From: Fimicolochytrium jonesii
Lineage: Eukaryota
Reading direction: 5' to 3'
DNA: 64,000 nucleotides
NCBI RefSeq assembly: GCF_025526975.1
Contig: NW_026515668.1
Coordinates: 992,001 to 1,056,000, forward strand
Shown here: piece after piece, positions 1 to 64,000 of the stretch
How the letters are laid out: every line of letters starts with the position of its first letter
Position numbering within the stretch: position 1 is the first letter of the stretch
Made by a program: the position numbers and the translations under genes
Notes under the pieces: generated by a model
What the model saw: the letters and a program-made list of their open reading frames with translations, nothing else
The model's database searches: none
What the model was told of the DNA's origin: nothing

Positions 1-787
1 TCTTGGTGGTCGTCCAGTTCGCTCGTTGACATAGCTGTCGACACGGACTTTCATGACGTCCAACCATAGCTCCAGAGTAATGGGTTCGTTCAACGCCCAG
101 TAGATCAAAGTGCTCCCAAGCGGCACATGAAACTTATGCCCGGCAATTTCAAGTAACAGGCCCGCCGACATTCGGCTGACAACGGGATATACGACCTGGG
201 CTTTTGCACCGCAAGCAAGGCAATTGGTGCCCATGATCAGAGACAAGAAGCGACTGTAGGGCGCCTCGAAGAATGTCGTAGGTGTATTGGGGATTGTGCG
301 GGCTTTTGATTGACAAGATCGTCGAGCTGTCAAGATGAAATGGCCAGGGAAGGCGCCGACATCACTACATTATACCTACTATACCTACTATTTCATTGTA
401 CCTACTATATACATGGCGTTTCTTCCCACCTTTCTTTGAGTAGTATGCATGACTTCATGAGAGTGGAGTGATGTGTGGGGTGATGGATGGCGTCGTTGTG
501 ACGTATGGAAGGGTTTTTGGGGAAATAGTTTTACTTTCTCTTAAATCTAATGCATATAGTATCTGCGCTTCCTCCAAAAATGCGACCCAGAGCCGGTCTC
601 CCTCCGCTCGTCCCACGCATATACGCCGAGCAACAGCCGCACTGGCATTCGCCCCGATATCCTTCCTGCTGACGGCCAGGACCCGTTTGCGGCTACGGAT
701 TGGATTGATCAGGGGAAAGGGAAAGAAAAAGTACGATAACTGTCTCGTCTCAACTTCCATCTGCTCCTCTGCTTGCTCCCCCATCCC

Positions 788-1274
788 TCAACGCCCTCCC
801 GCCGCTCCGGCCGCCCTCTTCTTAACATCCATCTCCGGATCATGGAACACCTTCCTCGCATTATTCAACTCGACCTCCATCGCGAGCAATTCATGCGCGC
901 GGGCCAGTTTCTTTGGATCCCTCCGCAGCGCATGAAGGAAATCTGATGTTTTCGGTTTGGGTGCCGTCCGTTGTGCCTCAGTGACGAGATCGGAGAGGTA
1001 GGTGAGGAGCAGCTCCTCCATTAGGTCGACGCTGTCGGGGGACGGGTTGTCGGTGTCGCCGAAGCCGTACATTAGCGTGCGGACTGCGGTAAGTAAAAAG
1101 TGAGTGGGCAACCGAATACGGGGTGGGGAAGAAAGACAGGTGGGCTATTGTGGTTCACGAATTCTTACCTTCTCGTGTGAATGGTCGATACAGCTTCTTT
1201 GACCTCTGTTGTTGTTGCTGCTGCTGTTGTGCTGAGTGCTGGTCCCGCGCATCTGTTGCTCCAAAGGAGGCCAT
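788..1274 (-). CDS. TAF13: TFIID subunit 13 (TAF13/TFIID-18kDa family), 2 exons (1274-1169, 1083-788)
   Basis: Spliced product contains FTREVRTLMYGFGDTDNPSPDSVDLMEELLLTYLSDLV...DFLHALRRDPKKLARAHELL, the TAF13 histone-fold signature. GTAAGA donor and CAG acceptor join in frame. Confidence 0.9.
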
Positions 1275-2213
1275 TGCGTTTCTTTTCGTGGGGAGCTGCT
1301 GAGCGATGAGTGCAGGATGAGAGCGGTGTTTTGGAGCAGTTGCCGAGCCTTCGATGTTTTCTTTTCACAGACGCAAACCGCCGTGAGATGGCTGTCCAGA
1401 AGGCTCTCACGAAAAAAGCAACTGCGTGCTTTCCAAACAATTCGTAGGCTGGCCTCTAGAGACGCAGCCTAACGCTCCTTCCTTCCCAACGCAATTGCGA
1501 GCATCGTCATCACGGCAATCACCGCACTGCAACTCTGTACTGATCTTGGCTGTTCTGGAGCAAGCAACTGACTTTGACGCATTCACTGTGTCGGAATCAG
1601 CTTGTTCTGCTAGAGTGGTCTACAACAGACATCATCTCTAGCAGTCACGCAAAGCAATTCACAGCCATCTCGACATGTTGTCCTCCCAAACTCTGAAAAG
1701 GCGCAATAAGAAACCAGGATGGAGGATTCTATAGAGTTCATTGCACGTGAGGTTCTTTCCGAGGAGGGTTTAGCAGTGTTGGACTTGGAGAACCTAGACC
1801 TAAGTGAAAAATAGGTACCACGTAGATACCCGGGATACCCAAAATACCCCTGTCATATGGCCTTCTCCCACTCCCATTTGAGGCAAGCTGTGTAATTGAA
1901 GGTTGTGAAGCACGCTCCGCACGCTCGCCGAATGGACCCCTGTTCAGTAACTGAGACGCGACTGTATTACATGTTTAAGAACCAGCCGCCGTTTTGTCGG
2001 CCGCTTTCGCTCGTCGGGCTTTTTTCCGAAGGCCGTCGAATTTTTTTTTTGAGGTATAATAGGCTCTCCACCCAAGGATTCTTCCCTGCGCTGCCGCAAT
2101 AAGGGGCAGATGCCGGACCGCTTCCAATATGGTTGATGTGTTTTCCCACTTTCGGCACCCACTCGCCCTCCCGCACCCCCCCCCCCCCCCCCCCCCCCCC
2201 CGGCGCGTCTCAG

Positions 2214-3758
2214 TTACTCGCGAGGTGCTGGTGAGGACGAGGGCGCGGGAGCAGCAGCCGCCAAAGCCGAGCCCAGCATCACATCCACCAGACTCTCCTC
2301 CCCATCCATCCCGACGGCCCCCACAAAGCTCTCCGTCTCATTCCACGGCTGCGGGGAGTGCATCATCATCCCCGCCTCCTGCGGCTCCCGTCCCACCGCC
2401 ACCGGCTGCACACCCTCGTCCGCGCACACCACCCACGCGCCACCGGCCGCAACCTCCCTCGGAAAGCTGCGGTCGGCGACATGCAGTCCATACAGCTTCT
2501 CTCCCCACGCGAGCGCGCCGACGACGTCCGCTTGCTGGTGTCGTGGGACCTCGCGCGCGATCTTGGTGAAGACTGCCTTGCGGAGTTGGTCCCGCGTGGG
2601 TGTGTGCGCCGGCGGGAGGGGGAGGAACGGGGGTGCGGAGGGGTCGAAGAGGCCGAGGATTTCGAGGTAGGTCACGCTGGGATGTGTGAGCAGGACGTGC
2701 GGGGTGGAGAGGCCGATGGGTTGCAGGCCGACGGTGGGCGGGTGCGGTTGGAGCCAGCAGAAGCGTTTGGGGAGCTGGGGGAGGGTCGGGGGGTCGATGA
2801 TCTGTGATGATCGGGGTGAGTGAAGTTGCAGGGTATTGCGTTTGCAGGGGTGGTGGTGCAGGGACCCAGGGTTACAGCACGTACGTTAGCGCCACATTCA
2901 TCGTCGAGCAAGGCCAGGGCGTGGCGCCAGGGCACGCCTTCGATCTCGGTGAGTTTGGCGGTGAGGAGGCGGGCAAAGACAAACGCGAGGGCGGTGCGGC
3001 TGCCGACGTTGATCGCGCGCGGGCGCCGGTCCTTGGCCGCGTGCAGGATCTGGAGGACCTGCGCGAGCGTCAGTGTCGACGCATCGAGCTGCGCGCGGGT
3101 TGCGGGGCGGATGCGTACAGGGGCTGCTGATTCGTCCTTCTGCCGGGGCCGGGGGGGTTGAAACGGAGAAAGTGGTGTGAGTGATGGGGATGGAGGACAT
3201 GCCTCCACCATCGGATTGCATACTCACCACCACCCTCTTCTTGACCAACACCGCACATTCTTCCCCCTTCTCATCCCTTCCAACCTCCATCCGCTCCGCC
3301 TCCCTTACCCACTCCAACGCCTCCTCCACCGACGTAATCACATCCGTTCGCGCCCGGCGGCCATGCTCCACCGTCCACGTCGGAGCGTACGGGCTGCTCC
3401 CGTCCACCGCCCCGTCCTGCTGATCGAGCCCGGCTTCGTCGCGGGTGCGGCGGCGGTGGCGCGCGGCGGGGGAGGTAACGTCTATAACGTCGACAATGTC
3501 TGTGTTCGGGCATCGTCGTGTGACAGGCAAGCCGGACCATGCCTCTTGGTAGCGGAGCGTGAACTCGCTCGGACTGCCGCTGTTGTGTGGTTGGCGATGT
3601 GGGTGCTGACCGCTGCCCCCGGACCCGACGCTGGTGGTGCGAGGATGGGTAGACTGACCCCCGCTGCTGCCGTCCAAGCGCTCGTGCTGCGGTAGCGAGC
3701 TGGCCACGGGCACGGGCTTCCTGGGCGCTTTTCTCAGCCTTCCGACGGTCGATGCCAT
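2214..3758 (-). CDS. Hypothetical protein (overlapping minus-strand ORFs 2898-3758, 2672-3211, 2214-2675; introns or homopolymer indels likely)
   Basis: Consecutive long GC-rich minus-strand ORFs starting MASTVGRLRK; frame changes lie near G/C runs. No family recognised. Confidence 0.45.
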
Positions 3759-4718
3759 GTTTGAAACGGTTTTGGGGCTTGGGTTGAGTTAGATGTCTGT
3801 CGCCCGATGTAGTTTTTTCCCGGGGGGGGGGGGGGGGGGGATTGTGGCTACGTCGGGGCTCTATCAGTCTCGGTTCTCGCTGTGACTATGTATGTATACC
3901 CCTCGGTCTCCGCTATAGGTCAAGATTTGTGTGCTCTCGTCCGTCCTCGTGTGAATTTTGGATCCCTTCCGGTCTCGGACCTGCCGTTCGTTGATGAGGG
4001 GTCGAGCAACGTGTGATCGCCACGATCTGCGATAGCACAATCTGTGATAGCAAACAAATGCTCGCGAAGCCACCTGTATCGGAGGCGGGTTACGGGTCGG
4101 GGGGGTTTTTTTTTTCGTGCTCGCTTGACCGTACGCCGAGATCAGATCAAGCGGTGGGTTAGGGAAGCTGGAATTAGGGGCGGGTCCTGGGGGTGTGGAG
4201 AATTACGGTAGGAGGTTTGATGTCCGGTTTGGGAAAGAGGGTTTGTAAAGAGTGCGATGCTGTTTGGACCGTTGTGTGGGGAAGGTGCGATGGAGGTGTG
4301 CATATACCCTCTCCACAAATGTCGGGAGAAGGCTTTCCTCCCCCCCCGTTAGCCCCGTTTCTGTGATATGCGTGTGATGCCTACGTACCATGGCCCTAGG
4401 GTGGGTTGACGAAAGACCGCCAAAAACATGAACGCAAGACCCAACTTAGAACAGATGATTTCTTGTTGAGATGACACCAACGGACAAAAACAAAAAAAAA
4501 GACGAGGAGTAAAGAAAAAGACAAAAAGAGGTATGGTACAAGATGCAGGTTTTTTTTTTGCATGGGGGGTCGGTCAAGGATGGAATGTGAGGGGGTGCGG
4601 TACAGAAGAGGGATGGGGATATCGGGAGAGGGCATGAGCGCCCAAAACGCACATATCTCCAATGCGCGCGGCAATCCAATGCGCGGCGCCTCCCAGATTT
4701 CCCCGACTCCAATTTCCT

Positions 4719-6262
4719 TCAGTCATGGTGATCAGGCACCAACGACGTGAAAAACAACGTCGCGACCAACTTTGCTCTCTGCAGCGACGCCACAAACCCC
4801 GACTCGGCAGGAACAGCTGCTTCCGTCGCCACACTCCCCTCCGTCGTCGCCGCCGGGGGCTGGTTCTCGCCGTTCGGCACAACCGCCGCCGCCGCGGGCG
4901 GCGCCACCACCCCATTGATTCTCCCCCCATTCGCAGCCGCCCGGACAGCCCTCGCCCTCCTCTCCATCTGAATCATAAACACGGCCAACGCAACAAGGTT
5001 GAGCGTAATGATGCGCGTGAGGGATGTGTTGTGGGAAAAGACGTAGACGAGGAAAGTGAGTTTGAAGAGGAGCCAGTAGGGATTTTGCGGGGCTTCGTTT
5101 TGGGGAAAGTCGCGGAATTCGGGGTCGATTGGGGCTAGGGCTGCTGCTGGGGGGGCGGGGGCGGGGGCGGGTGGGGGGACAACGGCGGGGGCGGGTGCTG
5201 CTGCTTCGGGTGGGGTTGCTGGTGGTGTTGCTGTTGATGGTGGCGCGACGGATAGCGGTGATGCGATGGTGGGAGTCGGCCCGTAGAGGTTGTTGTTTGG
5301 GTCGGGTAGGAGGTGGTGGGGTGGGAAGTGGTCCATGGGGGTATGCATGGCATAGGGGAGGCCACTAATCGATGAGAGAAAAAACAAGGAATTGTGAATC
5401 AGCATCCGAGATCAAATCCCATGCATCTGGAACTGAGTAAGAGTAACCAATGCAATGGCATCCGAACTTACTTAATCATGACGATTTGGAAAGGGGAAGC
5501 TCCGGGATACATGGGATATGCATGGTGGTTGGGGACATTGAAGGGTTGCCCCATAGGGCTCGTTGCCAAAGCTATTGGCGGCTGGTCTTCTGGTACAGGC
5601 ACATTAGCCGCCTGCGTACTGCTGTCAACAGAAGTATCGAGATGCGCTGGGCGGCGGAGTCGCAGTCCTTCCGTCGGTGATGAGATATTCGTCGGTTGGG
5701 AAGATTGCAGCGGCGCCGTCTTGAGCACCAAGTGAACAATATGAGGCCCAGCCGCACCGGTATCAGCCTTCAACGCCATGCGCACCGACGACTCGTCCGC
5801 CAACAGCTTCCCCGCATGAATCAGCCTCATCTCTTCCACGGACGGACAGCCGGGAACGACGGCAACAAGGGCGTGTTTGAGCTGTGATATGGTGCTGTCC
5901 AGCGCCTCCTCCACTGTGAAGGACTCGTTCGGGTAGCTCGGGCAGCGGACGGATATGGTTGTTTTATCGGCCGCGGCGGTGGGCGTTGACGGTACGGTAC
6001 CTACTGGGTTGTTGTTGTGTTCTAGGGGTAGCAGTTTCTCCATGATGGCACCGGTACGGACGGCGCCGCCGCCGCCGCCGCCGACAGGAACGGTCGGAGT
6101 TGGGTTGTGTTGTTGAGGATGGTTGTGGGCGGGACGATGGAGTGGGGGTTGGTCGTGCGGTTGAGGAGGACGGGAGGAGAAGTGGCGAGGAGGGGAAGGG
6201 GAGCGTCTGGCGAGCGGTTGAACAGGCGAGGCGGCGGGGTGTACGGAAGGGAAGTCTGCCAT
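4719..6262 (-). CDS. HERP/HERPUD-like ERAD protein: N-terminal ubiquitin-like domain plus C-terminal membrane segment; intron 5365-5471
   Basis: UBL domain ISVRCPSYPNESFTV...EMRLIHAGKLLAD...HIVHLVLK; hydrophobic YWLLFKLTFLVYVFS...; terminal FFTSLVP like HERP family ends. The splice gives in-frame INGLPYAM. Confidence 0.75.
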
Positions 6263-7125
6263 GTTTTTCTGGGAGAGTCTCTGTGTGCGTCTCTTTCTGT
6301 GTACGTGCGAGGGTGGCGAGGGTATGTGACTGTAGGTTATTCTAGTGTAGTGCCAGTGCAGCTGTGCCCGAGTGAGTGTAGAGTATTGTTGTGTAGCGAG
6401 CAGAGAGGGCCGTGGAATGCGGTGAGTGGAGGTGCGTATGTAGATGGGTGGGTGGGAGATGCAGAATGATGAGATACGTATGCGTGTCACCGTCCCACTA
6501 TTTACTATCTATACTTACCTACTACGTAATATAGCAGGATTAAAGTGGAGATAACGGCGGCTGTAGCGGCGGGTGGATGAAGGCACGCGAAGAATCAATC
6601 GGTCACACATCTGGCCTGGCCTGGCCAGAGCTGCCGGCCTGAGAAGACCCATCGGCACAACGTCCGAATGCGACGCCTTAGAAACAAACCACCACTACAC
6701 TACGATCGTTTACACCAATGCCCCGCGGAATAATGACATACACCCAGAAGACAGGCTTGCATTGAATGGAGCTTGGAACATCAACCCGTTTTCGCCTTTG
6801 GTTCCGGTGATTTCACACGTCGTAGCTGGCGGAAACCACATGGGGCCGTGCCAATCAAGAGCCTTGCCAGACAACTGGCCGTCGCTGCCGCAACTGTCTT
6901 CATCATGCCTGAAATGGGCGTGCGATCGAGAAGCAGATGAAGTGGAACCAATATTGTTTTCAAGGTGCCCAGAGTCCCGGTGAAAACTGGAGACTTTGGA
7001 ATCAATTGAAGTTTCTGTTCAATTGAACAACACACGCCCGACGGAAATACCCGCTTGTGTCCTTCACATTCACAAGCAACTGCATTCCCTCCCCAAACTT
7101 CAACCAACGAGAAAACTCGCTCAAA

Positions 7126-7654
7126 ATGGCTGGCGGTCACAAGTAAGCCTCCTCAACGGAGCTCATAGCAGTCTACTGGTCGGTTGCAATTGCGGTAGGG
7201 ACTCACTTACTGATAAATCTGTGTCTCTTTCCACGGTCCTCGCTCGCCTTCGGTTGATTCCCCCTCTCGCTCGTCTTCGAACATACGATCACCTTCCGCC
7301 TTCTCCTTCTCTCGGTGCTAACACCTCACCAACAAAAGATGGTGGGGAAACCAATCGCTGCAAAGCGGATTCTACGAATATGGTTTGTCGCCATTTCAAA
7401 CACAGACCATGAAGGGCTTCTTCAACCCCGGAGCCTTCAGGCTGTTCAAGCGCTTGGGACGACAGGCCTTGTTCATTGGTCCCCCAGCGCTGGCCTTCTT
7501 CTACGTTAAGGACTGGGCTGATGCCAAGGTGCGTTTGCTGGAGGACTTTGAGTTTTATATGGGAAAACCGTACTGACGGACGATTTTGACACAGTTCGAG
7601 CACTACAACCGGAAGGCATATCTCTTGAGCCCCGAGCACAAGCACGAGCACTAG
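7126..7654 (+). CDS. QCR8: Cytochrome b-c1 complex subunit 8 (UcrQ), 3 exons
   Basis: Spliced product MAGGHKWWGNQSLQSGFYEYGLSPFQTQTMKGFFNPGAFRLFKRLGRQALFIGPPALAFFYVKDWADAKFEHYNRKAYLLSPEHKHEH, with the WWG...YxLSPFxQ...NRK hallmarks. Canonical introns. Confidence 0.9.
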
Positions 7655-8530
7655 ATACGTCGTTAGAGGCAGAATCCGTCGAATTGTCATCATATACCGG
7701 ACTTAGCCCAAAATACATCAAATATGAATCAGAGTTTCGTCGCGGAGCTGAGGAGTGGTTGAGATGCTAGGAATCGATGCGACGTGATTGCTGCTGCCGG
7801 GAATCACAGAATGCGGAAAGGACTGCATCAGATGATGCAGGACACCTTGAGAATCATTGCCACGGATGGTGACCGGTGCAGTGTTGATCCGGTACTCCTG
7901 GAAACCTATACTCCCAAGCTCCAGCCAACCATGATGACCGGCTACCATTTCGACAAACAAGACGACCTACCCGACGAACCTCCAAACAATGCTCAGTACC
8001 TCTTTACTTGAAAGATCCTTCGCACCGCAGCCAACACTCCCGCCGGGGAACGGTGGACGCATTATCGGTTGCACTTCCTCCACCACCCAACAACCCACTG
8101 ACCACCTCGCAACCCCACCCATAACCTCCACCCCACCCACCGACACCTTCGACACCACAACAATCGCCGCAGCATCCACCACGCGGGACGCCACCCTCGC
8201 CGCGTACGCGGAACACGACCCTGCCAAGCGGGACGCCGAGAAGAATCAGGTCTTTACCCACTTGGAAGCGATAAAGCAGATTGATAGACATTCCAAGGTA
8301 TCGAGCATTGCCCCTATCTTTTGGGAAGTAGAGTCGGGGCAAGGTAGCGCATGCGCAAATTCCCAGCTACCTTCTGATCCATATCGCAACGGCGGCAGTG
8401 TGCGCGCTGTTTTCGGAGTCTGTTCAGACGTTCAAAACCACACGAGTTAACAAACTCCGCGTGAGATAACAATAAACGGCGGGGAAAGACATATACAGTA
8501 CATATAGAACAAAAAGGGGGTGACACTATC

Positions 8531-11500
8531 CTACAAACGGGTTGAATCTGTGACAAATCCGATCGCCGGCTGAGATCCCTGCGTCGGCGGAGGATTCTTT
8601 TCGTACTTCTTGAACCCAAACAGTTGGCGCAGCTCATCCAACCGCTTCTTCTGCAGGTCCTCTTTAGCCTGCTGATGATTCATCTTTGAAATGGCTCGTG
8701 ACCGGGAACGAACGGTGACCGCGGCCTGGTCGTCGAGGTTCTCTTCACGGAAGGCGGTGGCGACCAGTTCGCGCTTCTTTGCCTTGATGTTCTCAATGAC
8801 CTCCTCGACGGAGCCTTCGACCACGAAGCGGATGACGTCGACTGGCTGCGTTTGGCCCATTCTATGGACACGGTCCTGCGCTTGGTCCTCGACGGCTGGG
8901 TTCCAGTATGGTTCGAAGATGTAGACGCGTGAGGCCATTGTCAGATTCAGACCCACTCCGCCGGCTTTGAGGGAGACGAGGATGACGGTGACGGTAGGGT
9001 CAAACTTGAACTGCTCGAGTGCGACCGTTCGCGCAGCTCGCGACATTTTGCCGTCTAGACGACAGTACTTGAAATCCGCCTTCTCTAGTGCGGGTTCCAT
9101 CAGGTCGAGCATCTGCGTCCATTGGGAAAAGACGACGGTCTTGACTGTGGGGGTGTTGTTCGCCATGTACAGGTTCCGTACGTGTACGAGATCGTTGATG
9201 AGAGTGCGAACTTTCGTGCTCCCGGTTTGCGACAAATCCTTTCTATGGTTCTTGGGTTCAACTGGTTCAGTTGTGGCTTCTTCGAGACTTTCGGCCTGTA
9301 AGGTGAAGAGTGCATTTAGACACGAGCTGCATCTGAAGGTTCAGTCTGACAGAGGCTTACCGCTTCTGTATCTTTGATCTCCCGAAGGCCACATTTCCGT
9401 AGCTCCGTTTGGCAGAGAGGACATATCACCGACTCATTCTCATTTTCGAGTACGCCGCGCACACACTCGTTGCAGAACCTACGAGAATCGCATAAATCAG
9501 ACCCTAGACCATGATGCTGCAAAACCGCCTGTGGTACTCACATGTGACCACATTGAGACACAACGACCGTCTTCTCGCCAGTCCCTTCAACTTGGGAAGA
9601 GCATATGCTACACCCGTCATCTCCAGAGTCCTTCAACAGGCTAAGCAGATGCGCCGCTCTTTCCGCCGTCAAAGGTTGCTGATTGGCATTCTCTTGCACA
9701 TAGTCATCAAGTTCATCTGCGAAGAGAGTTCAAGTATGAGTAGCAGCACTTACTGTTACAGAGTCATCGCCCCGATGAAGCGACTGTTGCACAACCACCG
9801 CCGGCGATGAATATCAAAACGGCGCAATTCATCACTTACCAAAGCGCTTCCAATCTCTCAGCAGCCCAACATGACAGACAACCTGCCGCATCCTCAACAA
9901 CATCTCCAACAAAAACGCATAATGCCTGAAAACAGTGCCGGTTTTCATCATGCTTTGGAAAACGTTGCGACACTTGTCGAACACTTCATCGTAGACTTTC
10001 TGCTCCTCCGGATCCAATGAAAGGGTATATACATGTTGACGTTTCGGTGGCAATGTGAGGATCGGTTTCCCGTCGACCTTTTGCGTCTTGGTTCGCCGTA
10101 GGGTTATGAGTTTCATGACAGTTTGCAACCGCGATGCTGCGCGTGAGGCCTCCAGGTTACGCGACTTCAAAGGTTTCGAGAACACGGCCCCGAAACTCTT
10201 CCAGACGTTGAAGGGCTCCAGTCCGAGGAATCGGAACAGACTGAAGAGGTCCTCAACTTTGTTCTGGATGGGCGTCCCAGTTAAACACCATTTCCTTTGA
10301 CCCCGGAGTGCAATCGCGGCCTTCGCTTGGTTCGTATTTCGTTCTTTAATAACATGTGCCTCGTCCAGAACGATGCGCAGCCAGTAGACACACTGTAACG
10401 CAGATCTCCCGGTGGTAAGATCTCCCTCTGCAAACGATTTGAAATCCCTTCCAAACTCCAGCCCAAGGACATTGTACGTGGTCAGAACCACGTCGTAATG
10501 CCGGAGAAACTCGGGATCCTGCCGTCTCTGCGGACCGTGGTACACATAGACGCTCAGAGAGTTTTCTTTCGCATGACTGGCAATCTGCTCCTCCCAATTT
10601 GAGACCGTGGAAAGAGGGCAAACGATCAACGTGGCACGCGATGGTTGTCGCAGACCGTCGTATTGATCGGGATCCGGCTCGGGCGGTGGTGCTGGTTTGC
10701 CAGGAAGGAACGGGTACGGATTACGAGCGACAGTTGTTGGGGCTCTTGGCGGTGGGGCGCAAACGTAATCATTTGCCTCATTCTTCAGTAGAAGCGAAAT
10801 GACTTCGATCGTTTTGCCAAGTCCCATGTCGTCAGCCAGAATGCCACCTAAACATTGATTGGGCTCGTCCTGGACCAAGGTCTCCGTTATCACGTCCCGG
10901 TATCCGTCAGGAGTCTTTCTCCATATTGATCGCGTCGCATCGGCGGAATCAGAGAAGTTGACCGGTTGCTCGCGTTGCATCATGAAATGCAGCGCTTGTC
11001 GTTGATGTTTATACAACGGGGTCACAAGCCGGGAATCTAAGCGGGAGATGTTAGTAAGTAAGATCAATGTTCAAGGGATGCCACTCTCCGCAAATACCTG
11101 GCTCGGCTTCCTGCAGGTTCTCGGCTGATGTGATAGCATTGTAGAGGGCATCGATCTGGTCATTCACATCCTCAGTCTCCGAATTCGTCGTAGAGGTTAT
11201 GCGGTTTGTCCCAGCCTTCATGACAGAATACGCCGACGTAAAGCCAGGGAGTGCTCCCGGGGCAGGTTGGATTGGCTGAGCCATCATCATGTTGTGAGGG
11301 TTGAACATCCTGTATGACGTGGATTTGTTAACGTCGTGCAAACGGATGTTGGCCTGCTTCAGCCGCGCCCCCAATAATCCGGCGAGGTAAATGGGGCCCG
11401 TAAGAATCAGTGTCATCGGCGCGGTGTATTTCTATGGCTGAGACATTAGCAACATCGAATGAAAACGAAAGGCAGGCACACCTGATGTTCTTACGTTGTA

Positions 11501-12954
11501 TTGGCAGCGTGGTATATGCGCATCGATTGATAGGTGTCCAAATAGGGGCGCAATCGCAACGGCGATATCATCATTCAGCTTCCCAACGAACTGAAGGTCA
11601 AGAAATACTGCTTGTTAGCCAGTAGTTCTCTCACTATCCGGACATTCATGCAACTTACGTGGCGAGTTTTCTCCGTGATCAAACTGTACTTCGGTCCCTC
11701 GGGTGTGAGTATGACTTTCGTGTATTTTTCCGATCCACAGCTATTCTTGTACCCTTCGTAATGCAGCGGTGACACTATTGTGTTGATCAAGCCGAATGTG
11801 ACCATCTCCTTGTTTGTCTCGTCTAGAGGCTCACGAGCTCCCATTTTCTTCTCCGCTACCCTCTTTAACCGCATCTCCTCTTTGGCGTTGATATCTGTCA
11901 GATCAACTACTTCGCGGGGTTGATATGCGTTCAGTTGTTCACAAAGCTGACCGGGAGCAGGCTTCTCGTCAACGAGGATGACATCAGAAGACTTGGAGGA
12001 AACCGAGCGGAGACTTAAAGGACTGCCGGAGACAGCTGGACCGTTCTGCATCGCGACGAAATGTAATGGGTGATTCGGCGGTAGCCCAAATTCTAAGGGG
12101 GTCGACGCAGGCACTGGAATGTCCTGGGACTGAGCATAACGTGGCCGGCGCGGAGAAGATGTCGGGGATGGGGTGGCATCTGATAGTGATGAAGCAGAGG
12201 CCGACCCGCTATGATAGTTCTCTGTCGCTCGTCGTTTCATGGAGTTTATGGAGCCCGGATAAAGGTGCCCATGTGATGCATCCGCTCGACGTTTACGAGG
12301 ACTCGACGTTGCCTCTGAAAGAAAGCAGCGAGGATGAGCGGAAAGGTCCGGAACAGTCCTTCCATCGCGACACGACCTACCATCGCCGCTAGATGCGTTA
12401 GTCAAGTCGATAGTCTCCAATCGTTTCGAAAGCCGGTGAGGGACCGCATCTGACCGAAAAGCAGGATGCACGGATGCTACGCCGGTGGTCCCATCATCAC
12501 TGCTATGATTTCGTGACATATCTGGAGTATCTGATAACGAAGAAGGAAAGCTCGCCGGCAACCTAGTAGACCAAGCCGACTGCTGTGCCAGATCTCTCGC
12601 CGCGCTGGAATCTTGGTGCCCAATTCTGAAGCCCGGTGGAATAGGACTCGGGGGATACGGTCTCAAGGCAGATTCAGGAAGCTCCTGGTTCGACGCAAAT
12701 TGCCCCGGAGTGAGAGACGGCCACCCTTGCTGTATTCCTGGACACAGCAAGCTATTGGCAAAAGACTCGCTTTCCTGCGCGCCATTCCCTAGATGACCAA
12801 AGTTTGAAGGATATTCGGAGCTTTGCGCTGCTGGCCAGTTGCTATTGGGAGCCGCTTGAGAGCTGTTGTTGAGGTCTCGTGGATCAGGGCCGTCAAGGTT
12901 TTGCTTCACGGCTGTTGCAGAATTCGGGTCCGAAAAGTCGTAGGGTTCTTCCAT
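8531..12954 (-). CDS. RAD5/HLTF-like SNF2 helicase with inserted RING finger, multi-exon (start codon tentative)
   Basis: SNF2 motifs GGILADDMGLGKT, TLIVCPLSTVSNWEEQI, WLRIVLDEAH, WCLTGTPIQN, VVFSQWT, LVSLKAGGVGLNLT, EPYWNPAVEDQAQDRVHRMGQ. RING residues (CGHM/FCNEC...CPLC) lie between the helicase lobes at about 9400-9650. Confidence 0.88.
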
Positions 12955-14262
12955 TACAGAATTGAACTGGTCCTGCACAGGAACCAACGCGGAAAAGAGT
13001 AGTGCAGATATCAACGTATGGAAAAAGGCGCCCTGCAGATTCAGTCCGTGTGTTGAAGTGGCTGCCGTGAGGGTGGGGAAAAACCTGCACGCAATAGGGG
13101 GGAGAATTGAGGGGCAACGCGGACAGAGCGGGTCTTAGCCGACGGGAGAACATCGCCCTCGTGACGCAGCGCGTGGCTGTCCCTCTTCGATAACTTGGAC
13201 ATTTCGTATATATAATCCTGCGGTTTTCCTTAGCTTGGCGCCGGCTGACTAACCTTTGCTTCTATATAGTATGTATAATACGGTCTACTGCTCAGAACAT
13301 GTACAGTACATGCAGTTCAGTGGGTCTCCCTCCTCATTTGCCTTCGGAAGGACGGCGTCGTAGGTCAAGCCAACCTTTGGCTTTGAAATCATACCTTCCT
13401 CGGAAAAATTCCACGTCTGTGGTAAGGATGAAGACCGACGCCTACGTAGCAACCATCCCTGAGGCAGGATTCCGGGGCGGTAGGGACACACATATGATGG
13501 CCAGCCCAGGCAGCCCCTGTTGAGTGCAGAGGGGGCGTTGAGTGCAACCTTTCACACGTCTCGACCAGGCCTGACATGACTCCCATGTCTCACATCGAGC
13601 GGAATGAGAGCAGGTTCGGATTTCTGCACTTTGGATGCATTCTCGGCGTACAGTATACTGTGAATCCGAAGTGCTTCACCGAAATTGGAGATGCCAAAAA
13701 TGACGGCGAAAAAGGAACTGTCAAGTGCCGTCAAAAGGGTAATCGTTTCACATCCGATGAGGAAGTCTGTGCTTTTCTATTCTCTCCTACAAATGGGAAA
13801 TGTCTTGTTCATACAAATTAGGTTATGAGTCTCTGCTACTACTGGGTCTCTCAGAGGCCTGGGTCAATCACACACCAGCCGCGAGCGGCGGCAAACGCTG
13901 GCACAATACCAATATCCGCGTCACCCTCACCTTTCAGACCTCTGTGATAATATCACTTTGCTACCTTGCATCTTTGCAAATCTGCGCATGCCCATCCAGC
14001 TGTAAACGCTTCGTTCGCTTCGTTGAAAAGTGCCGAGGCTCGGGAAGATTATGAGGTCATGTTGCCCGACATCCAGACCTGGCCGTCCTAGCAAATGATG
14101 CTTGCTTGTAGACCAGGTCTGCTTCGGCGACTTGAAGCTGATGGGGGAGTGAAGATGCCGGCTATTGGACGCCTCGCATAAAATAAAAGTAAGGAGAAAG
14201 CGCAAGGATGGGAGCAACGCTTCCAACGAAAGAAGGGCGTACTAATACACCTCCTCACGCAG

Positions 14263-14625
14263 ATGCCACCAACATCTGGAAAGTCCTCGGGACCACCCTT
14301 CTACACCGACGCAGTCTCCGAAGCCGTCTTCCTCTACCTCCGAACCGGTGTCCTCCCAGCAACAGACCTCGACATCCCCATCCCAGGTCCAGACACCGGG
14401 CCAGGCCGCGGCATGACTGGCTGCATCACGTCCGCGCACATCAAGCAGTATGCGAAGGATTGGTATATCGGGATGGATGGCGAGCTGCATAAGAATGGGG
14501 AAGGGCCGGGACCGGTGCCATCGGGACGGGATGCGCCGCATGGGAGTGAGGTTCTGAATAAGGTGAAGAAGATGGTTGGGGTGCAGCCGAAGGAGAAGGA
14601 GGCTTTCTTTGATTGGAATGATTGA
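14263..14625 (+). CDS. Small hypothetical protein or terminal exon
   Basis: 120-aa ORF with protein-like composition; no family recognised. Confidence 0.3.
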   Translation: MPPTSGKSSGPPFYTDAVSEAVFLYLRTGVLPATDLDIPIPGPDTGPGRGMTGCITSAHIKQYAKDWYIGMDGELHKNGEGPGPVPSGRDAPHGSEVLNKVKKMVGVQPKEKEAFFDWND

Positions 14626-14874
14626 GCTGGGCGGAAGGATGAACAGCTTCGTTTGGCTCTCTGGGCCATGAGGACTGAATCCGCGAATGGGTGTTGATAG
14701 TACCCAGCAGTCATGGACCATGTGTCAGGGGCCTAGAGTAACCACTGCATATATCTCCAACATTTTTGGCAAGAATAAGCGAACTCTTTGCAGTCCGCGT
14801 GCTGGGACTGCTGGGGATGCACGCGAACCCATGTGGGCTTCCAACAGCTTACAATTCTGTAGATCTGCGTCACA

Positions 14875-16603
14875 ATGGCCACCCTGGGTTGCCGACGGCG
14901 GATATGCGCCTTCCGGCGGGAATACTTACCACTCAGTAACCGCTCAGCGCTGCGACCATGCTCTCGGCCAGCTCTTCTTATACCGCCCGGGCTTTCACAG
15001 CCAAGACTTTCCAGTTCGCAAGGCCTGCAACGGCCACAGCACATCAGTACAGAAACACAACCAACAACAGGAAGACGGCCGGCACGGCGGAAAATAGCGT
15101 GGATTATAACGGCGGGCAGAGTTGGGAAGGATAAGCAAGCGGCCGCGTTGGCGGCGAGGATGGGTTGTGAGGTCGAGTGGAAGAATGTGATTCCAGCGCC
15201 AGGTGTGTAGATGACATTGCCGTCTTCATATCCCCGCTAAGCTCGTAAAGCTCTGTACTGAGTGCTATTGGCTTTCCACAGCGATAAAATGGCTCTTCCC
15301 CGCCTTCCAAAAGCGCCTCCTGGACTACCGTCAAGAAACCTACGGCCCGCACTCCGACCGCCGCGACCTCCCCTGGTTTCTGTTCTCCCCAACCCACCAC
15401 ACACTCGCCCCGCCCTACCCGTCCGTCGTCCTCTCCACCTGCGCCGAGACGACATTAGCAGCCCTGCACACCAAAGTCAGCAGCCTGGGCAGAACGCGGG
15501 CGGTATGCGTTGGCATGCCGTTTGTGTCGCTGGAGGAGTTTGATGCGGCCGTGGTGGCGAGGTGGGAGTGGCCGGCGTTGGCGTTACAGAAGGATGCGAA
15601 GGTCGGCGGGAGGGTGGTGCCGGTGGAGCTCTGTCTTAATAGTGTGGGAAAGGGTGTGCTCGGCGCTGGGTCGACGGCTGGGGAGGGAATACCGGAATGC
15701 TTTAGGGCGCAGGATGGGATGGTGCTTGCGGTGCTGATAGGGGGAGGGCAGGAGCGAGACTTTGGGTGGCATAATGATGATGTGACGAAACTCATCAAGA
15801 TGCTTCAGGTAAGACCGTGCACGTGGGGATGTGTCCTTCCGTGCAACGTCCCTAACGTTGCGATCTTTTCAAATAGCGAGTGCTGGATGTCCACCAAGCC
15901 AAAGTCTTGTTGACCTTCTCACAACGCACAACGCCCTTTGTAAGTGATAGCATCGCTTTCCCCCACGCTGGGTATGTTTGTTCCTGAGTATCAATCCCAT
16001 TGACTTTCCACACTAGACCCGCGAAATGATAACAGCATGGCACGACCGCCAGCCCGACGCCACAAAATCACGTATACATATCTATAAGGAGGAGCCTAGA
16101 GGAGCCTCAACACATAACATCGAGCCCTTAAATCCGTATGAAGCATTCCTCGACCTCGCAACACATATAGCAGTAACGGCGGACTCCCTCACCATGGTGT
16201 CAGAGGCTTTGTCTGTCCGGTATGTTGTCAATACCCAGAAAATGGAGCGGGGACGTTTCACGCTCACATGCATATTGTCACTCCGCGTACCTCCAGCAAA
16301 CCAACATACATAATATCCCTCGCCACCCTGACATCCCGCCCCAAACAAGCCGTATACGCCAAACTACTCGAACAGCGGCGGATCCGGCGTTTCGTCCCTT
16401 CACGATACCCAGCCATCGACGTGCATGACCGGAAATTCGACATATTAAGTGATGTCGGCGAACACCCACCTTGGTCTTTGGAGGAGACTGCGGATGAGAC
16501 GGACGCTGTTGCGGAGAAGGTCTCTGAGCTGATATGGGGCGCAGAGAAGGTGGCGGAAGAGAGCAAGGAGGATTCTCTTAGAGTAGATAGGGAATTGGCG
16601 TAA
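14875..16603 (+). CDS. Mitochondrial fission ELM1-like protein (Mito_fiss_Elm1 family), multi-exon, start uncertain
   Basis: N-terminal AWIITAGRVGKDKQAAALA and C-terminal NPYEAFLDLATHIAVTADSLTMVSEALS..KPTYII match the ELM1 NPY...VTxDSxSMxSEA..KP motif. Confidence 0.7.
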
Positions 16604-16934
16604 ATTAGAATGACAGTACAGCGTGGACTACGTAGATTCCACAACCATATTGATGCTACGGCAAGCGGTTGACATGAAAAGATTATTGAAGATACTATCT
16701 GTTACAAATACAGGTAATAGCAATGGGGGGAAGGTATGGTGATAACGACTAATATGAGGTGTGTCCATTATCTACATGTGCACTGACGAACGAAATTCTA
16801 TGTACTGGAAGGGACCACGAAGATGTCTGTAAACTAAGCGAGGATTGTGTCATTCGAGCTGGGAAACCGAAAATGGGCTATGAGGAGTATACGCCGTGAA
16901 GAGATTCACAGAGTCGTTTTTTCGAGCATCGGAT

Positions 16935-17887
16935 TCACAGATTAGGTGCGTGAATCTCTTCAGCCGGTGGGACATCGGAGTGACGGGAAATTTCCGACGT
17001 GCGTGGCGAGCGGACCGACGGAGATCGGGTAGAGTACGAATCCCTCCCTTCCGACGCAATGCTCGGATCCGACCCCAACGTATACTTCCTCGAAGTTGCC
17101 TGAGGAGCAATGTAGTCCGGTAACACCGCCATCTTCCCGGTAGCCTTCCTGGAGATGGTCTGCAGAGGCGACTCGGCTGGGGAGATGGTGGTCGGCGTGT
17201 TCCACCCATCCTGCGATCCAGAGAATCGGAACTCGTTCGACGGGACAGGGCTGGTGGCGAAACCTGTCTGCTCCTCCCCAGCGGATATGCGAGTCTTTTC
17301 GTATATGTTTCCACGGAAAGGTGACTCGTCCTCGGCGTCCGCTACGGCCCCTCCCATCGTCCGCTCGGTGAGGATCTGCATAGCGTTGCTGATGGCCACG
17401 TTCCATTCCTGGTAGTCGGTGCTGGAGGAAGCACCAAACCTGTATTCCGAGGGCTTGCCGTCTACGTGCAGGGTAAAGTTGCACGCGGACCGAAGCTGGC
17501 TTTCATCGGATATGGCGTGGATGTTCGCAAAGTGAATGAAGGTGGGGTTGTTGGTGGACGTTTCGGACGAAAGGATAATAAGGAGTGGTGTTCCTTACGA
17601 CAACAGGATTTCAAGGATTAGCACACAAAGATTTTCCCTAAACGGACACGACCTTCCGTTGCCTTACCCTTCACCGCGGCACTAGCCATATTCCCGAGCC
17701 ATTGAATCGACTTCGGTTCCAAACCCTTCTGGGGGTTCTGCTTAAAGACCAAGGTGAACACAAGTTGCAGATCCTCAACGGTGGACGGGGCGCACAGAAC
17801 GACAAACTTCTTCGCTGGAGCGAGGGGCGAGCGCTTGAGGGCGAGAGGTCCCGCTTTAAGGATGCAGGCGAGCTGGGTGTCGGACAT
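16935..17887 (-). CDS. Hypothetical protein, possible N-terminal PH-like fold, 2 exons
   Basis: ILKAGPLALKRSPLAPAKKFVVLC resembles PH beta1-beta2; downstream exon ends in a Ser/Pro-rich tail. Confidence 0.5.
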
Positions 17888-18032
17888 TGCTGTTGAGTTG
17901 GGTGAGAGGTTGGTGTGATTCTGGCGAATGACGGAAGAGCCAAGGAAGGAAGTGTCGTGCGCCGTTTCCGCTCTCGTCTAATTACGTAGGCGCGAAAGGT
18001 TTCGTGTGGGAAGCGCAATTTTTGCCACACTT

Positions 18033-18112
18033 TCGAATTGGTCCAGAAAATCCAGCCGGGGACAACCTGACATTTATTTGGCCAAAATTTCGTACGCCGT
18101 TCTTCTACCTAC
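18033..18112 (+). repeat. 80-bp direct repeat, copy 1 (identical to 29413-29492)
   Basis: tcgaattggtccagaaaatccagccggggacaacctgacatttatttggccaaaatttcgtacgccgttcttctacctac occurs verbatim twice. Confidence 0.95.
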
Positions 18113-18120
18113 GTACTCGC

Positions 18121-19008
18121 TTAAAGCGGTTTGATTGCCCTCAAGTGTAGCATGCTGCACGATGCGATAACGTTGAAAAAATGCACCACCTCCTCCGCAT
18201 CCATAACCCCGACTTGGGTTGTACACGTATCACACCTCACGGGCCAAAATACTGCATCATCGTCTTCCCCATCCTGATCCTGTTCGGCCTCCGTCAACGC
18301 TTTACGCTTCTTCCTATTCGGCGGCTTTTGCACGGGGTATTTGAGTTGCACTGCCGTATCCACAGTGCAGTTCTCAAAGAACATCGCTCGGAACTGTGTT
18401 TCATAGAGTTCATGCTGTTGGCAATCGTGACAGACGGGCGTCATGCAAAGAGGACATGCTAATGTTGTTGAATCTATGATATCCTCCGATGTGTCATTGG
18501 CGCCACGTTCTTCTGCAAATGGCCATCAAGGATTAGTGAATGGGGATCTTATAGATGAAGTACCTTCGGAACTTACGTGCTATCCGCTGGCGCATCCATT
18601 TCTCGTCGTCCGAGTCCGCATTGGGATCGAATAAGAGATCTTCGTCCGTCATCATTTTCACCTTTCTTGTCTGATGTCCTTCAAATCAGCCCGGTGTGGA
18701 GCAAGACAAAGTAAGGGCAGCTTTGAGAAGGTGAGTCGACACAAGACGCAGACACCTAGGACACGGATGCTTGAACTCCACCTACCTTCTCCAGTGGCCT
18801 TTGTTCGATCTCCTCCGGCAACTTCTCGTCCGTCCTCCGAATCGCTGTCAAAATACGCCTCATCATAATATTCGGGCTGCGGTTTTGCGTTATGATCAGG
18901 AGCTTTGCTGGTATTTGCAGACTCCTCGCAAGTACTGCTTCCTTTGAGACTGCCTTTCTCGTTCGCTGGCTTGAAGCCTGCCGCTCTGAATATTTCACTA
19001 GCCTCCAT
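18121..19008 (-). CDS. EAPP: E2F-associated phosphoprotein homolog (Eapp_C domain), multi-exon
   Basis: YYDEAYFDSDSED; DEDLLFDPNADSDDEKWM; CHDCQQHELYETQFRAMFFENC...VRCDTCTTQVGVMDAEEVVHFFNVIAS. Confidence 0.85.
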
Positions 19009-19862
19009 AGCTTGCAGTCCGTTTCACATGCTACGTATGGATTGTGTTGAGTATACTGAGCGGAGCAAGCACGGGGAACACGGGGAAGATCATTCAGACG
19101 GTTGTGGCTTGCCGGCAGCCGCGCCACCTTAGCGCCACATTGCGGTGATGACCATTGATGACCATTGCGGGACGCGCTCAGGTCCACCCTGGCTAAGCCA
19201 CTGACAGTTTTTTGACGACTTTTGGACTTAACGAGGTTTTCGCAGACCCAAAGTTGCTGCACATGTTGAGCAGTATCTTGACAGCCAGACATGCTAGCAG
19301 AAAGATTGATTAGGCAGTTTGGTGAAGAAGGCACTGGTTCAGGGTTTGACACCTCTAACTGGCAAGTTTTACCCAAAAACGGCGAAGGAAAGACAGTTTT
19401 ACTACTCAGACTTTTGGGCCTCTGTGTTAAGTTTGTTGCAACAGCTACCCCCACAGACACTTAGAGGGGATTGGCCAAAGTAGGCAACTGGAGCCGTATG
19501 CAAAGGGAATAGGTCGTCCTGCATGTCTGTGGGATGGTATGGCTGCTCAAAAAAGAGGGTTTTGTGAGGAAACTGCTTTAATTTCCCTAATTGTGCCTTA
19601 AGGTAACGCGTAGAGCGTTTGGGTGGCGCAGCCAGGGTGGACCTGAGGGGACGCGTGATGCGGCGACAGAATCCGATAAGGTGCGGCTCTTCTCTTTCCC
19701 CTTCTTTCTTGGCTTCCCTTTCCCACGCGATTCGCAAGCAATCTCTCGCTCACTTCCTGCATCTCTAATACCTAGACCTACATATATAGAACCGCCAGTC
19801 GGCCTACGCAACGTCTCTTGATTCGAACCTTTCACCTTTCAAGCTCCTAAGCTTCCATCAAT

Positions 19863-20658
19863 ATGTACTCCACCACCTTTTTCGCCTTCCTCGCGACATC
19901 GCTCGGCCTCGTTGGTGCCGCATCTGCTCAGATCGTCCCAAGTTGCGGAACGACCGGCGACCCAACTTGTCTGATTACTACCGCCCAATACACCGTCCTT
20001 GGAACAGTCATCAGCAACAACGCCAACACGACCGGCAGCCCGACCAACTACAACGCCACCATCGACGTTTCCTGCGTATACGCTTCTTTTGGAGTATCTC
20101 AAGGTAATAATAACTTTATTAAAGTGGTTCGATCCGATTTATCGTAGTATCTGCCGTTCAAATAAAAATCACTCTACAGGTGTCGGAGCGGGCTTGGCGG
20201 ACGCAAAAGTTCTCGTTAGCGGCTTCGGCGACCCATACCCTGGCTGCCCCAACAACCTCGGTGCGAGTGCTCCCGTGAACCAGACGGAGATCTTCTTCAT
20301 CTACGTTGCAAACAGGGTCGGACAGAATGCGACACCTTTCTACACCATCTTCAACCCATGCGGGGGTGGTTTGAGCAACAGCACCGGCAACCTGGAAGCC
20401 ATCCGATCGACGCTGGAGAAGAACCCCAAGAACTCTGTTTTGAAAGGATCCCAATGCGCGCTTCCGGCCCCACTGGTCACGTCTACTTCTTCAACCCTTA
20501 CCGCGACAGCCTCCGGATCCACGCCCACACTCTCCTCAAGCCCAAGTCCTAACGCCCTCACTGGATCGGGATCCGGCGCATCGCACGCGTGGTCCTCAGT
20601 TGCGGCTCTGACGATGCTGGTTGCAGTTGCAGGACTTTCCTCTGTTTTCGTTGCGTAA
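19863..20658 (+). CDS. Secreted, probably GPI-anchored, Cys-containing Ser/Thr-rich protein (1 intron near 20104-20178)
   Basis: Signal peptide MYSTTFFAFLATSLGLVGAASA; S/T-rich stalk; small-residue omega region SGSGAS followed by a hydrophobic C-terminus. Confidence 0.75.
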
Positions 20659-22981
20659 GAGTGTGATATCCCATTCCTATTGCCTGGACATTGTAGATAG
20701 GAGGATGTCCGTTTTTGCCCTTCCCTCGTCCCCTTGTACCCTACAGAATGTGCTTTTCATATGCAGTTCCTTGTACTCTATTGTCTCTAATGTGTGTGAA
20801 TGTACGTAATGTGAATAGTACATAATGTGGATCATTAAAGCAATTTGGTCATCATACGGCAAACTACCAATTTCCTCGGGAAGGTTGACACGGCTGCAGG
20901 GATACGAGTTCATCTTGAGATTCGAGTGATCACCCTCCACCCAGACGAGTAATCACCGTAACGTCCCAGGCAGATGGGTTGGTCAGAGCTATCGAATCGC
21001 GACGCCCATCTCGAACTCGGCGTTGAACTCGCGGCTTGACGAAGGCGTCCATGGGGACTCAGCTTTATGTTTGTGCAATCTGCGGGATTGAGGCAAAACG
21101 TCGGAACTCTCGTAAAACATATCCATCTTCAGACTCCTTTGATTTCCTCGGCGTTTCTTGCCCTCGCCCTTAGGGAAGTGCCGAGGCCACCCAGACGTCC
21201 CGGAGTTCCTGAGATATGAGACGCAATGGGTTCGTTCCTCGACTGAATCCAGAAAAGAATTCTCAATTTGTCAATCCTTCTCCCTGTCTGGACCGGGGCG
21301 AGTTGTCCCGTGTTGACTCGTGGGCATTCCAACTTTTCCCGGAATTTGCTGTATCCCCGCACATCTCGTCTCGACCATTTGCACTGTTCCCACGCGACCC
21401 AATGGAGCAGTCGTGCGTCATTTACGAACATGTCCAGGTGGATGTTGCGGATCCAGCGTTGCATTGATGGCATTTCGAATCATGGGTGAACGTTCCTTGG
21501 GCGAAGCTGCTCGCCCATACAATCTTCTCGTTCCGGATGCCGTGGATGTGCTTACTCCATGCTACATCCCCACGTGCAGATGCGTTTGACCTCCGACAGC
21601 GCCTCAGACATCATCGCGGGAGGACCGTATTGAAGGGAAGGTCCCCTGCATTCGCACTACATATCGCATTTCGCTATTGGTGGATGATTCACTGAATTCT
21701 CAGAACGCTGAACGTCCCTATGGAGACTAGAGCAGATGATAGAGCTCGTTCCGCAATTGTTATCGTGTTGGAAACGATATTCCACATGGACCCAAGTCGT
21801 CCAGCGCACATCTCCACCGGGCAGGCTGGCGTTGTGCAGTATGTGTAAGGCCGGGTGCGGTTTCCTCGCTTTCTCACCGACGATTCTGACCTCTGGCTGG
21901 ACGGATGTCTCCAACAGGTTTTTCTCACGTATGCACAGCGACGACTTGTGCCATGAGGCGATACTGAACGACGAGATGAGCATGGTACGAGTCTGCGAAA
22001 TGAATCCCCACCGGGTTCTTGCCGCTTGTTGGTAGCGATCGCACTGAAGTTACCCTTTCCCGACGATTGTTTCATCGAACGTACCCTCGTTGCATCTCGC
22101 ATCTTCCGGGGAGGCTTTTGAAGGTCAGTCCAATGTTCCTGATCTACGATTCCCATCTGTCCCCACGGTGTCCCTTCTTGGCTTCCGCCGAGTGAGAGAT
22201 AGGTTTCCAACCTGGTTTCAACGCAAGCGGTGGATTTGGAGACTCGGAGCTGACCTCACTGAACGACATCTCCCATCCTCCCACATCTGCACACCGCTCT
22301 CAAACTTCCCCCTCTCATACGCAAAAGATTCATAAGAGTTTCCGCCTTTTTTTGATAGTTTTTTTCTCAAAGTTTGAGAAAAGAAGGGTTCCAAAAATTC
22401 CGATCCGCCCAGAGGACGTATCGGGGTTCGGATGTAGTTTTCAACTAGCGAACGATCTGAGCTCAGTCGAGACTTCACAGCTGCAAATTTGCTCCCGCGC
22501 AAGGATAAAGAGAAAGTGAAGGTTGCCGAGGGGGGCTTCCTTTTATAGGCGCCAGCGCGCGAGTGAACGGACTGTGCCACCCGCAATCAGTCACGTGACC
22601 GCAAAACGAAGGTCACGGAAGATTTAGAAGCTTCCCCTCCCGCTTCCCCGCACCAATTTCTGGGTGGCGCAGCCCGACAGCTTTGGATACCAACGCGTTC
22701 CCTTACGGAATGCTTATCGCAGCCGGCTGAAACTCCCACGTCACCTGGAGGGGAAAGTGGGACGGAATAACCTGCGCTAATCAAATCAAATAAGGAAGTC
22801 ATCCGGACGTAACCAGCCGCTAATCCAGCGCACAGTTTGAAATAGGAGATTGATTGCAACCACTCGCGCAATGAATAACGCGATCAGCCCCCTCCTGCTG
22901 CTGCTGACATACCCGCATTTGGGAGTGTGTCACAGCGCCCAGCCCAGCCTGCTCCTCCACACTCCCCGTTTCCCACGCCAA

Positions 22982-22987
22982 TATAAA
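22982..22987 (+). promoter_or_regulatory. Putative TATA box of polyubiquitin gene
   Basis: TATAAA about 130 bp upstream of the ATG at 23117, followed by a pyrimidine-rich leader. Confidence 0.5.
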
Positions 22988-23056
22988 ACCCCTTCCGCTT
23001 CCTGAGACTTCGCTCATACTCTATACTTGCCCAGAACCGTACCTACCCAGTATTGA

Positions 23057-24449
<1,393 letters not shown>

Positions 24450-25894
24450 TGCCCTTGTAGTTCGTCCCCACATTGTACCCCTTTCTGTCCTGTGTATGTT
24501 CACGTCTTGCAGCTTGTGGGTCGTTTTTGATTGAGTGGGGCGGGTAAATCGAAGGCGCTTCAAATATATCGAATTTTCTCTGGCAAACATGCGTTCGTTG
24601 AAATCAATGGCTCCGGCGAACATCCGAGTCAAAGCCGTTCAATTGTTCCTGGTTTTTTATTGGATCGCATCTCATGAATGTTGACTTCTGGCATCTCATA
24701 ACTGGAAACTTCTGGCAAATTTACTATTTTGTAGTTCGCGCATATTGGCCTGCCCGCGCGCCTCTGCACGGAGATGAAGCGAGGTCATATCCCCTCCATA
24801 TGTGCGACTCCGTAATTCACACCTTTCGTTGTTCAGAAGCGAAGACAGAATCTGTAAGATTTCCGCAAACTACATCTGGTTTCGGTAGAGCCGTGCTCAT
24901 ACAACGTTCCTAACTACACGCCTACGCTATATGTGTACCATCCGCCCTTATATGCCCCACATCCAACGCTATCAACGAAAAGATGGCTCCAAAACGGGGT
25001 GGTCCAACTTTTACTCGTTGGATGAGCTCGCAAGTTGATGTCACGTGCCAATTGAATGTGGGGCACTTCTGCTCGTTTTTGTGTAAAGATCGGCGTGATC
25101 GTTACCCACGAGTCACGGGGATTTGCGCCGACCCAGCGGTATAAGCGAGTCTCCATTGTGCTTGCAAGAAAGCCATGCATGAGTCGTGCGCCAAGATCGA
25201 CAAGGGGCTAAAGAGAATCATCAATCATTCAAGCAAAGCCATCTCCAAGCCCGCCGCCGCCCCATGTCCCGTCTCCCACAGCAACTTCCTTTCTCCGACA
25301 GTGGGATACTTTTTCGCCAAATAAGAGGACAGACACCTTACTGCGGGCTTAGACGCCGACGTTCTAGACTCCGTCAGAAAACGATATTCTCGCTAACCGG
25401 CATAAGCGTCATACGTAGGAGTGCCAAGAAATACAATACGTGCGTGGGTTGCCCGCCGCAATGGCGGACTACAAATAGGTCGGGCTGGGAGTTCGTGACC
25501 CTATATGAGGTTGAGAGTGAGACGTAAGGCTCGTTGGGGCATTCGGCTGACGAGAGGACAGGACAGGAAGGACTACACGGCATCGCGTAAGCGCCGGCGC
25601 GCGTAAGTGTTCGCCACTGCTGAGCATTGCCAAACCAACTACGGCCGCCACTCATTTTGAGCTTTGGCGTCCTTGACGTTCAAACCTCACTCGCCACGAT
25701 ATCCGCGTATCACCCCGATAGGCCAAAGAGGAACAACACGTACAAACGGTTCTTGCGATACTTCCAAAACCTCGATTTTCATTTACATTATGGTTTTCCG
25801 CTTCATCCTTGCCCAGGAGCTTGAGAACAAGACAATTCAAAGGGGGAGAAACTATATAATCCGCGGCTAGATCGGCCTTCCTATTTCGCGAATC

Positions 25895-27710
25895 TCATTC
25901 AACTGAGCCCATGCGGCGGCGCTTCACAGGGATACCCGCCTCCCGGTGGATATCGGCCTGCTTCTCAACGATCTCATTCACGTGCGGTGCGACTCGCTTG
26001 TGGCCTTGAGAGAATACGGGCATCCCATCACCTTCAGCAGCCGGCGACACCGATGTGGTCCGCTCCGGCACTTTGCTGAGGATATGCGCGGCATGCTGTT
26101 GAGCGGATGCAGCAGGCCTCAATATGCCGATGCGACCAGCTTCGCCACGACCGTGCTGGAGCTCCATAGCGTCGCAGCGGCTTTGAAGAGCGACGCACTG
26201 CTGTTGTAAAGCGCTCTCGCGAGCGTGCCAGGCTCGTCGCTCGTTCTCGAGCATCGCCATGCGGAGGACGAGCTCGCCATTGGATTGTTCGAGCTTGCGA
26301 ACTTGGCCCTCGAGATGTTGGATGCGTTGAGCTTTGCGTTCTCGGCAGCGACGTGCGGCCTCTGTTTGCAGAAGGAAGGAAGAAGAAGCATAGAGTTAGC
26401 GTGTGAAGGGAACAACAACGACATCAACACAACACACTCCCTCCGTACAACGTACCAGCATTCATCCTCCGCTTATGCGCCAGCTTCTCCTGCTTCGTCC
26501 CCGGCTCAGCGTCATTCATAGGCGTAGGTGACGCTGATCGCTTCGCCTCACCTGTCGACGAGTTCAGTATCATGCCAGACAGCCGAGGCGACGTCCTCGA
26601 GTCGCTCGGCTCATCGGTCACATCAGAGTCATCGTCATACGTGAAATGACTGCTCAGGCTTCGCCGACGGTTCGAGTCGACCGACTGCCGCCTGTCGTAT
26701 ATGTCGGATGGCCGAAGTTGCTGGTGGTCGTCTTCGCTGGTGGTGATGTGTCCTATGGGCGACTTTCCGGATGGGGCGCCGGGCGTTGCGGTCAAGGCAA
26801 TCTCTGGTGGGCCAAGCATCCGCTGCTGGTGACTGTTATCATGACCGTCTCCTGGAATCTTCATCGACTCTACCACATGTTGACGTGCTTGGGACGACGA
26901 CGACGACGACGATAAGTGCGAGTGCGATGCCGGAAAGTACGATTCAGTAGCGTTGACGAGGGATGGAAGAGGCGAATGCGCGCCGACCGTTGGCCGAATC
27001 TCCGGCAGCCGGACTCGATCCCATGTCATCGGCAACGGCTCCGGGCCGTATCGCAGCTCAGACAGTCCCGGCAATGGTTGCGTCGCCGTAGAAGGCAACG
27101 GATCGATCGCATGGAGCGATGCTTGGGTCTGCAGGTGTGCGGGGGATATGGGCTGCGGTTCCTCTGGCCTTGGTACTGGCGATCTGGTGGAGAGCGATGG
27201 TGGGTATGGTGATGATTGATGCAGATGTGATTGATGGTATTGCTGTTGACTATGGTGTGGAGGATGCGTTTCGATCTGAGGAAGACGCTCCGGCTGGTCT
27301 GATCCGCTGTTGCGATTCGGCGGAGCGGGGACGGGTGGCGATGGGGTCCTGACGATGTAGGGGAAGGACCCGCCGGATGCCCGTGACGAGTAGGATGACC
27401 GAGTCGACGCAGACTGGGGCTCGTCTGCTGCCGGAGGTACCGATGCTCCGAGCTTGGCTGTTCTGATGGGGTTGATGGCTGGCGTCGCAAATTGTCTGCC
27501 GGGACTTGTGCCGCGTATCTTTGCTGATGAGCCCGATGCAGCGTGAGTCGACATGTCACCCTCTTTTGCGACGTTGAGCTTGGCGAACTCTGTCGGTATT
27601 GGATACGGCAAGTATGGCGGCGCGCCCGGCTCTGGAGATATCAAGGCAGCCATGGCGGTGGAATCCTTTCGATCGGTCATACGGAACGATGTAGGAGCGG
27701 TTACATGCAT
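25895..27710 (-). CDS. bZIP transcription factor with long low-complexity N-terminus; intron 26362-26455 (start uncertain)
   Basis: Splicing gives KRRMNAEAARRCRERKAQRIQHLEGQVRKLEQSNGELVLRMAMLENE, a basic region (N-x7-R) plus leucine zipper. Confidence 0.88.
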
Positions 27711-29412
27711 GCTTTGGGAAGGGTCTTGCCGACGACCCTTATGTGGGGCGTTGATTGGAAGCGGGCTGCGACGATACGCAGGCAGGCGACGGCGAGCGAT
27801 TTTCTGACAAATGTGGCCGTGTGTATGGGATACCTGCACAGGGGTGTCCGCTCACAGAAAGTAAAGATGGTGCCGTAGACGTAGGCAGTCGAGAAGGACG
27901 GATCCAGAAAAGTCTAAAACGATGGAGACGAGGTCAGGGCAATCAGGTATATAAGGCATGTGTGCTTTTTCTACCCCTTCTGCACAGCGCTTGAGGCCAG
28001 CGAGCGACAAAGAGGGGGACAGAACCGACGCGTTGGCTTGGGAAACCCCTGGTGACGTACCAAGTCCGCCCGAACGATGACGTGGCGTGGGGGTGTGCAG
28101 GCTTGCGGCGAGGAGGCGGAAGCTTCCAATTCTTTGATCACTGGATCACGGTTACTGCTGGAATTGCGAAATAAAGACAAGGTGAAAAGGTCACTACCAC
28201 CCATGCATGCGCAGGGTATCCGTCGGCGAGAGCTGAAGACCTTGCTTACCTTTGCGACGAGGTATTGCAAACGAAAGTAGGCCTGACTCTGACGTGGAAG
28301 TGATGATATGCGCGATATCCTTTTTCGACCAGTTGAGATATCTGCGTTGAGCGACGTTGGAGGAACGGGAGAAATCCATGCTGATTAACCAATACCCGAG
28401 GACTTGGACGTACGTACGGGTGTGATCAATAGTAATGCATGCCTTGGGTTTTGCTTAGTATTTGATGTGATGAAAGCGGGGGCGGGAAATGAAAGGGCAT
28501 TCACGTCGCGACTGCTGGGCAGCGCCGTCGTCATCATGTGCATCTATATTCAAAAACGCTAAAAATGATTCGTTCCTTGAGCCTTCTTCCCTCCTCGAAC
28601 GGAGCCTTCCTTTCCTGCGCCCCGTTTCACGCGGGGCAGTCCGCCTGGCTCATTTGGTCATCACACTCACAAAAACCCACGAGCTAAAAGCCAAAACATG
28701 GAAATAGGAGATATCTTGGCTCTTTTTCTTCTTCCATTGGCGATGCCCTTTCGATATGGCATATCTTCGCGAGCGAAATGAGAGACGGGAAGAACTTGGC
28801 GTCGGATTCTTGCATGTCTGGCGTGTTCGGATTGTGATGGCATGAGTTTTGTATGAGTTGGGAGGCATGACGTTTTCCCCATCCCCTTACATGTAATGAC
28901 ATCATGCTGCAGGGAGTCGAAGCTTCAGGGAAGCACTCTCAAGTTCAGCACTCAGTCGAGTTTAGAAAGCCAAAACCCGCCTGCAGAGTCACATGGGATG
29001 GGGAATGTGCATCCATGTCCGCAAAGCCTCAGACGGTCGATGATTCAGGCGGAGTTGATATGCGAGCGTGCGACTCAAATTGTTGGATATGAAGTAGCAG
29101 AAAACGACCATGGCAACCATTGTGCATCCTCACCACACCTGCCACTCCATCTACCCTCTGCATCTGGCCAAATCATCAGTCTTCGCTGACATTCGTCGTG
29201 AGTGGTATAGTAAAGTCTTTCCTGAACAGAGGACGCCCTGACGCGAGAGAGGTACCGCCCGATTTCGAGTGTGAAAAGGCTTGGCTAAGCACAATTTCGC
29301 GTGGGAGACAGCATGATGACGCATTGACGTCAGACCTTACGTCAATTGTCACGTGCCCGCGCGAGCTCCGATGGGTTTCGACAGCGCGTTCCCCGCGATT
29401 ATAACGTTGCGG

Positions 29413-29492
29413 TCGAATTGGTCCAGAAAATCCAGCCGGGGACAACCTGACATTTATTTGGCCAAAATTTCGTACGCCGTTCTTCTACCTAC
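29413..29492 (+). repeat. 80-bp direct repeat, copy 2 (identical to 18033-18112), 32 bp upstream of the helicase-nuclease ATG
   Basis: Exact match to copy 1. Confidence 0.95.
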
Positions 29493-29524
29493 TGTACGTA
29501 CGGATAAAGCGAAGACGTTACAAG

Positions 29525-32500
29525 ATGAGTAACCGCCGCCCTAACTCCAACCAGGATGGGGACCGCCCACAAGGCCCTAGTCCGAAAAAGCAACGATCCA
29601 TTGGATCTGGAGGCCCTGTGACATCCGGGCCTCCTCAAACTGTCTTTGGGCAATCCGCCCCCACAACCGACGCAAACGCAAACATTCTCGCCTTGCTACA
29701 CGGCTTGGATCCGAATGCACGAGAAGCCGTACAAAGGGTGCTGGCATTGCCTGAAACACAACTCAACGCATTAAGGTCGCATTTTGGAACACGCGGTGAG
29801 ACTGGGATAAACGATGGTGGTCCAGCGCACGGCGATAGGGAAATACCCGATCGCCTGGATGTGCCAGCACCTCCCATAGAGGTGTTCTCACAGGATGCGC
29901 CACTCAGAAGCAGCTTCGAAGATTCTATCGCTCAGAGCGCACTAAATGCCCTTCCTATCGTTTCCAACCTCCCGCCGCAAGCTGCTGAATCCCGTCGCTC
30001 CATTCTTCACGCTCTGTGGAACTACTTGGAACATCTGCACAACAATCCGACCGAGACGAGATCTTTTGACGTACCCGATCGCCTCAACAGCGACCCTTTT
30101 TCTGTGCATAGAAGCATCGTTTTTCACACGAGACGGAACTTTGGCCATGCTGAAGCGCGACGGATGATCGCAGATACCCAAGGGGCGATGCGAAGGCACA
30201 ACCCGAGCTGCGAAATGTGCCAGCATAGCGCGGCGGCTTGCATCTATTTCACTCTGCTGGATTGTCACCCACAACTACAGCTATACAACGCCAGCGTCTT
30301 CCAGCAGGCCCTGGCAGATCTCCCATACGATGTGCATCAGGAAGAGGCGGTCACTGCGGATCCGGACAGCCCCTTGCTGATCAACGCAGGGTATGTGTAA
30401 TCTTCATTTCGGATTAAACCTCTGGCATGCTCATTCAAGCCCGCTAAGGTAGACCTGGTACGGGAAAGACAGCTACTCTTGTTGGGCGGGTCCGTTATCT
30501 CTTGGGACACGGTACCCCGGCGCACAAGCTGATCATCATCACATTCACAAGAAACGCCGCGGAAACGCTGGTCGAGCGATGCAACACCTTGAATGATGGG
30601 GTCGTGAAGTGTTCTTTTCCTTTTGCTCGCACGATCGACTCCTTGGCACGTCTGTTCTGCGAGCTCTTTGTGCGAAGCGGGTCCCCACAATTGCTCTCCG
30701 ACACCGAATATGCGGACTTGGTTGCTTCCAAAATGTTGGGCGACGATGCTCATGAGCAGGAAAGTAAAAGATTCCTTTCGGCATTACAGACCTATTATCG
30801 CACGACCTATTGCGACCCGGAGCTGCAACCGAGACTAGCGGAGTTAAGTCAGATTCACCACACTCTGTGGGAAGAAGGGTATTGCAGCCACAGAGTTCGG
30901 CTGATATCGGCCGTCAAGAAATTGGAAAGCTCTCCAATTCTTGCCGAACACTTCAGACTTCGATACTACTTCCTGGTCGATGAGTACCAAGACGTCGATC
31001 TATGGCAAGAAGCGTTTATTATACGATTAGCGCTCGGTCAATACGCTTTCCAAGCCCCGGCGGACGTTCCAGAGCCTTGGCGAAGAATCACCGTAGTCGG
31101 AGATGACGATCAAAGCATCTATCTCTTCAGGGGCGCTGAACCTGAGATTCTTCATCGATTCCGGAGCCATTTTCCGCAGGGGAGGCGGGAGGTGACGTTG
31201 ACGTCCAATTATCGGACGCTGCAGCGTATCATTGATTTCAATGCAGGTGTGGCGGGACTTTTGAGTGCAAGGCTGAAACCACCGGACACACGGTTTATAT
31301 CGCAAGTGCCGAGTGGTGTGAGGAGATTCTCTTGCGACGTCATTGGGATGTGTATGGAGACTACGGTAAGGCAGGAACTGTCATTGAACACACGCAGGAT
31401 GAAAACACTGATCCATACTCGATTTAACAGCTTGATGAGGCTGTGAATCATACGGCGCTGACCATCTCGAGGCTCGTAGTCGGCGAAGCAGTCGATCCCT
31501 CAACCATTGGCATTTTCGCCTACCGGAATGATGAAACTGCCCGCATTTCGCAAATCATCACGGAGGAGAAGGCTTTTGATCCGAGCGCCATTCTCATATC
31601 CACCATTCACGGCGCTAAAGGCCTAGAACGCGAGCACGTCTTTGTCATTCTCGCCATCAGGAAGGGAAAAGTCTGCGCGGACGATGAGGAACGAAGGCGT
31701 GTCTACGTAGCATTAACCCGAGCCAAATTCACACTGCACGTGGTTCTCTATGGACAGTGCGGGGTCGGTTGGACGGACTTGATGTCGGGATTCTGTGGAA
31801 GCACATATGGATTTTACGAGCCGAGATGCATAGTACATAACGTGGAAGAGGAAGAGGAGCACAATAGCGATACAGACACCGGTGTTGTGGATCCCTCAGT
31901 TCGACGGCGGGAGATCATCAGTCAGGATTCAGACAGGACCACTTTGGGTGTGCCGTCCCAACAATCTTCTTTTCCACCGTCAATGCCGTCCCACCCAGGG
32001 CTTTCATCAGGCCAGGAGGCCTTCTCTTCGTACTCACCAACCCCGCAAGCTCCCGCCATTCTCTCGGTTTCATGGGATACGGGCATACCTCTCCCGACAC
32101 CTACGCATTTCCTCTCGGCAACGAAGCTGTCAAGCTACTTCGTTATGCATTGCCCGCGGTTACTACACCGAATGGCACTACCTCGGGGCGCCGGGGCGCC
32201 GGACACCAATACGGAAGACTCGGCGTTGTCCAAACTTCTGATGCAGAGTGGCGATGCATGGGAAGCACGGATCGTCAATAGCCTCGGGTCATCAGGCAAG
32301 CTTGCCTCCAGCCAACAACGGATATCCTCGGACACCGAACTCGTAACGTTATTGAAAAACGTCCCCGATGGCCATTATGTGTATGAGCCAACCATCAAGG
32401 TCTCTCCTGAAGTAAATCTCGCCATCGGTCTGCTATGGCCAGATTCTGCTGTTCACCCGAGCATCAATGTGATCAAGCCGGATTTCTTGCTTGTTAATCG

Positions 32501-35500
32501 GTATGAAGCGAAAGTCATTGTTCAAATTATTGATGCCAAGTTTAGCACAAGCACGAAATCATATCAGGTAGTGTTACTATTTCCTTCGGCAGTTTCGAAA
32601 GAAAAATATTGCGCGCAGACTAATTTGCGCCTATTCTGTATGTTGTAGAGGATACAAGTGGCGATTTATGCGCTGATTCTGGAGACACTCTTTGCGAGAG
32701 CCCATGTTTCCAATATCGCTATTCACCATCAGGGCGTCATCTGGCTTCCAGGAGCTCAGGATAGGGAGGCAATCCCTCCCCAACCCGCACCGCCGGAGGT
32801 TATGGGTGAACGAAAGCCTTTCGAACTCCGTGGTGTCATCGCGGGTCTTCAGGCGTTCCTACAGAACAAGTTACCTTACATACTCTCGAATCGAGGAGAA
32901 CAAGATTTCCACATCGCGCTGGAGTGTCGAAAATGTGCTCATCTACAGGGATGCATGAGCGAAGCGGCAGCGAAAAACGACGTTTCCTTGGTTCCGGCTA
33001 TAGGCCGCGAACAGAAGAGCAGACTCGCTGCAGAAGGGATTCGTGATATTGAATCGTTGTGCACCGGAAAAGGCAACCATATACTTGACAACGCAGACAT
33101 CAGGGTTGGTGCTTGCAAGCGAACTGTGATGCACACGAACATTTCTCACTCGGAATTGCTTTGTAGGCTCGCTCCGTGCAGTTAAGACGACCAGTGCTTT
33201 TGGGACGCCCGTCTCTCCGTGTCCCGAAATCCGAAAGCCAAACGCTCATTTTGACTTTACGACAAGACCCGCTGACACGGAAAGTTTGCATGTTCGGATT
33301 TGTGCATTACATCGACAATGTAAAGCAGATTCAGCGAGGATATGTCGAAGACACCACCGCAAATGTACAGAGCTTTATAGGACGCGTCGGGCATATCATG
33401 CTGGGTACCTCTCAAAACAAGAATAGCTTGCAAATCTGGGTGGGAGAGCGGAGCGAACTCAGGATATTGGGGGACCTCCTCATCTCCGTTCTGTCAGAAC
33501 CGAATCTGGATCGGAACGTCCGGAAAGCGACAGAGGCAGTCTTACGAGGTTCTATAGTCAATGCTGCAGTTGCCGCGTCGCTAGATCGGCACTCTGATCC
33601 TACTCTGGCGCCCTGCGCATTAAGCATCGTAAGCGAGGTGCAGGCTGTCATTGCACTGCCTATTGCTTCCACCACTGTTCGACAACTTGCCAGAATCTTT
33701 GAACGGCCGGCTCAGGATGACTGGTCATCTACTGCTGCAATCTTCGCTGATGGCGATGAGGACGACATTTTTTTGGAACTACACAGGGCCCGTGCTCATT
33801 TGCTATTGAAAGATCCCGACTTTCTGGATTTGATGAAGGCGAAGATCCAACGCCAACTGGATGATTCGCGCATGGTTCTGCTAAGGTTCCGGGAATGGAC
33901 TGCAGGTTGGCTGAAGTGCGAACCTCGTCCTTTCAAATTCGCGGAAAAGCTTCGAATCAAGAATCCTATTTTGTCTCAGCTCGCTTACTTGCGACTTGTG
34001 GAAGCCGTGGATGCTTGCGAACAGCTGGCCTTCGACAGAATTGCCGATCCGGTCCCGATGATCATTGTACCAATTGAAAGCATTAAGGACACAAGAGTCT
34101 TTAAGTTTAAAAGCGCCGGAGACGTCGCCCACGAGCGAATCTCACACGAGACCGCCAATATTTTTAACCAGTATCTCATATGCCGAGAGGACGCCAGAAA
34201 TGAGATGGGGAAAATCCGGGATCTCGAAATTCTGGAACTAGTAAGTCCTGCGCAGTTCAACATGGCACACCGGCATTCGCCGGTGCGAGCTGCGATGGTC
34301 CAGCTTTCAGACAACACAGATGGCTCGCTCCTCATCGACTTCGCAACGAACGTCGGCGACTTCATTCGATGTGATAACGTTTCCCGGTATGTTGCTTTCC
34401 CGCGATACATGAACGCAACGCTCCGGAAGGGGATTTCGCACTTGAAGACTGTGGACGAGCAGTTCAACAAATTGACCCAGATTGGAAGGAACCCGGTCGA
34501 GCCGCTGGTTTGTAAACTGATCAAAGGGGAAGCTATCGTTTCACGCCCCGCCGATTTCAATCGTTGGTGGCCGCTGGATGCCGACAATAGCTTGCATACA
34601 GGGGACGCGAAGCGATTTCCTCTCTCCCCGCACCACCGCTCCATCATTCAAGCAATCGAAAACAACCCCGTACAACTCATAGTCGGCCCTCCCGGCACTG
34701 GCAAAAGCTTCTTTCTTGCTGCACTGTTGCTTGCTCGTCTACATACTGCCCGCACCGGTAATCACTCTCGCAACCAGATTCTGCTCCTCACCGCTTGGAC
34801 ACACAGCGCTGTCGATACCGTCATTGAAAAAATGATGGAGCATACCACGAGCTATATAGACCGCAAACAAATCGTGCGGTTGTCGGACAAGCCGAATCCG
34901 GACAACCCGCATATCACGTACACATCGCCAAAATCCTCTCATTTGCAAAATGTAATCAAGGACTTGAAACATGTTGTCATCTGTGGAACTATTTGGCAAC
35001 TAGCAAAAGTCAAAGAAGTCTTGCCCTCCGTCACTCAAGCCGACCGCATGCTTTGCATTGAGGAATGCTCTCTGATGCCTATCATTGAGACATCCGTCGC
35101 TCTGTCGCTCATGGTTCCCAACCCACCTAGAGGATCAATTGTTATGATCGGGGATCACCTTCAAATCGGCACGCTGAATAAGGGACAGGGAGGACCTGAC
35201 GATGAGAGGAATGATTTGAATGACTCGCTTTTCAATCGGTTGGTCAACGCCAATCAACCCCGGCCAGTGAGTCTGGTGGCCACTTGGCGATTGAATAAGG
35301 TTGCAGCGAGTATTTTGCGGCGGTTCGTCGGCTACAACGGGTATGCTCCAGCCAATTTGGAAGTCGGCCGACAAAATCTCGGGCAACTCCTCGACACGGT
35401 GCAAGCGCGCGCTGAGGTTGCGAACTACGCGCTGTCAAAACTCTTACACTCGGTCTTTGATCCTGCAAAACCGATTGTCCTCATTGTTCTGAGGTGGGAA

Positions 35501-36069
35501 TGCTGTTCATCTCCTTATTCATCATGTATGCTACTGACATTTAAGTCTCCAGGGATAGTGAAAAAAGCGGAATACTACCGCATATAGAAATAATGCTAGC
35601 AACCTATTTGACGGAACAGCTTCATATGTTCACACGTTCAGGCGATCGTCCGCTTGACATCCTGCACATGGTAACCCACCATCGGAAGCGGATCCTTTTA
35701 CAACTCGCCCTATCGCAGTACTGCAACTTCCCACACCAACCAGTTGTTACGATTCACAAAAGCCAAGGAAAGGAATCAGATGTCGGCATAATTCTATACG
35801 CAACCGCCAGCGAGTACGACACGACGGCTGAGGCGCAATATCTATACGACCGGACGTTGATGAACGTCGCGCTTAGTCGGGCAAGGCGAAAGACGGTGAT
35901 GATCGTGTCCGATTCGCTGTTACAATGTTTGACGGTAGTGGGCAACGACAACGCCATAGAAGGCTTTCAGCTGCTACATGGTCTGTCACGAGAGACGCAG
36001 ATGCGGCGTACGCACGTCGAAGTCGAATCGAAAGTGCTGGAAGAGCTATTTGCCAATGGCCTCCCGTAA
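29525..36069 (+). CDS. About 2071-aa fusion: UvrD/PcrA-type SF1A helicase + PD-(D/E)XK Cas4/RecB/TM0106-like nuclease + DNA2/UPF1-type SF1B helicase; introns 30391-30452, 31366-31430, 32568-32648, 33105-33166, 35494-35552
   Basis: All five GT-AG introns join the ORFs in frame. UvrD motifs: NAGPGTGKT, ITFTRNAA, LVDEYQD, VVGDDDQSIYLFRGA, LTSNYRT, STIHGAKGLE, EERRRVYVALTRAK. Nuclease: LSATKLSSYFVMHCPR, IKPDFL, IIDAK, QVAIYALIL, CRKCAHLQGC. SF1B motifs: VGPPGTGKS, LTAWTHSAVD, IEECS, IGDHLQ, TWRLN, TIHKSQGKESD, MNVALSRAR. Confidence 0.88.
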
Positions 36070-36181
36070 CTTTTTACACAGCCACATATACCCCAGTAAC
36101 AGTATTTCTTTGAGACATCTAATGAAGGAGTTTCTGCCTAACAGCAGCACATTAAGCTTGCTCAGGCAGAAGTGTCGGTAA

Positions 36182-36239
36182 AATTCTATACGCAACCGCC
36201 AGCGAGTACGACACGAGACAGACCATGTAGCAGCTGAAA
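36182..36239. repeat. Templated filler: 36182-36216 is a direct copy of 35790-35824; 36217-36239 is an inverted copy of 35965-35987
   Basis: Exact matches by inspection to the last exon of the upstream helicase gene. Confidence 0.9.
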
Positions 36240-36240
36240 A

Positions 36241-36362
36241 TATGGGGAGCCATCCGGGTCATAAATACCCGCTGCGAAATTTTTGGGTCGGAGCGCGCGT
36301 CCCCACATCTTTTTCGAGAAGTGCAGGATTCCGAAACTTTTTTTGAACGTTTTGACAGTGAC
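36241..36362 (+). repeat. Left terminal inverted repeat
   Basis: tatggggagc...gggtcataaa...; 36305-36345 is a perfect 41-bp inverted match to 58014-58054. Confidence 0.92.
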
Positions 36363-36405
36363 TGACAGCGGGGCTGGACATGAGAACACGGACCGAGGTG
36401 GGCGC

Positions 36406-36439
36406 TTACGTAAGAGTTTTCTGGGAAACTCTTACGTAA
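36406..36439. promoter_or_regulatory. 34-bp palindromic site 1 (14-bp perfect arms, 6-bp spacer)
   Basis: ttacgtaagagttt-tctggg-aaactcttacgtaa. Confidence 0.8.
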
Positions 36440-36588
36440 TACATTGAACAACCTGATAACCCCACCAAAGCACACTATTCGCACTTTTTCCTGACCTTCC
36501 CTCCCGGTCGCAAAATGTGTAAATACATGCCATCCAATTCCATAGAAAAGAAAGGCTATGGAACAGAGTACACAAACAACTTGCCAAG

Positions 36589-39578
36589 CTATGGAATCTG
36601 GAACCCTCCATCTCTGCATAGCCACACTGCATACCACAAGCGATCCGCTAGGTGGTCCGCATCTCCGAAACCTAGATGCAGCTCCAACGTGTCACTGCAA
36701 GTACGAGACGAAGGCAAATGATCCCCTTCATGCTGAGCGATATCCACAACTATCCTGTCCTTCAGCGGCAGTGCACGGCTTGACGTCCAGAAGAACAGCA
36801 GGTCCCGCAGAGACATGCCCCTTCTAGGTGCAGTGAGCGCCATGCGAAACCATCCCTTCACTAGTTCTGTCTTTTCCTCTTTACGGCGATCAACAATGGG
36901 AGGCAAATACACAATCTTCTGGAACAGCTGGTCGACATCCAGACGCCAATTGAATAGATGAAACAATACCGCGCATGGCGTGCCAGAGACGAAGTCGCCG
37001 ACCGAAGCGATCCCTTCCTTGTTCTGATGGGTGGCTGGGCGACAACAGGTGTACAAGACATGTTTGGTTAGATCTTGAGCAAAAGCGACGGGCTTGTCCG
37101 ATTCCGCTTCAATGGGGTAACCAAAATGCTGGCACAACGTGGTGACTCTGGAGGTATGGCAAGGGGGGGGGGGAGGGGGGGAGAGGAGTCGTTCATGTCA
37201 ATACACCACGACCACAAGAAGGAAAAGGAAAGATACAGAATAGCAGCGGGCAACGCACTCTTCCTCGACTTTTGCTGTCTTTTGTGCAGGAGTCAACGCG
37301 GGGCCTGAGTCGATCGCCATGTCGTCCATCCGGTAGTCCGTAAGAACCTTCACAACCCATCCAAGGGATCGGTTGAAACGTGATATCATCTTCGGTGATA
37401 TAAACCGGCAGGACATTTCATTTTCCGGATGACAGAGAACATTGATCAGGATGGGTGAGAGGGTCTCTGGAAACACATTGCCGTGCAATGCAGAGTGAGC
37501 CAACAATCGCCCGAACCCCCTGAAGTCCAGGTTTGCTGCCGGGATGCCGGACACCGGAAGGAAGCACTGTGCACCTTCCCAGTGAGGGTCGCTTTCTACA
37601 GTGAAAGTCTTGATGGCAATCTGGAAAGCTTCCTTGGTGAGACCGCCCCCGATGTGAAACCCCGCATCCACGCCGTCCTCGCCCACGAAATTGAACGATG
37701 ACTTAAACGTGGCGTTCTTTACGCCCGCGCACCAGGCCCAGACGGCATCCGCCACTGAATTCTTTATTCGACCATTCGGGAGCGTTACCAATTCACTATG
37801 AGTTACTATAAAGTGTTGAAAAATGGCACTTGTCAGTTCGACTCCACCCAAAGGACAGCGAAGACCCATTCTGATTACGCACTGTTAACCGTCATGTCCA
37901 CATCCCTGTCTTTGTTCAACCCATTGAGACGGTCACAGAAATGATTATACAAATCCTGATAAGACCAAGGGTCCTGTCCAGGCAGACATTGCATGCAACG
38001 ACCTTCGTCGCTGAGGTCCTTGGCGGTTGACTCTGCGATGCTCCCAGAAAACAGGTCTTCTGCATCACGCGTATGGTAGAAAGGGAAACGGGTCTTGTCT
38101 CGGGTGGAGGGCACTGCGGGCGCGCCGCTACTGGGTTCACGGGCCAGCAGTTCATTTGGTTTCGGCGTCGGTAAGATCAGATCATAAGATTCAGGCGTCT
38201 TAACGTACTTCGAGGCGTCGGCAGGGAGGGATGGCTGTGTGACCCGTCGCTTGGTCTGCAATCTTGTCCCATACGTGTGGCGCATGCCGGCACTGCCAGC
38301 AAATCCACCGAAGACGGACTGTGTATCCTGGACGGTGCCGCTGGACGTCGCTGGCACACTCCTTTGTTCCACCGTGTTGGGACACCGAGCATATGCCTCT
38401 GAAATGCGCTGTTGCGCTAGGTCGATGACAGCGAGTGACACCTCGTTAGGAAAGTGCCCCCGGGCGAACCCCATGCCTGGAAAGCATAACCAATTCTGGT
38501 AAGCCATTGCAACTGCGTGTGCACCGCCGTCATCTACACATCTTGCGCCGTTCCCGACATCCATCAGGTCCTGAAGAAACTGGAGAGCGCCCTCTCTTCC
38601 CTTCTTGTAAAAACGCAAATCTTTGTCTGTCTTGTCGTAGTAGCCGGTTTGCTCCTTAAGAAACATGCTTAAACACTGGTCGACCGGTAGTCTCTCGAAG
38701 GGCCTTGCGTTCTCCTCCGCTATCTTTCGTCTGACTTCCTCCAAGGTTGGAGGCGATGGGATTAAAAATGCATCATCAGGAGGTGAAGACAAACAAGCAG
38801 GCACGAGATGAGCTAGTTTTGGGAAAGCATCATCCGGAGGTGAAGGTGAACGAGCAGGCACATAAAGAGGTATGTTTGGGAATGCCAGACCTGGAGGTGA
38901 AGGCGAAGGAGCAGGCACGATATCTCCAGCTAACGGCGGAGCTCCCGGTTAGGCGATTCCCGTAGGTAGGCCAGGTGGGGGTTTCCTAGGGGAGATGTTC
39001 CATGTGCCACTTTTCGGCCCACGCAGGGCTTCAGACGTCTCCGTTTCGTCCTCTGGCAATCCCCCCTTTCCCTTTTCATATATGGCCCCAGCCCTGCTGC
39101 GGCCCACGGCGGGGATAATGCCTTGCATCATGTTAGTGAAGTCAGCCGTCTCACCATCCGAGTCCGACTCAATGGGAGGCCCCATGGCAGCGCTCTTGAC
39201 AGGATCAGACTGAATGTTGTTGTCTGGAGGGGGGGCACCGAAGTATCAGTAGAGGGGCGGGAGAGTGTATTTTGAGTACAGCGACATACAGTGCATAATC
39301 TCAAAGGCTTCCGGAATCTTCTTTGTCCGAAGGGATTTCTTATCGTGAAGAATGGCATCCCGGATCTCCATATGGATGAAGGCGTACTGGAACGCCTCTC
39401 GATCGCCCCACACGGAGCAATGGGGTTGAACCCAAATCCCTTTGTCTATCTTCTTCGCATATTCCCAGAAAATGTCCCACTTAACATCGTTTGGCTGCCA
39501 GCCGAGCGGACTGATATTCTGATGCCTGCGTTGTGAGAATTCCAATGCCCAAGGGGAATCTGGAAGATGGCGAAACAC
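36589..39578 (-). pseudogene. HECT-domain E3 ubiquitin ligase (transposon cargo); introns 37148-37258, 37806-37882 and about 39224-39290; one in-frame TAA at 38949-38951; 5' end unresolved
   Basis: N-lobe FVGEDGVDAG...GGLTKEAF...FRGFGRLLAHSALHG..FPETLSP; C-lobe LLFFWTSSRALP...LPSSRTCSDTLEL...GGF with the catalytic Cys. Introns restore the frame. Confidence 0.8.
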
Positions 39579-39800
39579 TGCACTGGTAGCGCCGTATATC
39601 TCGTTGTGTCCCCATCCCTTGCCTTCCGCTTTTTGGCTTTCGGTCGCCCCTTCTCGTCCCTGCTCAATGTCAAGCCAATGTCAAAGTAAGCAGGTGAAAG
39701 GAAAGCTAGGCCCGCACATGTCTCCAGAGACATTAAAGTTCATACGCTGAAGGGTTGTGGTCCACATGCGGTGCTCTTTTGGTGTGCCACGTGTTCGTTA

Positions 39801-40562
39801 CTACCGCCACTCGGTCTGGCTGATGCTTAGGCTCCCACATCGTTTTCCCTGAAGACTTATGACAACTGCTTCTCCACAATACGGTGGAGTGGGACTTTCC
39901 GTAAAATCCAAATTTGGGTGAGGAGCGTAGGACACCGGAGTACTGGCAGGCGTTGGTGGCAACGCCAGACCTGCGTGACTGGGTCGTGGTCCGTGGTTTG
40001 TCGCGTATTGCTGAAGCTCGGAGATGCGAGGAGTCAAAAGCATGGGCAAAAGCCCACTCAACGGCGTTTCTATGCCTCCCATAGCTCTTGGGGGACGGGT
40101 TGAGGTCGGACTAGCGTAGTGATCTGTGGAATCCACGTGTCCAGTGGGCCGAAAGCCCGCTTGGCTTTTTGCCTGAGCCAATGCCTGGACTTGAGCGGCG
40201 TAAAGGGGTCCGGTCGTCCTCATGGCAGCTTGGAGTTCCGCAATGGTGAAAGGTAAAGCAGCCGCCATCGCCGGCCCTAGCGGTGGGCGTTGCTTCAATA
40301 CCTCGAGCCATACTTCGACGGGGAATGGGTTTACACCAGCTTTGCAGTTTTCGAGCGCTGAGTCGCCATTGTCGACGAGGATGACCCCGGCGCAAACCTG
40401 GACGTCTTTTTCGGTCAGTGGCATCGCGGTACCGGATGCAGTAAAAATATATGGCAGGTATCGAAAACGGCACCGTTTGTGATGCCGAAAAAGGACCTCA
40501 TCGAAAAAGTGGAAGTTGAGGTGAAAGAAAAGGATCGCACACGTGATATCGATTATCCACAT
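39801..40562 (-). CDS. Hypothetical ORF, possibly 5' exon(s) of the HECT gene
   Basis: 253-aa ORF on the same strand directly upstream of the HECT exons; no family recognised. Confidence 0.35.
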   Translation of the reverse strand: MWIIDITCAILFFHLNFHFFDEVLFRHHKRCRFRYLPYIFTASGTAMPLTEKDVQVCAGVILVDNGDSALENCKAGVNPFPVEVWLEVLKQRPPLGPAMAAALPFTIAELQAAMRTTGPLYAAQVQALAQAKSQAGFRPTGHVDSTDHYASPTSTRPPRAMGGIETPLSGLLPMLLTPRISELQQYATNHGPRPSHAGLALPPTPASTPVSYAPHPNLDFTESPTPPYCGEAVVISLQGKRCGSLSISQTEWR

Positions 40563-40673
40563 ATTGCGACGGGTCCTCTCCTAATATGGTCCTAAGTAAA
40601 GGATTGTTACGGGAAAGTAGAGCATGCACACACAGCAGTCGAGGGCCCGGGCAAGCGGGAATTCAGAGTCCTC

Positions 40674-41200
40674 ATGAAGAGACGGAGACACGAAGGCTTG
40701 CGTTATATGTCCGATGTGCACCCTGAGGGTGGTGGCTCACCGTCGGCGTCGAAAACTTCCGCCCTTCACTTTGGAGGCATACCAGGTGACCCTCGGGAGC
40801 GAGAGACCTACCTAGCAGAGGGACAACGGTCGGAGTTGGAGGAGGAGCGCAATTCGCTGCCACCGATGTACATTCAAGACAACAGACACAGGCGCCAACG
40901 ATTTCAGAAGCGGCGTAAAAATATCCTGAAGAAGGTGCGTCCTGGCCACTCTGTAAGGGGGACGGAACGCCAGTTTAATGACCAGACTTTGTGGAGCAGG
41001 TCCGCGAATTGGAGGAAATGACTGGTGCGCACGTATGGACAGTGTTGGTCAGCGAAGATGGGGTTAAGATCGATGTTCATGCGTTGTCCGCTTTCGAGAT
41101 AATGAACGATGACACCACCCGGTCGTGTTTACTGCAACTCGTTCACAAGAGGCTACGATGGAAGCAACGGGACGTTGCTCACAGCACTGCGAGGGCGTAG
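40674..41200 (+). CDS. Divergent SRF/Mcm1-type MADS-box protein (transposon cargo); intron 40935-40999
   Basis: Spliced YIQDNRHRRQRFQKRRKNILKK|VRELEEMTGAHVWTVLVSEDG aligns by eye to the MADS consensus FIENKTRRHVTFSKRKHGIMKKAFELSVLTGTQVLLLVVSETG. Confidence 0.78.
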
Positions 41201-42075
41201 GGAGTTCCGTTACATCCATAGCACATGGTAAACGGTAACGGCCTGCCGAAACACAGACAGGCGAGAGCTGAAGCCGGTGGGAGCCATTGTCATGCTAGAA
41301 AGCAGCACAGATCACTAGTCGTACTCGGCCCCGCTCCGTCATACGCAATGGCCGTAAGATCACACCTGAGGAAGCCTGTGGCCACCGTCCCGGTTCAGAC
41401 AAAGAACTATCCGATTCGGTTGTACATAGGACGAAGCAATTTTTTTTGGGTGCGCTGGCATCCCAGTTCTTAAATTCATCGGCGTCCGCAAAGGGCAGAT
41501 GTTAAATATGTGTTGCAAGTTATCATGTAAAACCAGTTCGTACAAAGTGTGTGAACAGAGCTTTTCAAGTAACAGTACCAAAGCGAATCCGGGTCACAAA
41601 TTGAGTGGCTAGCATTCGAACAGCCCCTCCTTGCAAAAAGGAATGGGGCGGATATGTACCAGAATTTGCCATTTCGCTAAGAGATCTCTTTTGTTTACGT
41701 ACAGAAGCGCATGCTCGCAGGATACCTAATATATGTGAACCCCAACTGCCTAACTACGTGGTACTGCCTAAACTGGCGGAAACAGCTGCCTACATTGTTG
41801 GTAAGCATAAGCGTGATTTCCATCATGTGGATATTTCAAGACTGCGGATAATGAATTCAGCCGATAACTTTCTCGAGACGTTCTCAGGTACGCGGCGTGC
41901 CCAGCGTGAAGGGGTTGATGCCCCACTGTGGGAGATCGCGAATGTTTCAGCTACTTAGCGCTGCTATGTCGCTTGACGCTATTGTAAAAATTTGACTTGC
42001 TGAGAGCCTTGCTAATGTGAAGCAATGCATTTGCGTCTGCCGCCGGGAAGTCCGTAATACGGCCCCGCACCTTGG

Positions 42076-43737
42076 TCAACTCGGTTGTGACAACGACGCC
42101 ATCAAAAAGGCGTAGTGACTGCCCTTCCGTGCAAGGTCCGTCATGTTCTTGACGACATCCTGTATGACCTCATCCATTCTTCTTTCCGCAGCCAGGGAGA
42201 TGGAGGGCCAGTCGGGGTTGATATCCCCATGAGAGGAGATGGAGGGCGTGACAGGCCCCAGTAGCGGAAGGTGTTGTGGGGGTGGGGGCCTCTGTGGGAG
42301 CCTGTCCGTAAGGCCGGCATGCTCCACAAGCGTGTATAAAAGCTCAGGTCTCCCTCTGAGGTACAGTTTGAGCCAATCCGACACCTCATTCTTCTTCGGG
42401 GGACGACTGTTGATTTGCTCGTATAGCTCTACAAGGCTGCTCTTGAACTCTGTCCAACTGATGAACACGTTAAGGAGAGCGACCCGCCTGCTGGCTTGCG
42501 CTGTCGCGAACATTTTCATCGAGAGCGTAAGATTCTTCTCGGCCACTGTCGGGGGGTCAGCCGTTGGGGTTGATACCCCGGTGATTGGAACCCTTAAATA
42601 ACTCTCCTGATCGGTGCCCGTATACTGGTCCAGACCCAAGATGAGCAAGTGTGCAGTGGTATCCAGCGTCATGATGGCCCCCGCTCCTCGGTAATATTCG
42701 CGCAGACCTGCGGCGATATCATCTGGTGTCTTCGGCTGTCCTGATGGACGGCGAGAGATGATGCCTGCTGTCGAGGACGTGACATCCCATGCTTTGCGGG
42801 CTGCGTTGGCAAAATAGCCGCTGGCTGGTTCGCGATCTTCTGCGATGGCCACAATAATACTCTGGGACATTGTCGCGTCTAATTCTGGCGCAACTTGCGA
42901 GACGGGCCGCACACTGGAGTATGAGATAGGGCTGACATCCCCTTGTTGCAAGTGGTGTTGATGGATTATAGACCGTGTGTTGTCTACCGGTTCAGGTGTA
43001 AGCACCTCCGTTGTCACGCTTGTGCGGGAGACAGTTCGTCCATCTGCGTCTTGTTCTTCGATGATCTCCGTTTTGCGCAGGTAGGGCCAAGGTCCGTCAC
43101 TCGAATCCGACACAGAGGCACCGGATTCGCTGCTGGCATGCCTCGAGGGGGTGAGGTCGTTGTTCGGGGCGCCAGGCGGAACGTAATCATTGGTGGCCAT
43201 ATCAGATGCGTCTTCATCGGGCTGGAAGGTCTGGCTGGGGTTGATACCCACATACTTGTAGGAGGGGATATCGTTTTCGGGAGATACATCCATCTCAGGG
43301 GTGTATCCTCGATGGAACAGGGGATCATCCATGTGTTTTTGTCCGTGGCCTTCGCCTCCGATGCCGCTATCGCATCGGAAAGAGCACTGGTCGCTCTTGC
43401 TGGGGTTGATATCCACATCATGTTCGATGTGAATATCGTTCCCGTCGCAGACCTCCATCCCGTCCATCCCATCGTTGTCATCGCTCTTGCTAGGGTTGAT
43501 ATCCTCATCATTCTCAATGTGAATATCGTTCCCGTTGCAGACGTCCATCCCGTCCAGCCCATCGTCGTCGTGAGCGAGGGCGTGTTGGATGGGCAGAGGG
43601 AGGGCGTGTTGGGTGGGCAGAGGGAGGGGGTGTTGGGTGGGCAGAGCGACGGCGTGTTGGGTGGGCAGAGCCGTTGCGTTGGCGATTTGCAGAGGCCGAA
43701 CTCGCCTTGACGCCCGGTTACGCTCTCGAATCTGCAT
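42076..43737 (-). CDS. Hypothetical 553-aa protein with internal repeats (LPTQH x4; DGMxVCxGNDIHIE x2); transposon cargo
   Basis: Long uninterrupted ORF; probable extra repeat-rich 5' exons at 43800-44350; no family recognised. Confidence 0.55.
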   Translation of the reverse strand: MQIRERNRASRRVRPLQIANATALPTQHAVALPTQHPLPLPTQHALPLPIQHALAHDDDGLDGMDVCNGNDIHIENDEDINPSKSDDNDGMDGMEVCDGNDIHIEHDVDINPSKSDQCSFRCDSGIGGEGHGQKHMDDPLFHRGYTPEMDVSPENDIPSYKYVGINPSQTFQPDEDASDMATNDYVPPGAPNNDLTPSRHASSESGASVSDSSDGPWPYLRKTEIIEEQDADGRTVSRTSVTTEVLTPEPVDNTRSIIHQHHLQQGDVSPISYSSVRPVSQVAPELDATMSQSIIVAIAEDREPASGYFANAARKAWDVTSSTAGIISRRPSGQPKTPDDIAAGLREYYRGAGAIMTLDTTAHLLILGLDQYTGTDQESYLRVPITGVSTPTADPPTVAEKNLTLSMKMFATAQASRRVALLNVFISWTEFKSSLVELYEQINSRPPKKNEVSDWLKLYLRGRPELLYTLVEHAGLTDRLPQRPPPPQHLPLLGPVTPSISSHGDINPDWPSISLAAERRMDEVIQDVVKNMTDLARKGSHYAFLMASLSQPS

Positions 43738-44367
43738 AAGTCAGAAAGAGGTTAGAAAAAACATACTCTCACGCCTCAAAGCCACACCCCTTCTGTCTCT
43801 TACCCGCCTTGGCGTATAATAGCGTTGCCTGAGGTACGGAAAGGATCCATTCCCCTGTACTCAACCACTTTGCCACGCGTCGCAGGCATTATGGTTGCTG
43901 TTACACAGGAAAGAAAGGACGTAGTTGTTACTGATAACCGGCCGTGACATATTCCCTTTTGTGAAAGGGCTCGGGACTCAGCAAGTTGATACGGGTTTGG
44001 TTCCTTGCGAGAGGGACGCTGTTGGTAGAGCCGTTGTTGGTGGGTATCGGAAAAGGGTGGTCGTTGTCCCGCTGTGATTTGCGAGAGGGACGTTGTTGGT
44101 GGAGCCGTTGTTGTTGGGTATCGGAAAAGGGTGGAAGTTGTCCAGTTGTGGTTTCAGGGGTTTGCGAGAGGGAAGCTTTTAATACAGCCGTTGTTGTTGA
44201 GTACCGGAAAAGGGTGGAAGTTGTCCAGCTGTGGTTTCTGGGCCTGGAAGGGAAGCAGATGCGATATGTGTGGAGAGAAACAGATGCGATATTCAGTCCC
44301 TTTCCCCCGCTCCCAGCTTCCTTGTGACGCCTAAAACCGGAAGAAAGGGGATGCATGCATGTGACAG

Positions 44368-44641
44368 TGTAACGTCAGAGGAAACGTAGACGATATTGGG
44401 CCCTTCTGAGGGGGCTGAGAGCAGTGTATTGTAGTGAAGAAAAAGTAAGAAGCACTTTGCAGCGGCCGCTCGACTGACAGCTTTATATATGGGCTGCCAG
44501 TGGGGCTTGCGTGGCTTCAGTGAGGCTTGGCGCCTTATGTAATGTATCAACGAGAGGTCGGGTGGCCAGCCCGGGTCTCAGATCAAGTAGAAGTAAAGAG
44601 ATATAATATGAAATACAAGTGAAGATGAGATATCCCCGACA
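44368..44641 (-). repeat. 3' LTR
   Basis: Direct repeat of 49267-49540 with about a dozen substitutions counted by eye. Confidence 0.95.
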
Positions 44642-44989
44642 CCTCCCTCAGATCCTGAGGAGGGCGCCGAATAAATAAGAGGTGAACTGCGAGGGATATG
44701 TGAAGAAAGGGAGAGCTCATATTCATTTTAAAGTGTTGACGCACTCGTTCATTTAATAGTGTTGACGCACTGTGTGATGTGTGTGTTTGAGGCAAAGGCG
44801 TCCCTAAGCCAACGTCGTGTGTGATGTGTGTGTGTGTAAGGTCGGTTCTTGCGTCGCCGCGCGTGATGTGATGTAGTTTACATTGCTATTGTCAGCGGTG
44901 TGATTGATAGTGAGCGGTTCTTGCGGCGTCGCGCGTGTGATGTGATATGAGATGCTCTATGCTGTTTGTCTCCGTATCCACAAAGATTG

Positions 44990-47800
44990 TGGGTGAGCTT
45001 TTCGCCATCGTTTGTAGGCAGGCGTGTAGCGGAGTGCGGATTCGAGTTCCCAAGTAGGGTCAGGATAGCCAAGCCATTTGACTAGAAGATTTCGTACGGC
45101 GCGTCGCTCGTCGATGATATCTTCTACAACCCATTCAGGTTGTCCGCGTTCTTCGATTGGTGGAGGAGATTGTGGAACTGCACGTGGCGGATATTGCTCT
45201 TCGCGATGTGGTCGTAAAATATCGACGTGAAAGACGGGCCAGATGTCACTGATCTTTGATGGTGATAAATCGAGTTCGTAGGTATCAGGCAGGATGTGCT
45301 CCCAATGCGATGATTTTGAATGGTCCGATCCACGTAGCTGAGTATCGAAGTCCTCTCCAAGCGTCCACTTCTACGTTGATTCCTTGTCGATTTAGATCGA
45401 CGAGGTCGCCAATTTTGTATGCGATTGGCGGCGTTTGACCTTTGTCGTGTTGACGTGCAAATTGATCTTGCGATCTCTGAAGGTTTTCGCGTACGATACG
45501 GGCAATTTCTTCCTGCCCTTTCTTGAAGAGTTCGATTTCGTTTCGATCTACAGCTCGAAGTTTGAGTTCTTGTCCTTCGAGTGTTGGATTCCAACTTGAG
45601 AGGATTGGAGAGCGTCCGAGATCTACTTCGAATGTCGATAAACCTTCATATTCCTCCCTTGGAGCGGTGTTGTATGCGAAATCATACTCTTGTAGCTTCT
45701 CCACCCAATTGGCTTGTCTTCTGCTCAAATGAGGTTGTGTTTGGATGAATTCAAGTCCCTTGTGATCGCTAAAACATTGGAAGTAACGACCGATGAGATA
45801 TGGTCGGTTGGCGACCAACATCTTGACAAGAGCTAAGAGCTCCTGTTCAAGCGTAGGATATCGAGTTTCTGCGTCCTTCTTCTTTCTAGAAAAGAAGACC
45901 ACAGGCCGGAGCCGAGGTAACTTCTTCCATTCTCCGACGAGAGTAGGCAGATTCGTAGGGATTGCTTCATCGCCAGAAGGTTGTCCAATCCAGCCAGCGA
46001 TAGCGTAGCCTGATGAGTCGGTATAGACGTAAATCAGCTTGGTTTCATCGATTGTTGCTAGCGTAGATGCATTGATCAACGCTTCTTTCAAATTTTGAAA
46101 TGCCTCTTGTTGCCCAGGACCCCATCGAAATTTGACTTTCGAAGATTGAATACTTGATAGGGGCAGAGCAATGTCCGAATAACCTTGTACGAAGTTGAGG
46201 AAGTAATTCGTGAACCCGAGAAAGCTTTGGACTCCTTTTGTTGACTTTGGAGTAGCCCAATCATTGATAGCTTAGATTTTCGAGGGCGCGATGCGAACAC
46301 CATGTCTTCCGACAATATGTCCACACCATTCAAGTTCTTCTTTAGCCCATACGCACTTTGAAGGCTTGATGAAAAGGGCGTGTTCTTCAAGTTTCTTCAG
46401 GATACGATCGACGTGTTCCCGATGTTCGGCTAAGGTCTTCCAGAAAATGAAAATGTTGTCCAGGTAGGTAGCGAGGAATTCGTTGTAATCTTTATGGAAG
46501 ATCTTATTCATAAGACATTGAAATGAGGCAGGTGCGTTGGTAAGCCCGAATGGCATAACCAAATACTCGAAATGTCCGAAGCGAGTTCGTGTTGCCGTTT
46601 TTTCTCGATGTTGTTTTCGGATAAGAAGACGATGGTATGCTTCTCGAATATCGAAAAGCGTAAACCATTTACAACCTTGAATCCGATCCCTCATTTCACG
46701 AATATTGGGTAAAGGAGTGCGATCTTTCTTGGTGACGGCGTTGAGACCTTGGTAGTCCCAACAGATGCGTAATCCGCCATCTTTCTTTTTCGCAAAGACA
46801 ACACTAGCTCCCCAGGGACTTGAAAAGTGTTGTATCCATCCTTTTTCGAGCATCGAGGTGATTTGTTTCTTGAGTTCAGCGAGTTCTTCTTTGTTCATGT
46901 GCCGAAGAGGTTGCCAAACAGGTTCAGCACCTTCAGTGAGTTCGATCTTGAAATTATCTTCTCCTCGATCAGGGGGTAGACCTTCTGGTTCCTTGAAGAG
47001 CGTATTGACGTATTTATTTAGGATATCCTTGAGATGTCCTGGATTTCCTTTAAGCTCTTGAGGAGCGTCTGGTATTTTGTTAAGAGGGAGGCGACAGACC
47101 GTGTCTTTTTCAAACTTGTTCCGTGGCCAAGCCTTATTAAATCGCTTGGAAGTCATTTCTATGACTTGAGGATTACGAAGGGCATCGGCTTGAGCGAATC
47201 GAGAGACGTAATGAGGTGCGGCTTGTAAAGGACGTGTATCCACAGGTTTGATGATTCGAACAGGTCAAACGGGTCTTTTGTCATAGACCGGATCTCGTTG
47301 CACATCGGAGTAAGGATTGTTGTGTTTCGGGATGTATTTGACGTCTTCCCAGTTTCTTGAAGTTCTTCCGCACTTGATGGTGACAGACTGCGGTGCGTTT
47401 GGCCTAGGGCCATAATCGGTCCAGCGAAGAATAGGTAAGGTACTCATCGAGAATTGTTCAGCGTAATTAAAGAAACGCCAGAAAGGCATTCCAATAATAG
47501 CGTCGTAAGCCAGATTACTGACTAGCCAGGGAAGTTGTCCAACTAAGAAAAGCGACTGAGATTCGAGATCCCATAGATCTAACTTTTCCGACACGACCGT
47601 GTCGAGAATCATGTATGATTCTTTGTCGGCCAGCCATATCTACTTCGGTTCGATACGTTTCTTGGGAAACTTGTGCTTTTCGACAAATGTCTTGTCAAGG
47701 AATAACCCAGTTGCGCCGCTATCGAAAAGAACACGAGCAAACTTGTTTCCAATGCGACAATGAGAGACCCAGAGTCCAGCAGACAGTGGTCCAAAGGCAG
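44990..47800 (-). pseudogene. pol remnants: aspartic protease, RT, RNase H, truncated integrase, chromodomain
   Basis: RT SSPWGASVVFAKKKDGGLRICWDYQGLN...YLVMPFGLTNAPASFQ...YLDNI; RNase H YTDSSGYAIAG...EQELLALV...SDHKGL; chromodomain EWVVEDIIDERR..LVKWLGYPDPTWE. Several frameshifts. Confidence 0.9.
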
Positions 47801-48059
47801 GTTGATCGGTAGGATTGTATGTTGTAGGCCAAGCAGAGCTACCGAGGGGCTCTATCGACCTTGGAAAAAACTCGAAGATTGATTTGTAGTAGTATTCGTG
47901 GTATTTGCAGAGTTGACGGCGTCATTGAGAATTTCCGTAATGCGTGACCCAGCATCAACCTGATTGGCTGAACCTTGATTAGGTTGGCAACTGCGCTGCA
48001 GAGTTTGAGCGCCACAACCGCGCTCTTGAAAACCGCCGCGTCGGTTCTGGGTTTGCGAG

Positions 48060-49173
48060 CCTTGCTGTCAATTTTCGGGATTTGACCGGCATCCAACTCT
48101 CCAATGTCCCATTTTATTACAAAGGGGACAAGGAGTTGTTGGACGTTGACGAGGAACATGAGTAGTTTGCCATTGTCCACGTTGACAAAAGGGCTGTTGA
48201 CGTTGGTAGGGACCTTGATCTGTAGTGAGACGACTCACTCCAGGGGGATAGTATGACGTACTGAGGGCATTGAGCCCAAAGGTCATATCATCTAAGTCTT
48301 GCTTGAATTCCGTAATTCAAGGATTGGTGTAAGGGGCAAATCGTCCGCCACGACAACCGCCACGACTACCTTGACCGCGGCTGGCTCCACGGCCGCCACA
48401 AGCACTCGATGCCGAGGCAATCGAACAAGGGGTATTGGCTTGGTTGCCGTCAGTGACCCCATGAGCTACATGAGCACGACGGGCTGCAGTGATAGCTTGA
48501 TCGAGAGTGATAGGGGTGTTGATGTTGGTAGTCTGCGAGACTTCGAAGTTCGTAACGGCTTCAACGAGATAATGACCGATTACTGTATTCTTGAGAGGAC
48601 CGGCCTTGAAGTATCGAATCTGATCGATAAGGGGAATGGTGCCTTGGGTGTTATCGAGACGGTGAGCAGCTTCGAGCTCATTATTGGTGTCTTGAAACTC
48701 TTCTCAAGAGAGTCGTCGAGCTTGAGGCCGGAGAGCTTGAGCTCAATAGTATTACGCAAGTTGCGAGGATAAAAGTGAGCGACAAGAGCCTTTTTAAAAG
48801 CTGACCAACTTGCGGGAGCGCCGGAGGCGTAAGTCGTATTGTACCACTCGAGGGCAGTACCCTTGAGGTAGGTAGTGAGCGTAGGGGCGTACTCTGCCAT
48901 AGTAAAGGGTATGGCATTGGCAGCTCCAGTACCGTCTGTTCCAGCTGCTACAGCCGGGACAGTGAGAGACTCGAGAAAGTTGTGGTGAGACGTAACGAAC
49001 TCTTCGATCTTTTTGGCAGCTTTGGCGCCATCGTATTCGACGAGCTTGTTCTTGCAAGCGTCCATAAGAAGTCTGAAACGTTTGGCTCGTTGGGTTTCTT
49101 GAGTAACAGCACGCTCCTGGTTAGCGAAAGCAGCTGCAACAGCCGCAATGATAGCTTGAGTCTGTCTGTCCAT
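48060..49173 (-). pseudogene. gag remnants with CCHC zinc knuckle
   Basis: YLKGTALEWY...SWSAFKKALVAHF (retrotransposon gag); CPLCNKMGHWRVGC knuckle at about 48085-48130. Confidence 0.85.
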
Positions 49174-49266
49174 TCTTGCTTGTGAACGTGTGTAAGGGCG
49201 ACGTGCGGTAGAGGGGCGACGTTGACGGTGAATGTCTTGGTGAGGCGGCGGTAGGTGGTGCTACCA

Positions 49267-49540
49267 TGTAACGTCAGAGGAAATGTAGACGATATTGGGC
49301 CCTTCTGAGAGGGCTGAGAGCAGTGTATTGTAGTGAAGTAAAAGTAAGAAGCTCTTCGCAGCGGCCGCTCGACTGACAGCTTTATATATGGGCTGCCAGT
49401 GGGGCTTGCGTGGCTTCAGTGAGGCTTGGCGCCTTATGTAATGTATCACCGAGAGCTCGGGTGGCCAGCCCGGGTCTCGGATCACGTAGAAGTAAAGAGA
49501 TATGTAATGAAATACAAGTGAAGATGAGATATCCCCGACA
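49267..49540 (-). repeat. 5' LTR
   Basis: Direct repeat of 44368-44641. Confidence 0.95.
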
Positions 49541-49585
49541 TGACAGTCCCCCACTCCGACGAAAACGCGCTGTCGAAATTGGTAC

Positions 49586-49619
49586 TTACGTAAGATTTCT
49601 AGGGAGAAACCTTACGTAA
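49586..49619. promoter_or_regulatory. 34-bp palindromic site 2 (internal)
   Basis: ttacgtaagatttct-aggg-agaaaccttacgtaa. Confidence 0.8.
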
Positions 49620-51403
49620 TGACACCCTTCTCACCTCCCAAGCTTGCATTACCCCTCATGCAGAAACACACGCTTTTCCCCCCTGACAATCTTTATCCCA
49701 CTTTCACACCACAAAATACGTACCAAGGTGAAGAGGATTTACCAGAACCTTGGCAATCACGCCAGTCGCGGCTCCCGCTGGACCATGCTCACCACACACT
49801 TTGTCCCCTGCTTTTTGATCCCCCTGACACAATTCTTCAGAGCTCAGTGGAATAGGTCGCCGTTGCCGACCTACCACCCAACTGCACCATACTGGATGAG
49901 CGGCCACGTGGATGGGCAAGTGCCTCTTCGCCGACTGCTTCTGTGCAACCATTCAGCACAGACTGGAGTATACGCACAAGGTCAAGAAGGGGAACAGCCG
50001 ATACCTTAGCGGATGGGCATTGATGTAAATCTTTCCTACCCACCACTGTATACGTTGATCAGAACAACAAGCAAGATGACCGGGGCGACATGGGTTCGCA
50101 ACAAACAACTCGGCGTGTAACGGAAATGATAGGATGGGAAATGCAACTGCAAGCGAGTTTACGCAAGTCGTACACATAGCCTATTGTAGTTGCTCTGTAA
50201 GAACGTAAAGCAAACCCAACCACCAGCGAATAAGGGCGTATCTCAAACCTGTAGGATGCTGGCGCGCGAACTGTACCGTTGCCGTGCAGGCCCTGAATCA
50301 CTTCTGTATGTACATACCTTCAAATATCATGTGAGCATTTCTCACCAACCCAACCTGACGGGCGAAGAACCCTCCATCCTGGTGTCAGAAATGTGTTGTG
50401 AACTCAAACGCGTTTCCATCAACCCTTGATATCCTAGTTCAGCTTACCCCAACCCTAACACTAGCCTGGCCATTGAAACACATGTACGCCACATGTTCTA
50501 GCTCCCAGTCTCCAGCTCAACGGCAATCGCGTTTGGCCCTAAAAACGTTGTCTTTAGACCCCGGGGGATCGATTCTCCGGATTCCCTGCCCATTTTTTTT
50601 CCTACCCCTACACAAAACCCCGTTTGACGCAGCTACGCTATATAGGTTTGTGGATAAACTCATGGACAACGAGATCCGTAGTATCGATCATCGATAAGGG
50701 GCCTCACTGTGAACCCTCACTGTGAACCTGCCAGTTGGAGACGCATTATGTACATTTAAAGCGGTATCATGTACGCCCTTCCAACTCCAAGTTGATGCAG
50801 GGCGATGACAGTCGGAAGCACAGCCACATACAATACCAGCTCCAATGCGAATAGAAAGCATGGCCACTTATATACCTCCGCACGTCGGCCGTAATGAGCT
50901 GAGAGGGTACATCAGTGGGTACTTTACAAGTGTCCTCTACAAGCTATGAGACGGGTATGACATAGCACGTATAACTCCACAAGCTATTACGTACGGATGA
51001 AAGAGTGAAAGCGGGTGAAACGGGTGAAAGCTCTGTATATGTAGGATCCATGTGAGAGCTATTACGATGCATGTGAAAGCTATTACGATGCATGTGAAAC
51101 AGTGCTCCACACTGAGTCCACAGGCATTATGCATACGTGCAATTCATGCATGCCATTATGCCATTACATTGTAAGCCGTAATTGGATGTGAGTCACTCTA
51201 AGGCAGGCTCTCCACACTTCCTGCCACACTTCCTTTGAAACCTGCCTTGAAACCGCGTCTATAAGCCCGTACACTCCCTATATAAGCCCGTACACTCCCA
51301 TCCTTCCCCTACCATTCGCCCACACCCCCTTTCTTCCCCAAGCATTCGCCGACCAAGGTACAACTATTCCACAGCCATACGCCGTCTGTATGTATCGTAC
51401 GCT

Positions 51404-51825
51404 GTAGGTAAGTGAAGCTGCCACCATGCGTGAATATCGGGTGGAAAGGATTGTGCGTGCTGTCCAATCTCGGTTAGATCCTGAGAGCTGTCACTCACCG
51501 ATCTCGGGACTCGACCCAGTTGAGATTCCTAAACCTTCGCCGATCAAAATACACACCCCAAGCCGTAGGTAAGTGAAGCTGCCACCATGCGTGAATATCG
51601 GGTGGAAAGGATTGTGCGGGCTGTCCAATCTCGGTTAGATCCTGAGAGCTGTCACTCACCGATCTCGGGACTCGACCCAGTACAGATTCCTAAACCTTCG
51701 CCGATCAAAATACACACCCCAAGCCGTAGGTAAGTGAAGCCGCCACCATGCGTGAATATCGGGTGGAAAGGATTGTGCGGGCTGTCCAATCTCCGTTAGA
51801 TCCTGAGAGCTGTCACTCACCGATC
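51404..51825 (+). repeat. Tandem repeat, 161-bp unit x about 2.6, in the 5' leader of the UPF1-like gene
   Basis: Units start gtaggtaagtgaagc at 51404, 51565 and 51726 and are near-identical. Confidence 0.95.
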
Positions 51826-51847
51826 CCTTTTTGTTCTCAGCCCCGCC

Positions 51848-54800
51848 ATGGACAGCGCCGACATGGACGTTGTCGAGTACGTTGACCATTTCGATCACGA
51901 CGACAACCTCAGCGACAACGTCAACGACAACCTCAGCGACAACCTCAGCGACAACCTCAGCGACAACCCGTCGGATGCTGAAACACTCGAAGCGTCAGAC
52001 CTACCCATCTCTGGATCAGCCGCATCAACGGCAACAAATCGTCCGGCCCTGCTGCCCCCAGCCATTCTCGAACCCTTGATAACGCAAGTCCAAGGTCGCC
52101 CGTGTTGCGTTGTTTGCCACAGCGAGCTGGCCGACGTCTCCGATCTCTTCCGATGCCGCCTGTGCGATGTTTATCTTTGCAACTGCCACACTCCCTCGAA
52201 GCAGGACACCATGCGTCTCCGGGTGATGCACGTTGTTGCACACATGCGGATAACAGGCCACATGGATCTCGATTGGATCTCCCTTACCCAAACGGCCGTA
52301 TCAACGGCAACTCGCATCCAATGTCAAGACCACCCGCACGTTACCAACCCCTACACTCTCTTCTTTGATACCCACACCCGAACCATGAAGTGCGACAGCC
52401 ATGCAGGAGACTCGGCATGCATCCTTTCGGAGTCCAACGGCGTACAGTGGCTCGGGGGACCCATGGGATGCCAGCCCATTGCTAAGGAACCCCGTAGCAA
52501 GGCCGCGGTTGAGGAGCTCCTCCACAACTACCTACTGCTCTCAAGGAACCCGACGACGTTGAAAGAACCCCAATGGGTACAGGCTCTGCAAGTTGCAACT
52601 GAGGAAGCCGCAGCGGATCTCTTGTTCCACACCCGAGTGGTCGCGTATGGCAACTGGGACGCATTCAGGTTGTACCAGCTCAGTCAGCTCCAACGGGAGC
52701 GGATGGCTTGGCGCCGGGAAGTGAGCATCCTCAATGTATGCATAGCTTGGAAGCGAGACAGCGAAAACGTGGAGTGGACTGTTGGAACTCTCACGTTTCC
52801 CGCCTCCGCCTACAGCGGTTCCTTGACCGCCCTCCGCGAGATCGACCCAGAGGTGCGGATCGTCCGCGCCAACAGCTCGCTGAACGCCTCGGGGACCCTT
52901 TGCTTCCCAGGGGAAGTCGAAGAACGCAATCGCTTCCCACCCCCCGCCATCCCAAACGCCAATCAAGACACCTCCCTCCCAAACGCCGATCAAGGCACCC
53001 TCCAACCCTTCACGACAGCATACGTCAGGGTTGCCAAGCAGATCATCGACGATATGTTTGTCGGCGCCTCTCTCTACCATGTCCTTGTCCCGGAGGTGCA
53101 CGTGGACCTCCTGAAGGTGATGAGCGCCTTGAAAAACCCCGACAATGTCCCCGAGGTCGTCCAGAAGATTCTTGTGGCCCCACCCCAAAAACACCAATGG
53201 TTACTCTCCCCAGACCTTGCGATCAAGCAATGGATCAGAGGGAGTTGGCCCCGCTTGACCGACGAACAGGTCACCGCCGTCGCTCTGGCCGTCGACCCCG
53301 TTGATAGAGGATCACCTGCATTCGGCATCATGGGGTGGCCTGGTGTCGGGAAGACAGAGCTCATCGGCTGCATCATCGATCGACACGACCATCAACTGCC
53401 CACATCTCCACGACACGGTCGATAACCAAAGCACAGATGCCAATCAATTCGATAACCAAAGCACAGATGCCGATCAGTGCCCTGATCTCCACGACACGGT
53501 CGATAACCAAAGCCCTCAAGACGGAGAGAATGGAGGTCACATTCTCGTCACCAGCAATAGCAACGCTGGAGTGATGGTCGTGCTATCCAAGATCATCGGT
53601 TCCATCGGGTCCGAAGCTGTCGACCTCAAATCCGACATCTTCTGGGTCCAGAAATCCATCTTCGATCGATCTTCCATTCGCGACGAGGCCCTTCTTGCTC
53701 TGAACAAGGGCCAAGCCTATCAAGATATCCTCCAGCAGCTCATTGATAATGGCGAGCCCTTCCCGGTTCTGCCGTTCTGGGGCGCAAGCATCAACTCCGG
53801 CAGCTCAATCTCCCAGGGGTATCAACCCCACCCTTGCTCGGTGACACCCCGGGAATGTCTCGAGCTTCTTGAAGCACACCGCCAGCGGCCGCTCGTTGGC
53901 CTCAACATCGGCAAGTTCAGATGGGGCCTCAGCCGGATCAAGGCTACCCTTTTTTTGAAGAAGAATATCTTCGTCGCCACTGTGGGCATGTGGAAAGTAA
54001 CTCTTCCTTTCGTGAGGAAAATTGGGGTCAAGATCGGAACTATCATCGCGGATGAAGCCTCCGCCATGTACGAAGCGTCCATCGCCGCCATGGCCACCCC
54101 CAACCCCACAAACATCGTGCTCCTTGGCGATCCCAACCAGCTCAGACCACACGTGGAGACTCGGGGCGGCGTTGCGAACGCCATTGCTGGCTCCCTCATT
54201 GAGCGAATGGCGTACACCAACAACCATCCCCACAAGTGGCTCCGCACCCAATTCCAGCTTTCGCCGAAGCTGTTAACCCTGCAGAACGTCCTTTTCCTCG
54301 GCAACCACACCAGTCAACATCCCGCGGAGGAGCTGAAGACCCGATGGCAAACCACCCCTACGGGCGTATCAACGGCGACCTCGTCGACCCAAACCACCCC
54401 TAGGAGCGTGTCATCGCTGACCGAGGAGCAATTGGCTTTCATCCACGTTGCAGGCAACAAACAACCGCATCCCACGATTTCGTCGTCGTACCGCATCCCA
54501 CAATTTCGAGGAGAATGAGACGACGATAGAAGATGGCGAAGCTGACGATCTTCTCGCTTTCCGTTCATCGGAACCCTTGGGTGTGGCTAGCCCATACAAG
54601 AAGCTGAAGCTGTCAACGTGCGACATGTTTCAAGGCTCCGAGTATGATATTGTCATCCTCTCCTTGGTGCGGGCCGCAAATGGGTGTGACATCGGCTTCC
54701 TTTGTGAGGCCCAGCGGGTCAACGTGGCTTTTTCTTGCGCCAGGCTCGGCCTCTATGTCTTCGGGGATCTGCGGGTGGTCGGTCGCGCATCTTGCATGTG

Positions 54801-55753
54801 GTTGATGATTGCCCTAAACAAGGACAGCGTGTGGTCCTACAACCAACCCGTCTCAAACGCGAATCAAGGCACCTGCACCGTCTCCCACGCCGATTGCTTT
54901 CTCAGGATGGAACCCAAAACCGTGGAAAACAGTCTGAAAGGGAAGCAACCCGCCCTTGAGGACTTCCCCGAGATTCGTTGGATGTGTTGCTTTGGCGAGC
55001 CTCCGGAGCCGGAGCCATTGTTAAAGGATGAAGTGTGGTGGAATCACCTGACGACGCAGTCCCAACAGACGGAGTGGCTGCAGTTGATCGCCAATGAAAT
55101 GGAGATCATAGCCCCGGCCCGCACTCAACCCGTCTCACATGCAGACCAAGGCACCCGCTCAGCCAACACCACCCGCGCTCAACGCACCCGCTCCGCCAAC
55201 ACCACTTATCTCGTCTCACACGCCGATCAAGGCACCTGCTCCGCCACACACCACCCGCACTCAACCCGTCTCACACGCCGATCAAGGCACCCGCACGCGA
55301 CCCGTCCCTCTGCAAAGGGCGCAACCTTGCCCCGTCAGGCTGCCTTCGCTGCCTTCGCTGCATTTGCTGAAGGTGTGGGTGACCGGTGATCGGGGACTCA
55401 CGATCCGCAGCCAAGTCGACGATGGCTATCGGGTCAAATTTTGTCCGGTCCGCCGAATTGAACTCAACGACCAGGAACGCTTCTTGACGTTCCATTTCTC
55501 GGAAGGAACTGAGACGCTGAACGTGGAAACCCCATCAATCAACCCGAGTCAGCCGATCAAGGCCCCCATATGTCCATGGCAGCAAACCTGCATGGATCTG
55601 GTTGCCGCTGGCTCCCTGAGGGTCAAAGTTTTGGAAGAATGCATCGTCAACAAACAATTGAACGGCTTCATCAACCTGACCAGACGCCACAATGAAAACC
55701 AACCCCCGGGAATCAACATCAGCCATGCACAAATCCTCACGCTTGAGGATTGA
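51848..55753 (+). pseudogene. Divergent UPF1/NAM7-like SF1B helicase with N-terminal Cys/His (CH) zinc domain; frameshifted (transposon cargo)
   Basis: CH-like CVVC...CRLCDVYLCN...HVVAHMRITGH...CQDH..TNPYTLFF; helicase motifs GWPGVGKT, ILVTSNSNAGV, IIADEAS, LLGDPNQLRP, LRTQFQ, TCDMFQGSEYDIVILSLVRA, RVNVAFSCAR. Frame breaks near 53380-53420, about 54500 and about 55300. Confidence 0.78.
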
Positions 55754-56117
55754 AATGTATCTTTAGATACTTAGGTAGACTATCTAGCATAGTAGGGGCA
55801 AACATGGCGCACATCGCCGGAATGTACTTTAAAAGCGCAAAGTTAGGAGTAGCATGGGCGCATGGAATATCAACAAATACGATATATGTACAAATAAGTC
55901 CATGGTCAGGGTTGAATCAAACACTTCATTCCGAGCGTTCCTCTAGAGAAATCGAAACAAAACACGCTTTATCACACATGAATGCCGCCGCCCGCCCTGT
56001 CCTTTCTCGAGATGCAACGCTATCCTGAAACCGGGAGGAAAGAAGAAACGCCGTCAAGCAAGGGAACCCTCTGCAGCATCCAGAAACGTTGCTACCATGT
56101 CACGCAAAGTCTTTGGA

Positions 56118-57763
56118 CTATGCTGCAATGCCATTCTCTATCATATGAGTGACGAAGGCCACCATATCCATGTACGGTTGCCTACCGTGGGTGTCTTCGA
56201 AGATTCCCGCGGGGATTGTAGCTCGGAGGAGGTTGTACTGTCCTTGAGTTACAGGGCACTGTATCTTCTGCACTTTGACATGGTCGTATTTGTCTTCATC
56301 ACTGTCCTCATCGTAATTCCCACCCTATAGTCCTCCCATTGCCCTTGGAGTTCATTGGCAACATGCAATACATCGGTGTCGAGAGAGGCATCTCCGCTCA
56401 ACCTTTTCAATTCCATCCCCTCAATCCAGAGCTGTCGCGGGGTTCGGTTGTTTGTATAGGGACCCTTGATACTATGGTGATTCCATTTCCCTACGAACTC
56501 GTACGAGTACATTTGAATGAGGAGCAGGTATATGTAGTGCAAACACCACATCTGCAACTCGTCATCATGGGATAAATCTCCGTTATGTTCCAGCGCGCGC
56601 CAGCTGGCGCAAAATATTCTACCGACATTTCTTTGCACGTCCTTCCAGAGGCGTTCGATGCGTTGATTGTGAACGGACTTGCCTGTCAGGAATGAGGTTG
56701 GGTTTCCTCGAGTTACCTCCATCATGAAGTCGCGGATGCCGAGGTTTTCGCTGCCTTTGTCGCATCGGACGCGTTGGGGACAACCCAACTCCGCAAGGGC
56801 TTTTACAAAGGGTGCCAGCACGGTTTCTTTCCGGTTATTGTCCGCGACTTGGAGATGCGTAATCAACCTAGTTTTCCCATCGAGGCCACCATGAACGACA
56901 AATCTCCAGTTGATCAGCTTGTGCCATCCATCCATATGCCACAGTGACTTAGGATGAGCCACCCAGTATTCCACTCGCTCAATCTTCTTTTTAGTGCGGG
57001 CATCGACTCCTGTTGGGTCCACCAGGCCAAGTACATCCCAAACCCGTTGCCTCGTCACGCGGTAACCTCGCATCCTCAGGTCACCTTGCAACAGTTGGCC
57101 TCCGTCATGAACCACGAATGTTGCCTTCAGGTCACGGACGAGTAGTTCCAAATCCTCGTCCGATATCTGCCACCAATATTCGCGCCGGCTAAGATTTAAG
57201 CGTTGAAGCCGCCGCTTGATTGTGGCCTCACTGACGCCCATATACATGGCAATCACGCGGTTGGAGAGGCCCTCTCTGTACCAGTGGAGCATCTTCGTTT
57301 CGTCGATCTCTGCGGGCGGCCGCCCTCTTGGCCGGTATTCCTTGTCCTCTTCCTGTTCATCCGAGTTGTCGAATGACTCGTGCCAGCCGGCGGCTGCGGC
57401 TGGGCTCCATACGCCGGGCGGACTTTCAAGTCGCTCAAGAACGGTCCCCACCTGCCACCGGGCTTGATCCAGAAGGATGGTGAAGAAGTTCGGGTTCCGG
57501 TCATCCTCGCCGCCAAAGTGACCTAGAAGTGTAGACAATCGACGGTGGTGTTTGTCGACAACAGTTTGCTCCACATATTCCCCATGGTCTCTCCTCTCCG
57601 CTATGTCTCGAGCTTGGCGCATCATATCAAGTATGCTTTCTAAGAACCATTCTGTTTCGGTCCACTGCCACCCGCTCAGAATAGAAGCTATACGCAAGGC
57701 CTTGCAGGTCAAGAACAAGTCGATTACCCGTCCGTCTTGACAATAAAGCGAAAACTTACCCAT
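56118..57763 (-). CDS. IS3EU/IS481-like DDE transposase (HTH + integrase core); probable 1-nt frameshift near 56315 cuts off the natural C-terminus
   Basis: HTH GLSNRVIAMYMGVSEATIKRRL; triad WHMDGWHKL / RVRCDKGSEN / GKSVHNQRIERLWKDV; WNHHSI..RTPRQLW. An alternative frame continues YDEDSDED..VKVQKIQCPVTQGQ...GRQPYMDMVAFV to a stop at 56118. Confidence 0.88.
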
Positions 57764-57942
57764 GGTTTACAGTTAGGGACAGCTTGACCCTGAGGATTCG
57801 TTCGATGTGCTTAGTATGAGCGATGGCTATAAGAGTATTTGTCGCACTTTGGGTGGTCGGTTTCGCAAGGCGTTAGCACAGATAGCAGTTAGTAACAGAC
57901 CTCCGGCTGTTACCAGCTGTGAGTTATCTGTAAATTGTCTGC

Positions 57943-57976
57943 TTACGTAAGAATTTTCCTGGGAAATCTTACGTAA
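57943..57976. promoter_or_regulatory. 34-bp palindromic site 3
   Basis: ttacgtaagaattttcctgggaaatcttacgtaa. Confidence 0.8.
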
Positions 57977-57996
57977 GCAGAGAGACAAAACCGACT

Positions 57997-58118
57997 GTCA
58001 CTATCAAAACGTCCAAAAAAAGTTTCGGAATCCTGCACTTCTCGAAAAAGATGTTGGGACGCGCGATCCAACGCAAAAAATATCCAAAATCCATTTATGA
58101 CCCTGAATGCTCCCCATA
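57997..58118 (-). repeat. Right terminal inverted repeat
   Basis: Reverse complement of 36241-36362, ending gctccccata. Confidence 0.92.
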
Positions 58119-58162
58119 AAAGCCTTCTATGGCGTTGTCGTTGCCCACTACCGTCAAACATT
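58119..58162 (-). repeat. Inverted copy of 35924-35967 (right half of the transposon target site)
   Basis: aaagccttctatggcgttgtcgttgcccactaccgtcaaacatt is the exact 44-bp reverse complement of helicase last-exon sequence 22 kb away. Confidence 0.92.
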
Positions 58163-58367
58163 CAATACTGTCGATGGCCGCCGATGGCCGCCGACGCTGT
58201 CAAAACACGCTAATTGAAGGCATGCCTTTGTATGATTTAAGCTTAACGCTGGACCGCGACAGGCCATGTCAACCTGCATGTCAAGAGTTCATATATAGAA
58301 GGCATTGAATTGAATCGAAAAACAAACGTCAAAGCGATCGAGATAAATACAGGAAGAAAAGCTGCTT

Positions 58368-60036
58368 TTAAATGTTATTTAGGTTGCATAAGGCTTTCTC
58401 TAACTCGAAGATTGTCAGATCATCGACGAAGGTTGCTTCTCCGATTCCGTGCATCAGAGGGGTGCGCTGAAACCCCCCTCGGCCAGCCGTAACATCCTTC
58501 AAGCTTTGCGCGCAGCAGGAAGATGTCAGCTTGGGATGGGAGATGGCCAACCCGAGATTCCTCATAAGGTTGATAACCCGCACGGCTTCCGCTGAAGAAA
58601 GTAGGCCTCGGTTCCGGGCAACGATTGTCGTCAACGCCATGTCTATGCAGACTGCTTCTCCATGCAACAGCGACGACTCGGAGGAAAGAGCGGCCATTTC
58701 CAGACATGGGGAGAACGTGTGACCGTAATCCACAACACGACGGAGGTTGAACTCCCATAGGTTAGGCTACAGCCAGAAGCAGTCAGTAGAAGCAAAACGA
58801 CAGACTCTGCAAAGCTTCTCGTACCTCTAATTCCTCCAGCATTCCTTGGATTGCCCGTCGCATTATTTCTTCGCTGTTCAAGTAAACATCGCCTTTAAAG
58901 GAGGAGGGGTCCTTCGCCATTTCCTCCAGCAGGACGAAAAGTTTGTAATCTTTAACACATGCCATCTTGAGGATTTCCGCGGAACCATTTCGGACATGGC
59001 GGTCAGCGAGGGTTCTGAGGAAGCTGATGTCAACGAAGACAGCCAGCGGGGCACAATAAGTCCCGATCTTGTTCTTGCCGCCGTTGAGATTGACGGCCGT
59101 CTTCACACCGACTGCCGCATCAACCATTCCTATCAGGGTGGTGGGAACCTTGATGATGGGGGTATTGCGGCGATACAGGTTCGCCGCCAGACCAGCAATG
59201 TCGAGCGTTACTCCGCCACCAATAGCTATGATCGGCTCTCTGCGTCTGCAACGTGTTTACAACATGTGTAAGTTCGTACATGTGATCATGGATATCGGGA
59301 AGAGACAGAAAGTACCTGTCAATGTTGAACTTCTGCATCGCCGTGCAAATGGACAGCACCTGCTCAATGTTCTTGTTTTCCTCGTCCGGTTTGATGCGAT
59401 GGAGGGCTATCTGAACATTGTGATGGGCGAAGTACTGGACGAGGAAAATCAGTGGTGTCGGCGTAGATGGTGCATACAATGGGGCAGAAGATCTAACCTG
59501 CTGCAATGCGGCGTTATACAAATCGCACACATTTGCGTCAATAACTATGAACCGACGAACTTGCGTGGCGGATGACGGAAGAGAAGTGGCTGTGCTTAAC
59601 TGTGGAGGGTGTGCATCATCAACTGTGCGCAGAAGTGTCTGTAAAGAAGGCTTCAGCGTCGAAATAACCAGAAATCTATAGTCATGCAAATCGTTTGGGC
59701 AACATGAAACTAGACAGTTTGCAATACCTTGTTGACAATATCGAAGAGGGGGGTAACCACTTCGATGGTGTACCTCACGGGCATGACAGCTTCGACCATA
59801 AAGGTACCGGTGCTAAGCCCATCCAACCCATTCCCAGCCAAGCCATTCAAGCCGACAAGATTGCACTCGGGATGGTGTTGAAATTTCACGACCGATGCAT
59901 CCTCTTCCGCAATGCTCACACCACTATCCCTGCGGAAGTCAGCATTGACCTTGGTTTGCAGCAGTATTTTATCGGTGGTCTGTTCCATTTGAACGTGAAG
60001 GGGCACTGCCACTAGTGCGTTGTCGTTGAAAGGCAT
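58368..60036 (-). CDS. EEVS: Sedoheptulose-7-phosphate cyclase, 2-epi-5-epi-valiolone synthase (EEVS) type, multi-exon
   Basis: RRFIVIDANV; EENKNIEQV; AIGGGVTLDIAGLAANLYRRNTPIIKVPTTLIGMVDAAVGVKTAVN; KNKIGTY; NGSAEILKMA; MLEELE|PNLWE..LRRVVDYGHTFSP; LHGEAVCIDM. The MLEEL and DxGHTFSP fingerprints are EEVS-like, not the DDGS-type MLELE and AYGHTWSP. Confidence 0.85.
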
Positions 60037-61047
60037 GACGAATTGATGAGATGTCGCCACTGTTGGCCGGGATGGTAGGTATTCTCAATTATTCTCAAGC
60101 AAGTCGATGAGAACGGCTCTATTTGTCGATGTATGTCGCCCTGGGCAACTTTATAGATATCGGTTTCGGGGGAAGTTCTTCCTCGGGTCTTTTTCCCATC
60201 TTCTCCCGCTGTTGCATGTTCTCTCCATCTCGCATTTTTTTCCGCTGTATCTCATCAGCAAACTGGACCGATTCCTTCACTGCAGTCTTGCAAGAGGGGG
60301 GTGTTACATGTGCCATCTGGCCATTTCATGTTCAGCCGCCTTGACCAGGCACGATCGTCGCCCGCCGAGCCCAATCTGTCGCCTTCCACTGGACGGATAC
60401 CCTAGGGAAGCCCATGGGATCATGAAGCTAACAGGATCTGTGGTACGGGGTGGAAAATCATCAGGTTTCGACAGCGCGTGCGCCGTCAAAGGGCAATTTC
60501 CACGCATAGACCCGTCACAAAATCTATATAGAATTGAAATTTGAGACACCTATACGCCTGATATGAAGAATCTACCAACCTCCAAGGGGCCAGTTGGAGA
60601 TTAAGAGTCCTGGTGCAGCGGGTTCTACATGAGCATAACATTTTCCGCAATTAAGGGTGATGATGGCGGCAAACAGGTGTTGCGGCGGGAGTTGCGAGCT
60701 TATCTCTTGGTATCCCCCGCTACTTTTTCCGCCGAGCTCTGCTACATGTGATCGTTGAGGAACGCCTCCGAGGGGGTACATCATGATTCTTGATAATGAA
60801 TGCCCTTGCAGGTTGCAGCGTGTCACCTGCGACAATGAATCTTCGAAGTTTTTGCCTTGCCGTCGGGGAGGGTTTTTCCGTGCGCCAGTATGTATCTTGA
60901 TACCTTGGTAACAGGACGAGCGATCATAGAGCCTGAGGGGGAATAAATGGTAGCAAAAAAAGGAGCAGAAACTTCGAAAAGTGGTTCATATAATTCTGAG
61001 GAGAGACTACGATCTGCCTAACTACTGTCCATTGCATTTGCTTCAAC

Positions 61048-63196
61048 ATGCCACCATCAGCGTCAACGGGTCGGTCTGGGTCTTTGAGTAGCGTCGACAA
61101 CAGGAGTATCGCTAGCCACTTAGCCCTGCCGTCTGGAAGGGCGGCAGACACACCGCTGGAAATCGCTGCGTGCCTCCTCCGCCGCAGCCTTGAGAGCCCC
61201 AATGAACTGGATTTCGTGAAACAGGCTTTGCATATTATAGAAGGAATCGATGAATACACCGCCGCTGCTTCAACCCCGGCTAGTGACTCGTTACTGAAGC
61301 ATGTGGAGACAACAATGCGACAAGATTGGGATGCGGTTTATCAAAATGTATGTGAAGTCTTTGGCGCTGCTGCTTGCCTATGTGTTATGCCATCGCCTGA
61401 GATTGCATATATTTTCAAACAGGGGCATACAAAGTTTCACCAATCAGCCAATTGTTGCGCCGGCAGTTTTGAGGCTGCCTTTGTGTCCTCCATGGTGTCC
61501 GCCACTCGAGCTACGCGAGTTTTGGAAGTGGGAATGTTTACTGGAACCACAACAATGGCTATAGCCGAGGCATTGCCAACGCATGGCAAGGTGGGTGCGT
61601 CGCGGCTCTTGATCCGAATGGTGATCGCATATTGATTTTCTTCAAAAGGTCTACACATTGGAGATTGAACCCTACTTGGCGAAACTTGCGCAAAACGCTT
61701 TTGATGCTGCAAACTTAGCGGACAAGATTGAGATCAAGCTCGGAGACGGAGCCGAGTCGCTTAGCAACCTTGCTCATCAGGGCATTAGTTTTGATCTGAT
61801 TTTCATCGACGCGGACAAGCAGGGATATCGAAAATACTATGATACCATCATGAAGAGCGGCCTGCTCTCTCCCAAAGGAACATTGATTGTTGACAATACA
61901 CTCTTCAAGGTACGTCTGAGACTGCTCGACTGCCGGACTGAGAAAACTCGACTGCTAACACTGGTTAAAGGGAAAGTACCTCTTGAATCAACCAGTTTCC
62001 GATGACCCGAACGCAGAAGCGCTTCGCCTGTTCAATCAGCACGTGCTGTCCGACAAGCGAGTCTCAGTAGTTGTGCTTCCCATTCGCGACGGTGTGAGTG
62101 TGATCACTCGGCGAAGGTTTGTTCCTTTCTGCTTTCCACCTTTAATGAGGCCTGCGTAACTCGTCTTATGCCCTTCCTCTTAGCAGTCAGCAACCCGATG
62201 CATCGAGCGATTCCGTCATTTTAGGCGAAGGAGGACTTGACATACTTCAACGACTAAAACTTTCGGACAAAGTATCCCTTGTGACTGGTGCGGGGCAGGG
62301 AATTGGAAGGGCATTCGCGCATGCGCTGGGCGAGGCTGGTGCGGCCGTCGCTGTGGTCGATATAGCGAAAGTCAAGGCAGAAGTGGTGGCGAAAGAGTTG
62401 AAGGCTAAGGGCATTAGGAGCATAGCTGTTGGAGCCGATGTTACGAAGAAATCAGATTGTGTTCGGTGAGCAATGACGTATTGCATCCCATCGATGTTCC
62501 TGACACTAATGTCCAATGTTCCAGAATGGTCGAAGAAACTCTCACTGCGTGGGGCCACCTGGATATTGCGGTGAATAACGCCGGAGTGAACTTCAACGGT
62601 GCTGCGGAAGACATTACCGATATTCAGTGGGATACAACGTTCAATGTCAACACGAAGGGCGTGCTCTACTGCTGCCAGGTCCGCGCTGCCTCCTCAATAT
62701 TGGCAAAATTGGTATGGTGCTGACTCAAGATGTTCCGACAGGCTGAGGCGAGATACATGCTACAAAGTCAGCGACCTTGCTCCATCATCAACACCGCGAG
62801 CATGGCCACTCTTCTTGTGCCGCACCCGCAGAAACAGGCGGCATATAATAGCAGTAAAGCTGCCGTTGTTAAATTGACGCAAAGCCTTGCGGTCGAATGG
62901 GCTGACCGAGGCGTACGAGTAAACGCTATCAGTCCTGGAATCGTAAACACTGCTCTGATCCAGGTTGGTAGTAGCATTGGAGCGCTTCACGTCGTAGATG
63001 TGCTGACGACAAATATCCGGAACAGGAAAACCCAGATCTCAAGCCTCTCGTGAAGACTTGGCTGGGCCAAATCCCGCTGAATCGCCTTGCTGAGGTTACA
63101 GATCTGCAGGCGGCCGTAGTGTATTTGGCCTCGGATGCAAGCTCGTATCTAACTGGGCAGAACTTAGGCATTGAGGGAGGACAAAGTGTGATCTAA
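61048..63196 (+). CDS. MT-Ox: O-methyltransferase / short-chain dehydrogenase fusion (MT-Ox), 8 exons: 61048-61347, 61423-61590, 61649-61909, 61971-62116, 62184-62465, 62525-62678, 62742-62963, 63026-63196
   Basis: OMT motifs [44 protein letters not shown] motifs [27 protein letters not shown]. Intron 62117-62183 joins the two in frame, and the SDR has no in-frame ATG of its own before its first motif. Confidence 0.88.
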
Positions 63197-64000
63197 GCTC
63201 TGAAGTATATTGCCTAGATGCTCATGCAATCCCCATCTTGGTTCCTGGCATTGCAGTTTTCATGCTCGGATATTGAGGAAACACTTCCATTTAGCCCGCT
63301 GCAGCGCGCCATCATGGGAGAATCCTTGCTCTCAATCAACAGGGTTCATTTGACAGGTCCCAAAGACGACGCGCTGTCGATTTCTCTCACGGTTTCGATT
63401 TTCCGCTATTATTTTCCAATGACGTTCAGATATCCCGTTGTGCCGAACCTGACGTCCACCTTGCGTATTCGTATATAACGGAAGCAGATTCTCTTTGTTT
63501 TCCTGCCGCGCGCGCGGCGTCAGCAAAAGTATCCCGAAGCATGAGTATCATTTGACACAGAGTGTCAAATATATGGCGCCTTCGGTATTTGGGCGGTCAA
63601 CCAGTGGGGTAGCGGCGTAGGCTGTGAGGATCTCTCTGAGTTATCGTCGCTCGGTATGGCGTACGTTTGCCCCAAGTGAGAATGAAGTAACGTTTATAGC
63701 TATATCCCCTCATTTTCGGTATTCGACAGCTTACAACATGGACGACAACGTGACAAGTCTACCGCCTTCGTCATTAGGATGTCACACCCGACGGCTATAG
63801 GCGAAGGTGAACGAAGATGTGCGGAGAGGGAAGCAGGAGAATGCGACTTTGATGGGAGCTTTTCCGCTCCGATGCCATGGCATGGATCCTTGACGAGGGG
63901 GATATAGGATTGGGCATGTTCGAGCGCCCCGGCGTGTGAGCAAACAGCAGCCGTTCCCGAAGTCCATGCACAGGCCGATTGCCTTTTTTAAAGCGAATCA

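Follow-up and report, generated by a model that had tools for sequence, protein, structure and literature searches.

A UvrD-type helicase joined to a Bad-type nuclease-helicase core in a single protein of the chytrid Fimicolochytrium jonesii

The gene and its modules

The window, by which we mean the whole 64,000-nucleotide stretch of Fimicolochytrium jonesii DNA analysed here (contig NW_026515668.1, positions 992,001 to 1,056,000), carries on its forward strand a gene (29525..36069, +) of six exons (29525-30390, 30453-31365, 31431-32567, 32649-33104, 33167-35493 and 35553-36069, +) and five GT-AG introns, which encodes 2071 aa with a single terminal stop. The contig measures 2.2 Mb, and the neighbours are ordinary fungal housekeeping genes. 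The gene model is supported by orthologues and by an identical database record, the spliced product agreeing letter for letter with NCBI XP_052930145.1 / KAI8826898.1, which is labelled a P-loop hydrolase and nothing more and whose own gene model is probably a prediction too. An initial annotation, made from the nucleotide letters without database searches, had proposed this six-exon, in-frame splice to about 2071 aa; it was reproduced exactly, and all the motifs quoted there were recovered in the spliced product at the residues given below. The introns (intron 1, 30391..30452, 62 nt; intron 2, 31366..31430, 65 nt; intron 3, 32568..32648, 81 nt; intron 4, 33105..33166, 62 nt; intron 5, 35494..35552, 59 nt; all +) are 59-81 nt long with a GC content of 40-47% against about 51% in the surroundings, branch-like sites are seen in introns 2 (CTGAT), 3 (CTAAT) and 5 (CTGAC), and a frame check of all five places a stop codon within 31 codons of each if it were retained. 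Homology supports the predicted splicing of all five introns. The end of the UvrD module and the start of the nuclease both lie inside exon 3, so the join between them is independent of splicing, and the same module order recurs in orthologues, which agrees with the earlier reading of one chain with three modules. This is a real single gene, in which two different motor domains and an Fe-S-type nuclease are confirmed to lie in one conserved protein; Pfam matches above cut-offs are UvrD-helicase, UvrD_C, AAA_11 and AAA_12.

The chain opens with a basic cluster, PKKQRS (aa 20-25; 29582..29599, +), a predicted nuclear localisation signal that is present in five of five chytrid records checked and absent from the more distant record P0173. 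An extension (aa 151-265; 29975..30319, +), helical in the orthologue model, shows 21-27% identity among chytrids and no family match. The UvrD-type SF1A motor follows (aa 266-705; 30320..31766, +), its Walker A split by intron 1 and its motifs I-VI intact (AGPGTGKT 288, DEYQD 465, NYR 541, TIHGAKGLE 651, YVALTRAK 685), as first read, with scores far below equivalog cut-offs. Motifs IV and V are 110 residues apart, compared with a median of 280 and a minimum of 134 (59 UvrD ORFs, 80 metagenome loci), from which it follows that subdomain 2B is absent. A model of the Spizellomyces 'palustris' orthologue (pLDDT 88), whose UvrD module finds its best fold matches in UvrD and PcrA, bears out this loss, which had been suspected from the spacing, by placing a helix and then a short loop at the expected 2B site. 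A low-complexity linker of about 95 aa (aa 726-818; 31827..32105, +) separates this motor from the nuclease and carries an [S/T]QDS motif that is invariant across four chytrid proteins. Excess of S/TQ in the linker gives p 0.36 in the F. jonesii protein and, post hoc, p<0.05 in three of seven records; the motif may be taken as a post hoc lead to a kinase site.

An iron-staple PD-(D/E)XK nuclease, interrupted by intron 3 and followed by an HhH-like segment, occupies 32106..33077 (+), with motifs KPD 942, DAK 961 and QVAIY 975 and one plus three cysteines (C834 and C1065/C1068/C1074). All four cysteines, the basis of the Fe-S pattern noted initially, together with E871, D944, D961, K963, Q975 and Y979, equal the consensus of 89 relatives, from which H972Q is the sole departure among nuclease residues. 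A dead site had been considered at the outset; judged by these residues, the site is intact. Family knowledge would lead one to expect an Fe-S cluster in the nuclease and predicts ssDNA endonuclease activity.

The Bad-type central region (aa 1116-1600; 33078..34594, +) comprises in order a predicted RNase H-like sheet, a helical part and a beta-barrel at the position of SF1B subdomain 1B. Its start follows a three-strand, helix, strand pattern with an RNase_H_2 Atlas score of 0.84, below the 0.9 level, and the sheet is without the first acidic motif, there being no acidic pair on the first strand. Since the RNase H-like call comes from secondary structure and that score, it is a lead only, and would be the first structural one for a domain of Bad that the 2020 paper calls unknown (PMC7430649).

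The UPF1/DNA2-like SF1B motor closes the protein (aa 1601-2030; 34595..35943, +), with motifs GPPGTGKS 1631, EEC 1756, GDHLQ 1786 and NVALSRA 2004. A full SF1B motif set with an atypical Walker B had been reported for it; the domain and the key catalytic residues are indeed present (K1637 of Walker A, catalytic E1757, Q1790 of motif III, R1832 and R2009), but departures from the family are found at six positions and not at Walker B alone: H1614, E1756, L1760, T1941, K1945 and H1968. A different residue is common to 73-86 of 89 relatives at each of these positions (D/E pooled at 1968), which include the change of D to E in Walker B, encoded by GAG GAA (35060..35065, +) so that EE stands instead of DE, and the adenine-binding Q. 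Among 147 rows, the best of 1911 matches, Walker B reads DE in 133 and EE in 2, with 12 not matched. All six changes are common to other Spizellomycetales, and P0173 keeps both DE and the Q motif. EE also stands in Aquarius and ZNFX1, both of them active helicases. Taken together, the six altered positions suggest that the second motor may be weak or dead. The domain is as conserved as the UvrD motor (both about 50%), and so appears to be under selection yet remodelled.

Relatives and origin of the fusion

The C-terminal 1200 aa, holding the Fe-S nuclease, the central domain and the SF1B helicase, form a complete Bad-type (bacterial DNA2-like) core. Profile alignment with P0141 runs over 1096 columns, central region included, at 21% identity and probability 100; P0141 has 1245 aa, a nuclease-motif D150 and a Walker A K815, and appears to match Geobacillus stearothermophilus Bad, described with length 1245, D150 and K815 (PMC7430649), an equation made by length and D150/K815 numbering alone. 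An AlphaFold2 model of the core (61 rows; pLDDT 89, pTM 0.90) is one compact unit, and its best fold matches are Dna2 and Upf1, Dna2 being the best PDB match by both profile and fold. The Dna2 profile match is confined to the helicase, and the whole-length match is loose (TM 0.31, rmsd 30), indicating that the domain arrangement differs from that of Dna2; together with the Bad-type central domain, this upholds the earlier opinion that the protein is not canonical Dna2.

Full-length orthologues with the same order and about 40% identity occur in Spizellomyces punctatus, S. 'palustris' and Geranomyces variabilis, the fusion thus being kept in three Spizellomycetales genera. By module, identity among chytrids is 50-51% in UvrD and again in SF1B, 43-46% in the nuclease and 27-31% in the central region. 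P0173, a single record of 2846 aa, has the same layout and is about 25% identical to the F. jonesii protein. In Rhizophlyctis rosea two adjacent records jointly cover the layout, UvrD only partly, and the Paraphysoderma sedebokerense record (803 aa) contains UvrD, without Walker A, and nuclease and ends after the HhH segment; the UvrD-nuclease join is present in both species, and the shortness of their records may reflect a split in annotation or a genuine one.

A profile search of 1.84 billion representatives returned 1911 matches at E<=0.001, 118 of them at E<=1e-30, and the best 150 of the 1911, minus the three queries' own, were analysed (147 rows). Nuclease and SF1B occur together in 131 of these 147 rows, mostly in chains of 1200-1500 aa. 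An SF1A motor stands in the same chain in four of the 131 among the matches listed (three by motif census, P0129 by Pfam), the other 127 being without one, and a second search added further SF1A-core fusions in P0072, P0097 and P0108. A metagenome scan yielded UvrD-family genes only, with neither nuclease nor SF1B neighbours in the 80 loci kept. The UvrD-core fusion is rare, and the supposition that the architecture might be common and already annotated is not borne out: database names of these proteins are P-loop hydrolase, DNA 3'-5' helicase and tripartite DNA replication factor, and a full-text literature search, with subscription journals and supplements largely outside it, returned no description of a UvrD-Bad fusion or of the chytrid gene. 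Supplementary figures S1-S3 of the Bad paper (PMC7430649) could show more architectures. Within the literature so covered, this is a rare, undescribed architecture assembled from known parts, Bad/DNA2-like in kind. The core itself extends, among the matches listed, to amoebae and other fungi.

The position of the SF1A motor varies between groups. UvrD comes first in the eukaryotes, in P0157 of the Myxococcota and in P0129, and last in Planctomycetota, and in a fourth arrangement the SF1B helicase is fused to the SF2 helicase DpdJ with a separate nuclease gene ahead, often in dpd islands. An unrooted tree of 44 rows (nuclease and helicase columns, quick IQ-TREE LG+G4, three chosen rows being left out for want of a domain) groups the chytrids and P0173 as a clade (SH-aLRT 97). 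Forcing the eukaryotic fusion together with the Myxococcota-type or the planctomycete fusions was rejected (p-AU 1.6e-10 and 0.0024), the groups having been set by architecture, yet after the single-domain trees were known. On these columns a single origin of the bacterial and eukaryotic fusions is rejected; in the UvrD tree, however, the eukaryotic modules and those of Myxococcota type fall together without being separated, and independent fusion is not firm as against gains with losses. The fusion had been called possibly bacteria-derived; transfer from bacteria is no more than plausible, since the trees have no root and the core is also carried by further eukaryotes, amoebae and other fungi among them, with fungal copies that do not form one clade.

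In one bacterial subfamily, 27 of 59 loci adjoin dpdA. A dpd island as donor was considered and dropped, since this subfamily is not the nearest clade and was found with a query built from the subfamily itself and so biased towards it; the DpdJ model matches the F. jonesii protein in its SF1B part only, and dpdA, dpdB, que genes and DpdJ were absent from the 32 window ORFs scanned. The fused planctomycete form did not turn up in 401 sampled genomes, of which 37 had matches with a longest open frame of 1430 aa. Viral contigs gave 182 pattern matches and no relatives, and a viral fold library gave helicase-part matches only, at 10-18% identity, so that a viral origin is unsupported.

A possible one-chain resection machine

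The reading that we favour, if tentatively, is a one-chain version of the Sgs1/BLM-Dna2 resection machine. Bad is described as a 5'-3' motor whose own nuclease blocks unwinding, a block that its authors propose to be relieved by partners; like Dna2, it cleaves the strand in front of its own motor and so blocks unwinding (PMC7430649). For DNA2 with a RecQ lead helicase, in yeast and human cells, a bidirectional machine has been modelled whose DNA2 motor does no more than translocate along ssDNA (PMC5393063). In the F. jonesii protein the leading role would fall to the UvrD motor, de-repressed by the loss of 2B and unwinding 3'-5'; the 5' strand that it displaces would pass through the nuclease, which would cut it, with the remodelled SF1B weakly feeding in ssDNA, and a 3' tail would be left. 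Loss of 2B would suit a dedicated lead helicase, because 2B deletion activates monomeric Rep (PMC13238157). The motor polarities and the DNA substrate are expected from family knowledge, the 5'-3' polarity of SF1B from Bad and Dna2 in particular; Aquarius, which is UPF1-like, has reversed polarity, so that UPF1-like kinship is no guarantee of 5'-3' movement (PMC6138625). How the modules are coupled and how the motors share the work is inferred here. Counting for one-chain resection are the retention of the fusion in three genera and P0173, with UvrD and SF1B equally conserved, and the joining of 3'-5'-type motors to the same core in bacteria as well; counting against it are the long linker between the modules, the many listed matches without SF1A, the split Rhizophlyctis and short Paraphysoderma records, the SF1B departures and the loose Dna2 match.

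With regard to function, a role in nuclear DNA repair or fork processing seems just about probable and one in defence against mobile DNA possible. The N-terminal basic cluster and the invariant [S/T]QDS lean weakly towards a regulated nuclear repair role; the bacterial neighbourhoods, a methyltransferase for Bad (PMC7430649) and dpd genes for one subfamily, would lean towards defence, an indirect support at most for the anti-virus or anti-transposon role put forward in the initial annotation. It is doubtful that the wider proposition holds in full, namely that both motors are active and run on opposite strands past one Fe-S nuclease, that the design arose independently in early-diverging fungi/protists, Planctomycetota and Myxococcota, and that it serves self-contained end destruction or resection apart from the MRN-Sgs1-Dna2-Exo1 pathway, perhaps directed at DNA viruses or mobile DNA.

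The second motor might be weaker than one-chain resection asks. If SF1B had no useful ATP hydrolysis and served only as an ssDNA channel, the protein would be a single-motor SF1A helicase-nuclease with AddAB-like logic; the six coordinated changes would fit, and helicase-dead Bad is reported still to bind and precisely cut 5' overhangs (PMC7430649), but the retained Walker A lysine, catalytic glutamate, motif III glutamine and both arginines, the UvrD-like level of conservation and the unaltered DE and Q motif of P0173 make this unlikely. Rather less likely is a RecBCD-like, processive bipolar machine with two fast motors and one nuclease for both strands that destroys linear foreign DNA. An SF1A and an SF1B motor plus one RecB-family nuclease make up the RecBCD parts list (PMC3064778), and the methyltransferase beside Bad (PMC7430649) and the dpdA loci would speak for such a role; yet the protein has no RecC-like subunit or domain, its SF1B is remodelled, the dpd subfamily came from a biased query and is not the nearest clade, and the fungal neighbours are housekeeping genes. 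The nuclease, moreover, is of the iron-staple type and lies ahead of SF1B, as in Dna2, for which reason Sgs1/BLM-Dna2 is a better model than the RecBCD analogy drawn in the initial annotation. Equally improbable are two enzymes tethered but mechanistically independent, a translocase of Srs2/Rep type that clears proteins and a flap nuclease of Bad type, under common recruitment or regulation, as could be argued from the long low-complexity linker with its conserved [S/T]QDS, from the different fusion order in Planctomycetota and from the occurrence of most Bad-like cores on their own; the fusion has nonetheless been kept over the long distance to P0173, and the loss of 2B suits a lead helicase. 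That gene prediction merged two adjacent genes, as the Rhizophlyctis and Paraphysoderma records might hint, is highly improbable given the shared exon at the UvrD-nuclease join, the 59-81-nt canonical, in-phase introns at the other joins, and the same fusion annotated in three genera and in the single P0173 record.

The two-motor machines RecBCD and Sgs1/BLM-Dna2 use separate chains (PMC3064778, PMC5393063), and here one chain holds both motors, so that this natural form opens motor coupling to single point mutants. One-chain resection would offer an answer to the question why enzymes of DNA2 type cleave the track in front of the motor that they carry, the UvrD module is a natural case of such a motor without the auto-inhibitory 2B, and Bad-type enzymes are extended into fungi and amoebae.

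Comparison with known systems

UvrD, PcrA and Rep, with which fungal Srs2 is classed, share SF1A motifs I-VI with the F. jonesii motor, which lacks their 2B between IV and V and differs by its fusion to a nuclease-helicase; the earlier opinion that the protein is not canonical Srs2 probably holds as well. RecBCD, AddAB and AdnAB have an SF1A motor and a RecB-family nuclease in common with it, RecBCD also an SF1B motor, but they are multi-subunit, and the F. jonesii protein is without the RecC/AddB-like inactive helicase, no RecC-like domain having been found in it by Pfam or NCBIfam scans; compared with RecBCD, its SF1B is UPF1-like and not RecD-like, and its SF1A is without 2B. The TM0106 family (TIGR03491), to which the initial annotation had likened the protein, resembles it in the nuclease-HhH order and in having a predicted RNase H-like region; TM0106 proper was rejected with a score of 29 bits, the cut-off being 97.45, and a match limited to the cysteine cluster and the HhH, and Bad is closer.

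Dna2 carries an N-terminal OB domain, which the F. jonesii protein lacks; with its Bad-type central domain, the latter is not a Dna2 orthologue. Dna2 working with Sgs1/BLM/WRN likewise sets an Fe-S nuclease ahead of SF1B and pairs it with a 3'-5' lead helicase (PMC5393063), but the F. jonesii protein is one chain and its lead motor is UvrD-type rather than RecQ. By sequence comparison, the closest characterised kind is Bad, which has the same 1+3 cysteine iron-staple nuclease, a Bad-specific central domain and a C-terminal SF1B, and which adjoins a methyltransferase gene (PMC7430649); among the ORFs scanned around the F. jonesii gene, unlike Bad, there is no methyltransferase neighbour. In Bad the nuclease is N-terminal in a chain of about 1250 aa, whereas that of F. 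jonesii is preceded by 818 aa with the UvrD motor. With this motor, the linker, the six SF1B changes, the introns and the predicted nuclear signal as extras, the F. jonesii protein would best be regarded as a variant containing a Bad-type core rather than as a plain member of the Bad kind.

Genomic surroundings of the gene

Upstream of the six-exon gene (29525-36069, forward strand), window 8531-27851 holds ordinary fungal genes, encoding a SNF2 helicase, an ELM1-like protein, polyubiquitin and a bZIP protein. Separately, window 18033-18116 is an 85-nt copy, 98.8% identical, of 29413-29497 upstream of the gene. Directly downstream, starting 170 nt past the gene end, lies a 21.9-kb element (36241-58118) with 122-nt inverted ends of 84% identity and AAA at each of its two junctions. 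Within it are a HECT-domain ORF (36589-37197), an LTR retrotransposon (LTRs at 44368-44641 and 49267-49540), an AAA_11/AAA_12 gene split across three frames (51800-55389) and an rva_4 integrase (56249-57766), and the whole looks like a large DNA transposon. Its subterminal palindrome (TTACGTAA...TTACGTAA) has a third, internal copy at 49574-49620, adjoining an LTR.

Parts of the gene's last exon (35553-36069) are duplicated 3' of the gene, at 36173-36239 and 58119-58162, the piece 35781-35824 having its downstream copy in direct orientation and the piece 35924-35990 having an inverted copy that is cut in two by the element. This split indicates that the element inserted into an older templated duplication.

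Eukaryotic cores lacking the UvrD motor

The Bad-like core, comprising an Fe-S nuclease, central domain and SF1B helicase, also occurs without UvrD in the protein records P0185, P0243, P0182 and P0152 (Rhizamoeba, Pelomyxa, Podochytrium and Acaulospora). A single clade of the fungal copies was rejected (AU p 6e-36), which implies at least two fungal lineages of the core.

Bacterial relatives

Bacterial proteins also carry both motors in a single chain, though no studies of them were found in the literature searched. The order UvrD-nuclease-SF1B is found in P0157 (Myxococcota) and P0129, and the order nuclease-SF1B-UvrD in P0108, P0072, P0176 and P0097 of Planctomycetota (P0108 and P0176 being assigned there by name), in which UvrD keeps a full 2B subdomain and is at most 56% identical to stand-alone planctomycete UvrD. 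RecQ-UvrD fusions of about 1750 aa are numerous in bacteria (P0020, P0031, P0033 and similar records), their UvrD parts clustering loosely with 2B-less UvrD modules.

A further bacterial variant (L001, 670-14570, and L003-L076, one subfamily, from which the query was built) has a Bad-like nuclease as its own gene, followed by an SF1B helicase fused to the SF2 helicase DpdJ. Among the 59 loci that extend 7 kb or more upstream, 53 show this split arrangement, which goes unmentioned in the portion of the YprA preprint (PMC12458937) consulted; dpdA adjoins 27 of the 59, most of these 27 also having dpdB and que genes.

Follow-up and report, generated by a model that had tools for sequence, protein, structure and literature searches.

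A TIR-bounded, multi-gene IS3EU-type DNA transposon with a divergent UPF1-like helicase gene in the chytrid Fimicolochytrium jonesii

The window analyzed here is a 64,000-nucleotide stretch of the Fimicolochytrium jonesii genome. Within it, a pair of terminal inverted repeats (TIRs), each 122 bp long and 84.4% identical to one another, bounds a block of 21,878 bp. The left TIR (36241–36362, plus strand) begins with TATGG, the right TIR (57997–58118, minus strand) ends with CCATA, and the two share a 41-bp perfect core, found at 36305–36345 in the left arm. The outermost 40 bp agree at 27 positions, versus 33–40 in nine complete relatives. Direct comparison confirmed the TIRs as given in a preliminary description (122 bp, a 41-bp perfect core, TAT...ATA ends), and the sizes proposed there, 21.9 kb in full and 16.7 kb without the retroelement, also hold: subtraction of a 5,179-bp nested LTR element leaves 16,699 bp. 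The nested element is a decayed Ty3/gypsy chromovirus-type LTR retrotransposon (44368–49540, minus strand), with 274-bp LTRs that differ at 12 sites and its own target-site duplication (TSD), TGACAG, at 44362–44367 and 49541–49546.

Both ends carry a subterminal motif. At the left end (36363–36439), TGACAG is followed by paired TTACGTAA 18 nt apart; at the right end (57943–58000), paired TTACGTAA is accompanied by TGACAG on the minus strand. The paired motif has three matches in 64 kb and none in 100 shuffles. The third match (49586–49619) is part of an internal copy of the subterminal motif (49541–49619) that keeps the left-end spacing and has no TIR core adjoining it, the scores there being 17–18 versus a shuffle mean of about 20. 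Of the at least four other intron- or repeat-bearing genes claimed to lie between the TIRs along with the transposase, four are present: a HECT-like gene, a MADS-like gene, an open reading frame that we call ORF-X, and a helicase gene.

The IS3EU-type DDE transposase is encoded at 56118–57763 on the minus strand. It combines HTH matches with an rva_4 domain (Pfam, E = 2e-62) and conserves the catalytic residues D278, D335, and E370; Pfam returned no integrase zinc domain (HHCC) in this protein. The start codon at 57763 is 233 bp inside the right TIR, as expected from the estimate of about 230 bp. The domain and catalytic residues bear out a DDE transposase, but the reading frame is broken near the C-terminus, with the conserved last ~55 residues in another frame (56121–56324). 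Twenty-five candidate GT-AG introns could formally span the break, none with a GTRHGT-type donor. In a quick tree of 98 rows, built from unnamed and database homologs, the window transposase sits on a long branch (1.84) and its placement is unsure. The transposon in its present form is likely inactive or non-autonomous.

At the left end of the element, a multi-exon HECT-like E3 ligase gene (36589–40424, minus strand; Pfam HECT, E = 2.3e-7) has a partly uncertain exon model, retains the catalytic Cys motif, and contains an in-frame TAA at 38949–38951. Its N-lobe exon is undetected by Pfam HECT, and its C-lobe exon also matches host UBR5 (E = 1.3e-3). Downstream HECT-like ORFs are found at 39 of 80 related transposase loci, a count that is partly circular because the search profile was built from those same loci, and at 26 of the 37 loci having at least 2 kb of downstream sequence; an independent Pfam HECT match was obtained for 6 of 14 members tested. 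When a profile of nine transposon HECT-like ORFs was run against 1,624 window ORFs, it picked only the two HECT exons of the window (E = 2.8e-5 and 0.026). Pairwise comparison of the window HECT with the transposon HECTs gave no match at E < 100, and the link is one of profiles only. The window gene runs in the same direction as its transposase; in the relatives, all 39 HECT-like ORFs are convergent with theirs. These sequence comparisons suggest that the HECT-like gene is likely the usual second gene of the transposase family. Because 39 of the 80 related loci carry such an ORF, it is probably not captured host or regulatory cargo, at odds with the role first assigned to it.

The small gene at 40674–41200 (plus strand) encodes a divergent MADS-like motif that is split by a predicted 65-nt intron (40935–40999). 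Its SRF-TF match (E = 0.0015–0.006) falls under the curated cut-off: exon 1 covers positions 1–22 of 48 with 18.4 bits, where the cut-off is 26, and exon 2 has no match. A PDB search with the gene matched no MADS protein. The identity of this gene with the MADS-box factor originally proposed is weak. A MADS match in one related locus (L013, E = 0.026) was rejected as chance, the alignment covering a non-MADS tail. ORF-X (42076–43740, minus strand; 554 residues) contains internal 24- and 90-bp repeats and yielded no family match and no usable atlas match; its single-sequence fold has a low mean pLDDT of 36.

The fourth passenger is a divergent UPF1-derived SF1B helicase gene (51848–55389, plus strand), immediately preceded by a 161-bp tandem repeat of 2.6 copies (51401–51825, plus strand). 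The protein has a Cys/His N-terminus, a 1B-like region, and helicase motifs (Pfam AAA_11, E = 5e-6; AAA_12, E = 9e-15), with motif VI reading SCAR; NCBIfam adds generic helicase matches only. In the atlas, the N-terminal half matches a UPF1 cluster (UPF1_Zn_bind/CH, 1B, and AAA_11; 0.93, 175 of 256 features), and the C-terminal piece has UPF1 as its top PDB match (E = 4.6e-9), closely followed by other SF1B helicases. Pfam detected no UPF1 zinc domain, and the single-sequence fold of the N-terminal half has a mean pLDDT of 34. The frame breaks near 53375 and 54490. A word-indexed search of the helicase core against longer proteins returned nothing, but a later exhaustive search of 1.84 billion representatives gave 34 matches, of which the two strong ones are both from F. 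jonesii. These further copies (91–93% and 43%) lie on other contigs, no close relative was found elsewhere, and one sister copy (P0229) reads in frame through the first break of the window gene. The inner helicase has no BLASTP similarity at E 0.01 to the neighboring, outer helicase. The proposed UPF1-like identity is plausible from the domain order; the gene is multicopy within the species, and it is divergent and broken here. Such a gene, multicopy and confined to one species, agrees with cargo borne by a transposable element.

The flanks of the element preserve an internal empty site. The left flank (36214–36239, minus strand) is a 26-bp inverted copy of 35965–35990, and the right flank (58119–58162, minus strand) is a 44-bp perfect inverted copy of 35924–35967; joined, they reproduce 64 nt of the reverse complement within 35924–35990 without a mismatch. 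Since the flanks rejoin contiguously, the block arrived here as one unit at least, in keeping with the single element of the preliminary description. An A-run at the left junction (36237–36240), AAA with one extra A, is paired with AAA at 58119–58121. Just outside the element, a templated patch of 44 bp (36173–36216, plus strand) is a direct copy of 35781–35824 with two mismatches. The segment 35965–36239 was considered as a MITE and rejected, its right arm running on into 58119–58162. Elsewhere in the window, a perfect 80-bp templated duplication (18033–18112 and 29413–29492) lies upstream of the outer helicase gene.

The element ends and TIR pair fit the fungal IS3EU consensus TAYGG..CCRTA, and TIRs of 122 bp at 84% identity exceed the >30 bp expected of IS3EU/GingerRoot elements. 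The 6-bp TSD usual in that group is absent, the apparent duplication being AAA plus one A. Among the nine complete relatives, all TIRs begin with TATGG (TAYGG-type), and the 6-bp TSD is present in six and missing in three. The IS3EU-like label is thus upheld by termini, TIRs, and DDE core but not by the target duplication, and for that reason we file the element as IS3EU-type rather than as a confirmed IS3EU member. An IS481EU identity, for which a single protein, TIRs mostly <50 bp, parabasalid hosts, and a TSD of about 4, 15, or 25 bp would be expected, does not fit the several genes, the 122-bp TIRs, and the chytrid host. Among 97 window ORFs scanned with Pfam, which take in all element ORFs of at least 90 residues, there was no match to Polinton/Maverick hallmarks (protein-primed PolB, capsid or ATPase genes) or to the DUF3435 tyrosine-recombinase captain of Starships. 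An Rfam scan gave zero matches, and viral contigs scanned with the transposase alignment, the TIR-core pattern, and the helicase gave none. Relatives of the helicase, MADS-like gene, and ORF-X were not found at the 80 related transposase loci, and profiles from other ORF clusters of related elements had no match in the window. The evidence supports a single IS3EU-type DDE element, delimited by TIRs and hosted by a zoosporic fungus, that has no relationship to Starships; the claimed mechanistic difference from these holds, given the DDE transposase and the missing captain match. The element exceeds in size all relatives measured. Calling it giant was an overstatement: it is ~1.25 times the largest one seen, and since IS3EU elements with three to four genes and 8–13 kb are already published, no new giant class is represented here.

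We consider it probable that the block is a single inserted, likely non-autonomous IS3EU-type transposon with a broken transposase, a HECT-like gene as its likely second gene, and passengers of which the broken UPF1 derivative is the chief one. This reading builds on what is directly observed: the TIRs, the rejoining flanks, the gene content, the lesions, and the two further helicase copies in F. jonesii. The transposase of this element or of a sister copy would have bound the TIR cores and the paired subterminal motifs, and the block would then have been inserted where two host genes converge, within a small patch of templated repair DNA. A composite or rearranged origin is suggested by the internal subterminal motif and by the atypical direction of the HECT gene; the 16.7-kb size would likely stem from fusion of two related elements or from an internal inversion, with the motif at 49541–49619 as the scar. 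Most likely, the passengers worked for the element rather than for the host. In rust IS3EU elements, a role against host silencing by methylation is proposed for the TET/JBP passengers (PMC12730594); by analogy, the UPF1 derivative might shield or process element transcripts against nonsense-mediated decay. That a chytrid IS3EU-type family of ~17 kb exists, with its own fast-evolving UPF1 as a decoy for nonsense-mediated decay, a MADS-like factor, and a HECT gene, we regard as unlikely; it would be a DNA transposon equipped with its own counter to RNA surveillance.

Several other histories were weighed. A real, if lesser, possibility is that no 17-kb family exists and the block is a one-off composite of two smaller elements that came to adjoin, shed the TIRs between them, and transposed as a macro-transposon no more than once, the right unit (49541–58118) holding the UPF1-like gene and transposase and the left one HECT, the MADS-like gene, and ORF-X. 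The internal motif with left-end spacing, the poorly matched outer 40 bp of the TIRs (27/40), the non-canonical HECT orientation, and the resemblance of the right unit to the canonical arrangement, a transposase with a second gene converging on it, all point that way. Yet no TIR core is left beside the internal motif (17–18 against about 20), the 41-bp core of the outer TIRs is still perfect, the contiguous flanks indicate arrival as at least one unit, and an inversion accounts equally well for the HECT orientation. The internal genes might instead be, as the preliminary description proposed with host defense in mind, captured host regulators, functional cargo for manipulating host ubiquitination, transcription, and RNA surveillance. 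The UPF1-like domain order, the HECT catalytic Cys motif, the intron-bearing MADS-like motif, and the multicopy helicase agree with this, but HECT is a common partner of the transposase clade, this copy has lesions in its transposase, helicase, and HECT genes, and the MADS match misses the cut-off and finds no convincing counterpart in the PDB; we hold such cargo unlikely.

It is quite unlikely that no transposition took place here and that an element-bearing copy of the neighboring helicase 3′ end was pasted by template-switching repair together with 26 and 44 bp of its old flanks. Such repair would suit the two flanks, both templated from 250–390 bp away with one piece direct and one inverted, as well as the missing 6-bp TSD and the other perfect 80-bp duplication upstream of the same helicase gene; it would, however, require a 22-kb copy event and an unseen insertion allele, no interruption is seen in the donor gene end here, and the missing TSD is left unexplained too. 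The short perfect duplications at the junctions could also raise the suspicion of an assembly artifact, which is highly improbable given that the flanks rejoin coherently, a separate TSD flanks the nested LTR element, the patch copies differ from their donors by one to two mismatches, and a named protein matches the neighboring SNF2 gene from end to end.

As a single IS3EU-type transposon, the element extends multi-gene IS3EU-type elements to chytrids, where a survey of five taxa describes very few DNA transposons (PMC5751038), and adds a passenger type, the UPF1 derivative. Our literature search found no report of a UPF1 derivative as a DNA-transposon passenger, nor of the recurring pairing of transposase and HECT. 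The evidence at present is one decayed copy, moderately larger than its known relatives; should intact sister copies exist, the idea that DNA transposons bring along counters to RNA surveillance could be tested cleanly on them.

Starships, whose captain at the 5′ end is a tyrosine recombinase (DUF3435) and which are typically far larger, share with the element the character of a multi-gene mobile fungal block but not its DDE transposase and long TIRs. The IS3EU-type elements with transposase and HECT-like genes on metagenome contigs (L008, L013, L025, L045, and others) encode a homologous transposase of no more than about 44% identity and have TATGG..CCATA TIRs and a HECT-like second gene; they differ in being 2.8–7.8 kb long, with HECT convergent and without helicase or MADS. 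With IS3EU/GingerRoot elements, the F. jonesii element shares TA..TA termini, long TIRs, and an IS3/IS481-like DDE core with an N-terminal HTH. GingerRoots, as described, average 8.6–8.9 kb, usually have a 6-bp TSD like IS3EU, and capture gene fragments of 84–1,654 bp (PMC10045372; PMC6839031), in contrast to the 16.7 kb, four gene-sized passengers, and apparent 3-bp TSD found here. Styx of Zymoseptoria, reported as an active, multicopy 7.9-kb element with a 6-bp TSD, whose four ORFs include putative DNA-binding proteins and whose broken copies are mobilized in trans (PMC10853768), has an IS3EU-related transposase and several ORFs in common with our element, but different passengers. The TET+ IS3EU families of rusts and Tuber, given as 27 families of 5.6–13.4 kb with TET/JBP and alpha-kinase genes (PMC12730594), likewise have TAYGG..CCRTA ends, with additional genes separating the transposase from a second enzyme gene, whereas the F. 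jonesii element carries HECT, a UPF1 derivative, a MADS-like gene, and ORF-X in a chytrid host.

Self-comparison of the window yields terminal inverted repeats (TIRs) of 122 bp at 36241-36362 and 57997-58118 (84.4%, E 1e-31), with a perfect 41-bp core and element ends of TATGG...CCATA. The span they bound is 21,878 bp and drops to 16,699 bp once the nested LTR element is subtracted, which bears out the bounding repeats and the 21.9 kb and 16.7 kb spans of the preliminary description. The outermost 40 bp match at 27/40 positions, compared to 33-40 in relatives. Gene content was taken from a Pfam scan of 97 window ORFs. From left to right, the element carries a HECT gene in its left part (minus strand, E 2.3e-7), a weak SRF-TF match, the internally repetitive 554-residue ORF-X (42076..43740, minus) with no Pfam family, a decayed gypsy-type element (chromodomain, RNase H, RT, protease, gag), an AAA_11/AAA_12 helicase, and an rva_4 integrase core (E 2e-62) that starts 233 bp inside the right TIR, where a transposase start at ~230 bp had been proposed. 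The LTRs of the gypsy-type element differ at 12/274 sites, and its 6-bp TGACAG duplication (44362-44367 / 49541-49546) falls exactly at the TGACAG of an internal subterminal motif. The giant IS3EU-like transposon with a regulatory cargo is thus a real element, and the reading is borne out in part, HECT being probably no captured cargo and the MADS identity weak.

An SNF2 exon 26 kb left of the element matches a Fimicolochytrium jonesii protein at 100% identity, followed by Powellomyces, Thoreauomyces, and Geranomyces at 60-64%, so the host is a Spizellomycetales chytrid. Two convergent genes flank the element with their 3′ ends: on the left a gene for a UvrD + SF1B double helicase, on the right a DHQ-synthase-like gene (Pfam). 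The left flank (26 bp) copies 35965-35990 in inverted orientation, and the right flank (44 bp) is a perfect inverted copy of 35924-35967; joined without the element and a four-A run, the flanks match the donor region 35924-35990 exactly over 64 nt, and the pre-insertion site is therefore kept inside the window. This arrangement speaks for arrival of the TIR-bounded block as a single unit. The insertion site is part of a ~110-bp templated patch, which includes in addition a direct copy (44 bp) of 35781-35824, and the junction duplication is AAA plus one extra A on the left, not 6 bp. Excision, templated repair, and local re-insertion would be one economical link between patch and insertion; a pasted copy already bearing the element is a rival.

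A perfect 80-bp direct duplication (18033-18112 / 29413-29492, 11.4 kb apart) has its second copy just upstream of the left neighbor, placing templated patches at both ends of that gene. The latter (29528-36069, plus) is large and combines three parts: a UvrD helicase, a stretch resembling PD-(D/E)XK (motif judged by eye), and a helicase of SF1B type (AAA_11/12); BLASTP found no similarity between it and the element's own helicase. At 58368-62005, the DHQ-synthase-like gene and an O-methyltransferase gene are divergently oriented, with an SDR next, a set we take to resemble the first steps of gadusol/mycosporine synthesis. Repeat families D1 and D2 stem from a polyubiquitin gene (23117-24449), and a CGACAGCGCG-type motif of 12-16 nt, possibly a promoter element, recurs intergenically (29374-29390, 49564-49578, 60464-60479, 63369-63380).

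A screen of 7,997 candidates yields 107 homologues of the transposase; they come from animals, Glomeromycota, and a basidiomycete, and their identity does not exceed 45%. Alignment of 38 rows shows no variation at D335 and E370 and almost none at D278, and a tree without named reference families places the window sequence on a long branch. The transposase's conserved C-terminal ~55 residues are encoded in a different frame at 56121-56324 (37-homologue profile, E 8e-4, 1,624 ORFs). All 25 formal GT-AG introns that could span the gap lack the GTRHGT-type donor of other introns here, so the break is likely a frameshift. The available text of PMC12730594 gives fungal IS3EU families TAYGG..CCRTA ends, TIRs >30 bp, and 6-bp target-site duplications (TSDs), which are 'usually' 6 bp in that of PMC10045372. 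By sequence, the element is classed as IS3EU-type; the earlier assignment stands on termini, TIR, and enzyme but disagrees in the TSD, which is not 6 bp.

Relatives were surveyed in metagenome stretches with a related transposase, taking the best 80 of 551. A second ORF cluster is present in 30 of these 80 loci, and Pfam HECT matched 6 of its 14 members tested. With the cluster profile, a HECT-like ORF lies downstream in 39/80 loci, always convergent with the transposase, and in 26 of the 37 with at least 2 kb downstream, counts that are partly circular because the profile was built from the loci's own ORF cluster; six of the 80 have upstream matches in either orientation. Complete elements with TATGG..CCATA ends are present in nine of the 80; taking the outermost pair per locus, they measure 2.8-7.8 kb, and six have 6-bp TSDs. 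A profile of the nine longest HECT-like ORFs selects only the window's two HECT exons among 1,624 ORFs. Capture of HECT as cargo is not borne out by these neighborhoods, and HECT is probably the family's own second gene. The window copy may nevertheless have been captured independently: it has no pairwise match to the transposon HECT-like ORFs, its C-lobe is also similar to UBR5, and its orientation is opposite to the convergent layout of relatives. It retains the catalytic Cys motif and has an in-frame TAA at 38949; its best-looking intron (37882-37829) leaves the frame broken, and 41- and 77-nt alternatives restore it. A neighborhood survey of the proposed kind, here in metagenome loci, thus returned a common HECT-like second gene but no relative of the helicase, MADS-like gene, or ORF-X in the best 80 of 551 loci.

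Upstream HECT-like ORFs in either orientation (L012:2130-8833, L034:1280-2272, L035:277-1854) belong to an A+T-rich clade grouping with Glomeromycota transposases. Five metagenome loci (L002, L008, L013, L025, L045; e.g. L025:14763-15401) share a conserved ~200-residue exon with no Pfam family, in four of them within complete elements on the HECT strand; it would probably form the second gene's N-terminal domain.

The 64 kb contain six copies of TTACGTAA, arranged in three pairs with 18-nt spacing (0 in 100 shuffles): one at each element end and one at 49586-49619. The internal pair has the TGACAG spacing of the left end, and no TIR core was found beside it. Together with the HECT orientation and the weak match over the outermost 40 bp, this pair suggests that two related elements fused or that an inversion occurred internally. 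The right part (8.6 kb) has the canonical two-gene layout, with the transposase facing a convergent UPF1-like gene.

That helicase is Cys/His-rich at the N-terminus, and its SF1B motifs are distributed over three frames. Its N-half matches an atlas cluster of UPF1 zinc-binding, 1B, and AAA_11 domains (0.93, 175/256 features; shuffled proteins reach 0.9 in 4-10/100 cases), and UPF1 is the best PDB match of its C-terminal piece, with other SF1B helicases narrowly behind. Both halves point to the proposed UPF1-like identity. In motif VI, a Cys replaces the arginine. A search of 1.84 billion representatives gives 34 proteins with E no higher than 0.001, of which only two match strongly: P0229 (91-93%) and P0230 (43%), both F. 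jonesii proteins, on contigs of 214 and 178 kb. The remaining 32 are at E 1.7e-6 or weaker, and those inspected look like generic SF1B helicases. P0229 is in frame at the site of the window's 4-bp duplication, which is thus a lesion. Multicopy, species-restricted, and fast-diverged, the gene has the profile expected of a transposon passenger. Directly upstream lies a 161-bp repeat (51401-51825, 2.6 copies, 98%), every unit of which starts with splice-donor-like GTAAGT and contains an ATG. The proposed MADS-box factor has a plausible motif spanning a 65-nt intron but scores below cut-off, and no match was found for ORF-X.

The element would have moved by integrase-like cut-and-paste via its TIRs. 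Any present movement would have to be in trans, which the available text of PMC10853768 reports for broken Styx copies. The element itself is the most likely beneficiary of its passengers. On the model of TET/JBP passengers, it is conceivable, if rather unlikely, that the UPF1 derivative would shield element transcripts from nonsense-mediated decay. The literature search returned no relevant report of UPF1 with DNA transposons, of MADS with fungal DNA transposons, or of HECT/ubiquitin ligase with IS3EU or transposases; Repbase reports may describe the HECT second gene. Multi-gene IS3EU-type elements are already known: in the available accounts, Styx is 7.9 kb with four ORFs (PMC10853768), 27 TET+ families span 5.6-13.4 kb (PMC12730594 Table S1; lengths from cell sizes), and GingerRoot, which carries gene fragments, is about 8.7 kb. 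Other superfamilies include DNA elements of 16-20 kb, according to the accessible part of PMC6431247. The giant size initially attributed to the element is overstated: its 16.7 kb is about 1.25 times the largest IS3EU compared.

Follow-up and report, generated by a model that had tools for sequence, protein, structure and literature searches.

On balance, we consider it probable that the chytrid Fimicolochytrium jonesii carries an intact pair of EEVS and MT-Ox genes that makes gadusol, and that both genes are members of a fungal clade which is allied to green algae and acquired them independently of the animal copy.

The two genes lie head to head in the window, which is the whole 64-kb stretch of DNA analysed here. 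The earlier note placed them about 1 kb apart; their start codons are separated by 1,011 bp (60037..61047), and this spacer is likely to be a shared divergent promoter. The cyclase gene (58368..60036, minus strand) has five exons (60036-59728, 59638-59498, 59434-59316, 59245-58825, 58766-58368) and four GT-AG introns of 58–89 nt, and encodes 462 amino acids. The MT-Ox gene (61048..63196, plus strand) has eight exons (61048-61347, 61423-61590, 61649-61909, 61971-62116, 62184(62187)-62465, 62525-62678, 62742-62963, 63026-63196) and seven GT-AG introns of 58–75 nt, and encodes 567 amino acids. The stop codons lie at 58368–58370 (minus strand) and 63194–63196 (plus strand), and both genes end where they were first said to end. 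Neither model contains an internal stop, and with 11 GT-AG introns in total the description of an intron-rich pair free of disabling lesions stands. The cyclase model is identical to the annotated F. jonesii protein KAI8826904.1, and the fusion model differs from KAI8826905.1 (P0121) by one residue, through an alternative acceptor 3 nt apart (566/567 amino acids). These matches also bear out that the host is an early-diverging fungus. GC3 is 0.61 and 0.54 for the two genes and 0.56–0.69 for eight other frames in the window.

Judged by its sequence, the cyclase is an EEVS-type sedoheptulose-7-phosphate cyclase of a His-less clade rather than a canonical EEVS. It contains the Pfam domains DHQ_synthase and DHQS_C, and its best solved match is ValA (PDB 4P53), with bit scores of 331 for ValA, 224 for DDGS and at most 128 for DHQS. 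The structure model also fits ValA best (TM 0.95 by target, rmsd 2.1), with fold E-values for ValA and DDGS that lie close together (5.9e-36 vs 6.0e-34). In the tree the protein groups among EEVS with CetA and BE-orf9, apart from a Nostoc DDGS. The motifs MLEELEPNLWE (residue 325) and DYGHTFSP (residue 343) are present, where DDGS has MLELE.PNLHE and AYGHTWSP. Two of the three named EEVS diagnostic residues are kept in the alignment to 4P53 and 5TPR: Leu329 (58828..58830, minus strand) stands at the position of ValA Leu267 (Glu in DDGS) and Asp343 (58728..58730, minus strand) at that of Asp281 (Ala in DDGS), and mutagenesis has confirmed the roles of both residues in ValA (PMC10666671). At the position of the third, ValA His360, alignment to 4P53 places Gly425 (58482..58484, minus strand), which is neither the His of fish EEVS nor the Thr of DDGS. 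Hence motifs, score, tree and two residues uphold the EEVS reading of the earlier note, and the His360 position departs from it. A DDGS identity is ruled out by the lower score, the tree position and a match to none of the three DDGS residues (Glu254, Ala268, Thr347; 0/3). DHQS is ruled out by its low bit score relative to ValA and by a score of 209.6 against the DHQS model TIGR01357, below the cut-off of 305. No NCBIfam model names the cyclase. R216, D232, K238, N248, E280, K283, H346 and H365, which we chose as presumed fingerprint positions of EEVS, are all present and are conserved in 118–121 of the 121 aligned rows. Bacterial EEVS (ValA, CetA, BE-orf9) share with the chytrid cyclase the fold, the metal- and NAD-site residues, Leu267 and Asp281, but they feed aminocyclitol pathways, keep His360 and have no MT-Ox partner.

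His360 is replaced in 49 of the 121 aligned homologues, the green-algal and fungal rows; the two fish rows keep His. The position takes A, T, S, Q, G or C, a free variation that looks like relaxation rather than new specificity. Only green-algal and fungal EEVS among the aligned rows carry the motif GLNGL (38/49 His-less rows, 0/71 His rows, 0/8 fish or unnamed-marine rows). In F. jonesii it lies at residue 62 and ends an N-terminal extension encoded by exon 1 (59728..60036, minus strand), and residues 1–63 have low confidence in the structure model.

The neighbouring gene encodes a fusion that, by its sequence features, we regard as a true MT-Ox orthologue. With predicted splicing, an O-methyltransferase half (61048..62116; Methyltransf_3, related to MysB) precedes an SDR oxidoreductase half (62184..63196) in one frame. 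The protein aligns end to end with zebrafish MT-Ox (zgc:113054), has its domains in the same order, shares its motifs and is identical to it in 275 of 554 columns (50%); the resemblance to vertebrate MT-Ox noticed earlier is thus real. Its methyltransferase half carries the same 14-residue motif and VDN motif as the zebrafish protein. The SDR half has TGAGQGIG, an acidic residue after strand 2 (VVDI), NNAG, a Ser and YxxxK (Y471–K475 of KAI8826905.1), as well as LVPHPQKQ and a 16-residue stretch. Such motifs form the SAM site of O-methyltransferases and the NAD site and Ser-Tyr-Lys motif of SDRs. The fusion depends on intron 4 (62117..62183, acceptor 62183/6), whose removal joins the two frames; left unspliced, the frame stops at residue 305. 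Splicing of this intron, and hence the fusion, is supported because full-length fused homologues exist at 49–69% identity. Separate OMT and SDR genes are ruled out, as the SDR frame has no ATG before the Rossmann motif. Against bacterial SDRs, the fused proteins form one SDR clade (86/92).

The chytrid copy is real but it is not unique among fungi. Both genes occur in each of the six fungal genera found: Fimicolochytrium, Thoreauomyces, Rhizophlyctis, Saitoella, Savitreella and Protomyces. In Thoreauomyces they are neighbours too (consecutive accessions on one contig), in Rhizophlyctis they lie on different contigs, and 45 and 66 locus tags separate them in Saitoella and Savitreella. Opposite the 75-nt intron 1 of F. 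jonesii, the Thoreauomyces model has an insert of 25 residues, suggesting that the two have this intron in common. With green algae and animals added to some chytrids and Taphrinomycotina, the distribution is as patchy as the earlier note supposed. Nor is the chytrid pair the first fungal copy: Saitoella complicata A0A0E9NBI3 and A0A0E9NBN1 and Protomyces A0A1Y2FDJ3 are leaves in SI file 4 of a 2020 study, the main text of which does not name either genus (PMC7826186). Our literature search, which went without two key Osborn 2017 papers, found no publication on chytrid or fungal gadusol. The locus is neither new chemistry nor a new system, and a published supplement already showed ascomycete homologues.

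Both gene trees place the chytrids (Fimicolochytrium, Thoreauomyces, Rhizophlyctis) and Taphrinomycotina in one clade, beside or inside the green algae, and split the eukaryotic pathway into green algae and fungi on one side and animals and unnamed marine eukaryotes on the other. The order inside the fungal clade agrees with fungal taxonomy; in each tree the genes of the ascomycetes Saitoella and Protomyces come out as sister to those of the chytrids, and the Saitoella pair is not adjacent. The nearest non-fungal relatives are green algae (Klebsormidium, Chromochloris, Coccomyxa; PMC7826186), with 49–54% identity for EEVS and at most 56% for MT-Ox, and their cyclases have the loss of His360 and the GLNGL motif in common with the chytrid enzyme. 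Zebrafish EEVS (LOC100003999) and MT-Ox are likewise an adjacent two-gene pair (PMC4426668), but the vertebrate genes form a separate branch in both trees, and the two fish EEVS, 44–45% identical to the chytrid cyclase, keep His360 where the chytrid has Gly and lack the GLNGL extension. Hence "vertebrate-type", as the pair had been called, fits the predicted chemistry but not the ancestry, which the trees and AU tests show to be of green-algal type. It might be argued that fungi and animals both inherited the pair from an early opisthokont ancestor, MT-Ox being known in chytrids, Taphrinomycotina, Artemia and vertebrates. We consider this highly improbable, and effectively ruled out, since AU tests, run under LG+G4 after quick trees had been seen, reject fungi and animals as one clade (p 0.0009 for MT-Ox, 0.00002 for EEVS), and GLNGL is absent from the fish and unnamed-marine rows.

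The sequences therefore point to green algae as the likely source of the fungal pair, in a gain distinct from that of the animal copy. Green-algal monophyly is not rejected (AU p 0.09 for both genes), so the trees do not fix the direction of transfer, and just three columns are unique to all seven fungal rows, which leaves likelihood, and not many fixed signatures, as the basis of the fungal clade. Branch depths (1.08–1.17 for chytrid-Saitoella, 0.84 for Fimicolochytrium-Rhizophlyctis, 0.84 for Danio-Artemia) do not tell old inheritance from later fungus-to-fungus transfer. We can speculate, quite tentatively, that a single capture from green algae preceded the chytrid/Dikarya split, dated to 1,401–896 Ma (PMC12592215). 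Algal gadusol would then have been the first fungal sunscreen, with some chytrids and Taphrinomycotina still keeping it and other fungi having switched to the DDGS-mycosporine route. The same trees also fit an alternative in which the pair passed between chytrids and Taphrinomycotina at a later date.

Beyond eukaryotic relatives, scanning bacterial and archaeal genomes with a single MT-Ox protein returned nothing. An alignment brought up 41 loci, of which 38 hold the SDR half alone (one of them near a cyclase) and 3 the OMT half alone; as none combines the two, the scan gave no unfused bacterial precursor cluster. In metagenomes the fusion occurs on 7 of 80 loci kept from 564, none of the seven with a cyclase within the available DNA. 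None of 47 cyclase loci on viral contigs has MT-Ox within 5 kb, so nothing points to viruses as carriers of the pair. The ESM Atlas contributed only chordate MT-Ox and EEVS/SPC clusters.

What the analysis shows is the structure, orthology and linkage of the genes, their active-site residues and their tree position; expression, the reactions, the product and a protective role we infer. Gadusol, which serves fish eggs as a UV sunscreen, is the likely product by analogy with zebrafish, whose zgc:113054 converts EEV to gadusol and whose two genes are enough for its synthesis in yeast (PMC4426668). By the same analogy, the cyclase would use NAD+ and a metal ion, the SDR half would oxidise a ring hydroxyl with NAD+, and the methyltransferase half would methylate the enolised product with SAM, yielding a UVB absorber and antioxidant. 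As of PMC7826186, no member of the green-algal and fungal clade had been assayed.

Gadusol is perhaps not the end product, because the closest studied relatives, the clusters of green algae, also encode an ATP-grasp enzyme and a second O-methyltransferase, with gadusol-core MAAs as their proposed products (PMC7826186). An unlinked or downstream ATP-grasp ligase could add an amino acid to a gadusol core, the route suggested for the green-algal compounds prasiolin and klebsormidin. Such a ligase is used in fungal mycosporine synthesis (PMC10057719), and the window covers just 804 bp beyond the MT-Ox stop. Yet neither additional green-algal gene is seen in the window: tblastn with the Nostoc ATP-grasp protein MysC finds no match across the 64 kb (best E 1.5), in line with the earlier note, five frames downstream of MT-Ox have no Pfam match, and the left flank is mobile-element DNA. 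We regard an MAA as an unlikely product, but one to be taken seriously. The mycosporine cluster itself (DDGS, OMT and ATP-grasp; Phaffia, PMC10057719; Ava_3858, PDB 5TPR) uses the same substrate class, the chytrid methyltransferase half is related to MysB (39%) and is the only MysB match in the window, and in Phaffia the cyclase and methyltransferase genes are also divergent. In the chytrid, however, the cyclase lacks Glu254 and Ala268 of DDGS and the OMT is fused to an SDR.

We think it rather improbable that the His-less cyclase makes a different C7 cyclitol, or that the fusion methylates another position to give an isomer or relative of gadusol. The replacement of His360 in the green-algal and fungal rows would fit such a change, as would the identity of the methyltransferase half to MysB, 39% for the fungal and 50% for the fish protein. 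Against it, Leu267 and Asp281 are retained, variation at position 360 resembles relaxation, and Klebsormidium, with a His-less enzyme, is reported to hold gadusol-core compounds (PMC7826186). Least credible of all is that the locus is a silent relic, cargo of the adjoining mobile element or algal contamination. The inverted repeats of a mobile-element-rich region do come within about 200 bp of the cyclase stop, but the pair lies outside them, which rules out cargo, and both frames are intact through all their introns. Contamination is ruled out by the 2.24-Mb contig and by the orthologues in three chytrid genera, whose order in the tree follows taxonomy, and the Thoreauomyces insert also speaks against this group of readings.

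An intact pair that makes gadusol thus remains our preferred reading. It carries a pathway so far demonstrated in vertebrates alone into a new fungal phylum, and because the pair is compact and the species named, a single extraction plus one yeast experiment could tell whether fungi make gadusol. Yeast production of gadusol might also draw on the fungal enzymes. The trees single out a His-less cyclase clade, and their two branches sharpen the open question of where vertebrates obtained the pathway. If the early capture proposed above is true, a transfer from algae to fungi would have been dated, and the pathway would have been captured twice independently, once by fungi and once by animals.

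Two intact genes stand head to head at the right end of the window, their start codons separated by 1,011 bp in our reading of the sequence and splice models. The cyclase gene (58368..60036, minus strand) is modelled with five exons, four GT-AG introns (89, 63, 70 and 58 nt) and 462 aa, and its product matches Pfam DHQ_synthase and DHQS_C. The fusion gene (61048..63196, plus strand) is modelled with eight exons, seven GT-AG introns (58–75 nt) and 567 aa, and its product matches Methyltransf_3, then adh_short. The first model is the same as the annotated EEVS-type cyclase P0001; the second is one residue apart from the annotated MT-Ox P0121, at an alternative acceptor. In the sequence records both proteins belong to Fimicolochytrium jonesii, their accessions follow one another and their contig measures 2.24 Mb; F. 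jonesii is a chytrid (Spizellomycetales, Powellomycetaceae). An undamaged cyclase and OMT-SDR fusion, about 1 kb apart in an early-diverging fungus, is what the earlier note had described, and that description holds. Such a divergent arrangement points to a promoter used by both genes.

The composition of the gene pair is that of the window, so we reject contamination. The left flank, from 29 to 58 kb, is mobile-element DNA. This block (29405-58162) comprises UvrD and SF1 helicase frames (30448-36069), a HECT-like frame (36592-37197), a gypsy element bounded by terminal repeats of 274 nt (44368-49540), SF1 helicase frames (53259-55389), an rva_4 integrase with HTH (56252-57766) and two sets of inverted repeats (36241-36439 / 57941-58118; 35924-35967 / 58119-58162); a 22-kb DNA transposon bearing a helicase is possibly present here. 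An 85-nt repeat occurs at 18033 and 29413. Roughly 200 bp separate the end of the inverted repeats from the stop codon of the cyclase; because the pair lies outside them, we reject mobile-element cargo as well. Ordinary host genes encode polyubiquitin (23117-24449), an SNF2-type helicase (8531-11070) and a bZIP factor (25895-27851), and a frame at 15215-15913 matches Pfam Mito_fiss_Elm1 (E 2e-10), a family known from plants and bacteria.

The fusion protein shares 275/554 identities with zebrafish MT-Ox (zgc:113054, P0326) and the motifs of both halves, in line with the close resemblance that the earlier note had described for the SDR half. A search with an alignment of fungal MT-Ox picked up 41 loci in bacterial and archaeal genomes, and at none of them do both halves occur. 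The Thoreauomyces MT-Ox model P0122 carries a 25-residue insert where the window gene has its 75-nt in-frame intron 1; the annotation has probably left an intron in place there.

Among solved structures the cyclase scores best against the bacterial EEVS ValA (331 bits; Anabaena DDGS 224, DHQS at most 128), and ValA is also the top fold match of its AlphaFold model (pLDDT 79.5), with DDGS a close second. Three residues are described as separating EEVS from DDGS, two confirmed by mutagenesis (PMC10666671, in part). Those two, Leu267 and Asp281, are retained as Leu329 and Asp343, but the third, His360 of ValA, is Gly425. The cyclase is thus EEVS-type, of a His-less clade, and no canonical EEVS. 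The His360 site is substituted in 49 of 121 aligned homologues, the green-algal and fungal rows, and both fish rows retain His. The N-terminal motif GLNGL occurs in 38/49 His-less rows, 0/71 His rows and 0/8 fish or environmental rows.

We infer the chemistry, expression and protective role of the F. jonesii pair. Sedoheptulose 7-phosphate from the pentose-phosphate pathway would likely be cyclised to EEV, whose ring hydroxyl the SDR half would oxidise; the product would then enolise and be methylated by the methyltransferase half, probably giving gadusol. Passages of PMC4426668 postulate this oxidation-enolisation-methylation scheme, and report that zgc:113054 converts EEV to gadusol with SAM and NAD+ and that the two fish genes are enough in yeast. 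The main rival is further conversion toward gadusol-core MAAs, since green-algal clusters hold an additional ATP-grasp enzyme and such MAAs have been proposed as their products (PMC7826186, in part). Against this, the Nostoc ATP-grasp MysC has no match in the 64-kb window, although that window ends only 804 bp past MT-Ox; the earlier note had likewise seen no ATP-grasp gene there.

The trees tell a different story about ancestry. In the MT-Ox tree (26 rows picked from matches, mixture model), chytrids and Taphrinomycotina group at 100/99, and Fimicolochytrium joins Thoreauomyces, then Rhizophlyctis, in the order of taxonomy; the groupings are unchanged under LG+G4 and in a 56-row quick tree. 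The EEVS tree (36 rows, with three bacterial-type rows as the root) unites the fungi (96/93; under the mixture model, with 40 rows and no fish, 96/91) with the green alga Apatococcus as sister (99/97), nested in a green-alga-plus-fungus clade (100/99). Fish and six environmental rows (100/100) stand apart from it. The cyclase thus falls among green-algal EEVS rather than with DDGS or DHQS. Trees of the two MT-Ox halves agree with the whole-gene trees: fungi are 100/99 inside greens plus fungi (100/100) for the methyltransferase, and 94/94 (unstarred), with core chlorophytes at 95/91, for the SDR, where no single branch separates off the outgroup. AU tests under LG+G4, on groups defined after quick trees had been viewed, reject fungi plus animals as one clade (p 0.0009 for MT-Ox, 0.00002 for EEVS), chytrids plus core chlorophytes without Taphrinomycotina (p 0.0006) and, for EEVS, chytrids plus all greens without Taphrinomycotina (p 0.015); they do not reject a single green-algal clade (p 0.09 for both genes). 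From trees, AU tests and the GLNGL motif together, the fungal pair is one lineage allied to green algae. Hence the label "vertebrate-type" fits the predicted chemistry but not the ancestry.

On these sequences the donor was likely a green alga, with the direction of transfer left undecided by the trees. The Apatococcus lobatus EEVS (P0032), which has Gly at the His360 site and sits away from other trebouxiophytes, may mark the lineage of the donor, but could also reflect back-transfer out of fungi or long-branch attraction. Chytrids are dated as branching 1,401-896 Ma (PMC12592215, in part), and branch depths do not tell inheritance from the first fungi from a later chytrid-Taphrinomycotina transfer. 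Because inheritance would require losses in most fungal phyla, we lean slightly towards the later transfer, or towards an unsampled algal lineage that gave the pair to fungi twice.

Both genes are adjacent in Thoreauomyces humboldtii, on different short contigs in two Rhizophlyctis rosea records, and separated by 45, 66 and 4 locus tags in Saitoella, Savitreella and Protomyces; many green algae have both. Only four chytrid clusters are among the best 120 of 613 MT-Ox matches, which suggests that, judged from the best 120 matches per search and given that gene models can be missing, the pair is patchy even inside chytrids. An environmental EEVS (P0005 / P0380, JGI) groups with chytrids (99/96 to 100/99), so more chytrid-like lineages likely carry the gene. 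Cyclases 37–44% identical to P0001 occur on 47 viral contigs, none (0/47) with MT-Ox within 5 kb; on one (L127, 4881-5999) a cyclase with EEVS-type motifs adjoins SDR and other enzyme genes.

Brine shrimp (Artemia franciscana, XP_065566058.1; P0287 / P0372) encodes a complete MT-Ox, located on a sequence of 51 Mb, that is sister to the vertebrate enzyme (100/99), and animals group with five environmental rows (100/99). Gadusol of Artemia cysts is cited in part of PMC4426668 as dietary or symbiont in origin. If Artemia has EEVS too, the animal copy may be older than vertebrates, or animals may have acquired it on two occasions. The environmental proteins nearest the animal genes are P0143, P0180, P0198, P0215 and P0216 (MT-Ox) and P0424, P0428, P0446, P0481 and P0487 (EEVS). 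The P0215 and P0428 clusters have contigs of equal size (9,931 and 8,649), as would be expected of a linked pair; one member, P0544, is named as a cyclase-methyltransferase fusion.

In full-text searches of the literature we found no paper on chytrid gadusol genes or on gadusol from a fungus's own genes; Osborn 2017 (two papers, outside those searches) surveyed where EEVS and DDGS occur, reportedly with fungi included, and may mention Saitoella. In 2015, according to PMC4426668, MT-Ox was known outside vertebrates only from Aureococcus and Coccomyxa. In the available part of the PMC7826186 supplement, EEVS of Saitoella and MT-Ox of both Saitoella and Protomyces stand in the trees as leaves beside green algae, and 18/18 "chytrid" matches fall in arsenic sheets. 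The accessible portions of PMC10057719, PMC12904256, PMC13273134 and bioRxiv 10.64898/2026.10.26.762048 contain no chytrid or fungal gadusol report. The F. jonesii pair is real and intact, and as a new member it extends a pathway already known to a further phylum. Its predicted chemistry is like that of vertebrates and its descent green-algal.
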